A stretch of 63,845 nucleotides of DNA, filler included, from Reclinomonas americana ATCC 50394 (GCA_048213135.1; 8 parts of 6 records of this genome joined end to end with filler, not necessarily neighbours in it); one strand, 5' to 3'; counted from the first letter of the whole stretch, positions 1 to 63,845 are shown. Made by a program: numbers and translations. The notes: a model not told the origin generated them from the sequence alone.

Positions 1-2107
1 GTGTGTGCATGGAGTGAGCAATTCACAAACGACATTGGCTGCAGACACAATACTATACACGTAACCATACAGAGTAAAGTTGGCCTCGGTGTAGAGGTCG
101 GACGACACAGACGCGCGTACACGAATGTACATGACAAATGGCAGCGGAGCGTCGAGGTTGGGCATGGAAGCCACCGCAATGACGCCAGTGGCTGGGTCGG
201 CAATCTTGAAGTAGCTGTTGTGGGTATCGAGAGTGCCTGCTTGCAAAGTGTACGAGACAGCGCGGCCGAGATTCAAGCGTGTGCTCGACAGCGTGCCCAC
301 AGAAGCATCGGTGGCGGCCGGCAGGAGAATCACCGGACTCGGTGGAGTCAGTTTTACCTCCAGCGGGGGATACAGCACTGTGCCGCAAGCAGTGAGTAAC
401 AGACTCCACAGAATTGGTGTCGAAGGCGAGCAAAGTGACGCACCCTCATCCACAGTGAACTGCGTCGACAGAGTGAGTTGCGGACGACCGGCGTCGACCA
501 CCTGGATTGTAAGTGTGACGGGCCCCACTGGCGGCGCCGAGCCAATCACCAGCTGCGAGGCGCCATTGATGCTGAACGCGTTTGGCAGACTCTGCGCCGT
601 GATGCTAAACGTGTAGGCGGCCGTGGTGTCGTCGGTGACGCGAATGGAGGCGACCACTGTGTTGGCCACACTCTGCGGCGGATACTGCAGCGTGCTCAGG
701 TCGATGCGGGTCGGGGCATTGTCGACTGCGTGAGTGTACGCACACAAATCGTGAGTTGTGAGACGCAGACGGTCGGCAAGTCGACGGTCACGCAACTGGC
801 AAACACAAATGTGCGATCGACAAACTGTTGAAAATAAAAAAAAAGGCGGCGAGGAGAGTGTGAGGGGACTGGGAAGTTTGAGAGTGACAGGGAGTTGAGC
901 GGAAGGGAGGGATTACCAGTCCAGCAGAATCCGTCACACGCGCACGCACGCTGAACTCGGAAAAGTAGGTGCCAACAGGAATGTCGGCGGCACCGACCTG
1001 GAGCTGGTTGCCGACAATGGCAAACAAGGCGGTGTGCGCAGCGTCCGTCATGCCCATGGTCACCAGCGAGAAAGTGAGGGTGTCAGTGGGGTTTGGATCG
1101 GTGGCGGCAAACGTGCCCACGGCGGTGTTTGCCAGAAGACCGCCTGTGCGAATGAGCAGCGGCGTCGCAGCAGGCGAAAAAGTGAACGTGTCCGGCGCCA
1201 TCTGCTTCTCCGACAGCACAATCGACGAGGTGGTTGAGGCACCGGCCGCATCGGTCACAGTGATCTGCAACGACTTGACGCCCTGGAGACTCATGGCGTT
1301 CACACGCAGCTCATTCCCGTTGGCCACCGTGAACGAGTCATTGTCGACAACCATCGGCGCCAGCGAAAACGAAAAGCGATCGTTGGGATCCGTGTCCACA
1401 GCGCGCAGACTGCCGACCAAATCACCGACCGCGGAATTCGGCACGTACGTGGCGGTCGACAAGACCACCCCGGTTGGTGCCTGATTCAGCACCACCTCGT
1501 ACCGCTCCTCCGTGAACTCGGCCAGCGTGTTGGTCACACGGACACGAAAGCGCAATGGAGACGGCGTGCCCGCCACCAAGTCCACAGCCAGCTGGTAAAA
1601 AGCACACGCATGAGATTGGCACGACAAAGAAGAGGAAGAGGACGCCATGGATGCATACCGTGACCGTGGCCACACCGAAAGCATCGGTCGCGGCGGTGAT
1701 TGTCAGCTTGGCATTGTCGGTGCTGCCGAGGCCGGCGACCAGAGTCAATGTCAGCGCAGTGGGTGGATCCACTGGATCCGTGGGTGCCAGCGATGCCACG
1801 ATCACTGGCTGCTCGACAATCATCAGAATCGGAGAAATGACAGTCAGACGACGATCACAACACAACGCAACTGTGGTCATAATGTCCGTCGGCAGTGAGA
1901 TCACGCCGGCGGTGAAGACCGATGCGTTAGGCGCTACACGCACACACGCAGTGAGCATCGAAATCCCCCATTCCTATTGCGTGACGATCAGACGCAACGA
2001 GCCGCCGCGACGCTCAGTGTGGTGAGCAGCAGCAGGAGCAAGCTTATTGCTGCTGTTGTTACTGTTGTTGTTGTGATCATTGATCTCCTCCTCGCTGGAA
2101 ACGACAT
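1..2107 (-). CDS. Secreted/surface protein with tandem cadherin-like repeats; multi-exon, runs off the window start
   Basis: Signal-like hydrophobic N-terminus (AAISLLLLLLTTLSVAAA). Exons join in phase at donors 1998, 1871, ~1657, ~915 and 796. Repeats carry cadherin hallmarks: NQAPT/DNAPT linkers, VGxLxAxDxDxxDxFxFxL, and F-x-I/V-x-G-N-x-L. Confidence 0.75.
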
Positions 2108-2749
2108 GCGTCGTCGCAGTGCGTTTGATGACATGCTCATTTTTGTCAGCGACTCCCCGTCCGATGCTCTCCCTCTCTGATTGTGAGATTGCTCGTCGTC
2201 GTCGTCGTTGTGTCTGAGGGACGCGCTGATCTCTCCTTCTCGCTCACTCTCTGTGACACACACACGCAACACAAAAACTGTGGCCACTAAAGAAAGGAAA
2301 GAGGGCGGAGAGCGAGTGTTGCTCGTCGCGAAAATGTATTGGTACGGGTATTCGGACACATTGCTCAGCGGGACTCGGGACGATGAGGATTTTTGTGGGC
2401 GAGAGGGAGCGAGGCAGCGGCTGGCAGTCAGAGGGGGATGCGACGAGGAATGGGAAGTGATGAGCGGGGTGGAGAAGTGCATCGGCGCACTGTCGGCCAT
2501 TCCACTGCAAGAAAAATGACAGATTTCGTTGGTTGCACCCCGCAGAGTGCTCCATAGATCTCCTCAGCGCAGCCACGGTGTAACGCAGAATGTGGTCAGT
2601 GATACGCTCAATCGCGACACCTGTGCGGGGACTTGCCACGTGCACGCGACGTCGACTTCGAGAATATTCACAACACACGAAGGAAGTGAGTGGTTTTGCA
2701 ATCGCACGCAGGTGATCGTGGACGTGAATCGCCCTCCCCACACTACCGC

Positions 2750-4989
2750 ATGAGGGGGAAGGTGTTTGCCAAGCTGCGAGTGTCCTGCTGCTCATTTCCG
2801 AACGCTCGCATGAGAGCGCCACTGCAGCTCTTGCTGCTCCTCCTCCTCCTCCTCTCGCCTCTCTTGTTCCTACATAGCTGCAGCACCTACTCTGCCGCAA
2901 ATGCTCTCGCACACAACAGTGAGCTGTGCGCGGCAGACAAGTGGGAGGGCGTGAGCACGTCGGCCTCTGGCGTGATGATGCGAGTGCCGGGTGAACCAGC
3001 ACCTGTGCCTCTCTACTTTGGCGACAAGACACCGTGCAATGCAGGTGGGTCTCTCTCACGCACACACGCACACACGCATGCATTCTCACACTCAATTTCG
3101 TTCATCAGCTGTGGCGTTTGCCGCCGATCGCAAGCTGAACGCCACCGAGGTAGCAGACATGGTTCTCGAGGCGCTTCTTGACCACAACAAACAGGCAAGC
3201 GATCTTTCCTCTCTCTCTCTCCTCCCCCTCTCCCTCCTCCTCTCTCATGCATCTGTCAACCGCAGGTGTTGAATCAGTGCCTGCGGGAACACGCTCGCCC
3301 TCCACCACCACTGTCGGCGACCACATCGCTCAGCGCAGGAGGCGGTCACTGCGAGCGAGAGAGTGCGTCATCCACCGGAGGCGACAGTGACAGTGCGGCT
3401 TGTGCGCCGGTGGACGCGCGGAGTGGGTGGATGAGCATGGTTCGGCAGGCGGGAGTCTCCGAGATCGTCGCCCGCGCTCCGGCGCTGCGAGCGGCGTGGC
3501 AAGCGCTGACCATGCAGAGGCATGTGCTGCGTTGGCGCGACTCGATCTCCGACTGGGTGCTCGAGCATCCGCAGTGCCTGGGCATTCAGGCGGTGGCCAG
3601 CGAGAATGGCGACAACCCACTGAAGACCCTGCACAACAAGTTGGAGAGGGTGTGGCGGCGGCTGCATGAGGACACTACACTTGGTGCGAGTGCAGAGGAG
3701 CGACAGGCCTTTGGCGTGCCATTAATCGTCGATGTCGGTGAGTGGTGTATTGCGTGATGTGCCGGCACTTCGATGCCTACTTTCTCGTGCAGGTGCGGGC
3801 GAGTACCGCGGGTCGCCGTGGAATCACGACTTGTCGGATGCCCTGTTCTTTGCGAATTCGTTTGCGGCGCACAACCCACGAGTGCTGGCGTTTGAGCCGA
3901 GTCACACAGCGTTCATCAATCTCCAGCGACAGGCTCGTCTGTTGCCGACCGGCCGCTTGTTGCCGCTGAAAGTCGCTCTCGGCAACGAAACGTACCACGC
4001 ACAGCCGCTATATGCCATGGTTCACTATGTTCTTGTCAACGCGTGTTGCGATCGTTTCTTTCCTCCCTCATCCTGTCCCATCTGTCGCAGCGCCGAGGCA
4101 GTGCAGGTCGTCTGTACAGGTGTGCATTCCTGGTGGTGTCTTTCTTGCCCTTTGCTTCGAATCACGTCGGCTCACGCATGTGCGGTGCGCGAGTGCAGTT
4201 TGCGCAAGCCCACGGAATTGGAGTGGCAAGTGGGCGCCGATCCCATGCCAGTCGACTACGTGCCAGTAACAACCCTCGATCACGTCATTACCGCAGACCC
4301 ACGCGTGCTGCCGCTCCTCGGTGGCGATGCACACAAGATTTTCTACGTCAAGGTCTGCTGCACGCGCGTGCGTCACTCCCAGTGCTTTTGCTGAGCCGCA
4401 CTGCTGCGCGCGTCACACAGATTGACACGGAAGGATGGGATGTGCACGTGGTCGAGGGCATGGAGTCGCTGATGGCCAGTGGCCGCGTCGACATGTTCTC
4501 GTTCGAGTACGGCATTTTCTGGAACGAAGGTGAGTTAAGGGATGGATAGATGGTATCTACGTGGTGGTGTCACCTGACCCGGTCAGTGGCGACCTGTAGT
4601 GTTCTCCGTGCTCTCCGCGCACGTGCCCAACTACCAGCCTCCCAAGGCCGTGGGTGCATTCCCGCAACCGACATTACGCTCATTCGTCAGGTGGCTCGAT
4701 GAGCGCGGTTTCGACACTCATCTGGTGGCCTCCGGATTGTGTGTACCACTGACTGGCATGTGGTGGCAGGTGAGTGATGAATGTGTGGTGGCAGCAGTGC
4801 GCACAGCGAGCTGACGTCGTGCCGCAGGATCAATACGAGATTTGCAGTGTGGCTCCAATTACAGGCAAGCGTTTTGATCAACACTGGTGCGTGATGGATA
4901 TGCTGGCCCTTCGACGTGGAAGCGCACTGTGGAGACCCGTGCTCGACGAGTGCAACTACGGGCGACTGCAATGGCACGTCGATATGTAA
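2750..4989 (+). CDS. FkbM-family (Methyltransf_21) SAM-dependent methyltransferase with N-terminal membrane anchor; ~9 exons
   Basis: Spliced product contains IVDVGAG (motif I), VLAFEP, VALGN, VTTLD, YVKIDTEGWD and FSFEYG. One intron is GC-AG (3195-3265). Confidence 0.85.
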
Positions 4990-5295
4990 TCATGAGAATG
5001 TGGCTTATATTTTTCCTTACATTTTACACGCCGGGAAGAGAGAGGCGGGGAGATTAAGAAGTGGGGCGACGATTGGAGAGATGACCGGCATTGCCGGCTC
5101 GCATAGCAGGGGTATTACACGAGGGAGGGAGGGAGAGAGAGAGAGAGAGAGAAACACACATATCGGTAGATTGATTGGATAGAGAGGATGCCGGTTGGGA
5201 ACACTCACTCGCAGAACCACCGCAATCACGGAAGATGACACATTAACGGTGTCTCCGACGCTCGCAAATATCTGGTACGCGCGCGTAGGCATCAA

Positions 5296-6658
5296 TCACC
5301 GCATCTCGTGGTGAAGGCGGCGGAAGAATACCAAATCCATCAGTGCCAGCACCGAGGTGTCGTGCGCGTCGCGCACAGAAATACCCGGCTGCGGCGACGC
5401 ACCCAACGGCGGCAGCAGCATCTGCGACTGTGGAAGTTGACGCACGTGCTGTGACTGTGCTTGCTGTTGCTGTTGTTGTTGCAGTAGCAGTAGTTGCTGC
5501 TGCTGTTGTTGTTGTTGTTGTAGTTGTAGTTGCTGACTCGCCAAGCGTGTGGCCACCGGAGAAGAGAGCAGCAGCGTTGAATCCGCGGCTGTCGCCGACG
5601 GCATCGGTAGTGAGGCGAGCATCGGCGGCATCGACGGTCTGGTGGTGACCGATGAAACAGCCGGTACTACGACACGTTGCATCGTAGGTGACAAGCCAGT
5701 GGGTACGGTGGTCGTGGTGCTGGTGCTGCTGGCCATCATCATAGCCGGAGTCAGCATCGAAGCGCCGCCGCTGCGACTTATGAATGCCGACGACGGCGAC
5801 CGTGACGAGGAGCTGACCAGGCTGGCACGCCGCGCCTGTGATGGTGAGTCCTCGCCCTCGGGCCTGTCATCGTCGGACGCAGAGTCCGACGGTCCATACG
5901 GGTGATGCCGATCCGACGCAGCAACACCCGGCGACCGACGTCGACCGCCCATCACCGCCGCAGAATACGCCCGCCGTCCTCGCTTGCCTTTTGGCGGCGA
6001 GTCCTGGCCATAAGTCTGCGATAGCAACAACAGCGCAATCAGTTGTCCGACCACAATGCAGTGATGATGCTGGCTGGTTTCACACATACCGGTGAGTCGG
6101 GAGCGTCATCGACACCCGAGCCTGGTGTCTTGGCTTTCCGTCGTCGGTTCTCGAACCACACCCTGCGACGCCGCAATACTATACTGTGAGGCTCGCAGAA
6201 ACAACTGCAACGTAAACAAAGTGCACACGCAACGTTACACTCGTCAGAGTGCGTCCGAATGCCGCGGCAATCTCCTCCTTCTCGTGCCTTGTGGGGAACG
6301 AGTTGGTCTTGTACATGGTCTCCAGAATGTGCAGCTAGCAGCAGCAGCAGGGCCATCAGACACAATGGCTAACACGCGCAGTCTCAAAAAAATGAATTCT
6401 TGCACAAACCTGCTCTGGCGTGTACTTTTTGTACGAGCGCGACTTGTGCTGCTGCGAGCGCGCCTGTATGCTCTGCACAAGCGACGCCGCAGTGGCAGAC
6501 AGAGCCGCTGCCGTGGACAACGTGGACGATGATGAGGGTGAGGAAGGCATGGTACCAATCGCGACGGGAGGCGCCACAATGCGCATCAAGGACGGCGGCT
6601 GTTGGTGAACAGGAAAATCGGTGTTGCGATTGCCACTTGGCTGCTGGTCCATCAGCAT
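5296..6658 (-). CDS. Homeodomain transcription factor with S/Q-rich regions; exons 6658-6410, 6334-6234, 6162-~6089, 6015-5296
   Basis: Spliced homeodomain reads KSRSYKKYTPEQLHILETMYKTNSFPTRHEKEEIAAAFGRTLTSVTVWFENRRRKAKTPG, with the WFxNRR helix 3. A polyQ tract lies downstream. Confidence 0.85.
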
Positions 6659-9091
6659 TGTCTGACACACGCGGTATGGGCGGCAAGGAGCAAGAGAGAA
6701 CAAGAGCTTTCTGGACACCAGCATACACAAAGTGAGCTGATATTGTTGACAAAAAGACAAGATCGCGCGTTGCTTCTGCTCACGCACCAAGCGCACCAAT
6801 AAGTGATGAGAGAGGCGAGACAGAGAGACAGAGAGAGGGTTGAATGAGAACAATGAGAACCGAGAGTGGCAAGCATGATCAATTTTTGTTTTCTCTCCAA
6901 CAGGCAGGCATGCACCAAGCGCACCAATAAGCAGCGGCACATGTAACAAGCAAGCAGCACCACACAAGATGCTTGAGGGACGACGCGAGAGAGAGAGAGA
7001 GAGAAAAAGAGGACAAAAAAAGTTGTAGTATTCCCCTTGCGCCGGTATGACTGTGTGCACGTGGTGCGCTCTGCTCGCACACACGAAGAGCTTTCTTTCT
7101 GCATCACTGTCAACACAAAAAAAGAGGCAATAAAAAAGGAAAACACAATGCACTTTCGCTGTGTGTGTATATAATGCGCGTGTGTTTGTGTGTGTGCAAG
7201 ACAGGAGAGTGTGCGAGAATGTTCGAGTTCAGTGCACCAGTGTGACTGGAAATGCTGCAGAAGACTGAAAGAAAAGGAGTACTTATTTTTTGTGTCTCAC
7301 CTTCAACACACACACATGTGGGTGAGAAGAGGCGACGTGCACATGACAGGTGGAGAGACAGCGAGAGAGCGGGGGGGAATGTGAACAAGAATCAATCATT
7401 ATTTGTGGCAAGAGGGAAAACGGTCTCGTCCCTCTCTCTCTTCTCCCCCCTTCCGTGTGTGTGTCTCTCTCTCCTGCTCGTGCATATGTGTGTCTCTTTG
7501 TGTACAATACGTGAGGGATGTTCACCTGTGTTCCGCGTGCGTCCCCGTGTGTTCTTCGCTCCTGTGACAAAGAAAGAAAAACAACAACCAGTGTTGTGCT
7601 GGAAGGGCACTCCGGCTCCGTATCCCCGTATGGTAGGGATCCTGACAATTCGCCATTGGCCGTTTTCGTACACACACGCGATGCCGTCTTTTCTCTCGCA
7701 CACCCGCGCCATGACAGGCTCCGGTTCTCGTGCTTTCCCTCTTTTTTGCGAGTATGGTCTTTCCACACGTGGCGTGTGTACTGCGCGGTGCTACATCGTC
7801 ATCGGAAGGGCGCATTGGATTCCTTGCAATATGATTGTTGGCGATACTGCAGCCTTCGGGCGCGCTATGTTTGCTGCCTTTGGCGTGCCCCGCTTGCTCG
7901 GGATGTCCGGAAGGGGTGTGTCATACCACTGCAGAAGAAGAGCAGACGCCCATCGATACTATACGATCGCTCCGAGAGGTCGCATGTTCACTCGGCGAGC
8001 GATAACCAAACACGGCAACGTACATGTAACAAGAGCCCGCGCAGCACGCCTTCACTCACGCCTTCACTCTTCCAGCAGGCCACCGCCCCACACCGCTTCC
8101 TCCCCACCAAAAACCCCCCCTCTCTCTCCCTTCCTCCGCTGCACAGACCCCCGGNNNNNNNNNNNNNNNNNNNNNNNNNNNNNNNNNNNNNNNNNNNNNN
8201 NNNNNNNNNNNNNNNNNNNNNNNNNNNNNNNNNNNNNNNNNNNNNNNNNNNNNNNNNNNNNNNNNNNNNNNNNNNNNNNNNNNNNNNNNNNNNNNNNNNN
8301 NNNNNNNNNNNNNNNNNNNNNNNNNNNNNNNNNNNNNNNNNNNNNNNNNNNNNNNNNNNNNNNNNNNNNNNNNNNNNNNNNNNNNNNNNNNNNNNNNNNN
8401 NNNNNNNNNNNNNNNNNNNNNNNNNNNNNNNNNNNNNNNNNNNNNNNNNNNNNNNNNNNNNNNNNNNNNNNNNNNNNNNNNNNNNNNNNNNNNNNNNNNN
8501 NNNNNNNNNNNNNNNNNNNNNNNNNNNNNNNNNNNNNNNNNNNNNNNNNNNNNNNNNNNNNNNNNNNNNNNNNNNNNNNNNNNNNNNNNNNNNNNNNNNN
8601 NNNNNNNNNNNNNNNNNNNNNNNNNNNNNNNNNNNNNNNNNNNNNNNNNNNNNNNNNNNNNNNNNNNNNNNNNNNNNNNNNNNNNNNNNNNNNNNNNNNN
8701 NNNNNNNNNNNNNNNNNNNNNNNNNNNNNNNNNNNNNNNNNNNNNNNNNNNNNNNNNNNNNNNNNNNNNNNNNNNNNNNNNNNNNNNNNNNNNNNNNNNN
8801 NNNNNNNNNNNNNNNNNNNNNNNNNNNNNNNNNNNNNNNNNNNNNNNNNNNNNNNNNNNNNNNNNNNNNNNNNNNNNNNNNNNNNNNNNCAACAATATGC
8901 GAAAAAACACACACATTGCTGGCCGCCAGCACACACACGGCGAATCAAAAAAACCGATAAAGAAGACAAAGAGAGAACGCCTCCCTCTCTGGGAGGGGGG
9001 AGTAGTTGGAAGTGGAGGCAGCAGGGTGGCAGCCACAGAAACAGCGAGTGGCAATCATGTCAGCTCACGTCATCGTTGTCCACAAAACAGT

Positions 9092-11051
9092 TTAGAGGGC
9101 GGCCTTCAGGGCAAACTTGCGCTGCGGCAGCACCGTCGCCTTCTTCTGCTGCTTGAACGACTGGGTCTTGATGTGCGCCGACAAGAACACCCTGTTTTTC
9201 AGCGAGGGCAAAGGGGAAAAGAGGAAANNNNNNNNNNNNNNNNNNNNNNNNNNNNNNNNNNNNNNNNNNNNNNNNNNNNNNNNNNNNNNNNNNNNNNNNN
9301 NNNNNNNNNNNNNNNNNNNNNNNNNNNNNNNNNNNNNNNNNNNNNNNNNNNNNNNNNNNNNNNNNNNNNNNNNNNNNNNNNNNNNAAAAACAGTCAGCGA
9401 TTTGCAGACAATCAACACAAAGATACGGACGACACAGCGCTGTATCCTGCTTCCTCGCTGCACACTGTTTTTATGTGTGCTACAATCTCACTCACTCACT
9501 CACTTGCAGCACAGAAAACAAATGTCCCGATCAACGCACACACTTCATGAAGGCGCTTTTCCAAGAGTGGAAAAAGCTCCCAATCGACACCATTAAAAAA
9601 AAGGAGCAACAAGAGAGAGAACACGCACACACACAATACATGGCCACGTACACAGGCATACACGCACGCGCGCAGCTTCCCCCACGGAACACAGATGCCC
9701 AGAAAAGGAGCCTAGTAGATTGCTCGACGCGCAGTATGCAAGAGAGAGGACGGTGCGGTGGGGAATGACCAGAAAAGGAGAACCGAACACCGGCATTATT
9801 CGCATGCGCGCGCAAGAGACTTTTGTGTGTTGTTGTCCAGAAAGCAAAGAAAAAGTGGGGGTGTCGCGACGCAGAATACAGAGTTTGTCACGAAAATCAG
9901 GAGGGAGTATGGGCATGTGCAGCGTGGAAACAGGGACGGAAAAAGAAGAAGAAAAAGGGCAGAAAGTGTGCGTGTGTATTTGACGAGAATGGGAGGAAAA
10001 AAGAAACGACCGAAAGAGACCCAATAAAGTATCTCTTTGCAACAGCCAACTGCAGCAAAAAAGCAATACGCGTTACCGGCTCGGCGGCGGAAGGAGTAGG
10101 GTGGAAGAGAAAGAAAGAGAGAGCGGGTGCTCGGATACGAAACGCACGCGAGACACGCGAGCGGGGAGAAAATAAAGATGCTTGCATCAAACGACAAATC
10201 CCCGCAAGAGTGAGAAAACCAAGGCGATACCCGCACGCACACACTCACTCACACACACCCGTGGCAGAGACACAGCCAGCGAGGGAACAGGGGGAGACGA
10301 GCGAAAAGTAGTGGTGAAACCAGAGGCGGCAAGGTGAAAAACAGCACGGGGGAAAACATGTCCCACCACAAAACAACAACGGGGCACACACACAAGAAGA
10401 GGTGGCAGGAGAGGAGTAGGAACAGAGGGAGACAAGCAGATCAGGGGTTGCATGCAAACCGCAGGGGAGGAGATAGAGAGAAAAGGGCAACCAGCACGGA
10501 AACATGTCCCCCTACACACACAAGAGAGAAAAGTACTTCCAGCACGCATTGTAGCGCAGGGGTACGCGCAGCAGGACTAGCACACTGCACCGCATCAGTA
10601 GTAGGAGGTCAAGAGAAGAGTTGACAGCAGGGAGAGAAAAAGGGAGAGACAGCGACTGTCATTTCCGCGTGTGCATATTCGACAAAAGCGAATGGTCGAC
10701 GCATGCAGATATCGAGCGAGGACGCAGAGAAGCGAGAGGAAGAGAGAGACGCAGAGGAGCGATCGCACTCTCTTCTGTCTGTCTTCTCTCTCTGGAAGCA
10801 GGAGATCATCGGCGAGAGGAAGACGATAGAATACGACAACCCGTGCAGTGAGAGACACTCTCATCGAGGCAACAAAGACACAGAGCGGCGGGTTAGCGAG
10901 AGAGAGGAATAATGATTGATCTTCACGCATGCGAGGAAACAGGAAACAGCCAGCGAGAATCGTTAATGTCGTGCAGAGGACACGTGTGCCGTGATGCTAC
11001 ATAAGAGAGAGAGGAGGGAGAGGGAGGGGGAGAGGGAGGGAGGGAGGGAGG

Positions 11052-11130
<79 letters not shown>

Positions 11131-13512
11131 AGCGGACGTTCGGGCGAAGGAGACTGCTGTGACTGGAGCGAAGTCAGAGAGAGTGAGAAAGAGATCGCAG
11201 CACAAGAGGCGACATTTAGAAAGCAAAACACCGAGGGCGGAGAGAGAGAGAGCATGCACCTCGCAATGTACGAGCGATGTCACGACAATGGCATACGAGA
11301 ACAGTGGAGTAGTACCGCAGCAGTTCAAGAACAAGCAGCAAAGATGAGACGTGGGTACAGAAGTGATGCGACGAAGGGAGAGCATAGAAGTGCACGTACA
11401 GAAGCACTTGAGATGGTAAGGCAGGATCTTGAAGGCACAACGGTGCAAACCAAGACAGCACAGCCTCGAGCACAGCAACAGAAGACAACACACGATGGTA
11501 ACAATCAACGATGCACTCTATTTTGCAAGAGATCACAAATCACACAGACAGAAAATGCTCAAGAGCACGGGAATCAATGACAAGAGTAGTGCAGTTGACC
11601 ATCGCAAAGCAGTGAAACGAGAACACGCCATCAAACTACTGCGCAGCAGCGGCGATCACGTGAACGACAGTGGGACAGCACGAGCTGCGAGCGAGATGAG
11701 GCAACACACAAAGAGACACGAGAGAACAAAGACTCACGACTGATCCACATGAAACAAGAATGCAAGCACACAGACAATACGACAGGAGAGAGCAAGAGGT
11801 CTGCGACAACCATCGGCGCAGATGACAAGAGATCGAAACGAAGCAAGAGCACAGGCACGAAAACCAGACGATACGAGCGAGAAGGTGACTCGTGACTGCA
11901 GACAGTCGAGCATCGGCACGAATACGCATGAAACGCAGGCACACGAGACAGCAGATAGTTGGTGACAGGCAGCGAGCGAGCATACTCTCGAGCAACGAGC
12001 GAAGCGAGAAGACGACACGAGAGAGCAGATGGACGGTGACAGCACAAGCAACGAATGCACAGCGATGAGGAAACAGACTGTTGTTGAGAGCACGTGGTAT
12101 AGCGAGTGATGAGAGAGGCAAGAGAACAGCGACATGACGGACAGCGAGTCACACAGATAACCAGGAACGATCAAAGAACGCAACCACGAAGCATACAAGA
12201 TAACACGAGGGAGTAGGTCGGTATTGAGAACAGCGATCGGGAAGCATGAGCAAGAAAAGCAAAGGGAAAGAGAAACTGACTGCTGTTGAGAGAAAGTCGT
12301 GCAAATAACGACAGACGAAAAGAAGAAGCAAGCAAACAGCAACGCGGCAGAGCATATCGTTGGTGACGGACAGTGAGTCACACACGATCAAAGAACGCAA
12401 TCACGAAGCCACACACGAATACAGAAGAGACCAGCTAGCTGCAGAGAACAGCGATCGTGAAGCTACACAGCGATGAGGAAGCAGACACTTGATGTGAGCA
12501 GATCGTGTCAATTCCAAGTGACGAAGTGAAGCCAGCGAACAGCAACACGAGAGAGCGCATTGTCGGTGAAGGGAGCAAAAGTAACGAATGCACAGCAATA
12601 GAAAAGACGCTATTGATGAGAGAGCACAAGAGTCGAGCACATCGTTGGGGATTACAAAGAAGCAGCGAACACACTGACACACACATCTATACATGGGCGA
12701 TCGAGCATTCTCCACGCTGCTACGCACGCTGCGCCTGTCGACTCACTCTTTCTCTCTCTCTAATCATCCTGTTCTCTGCCTTCTCAATCTCCTTCTCCTT
12801 CTCCTTGCTGCCGACAACGAAACTTGCGACGAATGGCACGAGTGCGCTTCACACGGAGATCCAACGGCAGCTGGCTCTTGCCGGCAAACGCCTTGCGTGT
12901 GTTGCTGCGGCGCTTGGCATTCAACACCGTCAACACGCGAGCAATGTTCTTGCGCACAGACGAGCTGCGATGCACAAACACACAAAGTCAACAACACTGT
13001 TCCATCGCCCGTCCTCCTCCTCCTTCTCCTCCTGCTGCTTCTGCTGGCACGCAACATCTTGCCGAGCTTGGAGGCACCACCGCTGGTCACTTGCGCGACG
13101 CGCAGTTGTGCGAGCTCCTGCTTGAGCTCGGAAAGCTGGCGCTGCAGCTCCTCAGGTGACTTCTCGCGGAGCGAGTACGCAGAGATCTTGGCTGTGTGGG
13201 CGTGCGCGCGTGTGTGTGTGTGAGTGACATGACATGTGCGCGCGAGTCATGGCCAACAACAACAACAACTACTATCGCAGCAGAAGCAGAAGCACACAAA
13301 AAGACGAGTCCTCTCTTTGCTCTCTCACCGAGTGCACGCGATGCGCGGGATCACAACACACTCGTACGTGAGCGTGCGTGTGTGTGGGCGCACATGCATG
13401 CACATCAGACGCACTCTCTCTCTCTCAGCCTGCCCCGCCCCAATCCGTCTCTGTTTTTTTCGTTCACGCGCAGCACGATGCTCCCTGTCCCTGTGTACCC
13501 TACGCAACTCAT
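9092..13512 (-). CDS. RPL35: 60S ribosomal protein L35 (uL29); 4 exons, last intron ~3.6 kb
   Basis: Spliced product: [62 protein letters not shown]...[48 protein letters not shown]. Donors at 13508, 13055 and 12823. Confidence 0.93.
11300..12720. repeat. Degenerate purine-rich tandem repeats inside the last RPL35 intron
   Basis: Recurring blocks such as cacagcgatgaggaa, gacggacag(c/t)gagtcacaca, gatcaaagaacgcaa(c/t)cacgaagc and gagaacagcgatcg. A (GA)n tract lies at ~11058-11123. Confidence 0.7.
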
Positions 13513-13829
13513 GATGATGTGGTGGCTCAGGGGGCGAGGCGCGATTGGTGAGTGTGCACTCGGTCCGTCCACTGGCACAGACAGTCGAATCCATAACGTG
13601 TGTGTTGATCTCGCAAGAGCCATGTTTTCCAGGCTGGGGCGTCTCTTGTTGCGTCCATCTTTGTATATTGTGAAAGAGAGAGAGAGCGGGCTGAGCAGAG
13701 TTGAAGAGTGTGTGTGTCGTTGGGTGGAAATGGACGGCGTGCGTGTCCTCCTTTCTCTCGAGCGTCTGCGTGTGTGTGTGTTTCTCTCACGCGTGCTGGT
13801 GTTTCTCCCTTTGTATGTGGGTGGCACAT

Positions 13830-13929
13830 NNNNNNNNNNNNNNNNNNNNNNNNNNNNNNNNNNNNNNNNNNNNTTAATTAATTAANNNNNNNNNNNNNNN
13901 NNNNNNNNNNNNNNNNNNNNNNNNNNNNN
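13830..13929. other. Assembly spacer N-TTAATTAATTAA-N; also at 22168, 27981, 41440, 45440, 52295 and 58126
   Basis: Identical 12-mer with stops in all six frames, centred in ~100-nt N blocks. Genes are truncated at these points. Confidence 0.95.
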
Positions 13930-15034
13930 CGAACTGGAAGAGCAGGCGGTCAGGGCCTCAAACAGCGGTGCCAGTGCACCATAGTGCAGCGCACAGCGCT
14001 CCAAGCACAGCGACCGCAGCGACCGGTTCTTCTTCACCATGTCGCCGAGCGCCGCACCGCCCTCCATCATAATGTAATTGACTAGGGGCAACAAAGAGTG
14101 AGGGAGCAAACACACTGGAAACGACCACACCGCCACGGAGCGCAACTCATGACAGTGAGCTCCTCCAGTGACGAATTCTCGCTAATGGCGCGGAACAGGT
14201 GGTTGGCCAGCGTCTGTGAGAGCAGGTTTTGCTCCAAGCGCAGCGAGCGCAGTCGACACGTGGGCGCACGCAGCAGCGTGGCCAGCGCCACCGCTCCATC
14301 CTCCTCCAGTTGTACCCAGTTGAGGAAAGCCAAGTCGCGCAACGCACTACGCGGATCTGAGCAGCAGCAGCAGCAGCAGCAACACAGAGTGAGAGATGAG
14401 AAACAAGGACAAGGACAAGGAGGAAGAGGGGGAAGACGCAACTGGCCGACACAGCCTCCAACATCAATCGCACACTCGGACCGCGCACCGCCCCACTAAA
14501 CGACCCATCGTTGCGCATGCTGACACTCTCCAAGTAGCGCGACACGGGGCTGTCGACCGACAGCGCCTCGGCCAGCAGCGCAGCCGGTCGCGGCCCCGTC
14601 GCTCCCCCAGGCTGCGTGGCCACTCGTCTCAATCGCGGAAACGTGGCCAGTGCCTTCTCCAACGCCACCTCATTCTGCGGACTGACCGCCACCATGTGCT
14701 CCCTAAAGATACTCATCCACTGCCAACACACCTGCGAACACACACACACACACGACTATCATCAGTCGTTCATGTTCGATGCTATTATCGCCTCTCTGTC
14801 ACACACACACACATGATTTACACAATCGCTCACTATCTTCCGTCGACAAACCGTCGCACATGATCCATAGTCTTTGGCATTGAGAAACGAAAGCACATGT
14901 CCCCAAAGAGCTGCGTCAGGCAGCAAATCCTCTCGCACAATCACTGACACCAATCGCTCCTCTTCCTCCTCCTCCGTCCTTTCTTCCACATTGCCTGCTT
15001 CGCTCTCACGAGAACGCGGTGCTGCAGAGGCCAT
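13930..15034 (-). CDS. F-box plus leucine-rich-repeat (RNI-like) protein, 3' truncated at a contig join
   Basis: F-box-like LPDAALWGHVLSFLNAKDYGSCATVCWQW, then LRRs (LRSLRLEQNLLS, NSSLEELTVMINYI, NRSLRSLCLERCAL). Donors at 14442 and 14146 restore the frame. Confidence 0.8.
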
Positions 15035-15147
15035 CAAACAAGCAACACCCTTTCTCTTCCTCTCTCTCAATACACTCGCAGCGACTATTTATAGTGTCGC
15101 CAACTGGCCGCCAGTTCGCTCAATTGGCGCGCCATTTGGTTGTTGCA

Positions 15148-18149
<3,002 letters not shown>

Positions 18150-18597
18150 TGCCAGAGCTGAGGCGTGTGAAGAGAGAGAGCAAGACGATTAAAATATTGG
18201 AATCGTGTACAAAAACAAAAAAGATGCGTTCGAACGCCGTCAGTCATCCACAAGAAGCTGGGCGTTTGTCAATGGCCACTGTGTTTCCATGCAGTGTGAC
18301 GCCGTGCCACCATGCCTCCCCCCAAATCACGGAAAAGGTTCTATGAGAAAGATGCTGCAAAGATCCGAGTACCGATTCACAAATTATTCGCGAATGATTC
18401 AGGTCAGGTGCGACCGGGTGCGGGCGGGTTGGCATCTTTTTTATACTTCTCTTCTTACACGCCCGCTGAGCGAAAGCAACCTCCTCCCTCCTCTCTTCAA
18501 CAACCCCTTCCACACAGTTGAGTCTCTCGATCTGTCTTGTCACCCTCCTGCGATCCTGTCACTCACCTTTTCTCTCTCTCCCCTGCAGAAAACACAA

Positions 18598-18879
18598 ATG
18601 GCCGGAACGTACGCCAAGTCTGTGCTCCGCTACACCATCGAGACCAAGGAGGCGTGGCCCATGGTCTTCTTTGTCGGCGTCGCCTGCGCTGGCTCTGCCG
18701 CCTCGATGATCACCCACACTCGCAAGAACCCTGACATTGCCTTTGACCGCAAGGGCGAGTACGCCTGGGACCACGCCGCCGTCGTCGGCGACAAGGTACA
18801 CCACGGCTTCTTCACGACCCACCGCCAAAAGTCCAAGGACATCTTCACGTCCATGAACGAGGCCTTCACCCGCCCATAA
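18598..18879 (+). CDS. NDUFA4: NDUFA4/B12D (COXFA4)-family small mitochondrial membrane protein, copy 1
   Basis: 93 aa. EAWPMVFFVGVACAGS transmembrane segment followed by KNPDIAFDRK, matching the family motif (E..Pl...vg.a....../NPdV..d+k). Confidence 0.8.
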   Translation: MAGTYAKSVLRYTIETKEAWPMVFFVGVACAGSAASMITHTRKNPDIAFDRKGEYAWDHAAVVGDKVHHGFFTTHRQKSKDIFTSMNEAFTRP

Positions 18880-19149
18880 GCGTGCTCACATCGCCGCGCG
18901 CAGCGCCGTGGTTGTTGTTGTTGTTGTCGTGTGCAATCCAACAGGTTGCGTTCACGATGCAGCTGCAGCTGCAGCCGCGGCGCGTGCGCGCAGCGTAGCG
19001 ATGAAAAGCAAGTAAGATAATGAATGTTTTGTTGTATAGTGCCATCGCGATCGTCCCTGCCACATGTACACGTGCACATCATCACCACGAGAGAGAGAAC
19101 TGACGATCGCGACAAATCACCCTCCGCCGCTGCGGCGATTGCACGCTGC

Positions 19150-19260
19150 CACTTGCACCTCGTTGCGGTACGTCAGCGGTCGGTCGCACAACATCACGGC
19201 GATGAAGCACCACCACTTGGTAGGTTCGATGGTGGAGTTGTCGCCGACTGCGTTTCTTGC
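19150..19260 (-). pseudogene. Degenerate copy of the CFAP299 3' end
   Basis: Translation AVGDNSTIEP...AVMLCDRPLTYRN resembles the CFAP299 C-terminus SVGDNSTRTP...VVLYDHLTRRKN at ~21010-21110. It sits in the same position relative to the NDUFA4 copy. Confidence 0.65.
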
Positions 19261-19593
19261 ACTGCGATTGCCGAGATCGCGTGCGTCCTTGCCTCCCTGC
19301 AGCACCCTCCTCTCTGGATACATCATCGCTGAAGAGCACGAGTGCAGTCCCTGGTGGCCAGCTTTATCGATCGCTTTCGATCGATATCGATATCGCTTTG
19401 CATGAATCGCGTTGCCTCATGATCACCCACCCAAGCACCACGAGGACGACGACAGGTATCATACTATACATCATAACATTCATTATCTTTCCTGCCTGTC
19501 ACCACCACCGCTGCTGCTGCTGCTGCTGCGTGAACGCGACCTGTTGGATCGCACACGACAACAACAACAACACGGCGACGTGAACGAGCACGC

Positions 19594-19875
19594 TTATGGG
19601 CGGGTGAAGGCCTCGTTCATGGTCGTGAAGATGTCCTTGGACCTTTGGCGGTGGGTCGTGAAGAAGCCATGGTGTACCTTGTCGCCGACGACGGCGGCGT
19701 GGTCCCAGGCGTACTCGCCCTTGCGGTCAAAGGCGATGTCGGGGTTCTTGCGAGTGTGGGTGATCATCGAGGCGGCAGAGCCAGCGCAGGCGACGCCGAC
19801 AAAGAAGACCATGGGCCACGCCTCCTTGGTCTCGATGGTGTAGCGGAGCACAGACTTGGCGTACGTTCCGGCCAT
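19594..19875 (-). CDS. NDUFA4: NDUFA4/B12D-family protein, copy 2 (inverted)
   Basis: Near-identical to copies 1 and 3, differing by 2 aa from each. Confidence 0.8.
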   Translation of the reverse strand: MAGTYAKSVLRYTIETKEAWPMVFFVGVACAGSAASMITHTRKNPDIAFDRKGEYAWDHAAVVGDKVHHGFFTTHRQRSKDIFTTMNEAFTRP

Positions 19876-20487
19876 TTTCTGCAAGGAGGGAGAAGGTGAG
19901 TGACAGGTTCAAGCAAGAAGGACAAGGCAAATCGAGAGACTCAACTGTGATTGTGTGTGTTGGGAGGGCTTTGTGAAGAGGGAGCAGGTTGCTTTCGCTC
20001 AGCGGCGTGTGGGAAGAGAGGATAAAAAAGATCCAGCACCTGACCGAGCTCGAGCTCGAGGTGCGACGATTGAATCTGGCCGGATCTTTCGTTGCAAGAA
20101 AGATGCGAACGATGATTTGAATTCATGAATGCTGAGCGATCAATTGCTTCTCATAATTCACTTTGCGCGGCGACGATTGGTGGTGGCACGTGGGACCGCT
20201 GATTGACGCCCGTTGGCCACCAAGGGCTGACGCAGGCATGCGGATCGGACGCTGGCAAAGATCCGGCCAAAAATGAGATTCATCATCGCACCTGTGTCAG
20301 GTGCGGGCCGGGTGCGGACTGGTGCTGGATCTTTTTATCCTTCTCTTTCTCACACGCCGCTGAGCGAAAGCAACCTGCTCCCTCTTCTCTTCACAAACCC
20401 CACCCAACACAACAATCACAGTTGAGTCCTGTCACAGGCCATGACCACACACCTTCCTGTCACTCACCTTCTCCCTCCTTGCAGAAA

Positions 20488-20769
20488 ATGGCCGGAACGT
20501 ACGCCAAGTCTGTGCTCCGCTACACCATCGAGACCAAGGAGGCGTGGCCCATGGTCTTCTTCGTCGGCGTCGCCTGCGCTGGCTCTGCCGCCTCGATGAT
20601 CACACACACTCGCAAGAACCCCGACATTGCCTTTGACCGCAAGGGCGAGTACGCCTGGGACCACGCCGCCGTCGTCGGCGACAAGGTACACCACGGCTTC
20701 TTCACGGCCCACCGCCAAAGGTCCAAGGACATCTTCACGTCCATGAACGAGGCCTTCACCCGCCCATAA
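20488..20769 (+). CDS. NDUFA4: NDUFA4/B12D-family protein, copy 3
   Basis: Near-identical to copies 1 and 2; convergent with intact CFAP299. Confidence 0.8.
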   Translation: MAGTYAKSVLRYTIETKEAWPMVFFVGVACAGSAASMITHTRKNPDIAFDRKGEYAWDHAAVVGDKVHHGFFTAHRQRSKDIFTSMNEAFTRP

Positions 20770-21005
20770 GCGTGCTCACATCGCTGTGTTGTTGTTGTTG
20801 TCGTGTGCGATCCAACAGGTCGCGTTCACGCAGCAGCAGCAGCGGTGGTGGTGACAGGCAGGAAAGATAATGAATGTTATGATGTATAGTATGATACCTG
20901 TCGTCGTCCCTCGTGGTGCTTGGGTGGGTGAGGCAACGAACGATGCGAAACCGCCACAAGAAACCAACAAGCAAACATCATGCAGGTCTGTACTTACACT
21001 CTCGC

Positions 21006-21933
21006 TCACACGTTCTTGCGGCGCGTCAGGTGATCGTACAACACCACAGTGGAGTACTCCTTGGTGGCCAGTGGCGTGCGCGTGGAGTTGTCGCCCACCG
21101 ACTCGGCCTTTGGGTTGACGTAGATCAACTTGCGATCACGCTTGTGCTTGAAGGTGAGGCCGTTGACGTCCTCGGCCAGCACCTCGAACGAAGGTGAGTT
21201 GGTCGATCGCAGCGTCTGCGTCTTCCAGTTGTAGTACGACAGGTCCAGTGGCTGCGGGTACAGCTTCTTCTTGCCAGAAAAGTACACCGTAAAGTCCTCG
21301 GTGCGCATGCGGTGACCAACTGCATCGCGGGACAAGAGAGAAGTGAATAACAGCTGCGAATGAGAGAGAGAGAGAGGTACGCCCCACATACCGTCCACGT
21401 AGCCGCTGATCTCGTGGCCGCGGACGTTTTCTTCGCGGATGAAGACGATTGTCTGCACGAGGGAGAGTCAGAAGGGAGTCCATTTTGGAGTGACTCTATC
21501 TCTCTCTCTCTTCCACACCACACCTCCATGCGCCCACTTCGAATATCGAGCTCACGCTTGGCCAACTCCTGCAACAGCGGACTGTGCGACAGATCGTAGC
21601 CCACGTGGCACACGGCCTTGACGTCGCGTCCACTGGCCTGCGTTCCGTGTCTGGCCACCCGCTTGCGCTCCTCGAACTCAAAACGTGACAGTGCGTCCTT
21701 GCCCTTGTGTGTGTGCTGTACAGTGCGCAACACCCACGCGTCAGTATCGACGGCACACGAGTGTGCGTGCGTGCGCGTTCACCGACCTCCACCAAATCCC
21801 TCGCCAACTCTGGATCCTCCAAGTAATCCAGATCCTGTTGTGACACGAACGTGTCGAGGTACTCCTCGTAGGAGCTGAACTTGACCACCGGGTCCTCCAT
21901 GGCCAGGAACGTGTTCTCGACCCCAGACTCCAT
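21006..21933 (-). CDS. CFAP299: Cilia- and flagella-associated protein 299 (C4orf22/DUF4464); 4 exons
   Basis: FSSYEEYLD...DLDYLEDPELARDLVE, LQELAKRE, TIVFIR, GHEISGYVD, DLSYYNW, FKHKRDRKLIYVNP, GDNS and LYDHLTRRK. Confidence 0.92.
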
Positions 21934-23032
21934 TTTCTCTCTCTCAGTGCGTTTCCGAAGATTGAATGAAAACGGCGCGAGTACGGTACAAACAAATCAA
22001 TCCAAGTGAGTGTCAAGCTCCCGTGGCTTTTCCTCCTTGGCCTTTCCTTCTGCGTTGCGCCTTGCCCTGCCCCCGCGTTCCCCCTTCACTCTCTCTCCCT
22101 CTCTCACTCTCTCTCTCTCTCTCNNNNNNNNNNNNNNNNNNNNNNNNNNNNNNNNNNNNNNNNNNNNTTAATTAATTAANNNNNNNNNNNNNNNNNNNNN
22201 NNNNNNNNNNNNNNNNNNNNNNNTTGCTTCGTCGACTGGTTAGACTGGCAGGCAACTTCAATTGCTTTCTTTTGTTGGCTTTCTAGCACGCACGCACAAT
22301 CCTTTTTGTGTGTTTTCCGTGTTTCTGGTTCACTTGCTGTTGCACTTCGTAGTTGTGTGCGTTTGTCTCTCTCTTTCTCTCTCTCTCTCTCTCGTGGTCG
22401 CAAGATGTCTGAGTCTCCGACTGATCATGAGTCTGCGGCGGCCTTGATGGGCGATTCTCCGGTGAGTTGTTCATCTCACACACTTCTCTCTCTCTCTCTC
22501 TCTCTATGTGTGTGTGTGTGCGTGTGTGTGCATGGATGTGTGTATTCGTGCAGCTGCTTGTCGCCGTGGTCGCGAGCGAGTAGTGCGATTTGAGACTGTG
22601 ACTTGTGACGACGACGACGACGACGACGATCGTGATCAAAGTGACGGTGTATGCGTGAGAGGCAGCGACGCGCGTCGCTCAGCACTGCGTGCGCGTATGC
22701 GGATGCCCAGGATATACTTTTACCGGCATCAGTTTCTGCTGAAGAAACCGACGCACTCTGTGTATCTTGCCACTGTACACAAGGCCATGGCGCAGTACCC
22801 TGACTTACGAGCGTGGTGGTTGGACTGTTCTTTGTCGCAGAGTAATTCACCGGCAAGCACTCCGCCGTATAACGAGGTGAGCTGTACCTTTTGCGCGATT
22901 GTGACGGTGCTGTCTACGGTCAGCATGATGGCTGATCGTCATTTTCGTGTACCTGCCGCTGCTGCTTGTGTGGTGTTGTGTTTGTGTGTGTGTTGTGTTT
23001 GTGTGTGTGTGNNNNNNNNNNNNNNNNNNNNG

Positions 23033-24037
23033 ACCCCCGACGGCCAGCACGTTGTCACTGCCGGCGAGGAGGGAAGAGTGATTGTGTGGTCGACTGCGAC
23101 TGGTGAGCAAGTCCGGCAACTGGTCGATGACCCTGATGCTCTCTGGCCAGTGCACTCGGTGAGCGTTTCCCCTGACGGCCGGCACATTCTGACTGGGTGT
23201 GCCGACGGAACGGTGCGAATGTGGTCCATGGCAAGCGGCGAAATCGTGTGGCGACACAAACTGGTGGAACGCACGAGCATTGTGCATTCCGTGGTCATGT
23301 CTGCCGATGGCAGTCGCGTTGTGGCTGGCGTTGACGACGGTTCCATACGGGTGTTGTCTGCATTGAACGGCAACGAGGTGCGCATGGTGGAGGCACACGC
23401 TGGAATCGTGTACTCGGTGGTAGTGACTCCCGACGGCCAACGCATTGTGAGTGGTGGTCGAGATGGATTGATTCGGGTGTGGTCACTGGCGAATGGTGAG
23501 GAGCCATGGCAGCTTCAGGGTCACAAATCGTCGGTGCTCTCCGTGGCAGTGACTCGCGACGGTCGGTTCATTGTGAGTGGCGGCCGCGACAAGACGGTTC
23601 GGGTGTGGTCGATGGCCAGTCGTGGGGAAGTGCGCCGATTGGAGGGGCACACTGAGATGGTGAGATCAGTGGCGGTGACCCCTGACAGCCGATACATTGT
23701 GAGTGGCAGCTGGGACTCGACCGTGCGAGTATGGTCGTTGTCCACTGGGGAAGAGGTGGGGTGGCTGGGAGGACACGCGGGTGTGGTGATGTGTGTTGCT
23801 GTCGTGCCGGATGGTCGGCGAGTTGTGAGCAGCGGTGGCGATAATGCGGTGCGCATGTGGCGGATGTCGTCCGTGGTGCCTTCGGGCAGCGGTGGCAATC
23901 CTCCAGACCTGCAATCTTCGGGTCTCATCTCCCCCGTGCTGTGGAGTGTGGCGGAGTATTTGTGCACGGCCATGCTTCTTACGGTCACCTCTTTGCTGCT
24001 CATCGTTGTTCTCGCGCACTATTTGCGGGATCAGTGA
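23033..24037 (+). CDS. WD40-repeat protein with ~7 highly regular repeats and a possible C-terminal TM helix; 5' exons (22407-22876) unresolved
   Basis: Repeats of GH...V.SVAVTPDG..IVSG..D.TVRVWS...GE. Hydrophobic tail AMLLTVTSLLLIVVLAHY. Confidence 0.85.
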   Translation, partial: TPDGQHVVTAGEEGRVIVWSTATGEQVRQLVDDPDALWPVHSVSVSPDGRHILTGCADGTVRMWSMASGEIVWRHKLVERTSIVHSVVMSADGSRVVAGVDDGSIRVLSALNGNEVRMVEAHAGIVYSVVVTPDGQRIVSGGRDGLIRVWSLANGEEPWQLQGHKSSVLSVAVTRDGRFIVSGGRDKTVRVWSMASRGEVRRLEGHTEMVRSVAVTPDSRYIVSGSWDSTVRVWSLSTGEEVGWLGGHAGVVMCVAVVPDGRRVVSSGGDNAVRMWRMSSVVPSGSGGNPPDLQSSGLISPVLWSVAEYLCTAMLLTVTSLLLIVVLAHYLRDQ

Positions 24038-24636
24038 CTTGGTTGGTAGACTGACCAAAGGAGGCCACAATGGCTGTGTCACGGGGCAGGCGACTTGGCA
24101 AAAAGAGGAAGACTGTTTTCTGAAATGCTGTGCCCTGCAACCAGTTGTAGTTGTACATTATAANNNNNNNNNNNNNNNNNNNNNNNNNNNNNNNNNNNNN
24201 NNNNNNNNNNNNNNNNNNNNNNNNNNNNNNNNNNNNNNNNNNNNNNNNNNNNNNNNNNNNNNNNNNNNNNNNNNNNNNNNNNNNNNNNNNNNNNNNNNNN
24301 NNNNNNNNNNNNNNNNNNNNNNNNNNNNNNNNNNNNNNNNNNNNNNNNNNNNNNNNNNNNNNNNNNNNNNNNNNNNNNNNNNNNNNNNNNNNNNNNNNNN
24401 NNNNNNNNNNNNNNNNNNNNNNNNNNNNNNNNNNNNNNNNNNNNNNNNNNNNNNNNNNNNNNNNNNNNNNNNNNNNNNNNNNNNNNNNNNNNNNNNNNNN
24501 NNNNNNNNNNNNNNNNNNNNNNNNNNCAGGAGTGAGAGGCAGGCAAACAGACACACACGCACACACATGCCAAGGAGAGAGAGTCATCATTTCGCTGCTG
24601 TTCTTCCGATGTTCACGATTGTGTTTGTCTCTGCAG

Positions 24637-26532
24637 TGAGCATCTCAGCGAGGCACCACAAGGCACCAACTGGTGTGGATGCGGAGTGACGTCCACGGCG
24701 AATGCAGTGGAGCCTCTGCGTCGCATGAAACTCACGTTTGAGAATATGGAGGTGATTTTGCAGTGCACCGCTGAGACTCTTATCCTCCGCGTGTGCTCAT
24801 GGACTGTCCTTGCTGCAGATCTTGTGCCCGACGTGCCAGCAGCGAATGGTTTCGTGTTGGTGCTTTATGCAATCCGCCCACTCGATCTTCTCACTCTACA
24901 CCAGACCATTGGCGACTACGATCGCACACACGCCCTGGCGGCATGTCGGTATGCGTGCGTCACGTGCGGGGCGACCATGCCACTCAACCACACCGAGATG
25001 CATGCGTGGAGTGAATGCCTGCATGCGTGCCCGCACGGATGTGGAGCGCGTGTGCCGCTGAGCGAGATGGTGGAGCACAGCCGTCGTGTGTGCGTGCGAC
25101 CGTGTCCGCGGTGTGGTGTCGGCTGTGTGCTGCTGAATATGCGACACCACCTGGGTGAGTGCCGCCGACTGGAAAGGGAAATGTTGTCGTTTGTCAACTC
25201 ACTCAGTTGCTAGAGAGCGCATGTGCGATAATGACTGCGGCGTGCCGGGCGGCAGATCTCGGCTGCCAGACGCGTGGATCAAGGCGTGAGGTGGAGGCGC
25301 ATGAGCAAGTGTGCGAACTTCTGCGAACAGAGGGACCGCTGCGAGAGGTGTAATCTGCGAGATGCCTTCTTTTGTGACCATCACTGACCGGAGCACCGAA
25401 CAGATGCACGCACATGTGAGAGACTTGGAGGGCGAACTACGCTTGTTGCGAGAACGACTGGAAGCGGAATCATATGAGAAGGGACAACTGATGCGGCGAC
25501 AGGCGGAGATGGAGAGGGAGCTGCTGGAGCGGAATCGTCGACTGGAGGAGCAGCAGCAGCGGCTCGAGGAGCAGCGAGCTGCGGCGGAGAGGCAGCATGA
25601 AGAATTAGCGGCTCGTTTGACTGCTGAAACGCGCGAGAAGGAGAAGGCACAGCAGAATCTGGCAGAAACGGAGCAGCAGCTTCAGTATCTGCAGCAACTG
25701 CTGGAGGAGCAGTTTGCGATGGCAGAACATGCGTCACATCCTGCGCCGCAGCTCGCGCCACAGCCCGCGTATCAGCCTGCGCCACAGCTCGCTCCACAGC
25801 CCGCGCCACAGCCCCCACCACGGCCCGCACCACCACCCCCAGTTTATGTTCCACCCGTAGCTCCTGCGTCTCCGCCTGTGTTTATTGATCGTTCCGCTGG
25901 CAGCGGACAGGCTGCACGTGGTCTGCATAAGTTGTTTACAGCCTTCCTGTACCCCTCTTCGCTGACAGGAAGTGGTTGTTCGTAGGAATCCCAGGCAATG
26001 CGAGGTCGGCAGCTCTCTTTCCTGCGCCATACAGTCGGGCGAATGCCGATCCACTTGGTTCGACGATGGATTTAGGTAACAGGACTGTGCGATACGACGG
26101 CATTTCTGTTGGCATGCGAATTCCTCCGAGCAAAGACATCAACGAAATGCTCGCTTCGGCACCGGTGATGGTGCGTTGACGGGCTATATTTTATGATTCT
26201 TGTGAACTGCAGTGTGGCTGACTTACTTTGGTGCTCTCAGGCAATCGGGAGTCGAGATATCCCCATATACCGTTCTTGCCCTCACTGCTCGCTCATTCAC
26301 GGTGCGCTGCTGCTGTGCCCTCGATCACAGTTCTGTTGTGTCCTTACTGTTCTCTTTCTGACTGTTGTCATGAGCAGACCTGCGTGATCTGCCCAATCCT
26401 CCATACTGTGACTGCGTGTGTGACCACACATTCTGCTTCGCGTGCTTGTCGTTGGAGCCTGGTATTACGACAACTGGCTTCTGGCATGCGCGTCGCGGCA
26501 AGTGCCGCGTTGCAGGTCGACAGCGTGTGTGA
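24637..26532 (+). CDS. RING/TRAF-type zinc-finger, coiled-coil, Pro-rich protein with C-terminal IBR/RING2-like Cys domain; 5' end unresolved (gap)
   Basis: Spliced ILCPTC..H..AC, CVTC..H..EC, CPHGC..H..VC and CPRC..HLESAC..C.AADLGC (TRAF/Sina-type fingers), then an E/Q/R coiled coil and PAPQ repeats. Ends IPIYRSCPHC...CDCVCDHTFCFACL...KCRVAGRQRV*. Confidence 0.7.
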
Positions 26533-26773
26533 TCGTCTTTTGCGTTGCGGTTTGACGATCACAAGCAGCTTCTCGTTACCGCGGATGCTTCTTGTGTGTT
26601 AGTGAGGAATGTAACCTCTATGCCAATAGCACCACATCCGCGTGCAGGCGGTTGCCATATGCATCCCAAGCATTCGCTGTCGGTCCGTGCGGCCACCGGT
26701 AATGCACAACGAACATTAACAGTTTGTTCATGAATTCATTTACGTATACCCTCCTCCCCTCTGCCTTTCCCTC

Positions 26774-27514
26774 TCACCTCCTCCTAATCCCCGGCAAGTC
26801 GACATTGCTGTACAGGCAGTAGTTGCGCCACTTGTTCGGCTTGACCGTGGCGTACTCCAGCACGAAATTGGTTGGTCGCAGCTGGAAGGGCGCAAAGTAG
26901 CGCAGCAGTTCCTGCTCCTCGCGCTTGAGGAAGCCGATGAGGATCTTGGTGGTGTAATCGTAATCGACAATGATGCTGACGGCCTCGAAGAGCTGCGCCA
27001 TGGGGATGTAGAAGAAGGGCGGGTCGAAGACCACGACGCGGAAGCGGTCGCCGGTCGCCGCCGGCCGCGTCAAGTCAAAGTAGCGGTACCGCGGCAAGTA
27101 GTCGAAGCGCCGATCAATGTCGTAGAGAGCCTCTTCGCGGCCCTGCAGGTGCCAGGCGTGTGCCAGACTCGGCGTGGACAGGCAGCAGCAATCGAGCGAG
27201 ACGACATCAACGTCTTCGTCGCTGGCCATAGCCTCTTCTGCTGCTGCTGCTCCTTCTGCTGCCGCTGTAGTGGTGGTGGTGGTGGTGGTGGTGGTGGTGG
27301 TGGTGGTGGTGGTGGTAGTGTCGAGTTCACATGTGTCGTCGTCGTGCTGTGCGTGGAGGGACTCGACGGCGTGCATGAGGCGCACGACAGTGTTCTCGGT
27401 CCAAAAGTACTGCTCCAAGTCGTGGCGCTCGACAAAGCCCTGCGCGAACATGGAGCGGCTGCTGCTGCCGCTGGCGGTGGCCATATTGGTGGCACGGGTA
27501 GCGGTGGCGGCCAT
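26774..27514 (-). CDS. EEF1AKMT1/Efm5 (N6AMT2)-like protein lysine methyltransferase
   Basis: DLEQYFWTENTV, CCLSTPSL, LYDIDRRF, VVFDPPFF and YCLYSN. A poly-Thr insert is encoded by (ACC)n. Confidence 0.8.
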   Translation of the reverse strand: MAATATRATNMATASGSSSRSMFAQGFVERHDLEQYFWTENTVVRLMHAVESLHAQHDDDTCELDTTTTTTTTTTTTTTTTTTAAAEGAAAAEEAMASDEDVDVVSLDCCCLSTPSLAHAWHLQGREEALYDIDRRFDYLPRYRYFDLTRPAATGDRFRVVVFDPPFFYIPMAQLFEAVSIIVDYDYTTKILIGFLKREEQELLRYFAPFQLRPTNFVLEYATVKPNKWRNYCLYSNVDLPGIRRR

Positions 27515-28666
27515 GCTTTCTTTTCTCTCTCAAGTACACTCGAAAACAAACACAAAAAAACACGAACACGACAAGGGCTAAATATGGCGCCTCCGTCACC
27601 ACTCGTCCATGCGGCCTATTTCTGGACCTGGCACAAGTGCTGCTTATGGCTCGATGGTGGCGGAGGCACCAGACAGCTTGCCGGCGTCGTCTCTTCAGCA
27701 GGTCATGAGATCGATATGCAAATCCGACAAAGAACTCAATCTAGATATCGATATATATCTCGCAGCGATGCCCCATCGCCCTTGAGTTGCCTCTCCTTCC
27801 GTCCACAGTGCACCACGTCATGCATCCATCGCTGGTGCTTGCATTCGTGCAACGGAAGAAGTTGTCGTCGGACTTGTCGGACTTCTTGTTCTTCCGAGTC
27901 CTATTTCTTTTATTCATTTCTCTCTCTTGTCGCGCGNNNNNNNNNNNNNNNNNNNNNNNNNNNNNNNNNNNNNNNNNNNNTTAATTAATTAANNNNNNNN
28001 NNNNNNNNNNNNNNNNNNNNNNNNNNNNNNNNNNNNCGTTCATGCGCCAAACGGTGGACGAGTGACAACTGCGGAAGCAAGGGTGAGAGCTGGCGAGGAT
28101 CTGGATGTAGTTTCGTCGCCATAATGATCGCAGTGTGGCCGGCGTGATTCAACAACGGCAGCAGCAGCGCGCGCGGGGAGTCACAGCACAGCAGCAGTAA
28201 ACTGGCATGTCAGCGTTTGGATCGTTTCTCCACCGCGCCTGTGCGCTCTCGGAACGCTGCGGTGCTGAAGGATGCCACGAATTTCGCACAGTGGCAGCTT
28301 AGATCTACCTGCTTCAACGATGCAACGGAAACGCCATCGTTACTGTTCTGCGATATCGATGTCTCCGTCCCTGGTGCTCACTCAAGAGGGTGATCATCAT
28401 GCAGCTGCGTTGCTGGTTGGATTCGCAAAGTTGCAACTTGCAAGGGTCAAGAGGATCCTTGTATGTTGCGCTCCTGCGACCGCGGCGGACACGTTTCGAT
28501 TACAAAGTACACAGCGATCGCGACACGCACCGCAAACACACCAACGCCAACCTCCTCACCAACGCCACCACTCAACGCACTCACGTGAAGTCGACTTGGG
28601 AGACAAGAAAGAAAGGCGCGAGCGGAAAATTACACTCTTTCACTTGCTTCTCTGTGTGTGTTCCGC

Positions 28667-29151
28667 ATGGGCAGTGTGGCCTCCAGCGGCGGCAGCTCCA
28701 GCGGAGGAGGAGGCGGAGTCGGCACAGGCAGTGCCAGCAGCGCAGCCACGACCACCACACTCTCCACCACTCGCCGCTCCCACACTCGCCTCGTCAACCC
28801 TCTGCCTGTCTCCTCTCTCGCGCCTCCTCCTCCTCTTCCTCCTCCACTCACCGACTCCAGTGATGACGAGGAGGAGGAGACTGAGTGGGGCGAGTGTGAG
28901 GAGACGAGCAGTGACGGAGGTGGAGTGATGGTGAAGAGAGTGGAGGAGAGTGAGAGTGGAAGTGGAGGAGGAGGTGTGCCGAGAGTGGTGGCGTTGCCTG
29001 TGTCGTCGCGACCGCGATCGTTGTCGAATGGGTCGCCCATAAGTGTGGCATCGCGGTGAGTGTGAAAGGAGAGAGAGAGAGAGAGAGAGGAGGAGAGAGA
29101 GAAGGGAAGAGTGTGAGTGTGTGAGTGAGAGAGAGAGAGAGACAAAGGGAA

Positions 29152-29182
<31 letters not shown>

Positions 29183-32100
29183 CGGAGAAAGTGTGTGAGA
29201 GAGAGGAAAGCGTGCAAAGAGTGTGTGCTTTTGTGTGTGTGTATAATGAGAGAGTAGTGTGTGTGTGTGTGTGTGTGTGTTATGGGAGAGAGAGCAGAGT
29301 GTGTGTGAGTGTGAGAGTGTGTGCGTGTGTGTTATGGGAGAGAGAGAGCAGAGTGTGTGTGAGTGTGAGCGCACAAAACACGCATTGTCTGTTTATTGAC
29401 TGTGCTTGTTCTCTCACTCACTCTTGTGCATTGTGCTCATACACAGGCGCGCTCACTCTCTGTCTCTCTGTCTCGCTTTCTCTGTGTGTGTATGAGAGAC
29501 TTGTGCAATCGAACAGTGCTTGTTGGTGATGGAGCACGCTTGTTTGAGTATGAGTATGTGTGTGTGAGAGAGTATTGGTCACTCAGGCGCTGTCTTCCTT
29601 GCATGTCTGTTGCTCTTTCACGGCATTTTGTTGGGTGTGTTTAGTGCCTCCTTGCATCTGTTTCTCTCCTTCACATTGTCTCTATACTCTCGTCTTCACT
29701 TGCATGTCTCTTTTCCCTCTTACTTGCTTCCCTCACTCGCCTGGCGCTCTTCCTTCACGATCAACGCCTCCCGTTGCCTCTTCCCTCTCGGCGTCTCTTG
29801 CACTCAACGCGGAGCATTCCAGCTTACTGTTTCTCTCCTTCACATTGTCTCCATCCTCTCGTCTTCACTTGCATGGCTTTCCCTCTTATCAGTGTTGTGC
29901 ATTCACTCGCCTGGTGCTCTTCCTTTCCGATCAACGCCTCCCGTTGCCTCTCGGCGTCTCTTGCACTCAACGCGGAGCATTCCGGCTTACTGTTTCTCTC
30001 CTTCACTTTGCCTCTGTCCTCTCTTGTCATCCATGTTCTCCTTCCTTTGTTTTGCCTTCACCTGCAGGGCGGTCTTCCTCGCGGTTCCCTTCCCATTACA
30101 GCGTCCCTTTGCCTCTTTGCTCGCCGTTTCTCTCGGTCTCTCTTGCATGTCGCTCATTGGTTTCGTGACTTGTCTCCTCTTACTCCCTCCCTCTCGCCTT
30201 CTCTTCCATGTTGCGTTCTTTCTCTCTCTTCCACCGGGCGCTTTTCCTCGTGTTTCCTTTCCGATCGCATCCTTCCGTTGCCTCTTCCCTCTCATCTTTT
30301 ACATTCAACGCGGAGCATTCCGGCCAATGTTTCTCTTTCGTTCACCGTGCCTTTTTTTTTTCCTTTTTGGTTTCTCTTGCTCTCCCGAGTCAATCCCTGC
30401 CTCATCACGAGTTCTGCCTTCATCACCGCCTGCATTCTTCCTCGGCTCCTTCCACATCGCCGCTCCCTATTGCCACGTTTTCCCTTCTCGTCCTTCCATG
30501 TTGGTTGCCTCCTCTCACTCCTCTCTCTCCCTTTATCTCTCTCTCTCTCTCTCTCTCCCACTCCTCCTTCTCTCTTACCCCCTTCTCCCTCACCCTCCAG
30601 CGGCGTCACTGCCTCCGGCAAAACCAAAGCCAGCAACCTGTGCTTCCGCGTGATGCAGGAGCGCCATCGCAACGACCCCGCGTCACCGCTCTTTGCGATG
30701 CGGTCGCGCCTGGCCGGTCTGGGTGGACTGGGATCGCCGGACTCGGCGGACTCGACGGCCGCCGGGTCGCCCATGTCGGCGCCGGGTGGAAGCGCGTCGG
30801 GTGCGAATGCGGCGGGCGACGCCACGACGCCCGGATCACGATCGACGACCTCCATTACTGTCACGGCGGCAACTCCGGTGCCGACCAAGCATTTGCGGCG
30901 TTCGTCGCGCGCCAGCTCGACGGGCTCGTCCACTAGTGCGTGTCTCGTCGCATCTCTGTGTCACCCCTCACTCTCCCACTTTCTCGCTCGCTCCTTCACT
31001 CAGTGGACTCGTCGCTCGCCCTGCCACCGTCGTCTGGAATGGAGCAGCAGAGTACGGCTGGTGTCGCCTCGGCGGCTGGTGGTGCGGAGCAGTACACGAC
31101 GCTGCCGCCCGTACCCACCGCCGCCGAGTGCTGCTTCAAGGATAAATTTGTCGGCAATCCGTTTGACGAGTTGCAGGCGCTGGACGGGCACACCGATCGT
31201 GTGCGCACGCTTGTGCGGCTCAGCAACGGCGACGGCTGCCGGTTTGCGTCGGGCTGCGACGGTGGCGTGCTGTGTCTATGGCGCTCCGATTCGGGTGAGC
31301 GGCTGGCCGCTGTGCACGCACATTCGAGTTCGATTACCGCGCTGCTGGAGCTGGATCCGAAGCGCCTCGTGTCGGCCAGCTACGACCGCACGCTAAAAGT
31401 GTGGAACACGGACACGTTCGAGAACGAGATGACGCTGACGCAGCACGGCGGCAGTGTCAAGGTGCTGTCGTGGATCGACGGTTCGCGTTTCTGCTCGGGA
31501 GGCACCGACGGGACCATTTTGGTGTGGGACATGGATTTGCGGCTGTACTGTACCATTGTGCGATCGGCGGACGACGAGCAATGTGAGTCGGCTCGTGTAC
31601 TGTACCGCAAAGTCGCTCCACTTGCTCACATTGTGTCTCGAGCGCAGCGTTGTCCGGAATCGTGTCACTCTCGCACGGCCGTCTTATCGCCAGCTCTTCA
31701 TCGTCTGATCTCTGTTGCGTTCTCTCCGTTCTCTGTGCCTTTCAGTGGCAAGGTGCACTCACCGTGTCCGTTCTTTTCTATCGCAGTTGTGTACGTGTGG
31801 CCGACGAAAAAGACCGCGCCACCACCAGAACCGTGGTGTCTCGGTCGCTTGTCGGTTCATCGCGAGAGTGTGCAGTCTCTGTGTTCGATTTCGTCGTCGC
31901 GGTTCGCCTCAGGGTCCGCCGATGGCATGGTGGTGGTCTGGAATGCCTCCATGTGTTGCGTCCACACACCCAGTCGGATGTGCTGTTTATGTTCGTCTCG
32001 CCGCTCACTTTTTTCGCAGCATCTGCGGCGGCGCGTGACGTCACGGATGTGGAGGCTCGTCTCCCGGTGCCACTACGTGTGCTCAACTATTACGAAAATT

Positions 32101-33580
32101 ACTCGGTGGAACGGCGGGCACTGCCCTACGTGGTCAATGCGCTCGTCTTTATCGAGGTTCGGATATATATGAGTGGCTGGCTGGTTTCCTTCGTCACTTG
32201 TTTTCCCCTCCTCCTTCCTTCTCCTTCCGTCAACACTGCTTCTCCTCTACCGCCGCCATCTCCCTCCGTCTTCCCCCTCCGTCCTCCCCCTCCGTCTTCC
32301 CCCTCCGTCTCCCCCCTCCGTCTCCCCCTCCGTCTCCCCCTCCGTCTCCCCCTCCGTCTCCCCCTCCGTCTCCCCCTCCGTCTCCCCCTCCGTCTCCCCC
32401 TCCGTCTCCCCCTCCGTCTCCCCCCTCCGTCTCCCCCCTCCGTCTCCCCCCTCCGTCTTCCCCCTCCGTCTTCGCCCTCCGTCTTCCCCCNNNNNNNNNN
32501 NNNNNNNNNNTCCGTCCTTCCCCTCCGTCTTCCCCTCCGTCCTTCCCCCTCCGTCTTCCCCCTCCGTCTTACCCCTTCCGTCTTCCCCCTTCCCTCTCCC
32601 CCTTCCCTCTTCCCCCTCCTCCTCTTCTCCTCTCTCCTCTCCCCCTTCCGCGCCTCACCCCTTATCTCGCAGCAATCCAATCTGCTGGCCGTCGCCTCCG
32701 GCTGCGGCTTCGCTCTGTACAAGTACGAAAGCGGCGAGTGCGTGTGTTTTGTGCACGACGCACACCAGTCGCCGGTGAACGGTCTCGTGGCGGTCCACGA
32801 GGGTCGCCGACTGGTCACCTGCTCCGCCGACAGCATGTCGCACGTGTGGGATCTGTCGGTGAGGCGTTCCATTCGGAGCTCCTCTTCGCTGGTGCGCAGT
32901 CATGCTGTTTTGTTTGCTTCGAAGCCCTCTTCTCACTGTCTCATTTCCTGCCCTCAGAAATTCCCATTATCTGGTACCGCTGACTTGGTCAAGAGCCGCC
33001 AACAACGCTCACCGGCCGCGGCCAGTGGCGGCACACCACAGCGCCTGTTCAAGGCCTCGTCCTTGTCGGCTCCGACCCGACTGCCAACTGTGAGCATTGT
33101 CGGCGAGCTGGCCGTGCATACGGGATCGGTGGAGACCATCATGGGTCTCTCCGAAACCATGCTGGTCACCGGTGGTGCCGATGGTGTGCTGGCCATGTGG
33201 AAAGACGGACGTGTCGAGTCGTACAAGCGGCAATTGTGCACGCGTGCGATGCTGAAGCAGTGGATGGACATTGTCGGGAGCGAGGAGGAGGAGTCACCCG
33301 TGCACGAGGTACGAGACCCTCATCGTGTGAGTGGGAGAATGGTGACTTACTGTGTGTGGGTATATGCAGGCCGATGCCACGAGTCACGATTCTGGCGTCA
33401 ACACTGACGACTTTGGCCCGAACGACGCGACCGACATGAGCGAGCCATTCTCGCCCGCATTAGGAGTTTCGTGTGCATCTGCGGTGCGACTCGTCACCAC
33501 TTGTCTCTCACTCACGTCCTCTCTCTCTCTCACAGCCCTCACTGGCGTCGCTGGACCTGGCCGCCGTGACTGTACTCTAA
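28667..33580 (+). CDS. WDR41: WD repeat-containing protein 41 with low-complexity N-terminal extension; true start uncertain (may extend to 28272)
   Basis: NPFDELQALDGHTDRVRTLVRL...RFASGCDGG and C-terminal LVTGGADGVLAMWKDGRVES resemble WDR41 (NPYTELLVLKAHHDIVRFL...RFASAGDDG; ...LWKNGERES). Exon 28667-29055 joins in phase to 30601. Confidence 0.8.
29640..30330. repeat. Degenerate ~165-bp tandem repeats in the long WDR41 intron
   Basis: cactcgcctgg..ctcttcct..cgatcaacgcctcccgttgcctc..ggcgtctcttgcactcaacgcggagcattcc occurs at ~29734 and ~29904, with a partial copy at ~30255-30325. Confidence 0.8.
32260..32600. repeat. Intronic ~12-bp minisatellite (CTCCGTCTCCCC)n
   Basis: Directly visible tandem array, interrupted by a 20-N gap. 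Confidence 0.9.
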
Positions 33581-33769
33581 TAACTTAATGTATCTCTGGA
33601 AAATGTATGTAGCTGCAACACAACTACTTGTCTTCATTTCGGCCGATTAGGAGGGACGGCGGAGCGGATTAAGCAAAACAAGTGCATGGGGAGACGAAGA
33701 TAGAGAGAGAGTACGACACACACGGCGTTCCGATTATAGTGGAGGGGAAACGCGCGCACTGTGAGTCTC

Positions 33770-34451
33770 CTACAATTCGACGTCGGGGATGTCCTCGCGC
33801 TTGATGGTGAGGATCTCGTTGAAGGTGTCGGTGATAATCTTCAGTGCCTCGCGCAGCTCCTTCTCCGAGATCACCAGCGGCGGCGCAAAACGAATAATGT
33901 TGCCGTGCGTCGGTTTGGCCAGCACGCCGCGACTCTTCATGAGAACGCACAGATCGAACGCCGTCTTGTTGCCGCCAATCGGGCCAATCACGCAGGCGTT
34001 CAGCAGGCCCTTGCCGCGCACTTTCTCCACCACCTTGCAATTGGCTGCCACAATGGTGTCGCGGAAGATGTTGCCGAGGTGCTGCGCCTGTGCAGAGGGA
34101 GAAGGAAGACATGGTTCAGCGCGGGGCGATGCAGCGGCAAGAAAAGGGCACGGGCAGCAACGCACTCTCTCGGCGAGCTTCTCGTCGGCCACCACGTCCA
34201 GCGCCGCCATGGCCACGGCGGCGGCCAGCGGGTTGCCAGCAAAGGTGCTTCCGTGCGTGCCGGGCTCAATGGTGTGCAGGATCTCACGGTCGGCCAGCAC
34301 GGCACTCACTGCAGACAAAAGAGAAGGGAGGCGAGAAGGGGGAAGGAGGGGCGTAAGGGGAAAAGCGGATGCGAGGGATGGACGACGGCGAGAAGGAGGA
34401 AATGAGAGATGATGCGAGGGATGCAAGATGGAGAAAATAAAGGAAAGTGGA

Positions 34452-34521
<70 letters not shown>

Positions 34522-35120
34522 GACGAGAGAGAAGAGAAGGAGAGGAGGGAGGACGGAACGAACGAAGTAGGTAGGTAGGTAGTACGTACGTTAGGTAGGT
34601 AGGTAAGAAAGAAGTAAGTACGACGAACGAAANNNNNNNNNNNNNNNNNNNNNNNNNNNNNNNNNNNNNNNNNNNNNNNNNNNNNNNNNNNNNNNNNNNN
34701 NNNNNNNNNNNNNNNNNNNNNNNNNNNNNNNNNNNNNNNNNNNNNNNNNNNNNNNNNNNNNNNNNNNNNNNNNNNNNNNNNNNNNNNNNNNNNNNNNNNN
34801 NNNNNNNNNNNNNNNNNNNNNNNNNNNNNNNNNNNNNNNNNNNNNNNNNNNNNNNNNNNNNNNNNNNNNNNNNNNNNNNNNNNNNNNNNNNNNNNNNNNN
34901 NNNNNNNNNNNNNNNNNNNNNNNNNNNNNNNNNNNNNNNNNNNNNNNNNNNNNNNNNNNNNNNNNNNNNNNNNNNNNNNNNNNNNNNNNNNNNNNNNNNN
35001 NNNNNNNNNNNNNNNNNNNNNNNNNNNNNNNNNNNNNNNNNNNNNNNNNNNNNNNNNNNNNNNNNNNNNNNNNNNNNNNNNNNNNNNNNNNNNNNNNNNN
35101 NNNNNNNNNNNNNNNNNNNN

Positions 35121-35151
<31 letters not shown>

Positions 35152-36657
35152 CTGAGAGGCAGAGAGAGCACGAGAAGGAAGAAGAGGGTGAGGGGCGACA
35201 ACAGGAATGGGTGGAATCGATTTCGAGGTGTGAAAGATAATGCGACAAGTAGAAGAGGGATGGAAGAGAAGAGAAATGATGAAAACGGAAAGAGGGGGAA
35301 AGAGTGGTATGGTGGGAGAGAGAGGGAGAGACTGAGAGCTGGAAGAGAGAAAGCAAAGCGAGGAAAAGTTATGCATATGAAAGTCGTGAAACTCGATAAA
35401 GTGACATGTAGAGGGGAGAACGAAAAGAAAAAGAAAGGCTGAATGAGGACAGACGGAAACTGAATGAGAAGATGGGAAGAGAGAGACTAACTGAGATGGA
35501 AGAGAGAAAGCAAAGCGAGGAAAAGTAACGCACATGAAAGTCGTGAAACTCGATAAAGTGACAAGCACAGGAGAGACAGAAAGAATAAGGAGAAACGGAC
35601 GAGAGGGGAAAGACAGAGGGGGAGGTAAATAAGAGGGAATGGTTGTGTGAAGAGAGACTGAGAGATGGAACGAAGAAAAAGAACGTGCATGGACGGTGAC
35701 GGAAAGAACAAGCATGGGGAGAGGGGAGGAGAGAAAGCAGAAAGAGGAAGAACACGAGTAGGAGACAGGGAACAGCAGGGAGACTGAAGAAGGGAGAAAC
35801 GGAATCGGTGTAGGTGAGAGGACACGCCGAAGGCGAGATGACTCGAATGGCGAAAAGAAGGGAGGCCTGTGGCAGGTGGAAACTATGGCTTTCTCCGTTC
35901 CCCTTTCTCCCCCGTCCCCCCCTTCTCCCCCTTTCTCCCCCTTCCTCCCTTCTCCCCCTCTCCCCCCTTCTCCACACACCTGGATACACGCCACCACTCA
36001 ACGCCTTGCCGAGCACCAACACGTCCGGCTTCACATTCTCCCAGTCGCACGCCAGCAACTTGCCGGTCCTCGCAATGCCCGTCTGCACCTCGTCGGCCAT
36101 GAACAGCACATTGTGCTGCTTGCACAGGTCGTAGCAGCGCTTCAGGTAGCCTTCGTCGGGCACCACCACACTGCGAGACAACGAATGAGTGGCAGCACCC
36201 TCACAGGCAAGGAAACGGAGAGCCAGACACACCCGGCCTCTCCCTGAATCGGCTCGACCATAAAGCCGCACACATTCTTGCCGTGCTTCTCGAGCACATC
36301 ACGCAACGCCTCCACATTGTTGTAGGGAATCGACATGTGGCCACCGAGGAACGGACCCCAGTCGTTGCGCGACGTCGGATCGGAGGACATGGACACGGGC
36401 GTCATGGTGCGACCGTGGAAGTTGCCGGCACAGTTGATAACAATGGTCTCGTTGCGCGTAATGCCCTTCTTCACCACGCCCCACTTGCGCGCCAGCTTCA
36501 CCGAGCCCTCGACGGCCTCTGCATGCACGCAACGACAGAAGACCGCAGTGAGACAATCAGGGCACACACAAGCAAGCGCACGAGGAAACACAAGAGCACG
36601 CACAGCGACAAGGACAACAATGAGGGAATTTACAGCACAGACACAAACGAGTACACA

Positions 36658-36752
<95 letters not shown>

Positions 36753-37887
36753 CNNNNNNNNNNNNNNNNNNNNNNNNNNNNNNNNNNNNNNNNNNNNNNN
36801 NNNNNNNNNNNNNNNNNNNNNNNNNNNNNNNNNNNNNNNNNNNNNNNNNNNNNNNNNNNNNNNNNNNNNNNNNNNNNNNNNNNNNNNNNNNNNNNNNNNN
36901 NNNNNNNNNNNNNNNNNNNNNNNNNNNNNNNNNNNNNNNNNNNNNNNNNNNNNNNNNNNNNNNNNNNNNNCACACACACACAAGAGCTAACATTCATAAG
37001 CACGCACCAGCACCCGAGTTGGCCGGCAACACACAGTTGTACCCGAAAAACTCGCAAATCTTCTTCGTGTACAACGAGTACGCATCACTGTGGAACGCTC
37101 GACTGCCCAGAGTCACTCGATGCGCCTGCTGCACCAGCGCATCAATGATCTTCGGATGACAGTGACCTGTTCATAAAGCGTGAGAAGTCGCCGAAAAAAA
37201 CTGCGAAGATTCCGCGGAGCAAAATGTGAACACGCCGTCACTCCTTCGCTCTCCGCATCGCTCACATTCACACACGCACACTCACAGCAACGCAACACGC
37301 TGCACAATCAGCAGCAAGTCTATCTTGGCGCCATCTCAACTCGCAGTCAGTTACGCAACACAACAAACAGAGAGAGAGATGTCAAGAGAGAGCACATCCT
37401 GTTATCATCAATCGTGCTCTCTTCTCACTCTGCCTCACACACAACAAAACACACCAATGTATAACGATCGCATCTTTGCATCTTTTCCTCTCAGTCACAC
37501 TTTTCTCACTCACACAAACCTTGATTGACTGCCGAGTAGGCACTGAGAAAGTCGAAGTAGTGTCGACCCTCAGGGTCCCACACATGCACGCCTTGAGCGC
37601 GCGCAAACACCATTGGCAAAATGTGATAATTGTGCGCGCCATAAGTGTGTTCCATCTTTCAAACAAGAGAATCGCCATCAGTGTCGCGTTGTTTTACATA
37701 GTGTGTAAGTCAGTGTGCTTACCTCAATGGCCTCGCGAGAGGAGAGTCCCCACGGGGTGTCCACTGAGGAGAAGGAGCGAACAGTGTGGTGCTTGTTAGC
37801 CATCAGTGGCAGTGGCCAATGAGGCGCGGCCATCGCCAGTGACGATCGGGTGCATGCGCGGGAAAGAGAGGCACGAAGAAGCATCAT
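33770..37887 (-). CDS. OAT: Mitochondrial ornithine aminotransferase; 7 exons
   Basis: Transit-like N-terminus. [69 protein letters not shown] (PLP lysine), [10 protein letters not shown] and [10 protein letters not shown]. Confidence 0.97.
35320..35570. repeat. Two ~158-bp-spaced direct repeats in an OAT intron
   Basis: ggaagagagaaagcaaagcgaggaaaagt..gca.atgaaagtcgtgaaactcgataaagtgaca at ~35341 and ~35498. Confidence 0.85.
36653..36750. repeat. (CA)n microsatellite; similar (CA)n at 45280-45395, (GA/CT)n at 34455-34520 and 61098-61168, (CGTTA)n at 61064-61090
   Basis: Directly visible; most flank assembly gaps. Confidence 0.95.
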
Positions 37888-37989
37888 CTCCGCTCATTGA
37901 TGTGAAACGAGTGTGAATGAGAGAGAAAAGAGGGAGGACGCGGGACGAACATGTGACAATGAGAGCGATCATGAGAGCAAAGGAAGTGT

Positions 37990-38420
37990 GCGTGCTGGCC
38001 AGCACAGGTGATTAGGTAGCCAGTGGCGTTGCTAGTTCCGGATTCTCTGCTGTCTCGAGACAACTCGTGCGAACTGGCGAAGTGTCCATCTCCGATTTCG
38101 CGATATCGAACGCTGAAAGCCGAGATGCTGCACGTGAAACCTTGCTGGCTAGCTTCGTGGCGCAGCAGGTGGCTTTGGTAGGCAGTGGCATTGCGAGATC
38201 CAGATTCTTTGCAGCCTTGAGACAATTTGTGCGAACCGGCGAAGTGTCGACGCCTCTCCGATAGCGATATCGAAAAGCGGAGGCTCTGCACGTGCATATG
38301 CGTGTTGGCCAGCTTCATGATGCAATAGGTGGCCCGCACCTCATGCCGTCGCCAGTTCCAGATCCTGTGCTGTCTCGAGACAACTGGCGCGAAGTGGCCT
38401 GCCGAATTCGATGTTGCGGT
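37990..38420. repeat. Degenerate ~160-bp tandem repeat (about 2.5 units) upstream of OAT
   Basis: cc(a/g)gat..tgc.g.ct.gagacaa.t.g.gcgaa.tgg at ~38038, ~38199 and ~38358; gcgatatcgaa and ctgcacgtg each occur twice. Confidence 0.75.
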
Positions 38421-38949
38421 AAGAGCAAGCCAATGTGGAGCATTCGCGTGCTTGCCAGCGTCGAACTGGTAGTGACAAGCGGCTTATGCCCGTCGGTGCT
38501 GCCACAGTCTGCTGTTTTGCAACTGCCAGCTGCAGAACCTGCGTCAGGTTCTCGGCATCTCGACGCCACAGCGGACTCTGTTGTCGTGCCATACCCGAAC
38601 TACGCCGCTGTGTGACACAGATCGGCAGTCCTCCACTTATCTGACTTCCGAGAGAGAGTGTGCTCATCGATCAGCGTTCGCAACTAAGGGGTTTCTCGTT
38701 CACTATGATACACTCTGAAAGTGTGTGCACGCGCACAATCTGCGCCGACAAGAGCGTTACGTGTGCTGTTGAGCCACGGCACAGACTTGGAGATACACGC
38801 ATACCATCTCACTGCAAGATAGAGTCGAAGTCGAGGAAATCGTCGCATGACCAACTAAAGTCTTCCACCTCGAAGTTATTCTGTGCAGTAGACAGGGGGA
38901 ACAATTAGAAAACTGAGCATCGACAGCACATGTACATGAAACACAGGTC

Positions 38950-40742
38950 GTGCTCACCTGCCAGTCAAGACTCGCAAACGCCAGCTCACACTGCAGGGCG
39001 AGAGGCAACGAATCAGAGATACCTGTGGAGCACGTGGAGGGTGGCGTGCACAGAGCAGAACAGGAAGAAAAAAAGTGAATTGAAAGACGGTGTCGTTACC
39101 GGTGCAGCAGCGCTTGACTCGCAACACTCGGATTCCATCTCCTGCACGGGCGTCGTTGCGACGGGCAGATCGCATGCAGACTCTTCGTAGAGCATTATCG
39201 GTGTCCAGTGATCACTCGCCAATGTGTCCTTCTCCGTATCCACCGCCTGCACGCACCGGCGAGTGAGAAGTTTAGTCGAACACCGAGTGGGGGCAATGAT
39301 ACAGGAACGCACCATGTGACGGCTCTCCTCATCGGCATCGTCCTGAGCAACAGCACTGCTCTTTTCTTCAGCGTCGTAGTATGGAGCAGCAGCGCTTGGG
39401 CGTGCGTACGACGGCTGAGTACCAATCTGTGTGCCAAGACTTTGTGAGAAGGGGCGCATGGTTGGTGCTCCACAAAGGAAGGAAAGTGACTCACGCGGTG
39501 CCACACGCCGGGCAACGGCGTCAGCGTCGCGGTCGACGAGGCCCACGGTGCCACAGCAACTGAATGGTGCTGCGTCGAAAAGCAAGGTCAGCCAAAGCAG
39601 CCAAAGCAGCACAACACGCATGACTCTAACCAGTGGAGAGGCAGCGGGCAGCATGTGCATGGGGAACGACACTGGAGTGCCGCACGACCAAGCGCCGCTC
39701 GAGGGGACCAGCGGCGGCGGCGGCGACGGCGGTGGTGGCTGAGGCACCGACATAGGACCATCGATGCGCGGTTGCACAACGAGTGGTGGTGCCGCAGCCG
39801 ACACGAGAACAGGAGCACTGCCAACAAATGCACACACAAACGCTTTTTCACCACAGCAAATGCGCTGCAAATGAAGCCGGTTCGGTGTGGTTGACAACAA
39901 CGTGCAGCGCCCCTCCCTCATGCCGACCGCCAGCAGCCGTCACTCGTCGAACCAACATCACATCGACGCCATCGTCAGCAACGCAGCCGCCAACATCGTC
40001 GCCGTCACCCCCAGCCGGTTTCTTAAGCAGCTCAGTCAGGCGCGGCAGCGGTCCATCGTCACGCAGGAAGAACAGCCGGTTGCGCAAGTCATGCCTCTCC
40101 ACAAAGACCTTCCACGTAGCCCTTCGCTGGCTTGCAAACAAGCCGGTGCCACCATGCTGCGAAGAAGGATACTGTGAGAGGTGGGCGGGGGAAGGGAAAC
40201 GGAGGGGGGATAANNNNNNNNNNNNNNNNNNNNGGAGGACGAGGAGGAGGAGGAGGACGAGAGGAGGAGGAGGAGGAGGAGGAGGAGGAGGAGGAGGAGG
40301 AGGAGAAGAAGGAGGAGGAGGAGGGGGTAAGGTAAGGAGAAGAGGAAAAAGAAGCAACAAGCAAGAAGAAGAAAGAATATTACGACGATGATGGATGCAA
40401 CGAGGAGAAGAACAAGGCAAGAAAAAAGAGGAAGAAGAAAGAAGAGAATACGGAAATCTGATTCTCTCATGATCACTCTCTCACTCTCTCTCTCTCACAC
40501 ACACACACAACTTGCCCCCACCGACATACCATGCTGTTGAGCAAGCGCGCCAGATACGACCGACATTCCTTACGTTGCAGCTTGCGACCGGCGTGCGGAG
40601 CGCCCCGATAGACGACGCTTCCCGCGCATTGCAGGTCGCTCACAGTCGGATTCACAGGCCACACCACACGGAGAAGCTGGCGAATCGCTTCCTCCAACCA
40701 GTGCTCGACAACGTCGGCGGGCATACAATTGTGGAATGACAT
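38950..40742 (-). CDS. Unknown protein family X, copy A (conserved N-terminal domain plus low-complexity tail); 3' end approximate
   Basis: MSFHNCMPADVVEHWLEEAIRQLLRVVWPVNPTV...GRKLQRKECRSYLARLLNSM|HGGTGLF...HDLRNRLFFLRDDGPLPRLTELL. Intron positions are shared with copy B. Confidence 0.6.
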
Positions 40743-42036
40743 CACGCTGTGTGTGTGTGTGTGCGCGCGGGAAAGAGCAAGAAATTATGCAAGGCAGTGG
40801 TGACGCAAATGTCCCCGCCGTTTTGTAGGTCATGTCCAAATCGCGGCGAATCGCGCCGGACACGAATGCTTGTCGTCCGTCCGCCTGGTGACACGGTTGC
40901 GAATGGAGTTTCGTTCTGTGGCTGCTTGGCGAAGGCGAGTGCGCGTGCCTGCCTTGCGGAAGTGCACGTGAACACGTCCACGGCGGACACGAACGGAGAA
41001 TTCGATTTCGCAGGATATCGGTGTGCATAGAGTCCAAGGGCGACGTTGCGTGCATGCACCTGTTCACACTCTTCGTGTCATCTCGCTTTGTAGCGTTTCG
41101 TTTTGCATGATTGAGCCAGCGTTCGATGCGATCCGGCTTCTGGCGTGTGTTCGGTTTCGAATTCGTACTCGAAAGCATGCAGTGTGCCCCACGGTGGACA
41201 TCGGAGTATGCCGACTCGCTGCCTGTGTGCCAGAGGACATTGTCCAACCACGCCAACATGGCCAGGCCAATCTCAAAAGACAATAATTCGAATCCACTAT
41301 TCAACCACGCTTTTATGTGCGGTGTTCTCGACTTGTTCGGAGCTCCGAAAGCGAACACACACACACAAGGAACCTGCTGCTGCCTCAAGATTGGTNNNNN
41401 NNNNNNNNNNNNNNNNNNNNNNNNNNNNNNNNNNNNNNNTTAATTAATTAANNNNNNNNNNNNNNNNNNNNNNNNNNNNNNNNNNNNNNNNNNNNGGGAG
41501 AAGGCCATAAGCCAGGCAAACAAAGCGAAGCCGGGTCCGGATCCGTGAAGCAGGCAAAGCAAAAGCAAACAGTGGTGGTGTCGCGATCGTACGTTGGTGG
41601 CGTGGTTGAAAACAGGAGAGAGCTTGTCATGTTGTTGGTGATCATGAGGCTCATATCGGTGGTGCACGTGGCTGGTGGTAGGGGCGGTTGTTGTTGTTGT
41701 TGTTGTTGTCATTGTTGTCGCATCAGTGATTTCAAACACCGTGACAGCCACTGACCGGTGGCCGCACAGTGAGAAACAAGAGGACTTAGGGTTGAAGACG
41801 ACGTTGACCACAGACAATGTTGTTGTTGTCGTCGTCATTATGTACAGTTGGGGAATGAATTTGTTGTTTGTTTGCGATCATCATGCAGCTGTGTTGCTGT
41901 TTGGATTAGTAAAGTTGTTGTTGTTGTTATGGCGGATTGCCGTTCCCTTTCCCGCTGCGATCGTGGACGAGCATTTGGCGAGTGGAGGCACACATTCGAA
42001 ACTGTATTAACAAAACTCTCACTGCTCTCACGTCGA

Positions 42037-44152
42037 TCAAGGCGAGTCACACTGCATGGACTCATCATCATCATCGTCGTTGTCATTGTCGTACAGGCAG
42101 TGGTCGACCTCGAATGCACTCGACGCCCACGGATGGGCGAACATCTCGAGCTCTTCGTCACCAGCTTCGTCGGGATAGAATTCGAAATCGTCAAAGTCGT
42201 CGTCGTGCTGCACAGCGTCGTGCACGTGATGAGTTCGACGGACCATGTTGGCAGTGCACGAGCGCACAGAGCTCACCTGCACATATCGATATGTGTGCAC
42301 AGGGTCGAGCTGCGGAGAGCACACGAAGAATCAGAGCTTACTGTGCGGCCAACGGCAGCAGCGGCGGGTGTGGTGCACGAGGAAGTGAAAGAGGAGAGAA
42401 AAGACAGTGGCGTTACCGGTGCAGCAGCGCTCGACGCGAGGCAGCCAGCCTCCATCTCCTCAGTGGGCGTCGGAAACATGACGGCGGCCATGTGAGACGG
42501 CGAGTGGTCATCGTCGTCGTACGCAGGCTCCAGACGAATGTCCTCCACCGAGGACACTGCCCAGTGGCAGCCATTTGCCGACGAGTACTCACATTCGGCG
42601 GCTACCACATCTTCCGCCTGCATGTACGGCAAGGTGAGACGAAAATGAAGAAGGAGAGCTGAGTGAGCGATAGGCGAAGCAGTGAGAAGCATGGTGAAGG
42701 AGGGATGAGGAGCTCGAGGGAAAGCGGGATGTGGAGATGAAAAAGGAGAAGAGGAGGAGCTCGAGGGAAAGCGGGATGTGGAGATGAAAAAGGAGAAGAG
42801 GACGACAAGGCAGAAGAGAAGAAAGTCAATAGGGGAAGAGAGAATGGTCATGTACTGGTCGGGCAGGAACGCACCATGTGACTGCCCTCCTCATCGGCGT
42901 CGTCTTGAGGAGGAGCGCTTGGGCGTGCGTACGATGGCTGAGTGTCAATCTGTGTGCCAAGACATTGTGAGAAGGGGCGCATGGTTGGTGCTCCAAAGAA
43001 AGGAAGGAAAGTGACTCACGCGGTACCACACGCCCGGCAACGGCGTCAGCACCGGCTGTGCCCATGGTGCCACAGCCACCGAATGGTGCTGCTTCCGAGG
43101 AGCAGAAGTCAGCTAAAGCAGCCAGAGCAGCAGCAGAGACAACACATGATTCTAACCAGTGGAGAGGCAGCGGGCAGCATGTGCATGGGGACTGACAACG
43201 GTGCGCCGCACGACCAAGCGTAGCTTGAGGAGACCGGCGGCGGCAGCGGCAGCGACGGCGGCGACAGACGAACATCAAAGTGCGGACATGGGTGGTGGGA
43301 ACCGAGCGGCATGGCAGGCGGCATGAGAGTTCCCCCAGCTGCAGACAACGCCCCCCCGACAAGAGTGCGAACTAGTCACACCTGCAGTCGGCGAGGACTG
43401 CAAGTGGACTCGGTTCGCCAACAACAAAGGGGGGCACTGTCATTGGCTGGTCCTCATGCCGTGCACCAGCTGCCGCTCGGTGCGCCACCACCACCATCTC
43501 ATCAACATCATTGTCGCTGTCGCCGTCGTCATCGTCGTTGTGCGCAGTCGGTCCCTCGAGCAGCTCAGTCGCGCGCGGCACTGGCCCATCGTCGCGCAGG
43601 AAGAAGAGTCGGTTGCGCAGGTCATGCATCTCCACAAAGGCTGTCCAGGCGGACGCGCGTTGGCTGTTGAACAGGTCGATGCCACTCTGCAAGCGGGCGA
43701 GCGTGAAGGGGTGGACGGGGAAGGGAGGAGGAGGAGGAGAAGGGGGAGGTGATCGTGAGGAAGAGTATGCAGAAAAGGAGAAAAAGTTTGAAGGAGAAGA
43801 ATAGCAAGGAGTGAGGAGGAGGGGGAGGAGGAGGCGGAGGAGAACAACAACAAGAAGAAGAAGAAGAAGGAAAATTGAGAAGGAGAGGAGAAAGAGGAGG
43901 GAGAAAAAGACAAAGAAGAATCACAGTCCTCTCTTTCGCACATACCATGCTTCTGAGCAAGCGTGCCAGGTACATGCGACACTCCTTGCGTTGCAGCTTG
44001 TGTCCAGTGTATGACGCGCCCAAATATACACTCTCCGCGTTTTGTCTATCAGTGACAGTGGGGTTTACAGGCCACACCACAAAGAGAAGCAACCGAATGG
44101 CTTGCGCCAACCAGCGGTCCACGACGTGTGCGGGGTAGTTACGAGGTGGCAT
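42037..44152 (-). CDS. Unknown protein family X, copy B; 3' end approximate
   Basis: MPPRNYPAHVVDRWLAQAIRLLLFVVWPVNPTV...GHKLQRKECRMYLARLLRSM|SGIDLF...HDLRNRLFFLRDDGPVPRATELL, followed by an acidic tail. Confidence 0.6.
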
Positions 44153-44496
44153 GTGTGTGTGTGTGCGCGCGGGAGAGAGTGGAAAAAGGTTAAAGAAACC
44201 CGACAGCAAGCCAGACAGTCTTTGGCGTGTTGTCTGATCCGGTTGCATTGTCGGAATTCTCGCAGCAAACGCGCTGGACTGGACATGAACGGCTTGGTTG
44301 TCGCCATGCGGAGCCACTCTCCGCTGCTTGGCGTTGGTGGAGACGCAAGTGTGCTTGGTGGATTTGAAGAGGCGATAATATTAATTACATTGGCGATATT
44401 ACAATAGTCGCTCATCGGAGAANNNNNNNNNNNNNNNNNNNNNNNNNNNNNNNNNNNNNNNNNNNNNNNNNNNNNNNNNNNNNNNNNNNNNNNNNN

Positions 44497-44497
44497 T

Positions 44498-44528
<31 letters not shown>

Positions 44529-45253
44529 AGTGGCCATAGCCAAGTCGTCATCAAGACGATCGGCAGGCTCGAGCCAGTGGTGATCCTGTACAGTCAATCC
44601 GGATCCCATTTCCTCCACAACTGGTGGAAACATGTAGACGGCCAGGTCTTCGCCAACGCGAAGCAGCGCGTGTCGCGCGTCGACCGGCGCAGGTTCCAAG
44701 CCAGTTTCTCCGACTACTGCTGCTGGCAGAGCTCGAGGCACTGACCAGGAGCCACTTGCCGCATCCACATCCTGCACATGCGTCGACGCAGAACATTAAA
44801 AACTCCAGCACGACGATGGTGAACAAAGCAAGCCGACAAACCATTGGCATCACACGAAAATTGGGAGCGAAGGTGACGCGGTGCTCGATGTAGGGGAGGG
44901 TATGCCAAACGCCTGCCACGGGCGCTGACGGCGGAGCATAGGCGTGGTGGTTGTGCAGGGGGCTGGCAGCGTGTACGGGGAATCGCTCAACAATTCATCA
45001 ACCTTGATCACCAACTTTCGTTGGGTCAGAAGCCGATAACAAAATATGGAGGATTCCCCATGGCCACTGCTTCGCCCCCGCGCACCACCACGCCGTCGCT
45101 CACAACCGTCGAACGCCTCATGAGCAGCTCAGTCAAGCGCGGCACTGGCCCATCATCGCGAAGGAAGAAGTTGCGCTTGACCAGTTTGAACACCACGCGG
45201 AAGTGACGCCACTCAGGCGCATGCTTGTTGTCAAACAAGCGGACACGGCCATG
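44497..45253 (-). CDS. Unknown protein family X, copy C (partial, between gaps)
   Basis: Exon HGRVRLFDNKHAPEWRHFRVVFKLVKRNFFLRDDGPVPRLTELL shares the FFLRDDGPxPRxTELL motif and the acceptor position. Confidence 0.55.
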
Positions 45254-45278
45254 CTGATGAATGAGACGGAAAATGAGT

Positions 45279-45395
<117 letters not shown>

Positions 45396-45502
45396 NNNNN
45401 NNNNNNNNNNNNNNNNNNNNNNNNNNNNNNNNNNNNNNNTTAATTAATTAANNNNNNNNNNNNNNNNNNNNNNNNNNNNNNNNNNNNNNNNNNNNCTTCT
45501 TC

Positions 45503-45545
<43 letters not shown>

Positions 45546-45649
45546 GCCCTCGTCTCTCTTGCGATGTCTCTCTCTCCATCCGTCTGCCTTTCCCCCTTCC
45601 CCCTTCCCCTTTCCCCTCCCCTCACTTCCCTTCCCTTCCCCTCTCCCAG

Positions 45650-48600
45650 ATCGAACGTGGTGCAAATCGAGCACGTGATCGGCGAGAAGCAGCGCCGTCT
45701 CGAGCGCGTGGTGCAGGCCGACGAGGAGGCGAAGCAGTCGCTGCAGGAGCACGTGGAGCTGCAGGGGAACCTCGAGGAGGAGGCGACGCGCGTGGACGAG
45801 ATTATGGCCAAGACCGAAGCTCGCCTGACGCAAGTGGAGCGCGAGTTGCAGGATCTCAAGGACACGCAGTACAAGCGCTCGACTGCGCTGTTTGCGTTGA
45901 GGCGTGAGGAGGTGAGGGGTACTTCTGATCTCTCCCTCGTTGTGGTCACATTGCGCGCTCTACTTGCGCTTGTCTTTCTTGCTCTCTCTCTCTCTCTCTC
46001 TATTTCTCTCATTTCCTCTTTCGCTCATACTGCGCTTTCATCCGTGCACGCCTCTCACTCTCTCTCTCTATCTCTCTCCCTCCCTTTCATTCCTTCCCCC
46101 TTTCCCTCTCTGTCCCTCTCTGTCCCTCTAACTTTGTCTTCGAGCTGTCCTTGAGGCTGTGCTTGCTGAACATTCAATTCTGCTCTGCTCATCTCTCTTT
46201 CTCCCTCCCTCTCCTTCTCCTCTCGCTAACCGCTCCCTTCCTCCATTCCTTTCTGCTTCCCACGTCTCATTTAATATCCTTTCCCGCTTCCACATCTCTC
46301 GGTATCTTCACCTGCGCCTAATTCTGCGCTCGCTCTTCTCGTCTCTCTCTCTTTCTCTCTCCCTCCCTCTCTCTCTCTCTTTCTCCATTTCCTTCCTTCC
46401 CCCTTGCTTATCTGTCTCACTCTTTATCTTCACACCGTGCCCAAAGCTGTGCTTGCTCAACTTTCAATTCTGCTCTGCTCATCACTCTTCCCCCTCTCCT
46501 CTCCCCTCTTCCCACACTCATTTTCCTTCTATTTCTCTCTCTTTCTGCGCTCGGTCTTCTCTCTTTCTCTTTGCCTCTTCTCTCCCCCTCGCTCTCTCAT
46601 TTCCACCTTCCTTTCTGCCTCCCACATCTCACTTACTTTCCGTCCCCCTTCCCGTTTCTCTCTCCCTCCCCCTCCCTTCTCCCTTCTCCCTTATTCCCCC
46701 TCTCTCCCCCTCCCCCTCCCCCTTCCCCTTTCCCCCCTCTCTTCCCCCTTATTCCCCTTTCCCTTCCCTCACCCCCCTTCCCCTTCTCCTTCCTCCACAG
46801 GCCAACTTGATCGCGGAGATCGCCGGCTGCCGCTCGCAGAACAAGAACATGATGGCCAAGCTGCAGCAGCTGGACGCCGAGTCCTTCAAGCAGCAGGAGC
46901 TGCTGTACAACATTGAGTTCCAGATCCAGCAGCAGGAGCGCCGCGTGAACCGCGCCGAGGGCGACCGCAGCGAGGAGGAAAAGGCGATTTTGAATGAGAA
47001 GATCGAGCAGCTGCAGGTGGCGCTGGAGGAGGTCACCGGGCGCTGCAAGATGCTGAACGGGCAAGTCACTCGCGTGCTGAGCGAGGTGCGCAAGGCCAAG
47101 GTCGCCGCCGCGGAGAAGCAGTTTGCCAAGCAAAAGGTGTCGGAGAAGATCATGGAGCTGCGATTGGAGAATGACACGTTGCGTTGTCAAAGAGGGGAAA
47201 GCTTGCTTTTCCCTCCTATCTTGTCGATGCTCATCGCCGTTCCGCAGTTGCGCGCAAGAGCTGCGAGAGCTGGCCAAGCAGCGCGAGGACATGATGGTCG
47301 ATCACGACGTGCTCAAGCTGCAAGTCAAGCGGCTGCGTGACATTCTCAATGCGCGCAGCGACGAGGTGTTTGGACTGGAGAACCGCAAGGGTCAGCTGGA
47401 GATCACGCTGCAGGAGCGTGAGACCGAGATCCGCGTGTACAGGTCTCGTGCTTGACTGGATGCCCTCTTCTCCCTCCAATCACGCCTGCTCACTTTTTTG
47501 CATCCCCACAGAGATACACTGTCGTCGGAGCTGCGCATGATGGACGAGGAGCGCAGCAAGTTGGTGCGCGAGCTAAAGGAGCGCGAGGCGCAAGTCGACC
47601 GACTGCGCAACCGGTACGAGATTCTCATGACACGACTCCGCGTCAACGATCCAGACGGCGACGCAGACGGCGAGGCTCTGCAAGCCAAGTTTATCATCAA
47701 GGCGGCGCAGGAGCGCGAGGCTCTGATGCGCACCGGTGATGAGCTGGATGCGCGCATTCAGAAGCTACTCAAGGAGGAGAAGTCGATGCGCAAGTCGCTC
47801 AACTTGCTGCGCGCCAAGAATGTGGGGTGCGTTGTTGTTTTGTGGTGGGGGGAGGGCTGATGTCACCGGTGGATGAACTCACCTGTTTCTTGCAGATTCC
47901 AGCAGAGTTTCCACAAGGCCGACGGCAGCAGTGCCGAGGCGCAGAAGAAGACCGATCTTGATGAGGTGGGTGGTCGTCGTGATCGGAGGTGAATGACTCG
48001 TGTGTGTCTCACCCACTGGTGTGTGGCACACAGAAATTGCACAAGGCGCGTGCGTCGCTGCAAAAGATGCGCACTGAAATGCTGGAAATCGAGGACATTA
48101 ACGAAAAACTACGGGTGCGTGATGGTGGTAGTGATGGCGATGCATTGTTGTGAGGCTGACATTCATGTGTGATGCAGAACGACTTGGAGGCCATTGAAGC
48201 GCAAGAAAAGGGCGACGTCGCGCACGAGATTGCCGAGTCGCAAGAGCAGAAGCAAGCACTGCAGTCGGAGACCAAGACGCACGCGGAGCGTCTGGGCACC
48301 TACATGCGCAAGAAGCAACGGTGAGAAAGAGCCTGCGCACCCTCCCCCTTTTCGCCCATCATTTACTCATACCACGTGCGAACGCCACAGAGCTCTGCGA
48401 TCACTGAAGGAGAAGCACGGTGTACCTGACGAGGAACTGCATCCGATTGAGAAGGACCTCATGATTGCCGAGATGCGCGACCGAAATCGCGAGGCTCTGA
48501 ACCTGCTGCTGCAACTGGGCAAGATCAATCCGGCGCTGCGCGATCCCTTGGAGGAGATGACGCAGCGATTCGGTCTGCAACGCACCCGGTCGAGCTCTGG

Positions 48601-48757
48601 TCGTGACAGCGCACGCAGTGATCGCTCGCTGGGCTCGCGACCAGGCTCAGCACGCAGTGTGTCGAGTGCACACTCGGCGGTCAGTGGTGCAAGTGCAGGC
48701 AGCCAGCACAGTTCGGCTCGCCAGGTCATTCCCAGGACAATATCGCTGGGGTTGTAG
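45650..48757 (+). CDS. CCDC39: Coiled-coil domain-containing protein 39 (FAP59, axonemal ruler), 5' truncated
   Basis: LIAEIAG...LDAESFKQQELLYNIEFQIQQQERRVNRAEGDRSEEEK, MVDHDVLKLQVKRLR, VFGLENRK, IIKAAQEREALMRTGDELDARIQK. Confidence 0.92.
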
Positions 48758-48795
48758 TAATGTACAAACACGTGCAATGTGGTGTGACCAACCAT

Positions 48796-51700
48796 CTATA
48801 TCGGATTCATTCCTCCCTGTTGCTCCTCCTCTCCATCCTCGTCCTCGTCGTCGTCATCGTTGTCACCTCCATGGTTCGCATCCCGGCGGCTACCACGCGT
48901 TGGCTGCAATCCCATAGCATCCATGGCCGCCTGTCCACCACCATACAACGCCCGTTCTGCCAGGTAATACTTGACGAGATCGTGCCGGCGATGCGGCGCA
49001 CTGTCGGTGCGAACCGCCTCGGCCAACAGACGCAAATGCACCCGCCGTGCGGTGCTCGTCATTGTCTCCAGCACGTGGTGCATCAGGTTGAGGGTGCGCG
49101 GCAGCAGCGTCCAGTGACACACCATCATCACCGACATCACAATGGGGAACGCATACTGCGCCGACTCGGACGAGATGCCGACAAACGCATGCACCGCGTC
49201 AAAGCAGTACGTTGACTGCGTGGGAGAACAGACAGTGAGCGTCGTCGTACATACAAGAGCACTCTCTCTCTCTCTCTTTCTCTCTCTGCGGCTCACCCAC
49301 GGACTTGTCGCATCAAAGGTCTGCAGAATGAGCGCAATATTATCCTGCGCGCGTTCCGCCACCCGTCCAGACACGTTCTGCGATGCATTCTTTCGATGTG
49401 AGCATGGTGCGCGAAGGCACTCTGAAGAGCTTCACCGGAAATAATCGCAACTCGGAACACTCGCTCGAGATAATGTGGCACGATTAGCACACAGCAAGGG
49501 TGGCGCTTTGCGAGCAGCTCCAAGAACAGCGCTCGGGCGGCGGTGCGCAACTCCGGAATGCGACTCTCCAACAGGCGAAAGAACCAGTCGCCGAGAACCA
49601 AGTTCACGTGCTCCTCAGTGACAGCCGTGCTCAGGTGGTGTTTGACCACTCGACCGTAGAACGCCAAGCGCGACGCTATCACACGACCTGCACTGCATGT
49701 GAGTGGCACAATTCAAGCCTCGCGTCAATGGCAAACACCACACCTTGCTCGGGTACTTCCAACTCGCGCAGTGTCTCCGTGACGACGTGTCGCACAGTGG
49801 CGTCGGAAAGTGCTTGAATGATGCGCACCACTGTTCCAAGTCCCTCCATCACCGCGGCGAACTCGGTGTACGAGAGAGCGCGCAACACCGCCAGCTCCTG
49901 CGTCATATCTGCAAGGCCATGAAACAACGGCACCACATACGCTCGTGTCACGTTTTTTCTCACCTTCATGAACGAGACCGTGGAGAGCGCTGAGTAGCAC
50001 ACTGGTAAACATGTACCAGGAGTGGAAGAACCTGCGTAATGGGGTCACGTTGGCGAGTCCGTCTGCCGCACACGACGAGCATCTGAGTCAGCAAGCCACC
50101 TAGCGTTGACAAGATACCATCGTACGTACCTCGCTTCAGGTTCTCGTCCACATGCGCTGCCCACGCCTTAAAGTATCGCTCACAGGCCGTCTCCACCGTC
50201 TGCAGCACTGCTGTTGGCGACGGGTGCACTGTCAACAGGTGCGCCAGGGCCGCGGCCGATCGTTGCACTGTGGCAAAGATGGCCGACCGCACATGCGTCG
50301 CCAATGTCTACAGATACAGACAGCACACATACACATGTTGGAAAACAATGGAAGAGAACCAGCAGCAGCAGCAAACCACGACTTACGTGGTTGACGATCG
50401 ACGGCGCCAAGCCCGGCACTCCATCGCTCCTCAGCAGTGAGTCGTACAGGAACAGGACGCGCAGTGCCGCACCAAGAAGGGCATCGCAAACAGGCTGCGC
50501 GAAGAAACAGTTCAATGCACAGAAAAGAGTGCTGACAAACAACCAACCTCATGACGCACCGACAGCCACGAAGCAGGCACATTTCGAGAGCACCACACAA
50601 TCGCAAATAGCGCCGTCAGTTCTGCTTGTGAGTCGCCTGTGCATGCGTCGTGTTAGTGTGCACGTGCACTTCTTTCACTTCTGTTGCATAGCAGGACGCA
50701 ACTTGGATCCACCACACGCGACCACTCGTTGCAAATCTCTCGACATACAGTGGCCGCCAGTGTCCGATCAGGCTCCTCTCCCGCGCCAAACAGCTTGACA
50801 AACGCAGCACAACCAACAAGACTCATCAGGCGCGTCACTGTGGCACCACCAATGAGATGACAAACTCAAGCACCACCGCGTCCCCTCCACTCACAAACCT
50901 TGCTTGCCACCCGGGTCCGTCCACTGCGCCATGCACACCTCCACCACACGTCGCACGTACGCGTCGTGTCGCTCGCTGGTACCCGCGGCAGCCACCGCCG
51001 CGGCCGATCGATTCTCTCGTAGCCGCAACAGAGTGAACAGTGAAGTGAAGAAGCGTGCGGCTTGCAGCGCACGCAGTGCACTTGGCGATGCACTGGACGC
51101 GACAGCAGAAGCGGAAGCCTTGGCTGGCGGCTTCACCAGCGCGCCGATGCTCGTCAACACGAGAGACACCAACTCGCACACCGATGTCATCTCCAGCACA
51201 CTGGCAAATGAGGCCAGGCAGCGGAACACCTGCCCGTGTGCTCCACTGCGCAAGAAAGATGTGAGTGACGCAAGAGGAGACATTGTTCCACAATTCCCTC
51301 TCTCTCATCTCACACACCGCGACAAAAGCATCCCGTTAGAGAGCAAATTGCGTGCCATCATCAACACCAGTTCCCGTTCCTTGCTATCCTTCACAAATGC
51401 TACGCACACAGAAGGAAGTGTGAACACACAGAGAAAGCGATGACCCATTCAAACGAGAGCACCTCCAATGGCAAACAGCAGTGCGAGAAAGGCCGAGAAT
51501 AATGCCGGCGACGTCATGTGGCGGGTGAGTAGTTGCCGGCACACGCGTGCACACACGACGCCGTACTCGTGCTCGTCGTCGGTCACACTCACACCTTTCG
51601 AGCCGCGTTCCTCTGCAACAACAACAGCGAGCCGGATGAGGAAGCGTTCGTGCACGACCCCTCTCTCTTCCCGTCGTCCGCTCACCAACAATCTCCGACG

Positions 51701-52250
51701 CCCATCTGCTGAGCACGAGAAGCAACTGCTGCACCACGAGGAGAATCTCGTCAGGCTTGAGCGCAGGCAGCGGATTGCTGGAAACTGGATCTTGCCCGGC
51801 TTCACGCAGACGCTGCACGAGTTTCGGAATGCATTCACGCAATAACCGCGACGAGGCAAACGACAGGTACGACACATTCTCGGCGACAAACGCCAACAGT
51901 GTGAGGAACTGGAGAGCACGTCAGCAAAGTTTCTCTTTCATAAACGTACACAGAGAGATACGCACCAGCGGCTGCTCCGTCGGCAGAGTGACCAGTAGGC
52001 GGAGAGAATAGGCGACCTGCGCGCGCAGCGTGCGATGCCACATGTTCATATCCATCTCGGCCGAGTCCGAGTGGCCACGAGCGATGCCCAGCGGCATCAT
52101 CACGACACCGTTGATGCGTACATTGGTGACAATCGAACGCGCCGCCTCGGCCATCTGTGACACCCGCTGCTGCTCCAGTAGGCGATTCCACCAGCGTTGA
52201 ATCGCCGTGCGCGGTGTGCCGTCCTCGCGAAATCGCAAGCGCACCTGCAC
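48796..52250 (-). CDS. Large multi-exon alpha-helical (ARM/HEAT-like) protein of unknown function, 5' truncated
   Basis: Consecutive Leu/Val/Ala-rich helical exons with GT-AG boundaries (e.g. donor 50702). Ends ...PHRRHDLVKYYL... plus an acidic tail and stop at 48796. Confidence 0.55.
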
Positions 52251-52663
52251 NNNNNNNNNNNNNNNNNNNNNNNNNNNNNNNNNNNNNNNNNNNNTTAATT
52301 AATTAANNNNNNNNNNNNNNNNNNNNNNNNNNNNNNNNNNNNNNNNNNNNGAAGGGGAAGGGGAAGGGGAAGGCAAGGAGAAAGTAAATCAAAGGGGAGT
52401 GAGAAGGGAGGAGAGCGGAGGAACGCAGGAGAAGAGAGTGGAGGAAGACAGAATAAGAGGAGACGAGAAAGAGAAACTGATCTGAGTAGAGTCGCATGCA
52501 GAGAAGTAATCAAAGGAGAAGTAAGAAGAGAAAGAGAATGGAAGAAGACAAATAAAAGGAGAGGAGAAGGAGAAAAGAGAACGGGGAGGAAGCTTCCTGC
52601 CGACAAAAGAGGAGAGAAGAGAGGACGAGGAGAACAACTGCTTACACCAGACAAGTGACAAAC

Positions 52664-54691
52664 CTCGGGCGACAATTGCGCCAGCCTCTCCTTCTCGGCC
52701 GCCTGAGCCTCATCCTCCTCGTCCTCCGGCACAACGGCCTCCGGGTGCAGCACCTCTGTCGCACGAATGTGAGGGCACACACACATACATATACACACTG
52801 CGATCTTGCGTTGTCGCAACTGTAGATGTAGTTTCGCACGCGCGGCTTCTTGGCCACAACCAGCAGCTCAGCGCCGTACCGATCCCGGCACCGCGGATCG
52901 GCGCCAGCAGCAATCATCAGCTTGACGCACTGCATCACAATCGATGAGTATCCAACGGAAACGAAAACAAAAACAGAGAATATGCGCGACAGTCACGCAC
53001 CTCCAAGTGACCCGCCTGCACCGCATCAAAGATGGGCGACTGCGACAACACCTCCTCTTCGGTTTCTACGTTGGTGGGAATCACGGGGGCCGCCAGACTC
53101 GCACCCGCCTCCAGCAAGCAGCGAATGGTGTCGGCGTGACCGTGGAAGGCGGCCTCGTGCGTCGGTGTGCGACCGTACTTGTCGACCGCGTTGGCCTCCT
53201 TGGACGCGTCGGTGCAGCGCGCCAGGTAGTACGTGCAAAAGTCCGTGTGTCCGCGACTGCGATTTGGTTAGAGTGCGTGAGTGACACGAATGAGCGCGCC
53301 CGCCCAAGGTGTACAGCGAGGAGAACCTGGCGGCCTTGTGCAGTGGCGTTCGACCATAATCGTCGGGCTCGGTGAACGCCATGTCGGGAATGGCGCCGAG
53401 TACGCGTTCGGCAATCACCACGTGCCCGCCCTCCGCCACTGCGTGCATGATGTTCTGCGAGAGAGGCAAAGGGATGTGAGGGATGTCACAAGGAACAGGG
53501 AGTGGGGGACGACCGAAGGAGAAGGAGTGGAGCGATTGAAGGAGACACAGAAAGGGTAATAGAAGGTCGGAAGTGAGTGGAGCGGGTGGTGAGACAAGTG
53601 AAAGGGAGCGGAAGAGAGAGCAAGAGACGGCTGGAAGTGCAAGAATCGGAGCTCTACCTTTTGCGTCGGCGACGGCAGACCAATCTTCGCACCACGCTCC
53701 ACCAGCCGATCAAACAACGCCAAGTTCTGCACGCACACAAGCCGTCAGGATACGACGACAGCACACCACCGTCTCCAACCAATCAACGCAACTGCATTGC
53801 GCGCCGCGTAGTGCAGCGGTCGCAGTCCAAAGTCATCGCGCAAGTTCGGCTTGGCGCCCGCCTCCAACAAGCGCATGGCGATCTCCGTCAGGTTCTGATG
53901 CGCCGCTTCGACGAGTGCCGTGCGTCCCTCCGCCGGGAAGTGTGTGTTGATTGAAGCGCGCTGACGAGGCAGTGAGTGAGGAGAAGGAGAGAGAAGGGAA
54001 AGAAGAGAGGAACAAAGACGAAGACGGAAAAGAAGGGAAGAGGGGGGAAGAAGATAGAAGAGAGAAGAAGAACAGAGGAGAAGTGAGAAGAAGAACAGAA
54101 GAGACGAGAGAAGCAAGCGAGGGAAAAGGAGAAGAAAAGGAAGTAGAGAAGAGAGAGAGAAAAAGGAGAGAGAAAGAGAACAGAATAGAGAAGAGAGTGG
54201 GAGAGAGAGAAGAGAGTAGGAGAGAGAGAGAAGAAAGGAAGAGAGAGAAGGGAAGAAGATAGAAGAGAGAAGAAGAAGAACAGAGGAGAAGAGAGAAGAA
54301 GAACAGAAGAGAAGAGAGGGAAGAAGAGAAGACAGGAGCCAACGCGGAAACGAAGAGAAGAAAAAGGAGGAGGAGAGGAGAGAAGAGATTGAAGAAGAGA
54401 AGGAGTGAGAAGTAAGGAAGAGCGAGAAAAAGGAGAGAGAAAGAGAAACAGAATAGAGAAGAGAGTGGGAGAGAGAAGGAGAGAGAAGAGAGAAGAGTGG
54501 AGAAGGGAGGAAAGCAGTGAGATAGGAAGAGTGCGAGTTGAGGACTTCGCCATTACCTTCTTCACATCCGCAAGGAAGCGCTCCACAGCACCCAAATCAC
54601 CACTCGCCACCGCATCAAACAAATCCGGATCCTCTGCGACAACAACAAAAAAACAACAAAAATCGTCGGAAAAAATAACAATCAATGCACA

Positions 54692-54759
<68 letters not shown>

Positions 54760-55023
54760 GAGAGCGTGTGTACGTATGAGAAAGAGACTATGTGTGCATC
54801 TGTGCACTTTCTCTTGCCTTCCTCACACAACCTTCTCCCCCCTCTCTCCCCCCTCTCATCACTCACCCAAATCCGCCTGTGTGACACCCTCCGGAAGAGG
54901 CGCACTTGCACCCGCCGCCGGCTCCGCAGACACAAACACACCCTTCACCGCCGAATACGCAGCGCTCGCGGCCGCACTGATCGTCGAGCCCACAGTCGAC
55001 AACAATCCACTATTGGAGGCCAT
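52664..55023 (-). CDS. Ankyrin-repeat protein, 3' truncated at a contig join
   Basis: LFDAVASGDLGAVERFL, GRTALVEAA, GLRPLHYAARN, GRTPLHKAASRGH, GRTPTHEAAFHGH and SPIFDAVQAGHLECVKLMIAAGADP. Confidence 0.9.
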
Positions 55024-55255
55024 TCAAAGAGAGAAAGTGTGTGGGAGGACAGTGCTCGAGCGCATTGTCCTTTGTCCATGTGATCTTTCTCCGTCTTGCT
55101 TGCGTGTGTGCTTGAGCATGTCACTCATACGCACGCGTTGCATCTAAGCCGATGCGCCAGTGTGTGCCGTTTTGCTGCAATGTTGATCGCAGACAGTCCT
55201 GCTCGAGCGCATCTGTCCTTTGTCCACGATCTGTCTTCTTGCTTTGTGTTTGAGC

Positions 55256-55885
55256 ATGTCATCCCAGGTGCGGCGTGTTGTGTCCTTGGCGACGAGCCAG
55301 CGTGTGCCGTTTGCCGCCATGCGCGCGTTTGGCACGCAGGTTTGTGTGTGTTTGTGTATGCGCGCGTGCATGACGTGCCATCTCTCACACGCGCACAACA
55401 CGCGCAGCCGGCTGCTGGTCACCAGACGGGCAAGTTTGCGGAGAAGGAGCGTGCGGTGGAGAACCAAGTTGCGAGTGGGTATCTTCTGCACACACAATTG
55501 TGCGTGCTCTGATTCGCTCTCTCTCTTGTGTCTCTCGCAGTACTTCAAGGAGCTGGAGGAGGCGCTGGTGAAGCGGCTGTCGGAGCATCCCGAGTTTGTT
55601 GCGTGACTCTTCAGTGTGTTGCACAATGAGTGTGTGTGTGAGAGAGAGAGATTGATTTCCTCTATGTGTGCAGATCAAGAAGACGGCGGCGGCGGGTGCT
55701 GAGAAGGCGCCGGCTGCGGCTCCTCAGGGAACCATCAGCAAGTCTGAGTTCGAGGGTGTGTATCTCTTACTTCATATCTTCTTTTCCCATGCATGCTCAC
55801 TTGTTGCTTGCTTGTGCTTGCAGCGTACAAGAAGGAGATGGAGCGCAAGCTGAAGCAGCTCGAGTCGCAAATCAAGGAGGACTAA
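55256..55885 (+). CDS. Mitochondrial F1Fo ATPase inhibitor IF1-like protein; 5 exons
   Basis: Transit-like N-terminus, spliced GKFAEKERAVENQYFKELEEALVKRL (IF1 inhibitory segment F.++E.A.E..Y), and a coiled-coil tail. Confidence 0.8.
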
Positions 55886-56004
55886 GTGTGTGTGTGTGGG
55901 CTGGTGTATGTGTGAGCTCTGTCTTGTCGCTGTGTCGCCGTTTGATGCGGCGTGGAAGAGTGAGAGAGAGAATGTAAGAGATTGACAGAGTTGCACGTCG
56001 TTTT

Positions 56005-56461
56005 TTATTGCCGCCTGTGTGTGGTGTTAGGCGATGGCGTGGGATGGGAGCGGTGGTGACTTACGTTTGTGCGCTGCGGAGCTTGTCGTTGAGCATGGCT
56101 AGTGACACGAGGCGCGAGGTGGTGGTGGGCGGTGCGGTGGAGCGCAGTGGCGTGCCGAACGTGGCGGCTTTGGCGGAGGTGTGTGACAGCACGGTTCTGG
56201 TGGCGGAGGCGGAGGTGAAGGCGGTTGGTGTGCGGAGAATCACCAACAGCAGCGCTGTGTGCGTGTGTGCGTGTGTGTGAGGCACGGGAAGCGGAGAACA
56301 GGAGTGAGATTGGAAGACTCACCAACGCCCATGGCCACAGCCAGCAATGTCGACGCAAGCGTGGTGAGGGGCGGTAGCTGGAGAGCGGTAGTGCGGCGGT
56401 GGTGAGCGGCGGCGCGCACACGCGACAGCAGCGAGTCGGGTCTGTGGGCAGACTTGAGCAT
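56005..56461 (-). CDS. Small hypothetical single-pass membrane protein
   Basis: G|GTGAGT...CAG intron joins LASTLLAVAMGV to ALLLVIL, forming a hydrophobic helix; S/T-rich tail. No recognisable homology. Confidence 0.45.
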
Positions 56462-56943
56462 GTGTGGCGGTCTTCTCTCTCTCTCTCAAGTCTTGCTGCA
56501 AATCGAAATCTGACGACTGTGCCGGGAATCGATCGCGACTGGCGGATGCACCGAGACGCCACTGGCGAAGGAAGCTTCTGTCTGGCAATTGTCTGTGGAA
56601 GGTGGAAAACAAACAGAAAACTTCATTCACCACAATGCAAGAATGCGACCAACGTCCACCAATTCCTTGCCGACAATGACCTTGGCACACCAACAATATA
56701 AATACACATACTTACTCTTCTCCAACAGTCATCTTCTCTGCAGGAGGCAATGCCAATCAAACGCGTTGGCCTCGAGAAAGGATTTCGTCCCACTTGCCAG
56801 CTGCTCGTGGCGTTTTTTTCGGAACTGAAGCAGCCCGTTGCCAGTAGTGCACCTTGTGCAACCTCCGCAGCGCGTCTTGTGCACGGAAAAAGGAGAGCCC
56901 CGAAGTCTTCCGTCGCAAGTCCCAGCGCGCTTGGACAAATCGC

Positions 56944-58081
56944 ATGTTGACTTTCGCCGCGTTATCGCGAGGGCTCGTCTGCTCTCGTCGTCTATTCTCC
57001 ACCACAACAGCAGCAACAGCAGCAACAGCAAAACTCAAGAAAAAAGCAGATCCAATGCCACCAAAGGGAAAGAAGGGCGCAGCGGAGGAGCCCAAGGCGG
57101 TGCTGGGCCGTCTTTCGCACTCACTCAGTGCTGGTGTTGCGTCTTTCTCTTTCCCTCTGTGCCTCTCTCTTGCTCTTGGTGTGGCTGCTCACACTCGTCT
57201 CTGTTGCATAGATTGTCGGCATGCCCAATGCAGGTTTGTGTGTGCGTGACACATGCCACATGTGCACACACGCACAACTCCCCTGTGTCTCTCTCTCTGT
57301 GCTCTCTCGCTCATGTTACTCTCGCCTTGCGCGTTGTGTATGCACGACAATCGCACGACATGCAACGCTTTCTCCTTTGGTTCTTGTGTGTGACATGGGC
57401 ATGCCTGCAAGAGACAACTCACTTTCTCTTTCTCTTTGTGCAGGCAAGTCGACTTTCTTCAACATTCTGACGGGAAGCTCGGTGAGTGTGTCTCTCCTCA
57501 GCCACTCTGTGTTCTCAGTCACTCACTCTCATGCGCAGGTGCCTGCCGAGTTGAGTGCTCGCCCACTTCTCTCTGTGCATCCTCTGCCAGTCACGCATCA
57601 CTCACCTTCTCTTGTCTGGCGATATCATGAAGGGCGTACGCATTCTGCACAGTTGCGTTTCACTCTCTACATCTGCACACGTACACAACACAACCAGGAG
57701 CCGCACACTTTTGATGATGAGAAACTTTAAAGCATGTTGGAAGCTTACGAGCTTGTGACGAATCAATACTTAATCCTTTCTGACATACTCTGTGCACTCT
57801 GCCTCCTCGCACTCCTCTTCTCGTGTAGTTTGGTGATGTGGCGTCCATCTGATTCTTGTGTTTATGCGGGTCGCAGATTGATCCGAGCAATGCTCGTGTC
57901 GCGGTGCCGGATGAGCGCTTTGACTGGCTGGTGGATCACCACAAGCCAGCGAGCGTGGTGCCTGCCTACCTGAACGTATGGGTGCGTGCGTGTGTGTGGG
58001 ATTTCTTGCGAGAGGGAAGCCATTCCTGCCATGTGCTGATTTGCGTGTGGGCACAGGATATTGCTGGTCTCGTCAAGGGCG
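56944..58081 (+). CDS. OLA1: Obg-like ATPase 1 (YchF family), 3' truncated; includes two micro-exons and a 37-aa N-terminal extension
   Basis: MPPKGKK...[43 protein letters not shown] and DIAGLVKG. Confidence 0.93.
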
Positions 58082-58181
58082 NNNNNNNNNNNNNNNNNNN
58101 NNNNNNNNNNNNNNNNNNNNNNNNNTTAATTAATTAANNNNNNNNNNNNNNNNNNNNNNNNNNNNNNNNNNNNNNNNNNNN

Positions 58182-59305
58182 CGACGACGACGACGACGAC
58201 GACAACGCAGCGGCACTGCGAAGGATGATTCTCACTCAGCAACAACCACGACAGTCACATCTCTTTCCGAGAGTGCCACTGCGCCGAAGGAGACTGCATT
58301 GCTCAGTTCATCAGCGGCAGCTGGCAGCCGTGCGACATCTCGCAGACGGCGTGCGAAACCCCACTTTCGTGTGCCTCGCGGATCTGGGGTCGACCATGAC
58401 GAAGTGATGCGTCGCCTGCAGCACTGGCTCGAGACAGACGGCCGGGCCACCGAGCAACAGGCGGATCGCACTTTTGTTGTGCGGCGGACCACGATTGGTG
58501 CGTTTGTGTGCTGTGTGAAGATCATCGTGGTGTGGCAGTCACTTTTTGTTTACACAAGTGGCCTCTCTCTCTCTCCCTCTCTCGTTGCACACCGCCGTTG
58601 AAGAAGTGGCGACAAAAGTGGCCAGAGGCGGCCGCGCAGAATGGCGGCCGTGCAGTGGATCCACGCGAGTTGTTGCGAGGCAGCCGGTGTGCGGAGATGG
58701 ATGGGCAGATTTTGGTCGCACTTGCCAAGGAGCACATCACCGGCGTGATCAAGCCAGAACAGTTTTCAGCCGCCCTCTGTCACCTGCAACAGTCGCTGGC
58801 CAAGTGCGTGGTCGACGGCACTGCGGTGTCTGTGGAGACTGTGCCTCTTCTGCGTGTGCTGCCGAGGAAGAGACGCGACCCGTATCGAGAACGAGCGTGT
58901 CTGCGAGTGTGGGTGGGGCCAGCGGCGAATCGAGTCGCTGTGTGTGAGACGATTGTGGCGGCCACTCCGCCTGAGGGTGTGTTGTGGATGGTGCTGTGCT
59001 GTCCACCGGAGGATGCGGTGTTCTATGGCTTGCCGAGCTACGAGCCGCGCAAGTTGAGAATTGAATGGGCCGCACCGGAATGGGCCATTACCGAGTACAA
59101 CGTCGACAACTTCGACTTTGACAACTTCCTGGCAGATCCCTCTATCGGCGCGACATACGATCCAGCCTTCTTCGGTTGCAAACCTTTGACAGACGCCCAG
59201 CTGATAGCTCTTGGTGTGAAATGTCCTCTGTTGCGCAAGTTCCTCTGCACGGACTCTGGCGTCGTCGACGACGCTGGCGCGGAATGTGGGCGCTCGCGTG
59301 ACTGA
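58182..59305 (+). CDS. Unknown protein family Y, tandem copy 1 (5' truncated; normal splice acceptor deleted)
   Basis: Highly similar to copies 2 and 3 in both exons. Confidence 0.55.
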
Positions 59306-59669
59306 CCGATCTCTCTCGGTTTGTCGGCACCCTCGCACGACTTGAGGAGGTGTGTTCAGACGAGTGGAGTCTATGTCGTTGTTTGTGTCTCTTGAGTGTT
59401 TGGAGAAGATTGCACGTGGTACTTGGTGCACGGTTTGTGCTTGGTGGTGTTTTGTTCGAGGCATTGAGGAACTGCATTTCTATTGATATTCTTTGCATGT
59501 CGCACTGCATGCAGCACCAGTGATCTTACATGCTCACTCATCTTTGACTGCCATGCAGGTCCAGCGTTGGCGGTGGTGGTGCGCCCTTGAAACGAAGTAC
59601 AAGATCACATTTGCTCTCCGAAATTTTGACTGTAGGCGGGCGTGGTGCTCCCAGTTTCCTTGCCTCGCG

Positions 59670-61096
59670 ATGAGCGCAGCATCTGCTTCGGCGTCACGCA
59701 CGAACCAGCCGCACACCCAGCGACACCGACGACGACGACGACGAAGCGGCACTGCGGAGGATGATTCTCATTCATCTACGACCGCGACACTCACCTCTCT
59801 CCCCGAGAGTGCCACTGCGCCGAAGGAGTCTGTATTGCTCAGTTCATCAGCGGCAGCTGGCAGCCGTGCGACTTCTCGCAGACGGCGTGCAACGCCCCAC
59901 TTTCGTGTGCCTCGCGGATCTGGGGTCGATGATGAGGAAGTGATGCGTCGCCTGCAACACTGGCTCGAGACTGACGGCAGGGCCACCGAGCAACAGGCGG
60001 ATCACACTTTCGTTGTGCGGCGGACCACGATTGGTGCGTTTGTGTGATGTGTGATGATCATCGTGTTGTGGCAGTCACTTTTGGTTTACACAAGTGGCTC
60101 TCTCTCTTTCTCTCTCTCTCNNNNNNNNNNNNNNNNNNNNNNNNNNNNNNNNNNNNNNNNNNNNNNNNNNNNNNNNNNNNNNNNNNNNNNNNNNNNNNNN
60201 NNNNNNNNNNNNNNNNNNNNNNNNNNNNNNNNNNNNNNNNNNNNNNNNNNNNNNNNNNNNNNNNNNNNNNNNNNNNNNNNNNNNNNNNNNNNNNNNNNNN
60301 NNNNNNNNNNNNNNNNNNNNNNNNNNNNNNNNNNNNNNNNNNNNNNNNNNNNNNNNNNNNNNNNNNNNNNNNNNNNNNNNNNNNNNNNNNNNNNNNNNNN
60401 NNNNNNNNNNNNNNNNNNNNNNNNNNNNNNNNNNNNNNNNNNNNNNNNNNNNNNNNNNNNNNNNNNNNNNNNNNNNNNNNNNNNNNNNNNNNNNNNNNNN
60501 NNNNNNNNNNNNNNNNNNNNNNNNNNNNNNNNNNNNNNNNNNNNNNNNNNNNNNNNNNNNNNNNNNNNNNNNNNNNNNNNNNNNNNNNNNNNNNNNNNNN
60601 NNNNNNNNNNNNNNNNNNNNNNNNNNNNNNNNNNNNNNNNNNNNNNNNNNNNNNNNNNNNNNNNNNNNNNNNNNNNNNNNNNNNNNNNNNNNNNNNNNNN
60701 NNNNNNNNNNNNNNNNNNNNNNNNNNNNNNNNNNNNNNNNNNNNNNNNNNNNNNNNNNNNNNNNNNNNNNNNNNNNNNNNNNNNNNNNNNNNNNNNNNNN
60801 NNNNNNNNNNNNNNNNNNNNNNNNNNNNNNNNNNNNNNNNNNNNNNNNNNNNNNNNNNNNNNNNNNNNNNNNNNNNNNNNNNNNNNNNNNNNNNNNNNNN
60901 NNNNNNNNNNNNNNNNNNNNNNNNNNNNNNNNNNNNNNNNNNNNNNNNNNNNNNNNNNNNNNNNNNNNNNNNNNNNNNNNNNNNNNNNNNNNNNNNNNNN
61001 NNNNNNNNNNNNNNNNNNNNNNNNNNNNNNNNNNNNNNNNNNNNNNNNNNNNNNNNNNNNNNNCGTTACGTTACGTTACGTTACGTTACGTACGTC

Positions 61097-61173
<77 letters not shown>

Positions 61174-61906
61174 TCACTGCACAGGCAAGCCACCGCCGTT
61201 GAAGAAGTGGCGACAAAAGTGGCCGGAGGCGGGCGCGCAAAATGGCGGCCGTGCAGTGGATCCACGCGAGGTGTTGCGAGGCAGCCGGTGTGCGGAGATG
61301 GATGCGCAGATTTTGGTCGCGCTTGCCCATGAGCGAATCACCGGCGTGATCGAGCCGCAACAGTTTTCAGCCGGTCTCTGTCACCTGCAACAGTCGCTGG
61401 CCAAGTGCGTTGTCGACGGCACTGCGGTGTCTGTGGAGACTGTGCCTCTTCTGCGTGTGCTGCCGAGGAAGAGACGCGACCCGCATCGAGAACGAGTGTG
61501 TCTGCGAGTGTGGGTGGGGCCAGCGGCGGATCGAGTCGCTGTGTGTGAGACGATTGTGGCGGCCACGCCGCCTGAGGGTGTGTTGTGGATGGTGCTGTGC
61601 TGTCCGCCGGAGGATGCGGTGTTCTATGGCTTGCCGAGCTACAAGCCGCGCAAGTTGAGAATTGAATGGGCCGCACCGGAATGGGCCATTACCGAGTACA
61701 ACGTCGACAACTTCGACTTTGACAACTTCCTGGCAGATCCCTCTATCGGCGCGACATATGATCCAGCCTTATTCGGCTCCAAACGTTTTCCAGACGCCCA
61801 GCCGATAGCTTCAGACGTGAAGAGCGCTCAGCTGCACGAGCTCATCTGCACGGATTCTGGCGTCACTGACGACGCTGGCGCGGACTGTGGGCGCTCGCGT
61901 GACTGA
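59670..61906 (+). CDS. Unknown protein family Y, tandem copy 2 (intron contains an N gap)
   Basis: Exon 1 MSAASAS...VRRTTI, G|GTGCGT intron, exon 2 GKPPPLKKWRQKW...DAVFYGLPSYKPRK...GRSRD*. Confidence 0.6.
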
Positions 61907-62266
61907 CCGATCTCTCTCGGTTTGTCGGCACCCTCGCACGACTTGAGGAGGTGTGTTTTGACGAGTGGAGTTTTGTGTCGTTGTTTGTGTCTCTTGAGTG
62001 TTTGACGATGACTGCACGTCTCTCGCTGCTTGTTGCGCGGTTTGTGCTTGGTTATATTTGGTTGGAGACTACATTCCTTTCGATATTCTTTGCATGTCGC
62101 ACTGCACACAGCCACAGTGGTCTTGCATGCTCACTTATCTTTGACTGCCATGCAGGTCCAGCGGTGGCGGTGGTGGTGCGCTCGTGAAACGAAGTACAAG
62201 ATCACATTTGCTCTCCGAAATTTTGACTGTAGGCGGGCGTGGTGCTCCCAGTTTCCTTGCCTCGCG

Positions 62267-63468
62267 ATGAGCGCAGCGTCTGCTTCCGCGTCGCGCACTC
62301 ACCAGTCGCACACCCAACGACACCGACGACGACGACGACGACGCAGCGGCACTGCGAAGGATGATTCTCACTCAGCAACAACTACGACACTCATCTCTCC
62401 CCCCGAGAGTGCCACTGTGCCGAAGGAGACTGCATTGCTCAGTTCATCAGCGGCAGCTGGCAGCCGTGTGACCTCTCGCAGACGGCGTGCAACTCCCCAC
62501 TATCGTTTGCCTCATGGATCTGGGGTCGATGATGACGAAGTGATGCGTCGCCTGCAACACTGGCTCGAGACAGACGGCAGAGCCACTGAGCAACAGGCGG
62601 ATCACACGTTTGTTGTGCGGCGGACCACGCTTGGTGCGTTTGTGTGTTGTGTGATGATCATCGTGGTGAGGCAGTCACTTTTTGTTTACACAAGTGGCTC
62701 TCTCTCTCTCTCCCTCTCTCTCGCTGCACAGGCAAGCCACCGCCGTTGAAGAAGTGGCGACAAAAGTGGCCGGAGGCTGTCGCGCAGAATGGCGGCCGTG
62801 CAGTGGATCCCCGTGAGTTGTTGCGAGGCAGCCGGTGTGCGGAGATGGATGGGCAGATGCTGATCGCTGCCGATCTTGCCGAGTACGAAGTGCGAGGTGC
62901 CGGTGGCGTGATCGATTCTCAACAGTTTGCAGCCGCCCTCTGTCACCTGCAACAGTCGCTGGTCAAGTGCGTGGTCGACGGCACTGCGGTGTCTGTTGAG
63001 ACTGTGCCTCTTCCGCGCGTGCTGCCGAGGAAGAGAGGCGACCCATATCGAGAACGAGTGTGTCTTCGAGTGTGGGTGGGGCCAGCGGCGGATCGAGTCG
63101 CTGTGTGTGAGACGATTCTGGCGGCTCGGCAACCGGATGGTGTGACGTGGATCGTGCTATGCTGTCCACCGGAGGATGCGGTATTCTATGGCCTGCCCAG
63201 CTACAAGCCGCGCAAGTTCGCCTTCGAATGGGCCACGCCAGAATGGGTCATTACCGAGTACAACGTCGACAACTTGGACTTGGACAACTTGCTGGCAGAC
63301 CCCTCTGTCGGCGCGACATACGATCCAGCCTTCTTCGGCTCCAAACGTTTTCCAGACGCCCAGCCGATATCTGCAGACGTGAAGAGCGCTCATCTGCACG
63401 AGCTCATCTGCACGGACTCTGGCGCCGCTGACGACGCTGGCGCGGACTGTGGGCGCTCGCGTGACTGA
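62267..63468 (+). CDS. Unknown protein family Y, tandem copy 3 (complete, most divergent)
   Basis: Two-exon ORF with a phase-1 GT-AG intron. The indel relative to the other copies preserves frame (IAADLAEYEVRGAGGVID). Confidence 0.65.
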
Positions 63469-63845
63469 CCGGTCTCTCTCGGATTGTCGGCACTCCCGCA
63501 CGACTTGAGGAGGTGTGTTCAGACGAGTGAAGTTTTGTATGTCTCTTGAATGTTGGAGAGCATTGCACGTGGTACTTGGTGCACGGTTTGTGCTTGGTGG
63601 TGTTTGGCTCGCGGTATTGAGGGACTGCATTCCTTTCGATATTGTTGCACTGCACACAGCCACAGTGATCCTACATGCTCACTCATCTTTGACTGCCATG
63701 CAGGTCCAGCGTTGGCGGTGGTGGTGCGCTCTTGAAACGAAGTAGGCAAGATCGCATTTGCTCCGACGTCCGAGTTCGATAACAGCGGCAACTTCGTCAG
63801 TTTGCCTTCAACAGGCCATTGCACCTCGTACTCTCCCTTGCTCGC

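What the first reader, a model, noticed from the sequence alone, without database searches (positions are those of the whole stretch)
796..57658. Second major class of 5' splice site: +1-shifted donors H|GTTGCG(T)/H|GTTGAGT used across many genes
SEEN: to keep these proteins in frame, 19 coding introns in 10 unrelated genes are best started at GTTGCG(T), or GTTGAGT in one case. First intron base, minus strand: 1998, 1871, 796 (cadherin-like); 6233 (homeobox helix 3); 13508, 13055 (RPL35); 14442, 14146 (F-box/LRR); 50702; 53792, 52820 (ankyrin). Plus strand: 31714, 31955 (WDR41); 47178 (CCDC39); 55468, 55598 (IF1); 57136, 57550, 57652 (OLA1). The three NDUFA4 5'UTR introns probably also qualify (ACA|GTTGAGT at 18517, 19945, 20421). 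The motif is the ordinary donor of this genome (GTGCGT/GTGAGT) displaced by one base, so the conserved +5G/+6T lies at +6/+7. The last exonic base is never G (A 11, T 5, C 3; often CA|), whereas most ordinary donors here follow G. The class is roughly a fifth of the ~80-90 introns I traced by hand. Intron bodies are unrelated to each other. KNOWN: rare human atypical sites of the ACA/GUUAAGU type are read by U1 pairing shifted one nucleotide (Roca and Krainer 2009), but there they are exceptional. INFERENCE: CA|G mimicking CAG/ fits shifted U1 pairing better than a bulge. This lineage may have adopted the shifted register as a routine second donor class, possibly with a variant U1/U6 or altered U1C/Luc7/Prp8. 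I do not know of a described genome with this frequency, but I cannot search the literature.
Basis: partly seen in the sequence, partly recalled or inferred. Interest (0 to 1): 0.9.

Follow-up and report, generated by a model that had tools for sequence, protein, structure and literature searches.

The report
Second splice-donor class GTTGCGT in protist
About one intron in five in this protist genome fragment starts with GTTGCG(T), the normal start signal pushed one base into the intron, which would make a rare human way of recognising intron starts routine here, although no RNA data were available to prove it.

Summary
GTTGCG(T)/GTTGAGT is at all 22 listed places, though 19945 is on the minus strand, not plus. 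Seven of these donors are fixed to the residue by homology: OLA1 x3, RPL35 x2, CCDC39 and the homeobox gene. One more (1871) scores better spliced than unspliced, and two (IF1) are forced by stop codons.

A gene finder of my own that knew only "GT" for donors made GTTGCG its commonest donor hexamer (10 of 104 introns, 0.88 expected). An unsupervised two-class model then split donors into aaG|GTGcGT (76%) and tga|GTTGCGT (24%). The extra base is always T: GTTGCGT was called as donor at 6 of 25 sites, GTGGCGT 0 of 28, GTCGCGT 0 of 13.

The last exon base is G in 0 of 21 class members against 43 of 62 ordinary donors. Intron bodies are unrelated, and branch motif, 3' end and length match ordinary introns.

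The mechanism is inferred only. Exon-side statistics and duplex models favour U1 pairing shifted by one base over a bulged U, but no U1 gene, whole genome or RNA run could be reached. A second U1 variant is not excluded. Full-text searches found no description of such a class. It is a new variant of a known kind.

The parts
726..796 (-). class-S intron (gcca|GTTGCGTGAC ... acgcag), 71 nt, in a cadherin-like repeat protein gene
   Evidence: Predicted in both the donor-agnostic and the mixture pass. The neighbouring exon matches tandem-repeat proteins.
1809..1871 (-). class-S intron (caca|GTTGCGTTG), 60 or 63 nt, in frame and stop-free
   Evidence: The spliced product scores 587 against 508 bits unspliced versus P0133; top-20 sum 7483 against 7356. 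Acceptor is GAG at 1812 or GCAG at 1809, read from the context. Not predicted by my gene finder.
1934..1998 (-). class-S intron (gctc|GTTGCGTCT ... gtgtag), 65 nt
   Evidence: Frame only: read-through stops after 3 codons and a 170-codon frame continues after the acceptor. Not predicted by my gene finder.
6163..6233 (-). class-S intron in the homeobox gene (taac|GTTGCGTGTG ... gtcgcag|G), 71 nt, between helix 2 and helix 3
   Evidence: Pfam Homeodomain: upstream exon residues 1-26 match profile positions 12-37, and the V of VWFENRR matches position 46. Exactly one profile position is left for the split codon.
12965..13055 (-). class-S intron 2 of RPL35/uL29 (agat|GTTGCGTGCC ... tcgcag), 91 nt
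   Evidence: Exon 2 residues 1-44 match residues 3-46 of the 123-residue uL29 chains and exon 3 residues 3-47 match 50-94. One residue is left for the split codon.
13192..13508 (-). class-S intron 1 of RPL35 (ATGA|GTTGCGTAGG ... cacag), 317 nt, right after the start codon
   Evidence: Exon 2 starts at chain residue 3, leaving Met plus one split codon. Predicted in the mixture pass.
14082..14146 (-). class-S intron (atga|GTTGCGCTCC ... ccctag), 65 nt, in a leucine-rich-repeat gene
   Evidence: Predicted in the donor-agnostic pass. Frame data.
14357..14442 (-). class-S intron (gcca|GTTGCGTCTT ... gctcag), 86 nt, same gene
   Evidence: Predicted in the donor-agnostic pass. Frame data.
18517..18588 (+). 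5'UTR intron of NDUFA4/B12D copy A (caca|GTTGAGTCTC ... cctgcag|AAA..ATG)
   Evidence: Donor, branch region and acceptor are conserved among the three paralogs while the interior has diverged. B12D domain found by Pfam.
   Evidence: The acceptor position comes from the row that ends at 19879.
20421..20484 (+). same 5'UTR intron in NDUFA4 copy C
31714..31786 (+). claimed class-S intron in a WDR41-like gene (ctct|GTTGCGTTCT ... atcgcag), 73 nt
   Evidence: Frame only. My gene finder used a GTGAGT donor at 31583 with the same acceptor instead. Unresolved.
31955..32019 (+). class-S intron in the WDR41-like gene (atgt|GTTGCGTCCA ... ttcgcag), 65 nt
   Evidence: Predicted in the donor-agnostic pass. 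The upstream exon carries a WD40 repeat that ends 3 residues before the donor.
   Evidence: Mixture pass only.
   Evidence: Mixture pass only.
   Evidence: Donor-agnostic and mixture passes.
47178..47247 (+). class-S intron in CCDC39 (acac|GTTGCGTTGT ... ccgcag), 70 nt
   Evidence: Best in-frame GT-AG pair against homolog P0121 (73% identical): 1501 against 1486 for the next pair, with no gap at the junction.
   Evidence: Donor-agnostic and mixture passes.
50622..50702 (-). class-S intron (ccaa|GTTGCGTCCT ... aagcag), 81 nt
   Evidence: Mixture pass. Frame data.
52756..52820 (-). class-S intron in the ankyrin gene (taca|GTTGCGACAA ... cgacag), 65 nt
   Evidence: Donor-agnostic pass.
53727..53792 (-). 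class-S intron in the ankyrin gene (tgca|GTTGCGTTGA ... gtgcag), 66 nt
   Evidence: Donor-agnostic pass. The upstream exon matches ankyrin repeats.
55468..55540 (+). class-S intron in the IF1-like gene (ccaa|GTTGCGAGTG ... tcgcag), 73 nt
   Evidence: Read-through stops after 14 codons and the acceptor has 17 of 20 pyrimidines. The gene was missed by my gene finder.
55598..55673 (+). class-S intron in the IF1-like gene (gttt|GTTGCGTGAC ... gtgcag), 76 nt
   Evidence: Read-through stops after 2 codons.
57136..57211 (+). class-S intron 1 of OLA1 (tggt|GTTGCGTCTT ... gcatag), 76 nt
   Evidence: The only in-frame, stop-free GT-AG pair within +/-10 nt, and the top profile score of 166.8.
57550..57632 (+). 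class-S intron 4 of OLA1 (ccga|GTTGAGTGCT ... atgaag), 83 nt
   Evidence: The only in-frame GT-AG pair within +/-10 nt; 166.8 bits against a best of 167.0 for any boundary.
57652..57876 (+). class-S intron 5 of OLA1 (caca|GTTGCGTTTC ... gtcgcag), 225 nt
   Evidence: The only in-frame GT-AG pair within +/-10 nt, and the top score. It gives the conserved ...CT|IDP... junction.

Best explanation
These are ordinary major-spliceosome (U2-type) GT-AG introns. In their 5' splice site the lineage's normal U1-pairing core (UGCGU, at +2..+6 of ordinary G|GUGCGU donors) lies one base further into the intron (H|GUUGCGU, core at +3..+7).

The most likely mechanism is that the same U1 snRNA pairs in a register shifted by one nucleotide. 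The first intron G takes the place that the last exon G takes at ordinary donors. The U at +2 sits opposite a mismatch, and +3U to +7U form the usual helix. Cleavage is still set before the GU by later steps (U6, U5, Prp8).

- **Shown here:** the class exists, is frequent, is cut as GT...AG where homology can tell, and differs from ordinary introns only at the donor.
- **Inferred:** the pairing register, and that one U1 serves both classes.
For: **Reality of the introns**
- Seven donors are placed to the residue by homology.
- One more scores better spliced than unspliced, and two are forced by stops.

**Unbiased discovery**
- With a GT-only donor model, GTTGCG is the top donor hexamer: 10 of 104 introns against 0.88 expected (P = 2.4e-8).
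- A randomly started two-component mixture gives aaG|GTGcGT at 0.76 and tga|GTTGCGT at 0.24.

**The extra base must be U, as a pair with the U1 adenosine in the shifted register would need**
- In the donor-agnostic pass, GTTGCGT is a donor at 6 of 25 sites, GTGGCGT at 0 of 28, GTCGCGT at 0 of 13 and GTAGCGT at 0 of 1.

**Exon side**
- The last exon base is G in 0 of 21 class members against 43 of 62 ordinary donors (P = 5e-9), and A in 10 of 21 against 1 of 62 (P = 1.4e-6).
- Among homology-checked donors of the same genes, G is 0 of 7 against 7 of 7 (P = 5.8e-4).
- The class's -1 fits the ordinary -2 distribution better than the ordinary -1 by 28.9 nats.

**Duplex models**
- +1G pairs with the shifted U1 base in 7, 9 and 15 of 23 donors, and with the canonical base in 1, 0 and 0-1. 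The three assumed U1 5' ends were human, kinetoplastid-type and one fitted on ordinary donors only.

**Same machinery otherwise**
- A CTCAY branch-like motif occurs in 14 of 22 class introns and 16 of 26 ordinary ones, against about 2-3 by shuffling.
- The same GCAG/ACAG ends are used.
- Median length is 76.5 against 71.5 nt.
Against: - No RNA evidence: no run was listed, so the cleavage point is inferred from frame, homology and the GT-AG rule.
- The organism's U1 and U6 are unknown.
- With a human-type or kinetoplastid-type U1 5' end the class pairs poorly: mean -1.9 and -3.65 kcal/mol, against -6.7 and -7.75 for ordinary donors. In 6 to 15 of 23 donors the best duplex is neither the shifted nor the canonical register.
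- With the fitted GC-rich U1 the class reaches -7.3 to -7.7 kcal/mol, but random GT sites reach -6.9, so the energies discriminate weakly.
- The shift alone does not explain two things. G is wholly absent at -1, where 16% would be expected from the ordinary -2 position (P = 0.025). T at -1 is as common as A.
- The core is far more fixed on GCG than in ordinary donors (17 of 21 against 17 of 62, P = 2e-5). A dedicated U1 variant would explain that equally well.
- The ordinary-donor sample comes from my own noisy gene finder. It mis-set the acceptor at 6233 and 57550 and missed the IF1 gene.
Confidence: 0.5

Rival explanations
1. Same U1, canonical register, with one of the two U's (+2 or +3) bulged out. 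This is the 'bulge +2/+3' register known from a few dozen human sites.
For: - The downstream pairs are the same as in the shifted model.
- A run of two U's allows a degenerate bulge, and only T is tolerated as the extra base.
- The register is validated in human cells (Tan et al. 2016, PMC4856993, passages read: 54 curated sites).
Against: - A bulged canonical register should keep or strengthen the preference for G at -1. G is 0 of 21 (0 of 7 in the homology-checked set), against 43 of 62 (7 of 7) in ordinary donors.
- Duplex folding chose the canonical partner for +1G in at most 1 of 23 donors under each of three U1 models.
Confidence: 0.15
2. A second U1 snRNA variant (or another 5'-splice-site-binding RNA) whose 5' end is fully complementary to GUUGCGU serves this class. 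The lineage then has two U1 specificities rather than two registers.
For: - The class core is nearly invariant: G at +4 and G at +6 in 21 of 21 (the class was defined by them), C at +5 in 17 of 21 and T at +7 in 14 of 21. It is significantly more fixed than the ordinary core (P = 2e-5).
- Pairing to standard U1 5' ends is poor.
- U1 5' ends vary within Euglenozoa. Two U1 genes with different 5' ends are reported in the diplonemid S. specki (PMC12621601, section read), and the kinetoplastid consensus is AACUCACCUGCA (PMC11613528, passages read).
Against: - No such gene could be looked for.
- It does not by itself predict the A/T-rich, G-free -1 position.
- A single U1 with G/C at the two central positions would also explain the fixed core, because a weaker register needs every remaining pair (a model only).
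Confidence: 0.2
3. The cut is one base further on at both ends (HG|UUGCGU ... AGN|). U1 would then pair canonically with an invariant exon G, and the intron would start with UU.
For: - It would explain why the G before TTGCG is invariant and why the base before it looks like position -2.
- Shifting both boundaries by +1 costs little in profile score: 165.6 and 165.7 against 166.8 at two OLA1 junctions, and equal scores at one OLA1 and the CCDC39 junction.
Against: - It needs non-GT, non-AG boundaries at both ends of every such intron.
- At the two informative OLA1 junctions the GT-AG cut gives Ile, as in GIVG and CTIDP in all 12 homolog rows printed. The shifted cut gives Val.
- All 22 curated class introns end in AG (asserted in the script).
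Confidence: 0.03
4. Artefact: hand-tracing errors by the reader, assembly indels that turn GTGCGT into GTTGCGT, or chance motif matches.
For: - The assembly is a fragmented draft joined with linkers.
- The RPL35 3' end shows a possible frame problem.
- Raw motif enrichment is only about twofold.
Against:
- Seven donors are placed to the residue by homology.
- An inserted T in ordinary donors would leave G at -1 in about 69% of cases, not 0 of 21.
- Control heptamers with another extra base are never called as donors.
Confidence: 0.03
5. A family of mobile, intron-generating elements (introners) that carry their own GTTGCGT donor.
For: The shared 5' heptamer and the mostly short, similar lengths (65-91 nt for 15 of 22).
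Against: - Intron bodies are no more alike within the class than between classes. Best local scores: class-class mean 8.1, ordinary-ordinary 7.7, class-ordinary 7.9.
- Only the three NDUFA4 copies are related, and they are gene duplicates.
Confidence: 0.02

Closest known systems
Shifted-register 5' splice sites of human genes (Roca and Krainer 2009, Nat Struct Mol Biol 16:176). I saw only its listing and description in Tan et al. 2016, PMC4856993; the paper itself is not held.
   Same: Cleavage stays at the GU.
   Different: In human these are rare exceptions among about 200,000 sites. Here the class is a sharply defined second consensus making up about 15-25% of introns in the window. It has a GC-rich core (GCG) instead of AAG, and its register has not been tested experimentally.
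Bulge (+2/+3) and other noncanonical U1 registers in human (Roca et al. 2012, seen in the reference list only; Tan et al. 2016, PMC4856993, passages including Table 3 and the Discussion).
   Same: An extra nucleotide between the GU and the +5G/+6U equivalents is tolerated by U1. GUU-type donors are the known substrates.
   Different: Validated noncanonical registers cover 1.5% of 201,541 human 5' splice sites, and bulge +2/+3 has 54 curated sites. Here the exon side argues against the bulged canonical register, and the frequency is at least ten times higher.
Conventional GT-AG introns of Euglena gracilis (Gao et al. 2024, PMC11170887, passages read).
   Same: GTG-type donor (consensus GTGTG), CAG acceptor, pyrimidine tract and short introns. 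The best named relatives of this window's CCDC39 are Discoba: Naegleria 58%, Euglena 55%, Acrasis 52%.
   Different: No GTT-type second class is mentioned in the passages I read ('gtt' occurs 0 times in the main text). The window's organism is not identified, and OLA1 gave no lineage signal.
Two-class intron systems: U12-type (minor spliceosome) introns and euglenid nonconventional introns.
   Same: A genome with two discrete donor consensus classes.
   Different: The class lacks the U12 donor RTATCCTT (recalled). It also lacks the Euglena code 5'-N3-CDG ... CHG-N5-6 (PMC12501133 abstract). It shares branch motif, 3' end and length with the ordinary class.

Membership tests
U2-type GT-AG spliceosomal introns | GT at the 5' end and AG at the 3' end, with removal restoring the reading frame | tested here: met
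   All 22 curated class introns start with GT and end with AG (assertion). Seven restore colinearity with homologs to the residue.
U2-type GT-AG spliceosomal introns | Branch-site-like motif and pyrimidine-rich tract upstream of a YAG acceptor, shared with the bulk of introns | tested here: met
   CTCAY lies 8-34 nt from the 3' end in 14 of 22 class introns. Ordinary introns have it in 16 of 26, and shuffling gives about 2-3. Ends are GCAG in 12 and ACAG in 5 of 22.
U2-type GT-AG spliceosomal introns | Actual removal from RNA at these boundaries | not testable with these tools
   No RNA run was listed. See Tried and rejected.
Shifted-register 5' splice sites (Roca and Krainer type) | Sequence fits U1 better when displaced by one base: non-G (often A) at -1, U at +3, and the +5G/+6U equivalents at +6/+7 | tested here: met
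   At -1: A 10, T 9, C 2, G 0 of 21. G at +6 in 21 of 21 (by class definition) and T at +7 in 14 of 21. Only T is tolerated as the extra base. The shifted partner for +1G is preferred in three duplex models.
Shifted-register 5' splice sites (Roca and Krainer type) | Experimental proof of register (suppressor U1 rescue only in the shifted register) and knowledge of the organism's U1 5' end | not testable with these tools
   No U1 in the window and no whole genome held.
Bulge (+2/+3) register | Canonical exon-side pairing retained (G at -1 favoured) with one U looped out | tested here: not met
   G at -1 in 0 of 21, against 43 of 62 ordinary donors; 0 of 7 against 7 of 7 in homology-checked donors.
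U12-type (minor spliceosome) introns | Donor /RTATCCTT and a branch site close to the 3' end without a pyrimidine tract (recalled definition) | tested here: not met
   All class donors read GTTG[CA]G. The 3' parts are like those of ordinary introns.
Euglenid nonconventional introns | No fixed GT-AG; CDG three bases into the intron paired with CHG five to six bases before the 3' end (PMC12501133 abstract) | tested here: not met
   Positions +4..+6 are GCG or GAG, not CDG, and the borders are GT-AG.
Introner-like mobile introns | Sequence similarity along the intron body among copies | tested here: not met
   Class-class similarity equals ordinary-ordinary and class-ordinary similarity.

The most novel reading that the evidence does not exclude
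This lineage runs two fixed 5' splice-site codes side by side across the genome. One is the usual G|GUGNGU. The other is H|GUUGCGU, in which the U1 helix (or the helix of a second U1) is displaced by one nucleotide from the cleavage site. If so, uncoupling of the U1 register from the cut site, an oddity in humans, is here a routine, selected part of the splicing code for about one intron in five. It may be shared by a whole branch of Discoba.
Probability: 0.45. Interest if true: 0.8.

Novelty: new variant of a known kind. Interest (0 to 1): 0.68.

Why it matters
**Mechanism.** It would be a natural, genome-scale test bed for how the spliceosome fixes the cleavage site after U1 has left. Hundreds to thousands of introns would have a U1 helix out of register with the cut, next to ordinary introns in the same genes.

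**Gene finding.** Gene finders that use one donor matrix will miss or mis-set about one intron in five in this organism and produce frameshifted models. Even with a learned mixture, my own finder called only 13 of the 22 listed donors.

**Evolution.** It asks whether U1, U6 or proteins such as U1C and Prp8 changed to allow a second register. It also asks when the class arose, because a plain T insertion into ordinary donors does not give the observed exon-side pattern.

Tried and rejected
**Data that could not be had**
- RNA evidence: the look-up of sequencing runs on 12000-20600 listed no RNA holder (none was listed, which is no evidence either way).
- Whole genome: none is held, so genome-wide logos and snRNA searches were impossible.
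- snRNA and tRNA in the window: Rfam at gathering and at E <= 1, and ARAGORN, gave none.
- Relatives' DNA: a metagenome scan with the CCDC39 exon found nothing.
- The scan's earlier findings held nothing on this genome or topic.
- A homolog search with the WDR41-like exon found nothing, so 31714 stays unresolved. Pfam found nothing in the exon upstream of it.
- No protein of the organism itself was found in the protein collection (best identities 79% and 73%), so no annotated models could be compared.

**Explanations rejected**
- Introner family.
- U12-type introns and euglenid nonconventional introns.
- Assembly error.
- A hairpin between the donor and a nearby complement: seen by eye in 3 of the 22 introns printed, against about 1 expected by my rough estimate, so dropped.

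**Limits of my gene finder**
- 43 of 123 predicted introns have no recognisable donor, and many are probably wrong.
- It chose wrong acceptors at 6233 and 57550.
- It proposed an intron inside conserved RPL35 sequence (12865-12808).
- It missed the IF1 gene.

**Literature searches**
- Full-text searches for GTTGCGT + intron, GTTGCG + splice site + donor, and GUUGCG + splice gave only primers and unrelated sequences among the 15 listed of each.
- A concept search (bulge, U1 snRNA, splice sites, protist, intron-rich) gave no such class.
- Papers not held: Roca and Krainer 2009, Roca et al. 2012, Breckenridge et al. 1999.
- Supplements of the papers read were not opened. Donor tables there could bear on the claim that the class is undescribed.

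Full report
**What the window is.** It is 63,845 bases at about 55% G+C. It consists of eight stretches joined by 44 N + TTAATTAATTAA + 44 N linkers, with further N gaps inside them, so it is a concatenated, fragmented draft of a eukaryote. No whole genome is held, no RNA run was listed, and the window holds no tRNA or Rfam family.

Pfam on 67 long open frames names these genes:
- a DEAD-box helicase;
- three NDUFA4/B12D copies;
- a DUF4464 protein;
- WD40 and WDR41-like proteins;
- a class-III aminotransferase;
- CCDC39;
- an ankyrin protein.

The best named relatives of the CCDC39 exon are Naegleria lovaniensis (58%), a Euglena gracilis transcript (55%) and Acrasis kona (52%). An unnamed transcript-like protein reaches 73%. 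This hints at Discoba, but OLA1 gave no lineage signal, so the organism stays unidentified.

**Is the motif there?** GTTGCG(T) or GTTGAGT stands at 21 of the 22 listed places on the stated strand. At 19945 it is on the minus strand. The last exon base of the 19 coding sites is A 11, T 5, C 3, as reported. Raw enrichment is moderate: 25 GTTGCGT against 12.4 +/- 2.9 in shuffles, and 66 GTTGCG against 51.7 +/- 6.2; no shuffle of 100 reached either count.

**Are they introns cut at that point?**

*OLA1.* I built a profile from 90 of the 120 homologs returned, those of 380-412 residues. I then scored every in-frame, stop-free pair of boundaries within +/-10 nt of each of the six introns. At 57136, 57550 and 57652 the claimed pair is the only GT-AG pair. 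It scores 166.8 bits, which is the top score or within 0.2 bits of it.

*RPL35.* Exon 2 (44 residues) aligns to residues 3-46 of the 123-residue uL29 chains, and exon 3 residues 3-47 align to 50-94. Met plus one split codon are left before exon 2, and exactly one split codon is left between the exons. This fixes ATGA|GTTGCGT at 13508 and AT|GTTGCGT at 13055.

*CCDC39.* Against the 73%-identical homolog, the claimed pair at 47178 scores 1501 against 1486 for the next GT-AG pair, with no gap at the junction.

*Homeobox gene.* The upstream exon matches Homeodomain profile positions 12-37 with seven more residues to follow. The V of VWFENRR matches position 46. The sequence shows the acceptor gtcgcag|G at 6163, giving a 71-nt intron with one split codon for position 45.

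*Other sites.*
- At 1871 the 60-nt in-frame segment is better removed: 587 against 508 bits to the best repeat-protein homolog.
- The two IF1 donors are forced by stops after 14 and 2 codons.
- 1998 and 31714 rest on frame only. For 31714 my gene finder preferred a GTGAGT donor 131 nt upstream.
- The three NDUFA4 5'UTR sites are copies of one intron. Donor, branch region and acceptor are conserved among the paralogs while the interior has diverged, as expected of a real intron.

**An unbiased look.** I wrote a small dynamic-programming gene finder with codon log-odds, an acceptor matrix and introns of 40-700 nt. Its donor term knew only 'GT'.
- After four self-training rounds it predicted 104 introns. 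GTTGCG was the commonest donor hexamer, 10 against 0.88 expected from its share of all 7,795 GT sites (P = 2.4e-8). GTGCGT came next with 6.
- A two-component mixture fitted from random starts then separated aaG|GTGcGT (0.76) from tga|GTTGCGT (0.24).
- The class is 15-20% of predicted introns under four filters, and 23-26% of those with a recognisable donor.
- The finder is noisy. 43 of 123 predictions have no recognisable donor, and some acceptors are wrong.

**What defines the class.**
- *The extra base is specifically T.* In the donor-agnostic pass GTTGCGT was a donor at 6 of 25 sites, GTGGCGT at 0 of 28, GTCGCGT at 0 of 13 and GTAGCGT at 0 of 1.
- *The exon side is inverted relative to ordinary donors.* G at -1 is 0 of 21 against 43 of 62, and A at -1 is 10 of 21 against 1 of 62. 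Among homology-checked donors of OLA1, RPL35, CCDC39 and the homeobox gene it is 0 of 7 against 7 of 7.
- *GTTTGT donors are a different matter.* Five were predicted, four with G at -1. They keep G and T at +5 and +6 and belong to the ordinary class.
- *Intron bodies are unrelated*.
- *Both classes share the rest of the intron:* a CTCAY motif 8-42 nt from the 3' end (14 of 22 and 16 of 26, about 2-3 expected), GCAG/ACAG ends and similar lengths.
- The difference therefore lies in the donor alone.

**Mechanism.** The exon-side pattern fits the shifted register. The class's -1 distribution matches the ordinary -2 position better than the ordinary -1 by 28.9 nats.

| Assumed U1 5' end | Mean duplex energy, class (kcal/mol) | Mean duplex energy, ordinary (kcal/mol) | +1G on shifted base (of 23) | +1G on canonical base (of 23) |
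|---|---|---|---|---|
| Human | -1.9 | -6.7 | 7 | 1 |
| Kinetoplastid-type | -3.65 | -7.75 | 9 | 0 |
| Fitted on ordinary donors only | -7.3 to -7.7 | -9.8 to -9.9 | 15 | 0-1 |

- With standard U1 ends the class pairs poorly.
- The fitted GC-rich U1 also binds random GT sites at -6.9 kcal/mol, so energies alone prove little.

Two features are not explained by a plain displacement:
- G is wholly absent at -1, where 16% would be expected from the ordinary -2 position (P = 0.025).
- The core is much more fixed on GCG than in ordinary donors (17 of 21 against 17 of 62, P = 2e-5).

Either a weaker register needs every remaining pair, or a second U1 with a matching 5' end exists. A plain T insertion into ordinary donors cannot be the origin, since it would leave G at -1 in most cases. 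A cut one base downstream at both ends is not excluded by score alone (differences of 1.1-1.2 bits). It would need UU...AGN borders, and it would give Val where all 12 printed homologs have Ile.

**What is known.** Shifted and bulged U1 registers are established for human sites but are rare. Validated noncanonical registers cover 1.5% of 201,541 sites, and the bulge +2/+3 class has 54 curated sites (Tan et al. 2016, PMC4856993, passages). The founding papers were not held.

In the Discoba papers I read:
- Euglena gracilis conventional introns have the consensus GTGTG (PMC11170887, passages).
- Diplonemids have (G)/GTATG or G/GT, and one species has two U1 genes with different 5' ends (PMC12621601, sections 5 and 8).
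- Kinetoplastid U1 begins AACUCACCUGCA (PMC11613528, passages).
- Rhabdomonas and Andalucia do not fit the window's assembly or intron density.

Three full-text searches for the motif as a donor and one concept search found no description of such a class. Supplements were not opened.

**Verdict.** The shifted-register reading is the best supported but remains an inference. The finding is a new variant of a known kind and needs RNA data and the organism's snRNA genes.

Noticed in passing
window 13830-13929, 22124-22223, 27937-28036, 41396-41495, 45396-45495, 52251-52350, 58082-58181: Seven identical spacers of 44 N + TTAATTAATTAA + 44 N. The window is eight separate scaffolds joined with a six-frame stop linker, so genes such as OLA1 are cut off at a scaffold end (58081).
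   Followed up: partly
window, last 8-42 nt of introns, e.g. 57190-57200, 18560-18575: A branch-site-like CTCAY motif (often CTCAC) is present in 30 of 48 curated introns of both classes, against about 5 expected by shuffling. Acceptors are mostly GCAG or ACAG.
   Followed up: partly
window 12790-12865 (minus strand): After the conserved ...TRAIRRK of RPL35 the frame runs into a short odd tail ([12 protein letters not shown], then a stop). The +1 frame reads a plausible lysine- and glutamate-rich C-terminus ([14 protein letters not shown]...). This may be an assembly indel or an unrecognised feature. My gene finder's 58-nt intron here (12865-12808) would delete conserved residues and is wrong.
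   Followed up: partly
window 18190-20830: Three paralogous NDUFA4/B12D genes (two on the plus strand, one on the minus) lie within 2.7 kb. Each has the same 5'UTR intron ending just before the ATG.
   Followed up: partly
window 58182-63845: A gene of unknown family is repeated three times in tandem. Its open frames show near-identical stretches (starts near 58229, 59765 and 62365) and repeated GTACTT and GTTGTG donor predictions.
   Followed up: no
window 47443: A homology-checked CCDC39 donor, acag|GTCTCGTG, lacks G at +5 but has G and T at +6 and +7. It may be another displaced-core donor, this time with G at -1.
   Followed up: no
window 55340, 57234, 6409, 36648, 50898, 52663: G|GTTTGT donors recur. 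They keep G and T at +5 and +6 and mostly follow G, so T at +3 is tolerated in the ordinary register as well.
   Followed up: partly
window 917-1591 (minus strand): The 'cadherin-like' exon matches very large tandem-repeat proteins (up to 5,688 residues, up to 26 matched stretches) at about 30-37% identity. Pfam found no domain in the open frames of this gene that I submitted (1-912 and 1425-1973, minus strand).
   Followed up: partly
window 18945 (plus strand): caacag|GTTGCGTTC lies just downstream of the NDUFA4 copy A stop codon on the sense strand. It is one of the few GTTGCGT sites preceded by G, and could be a 3'UTR donor or chance.
   Followed up: no
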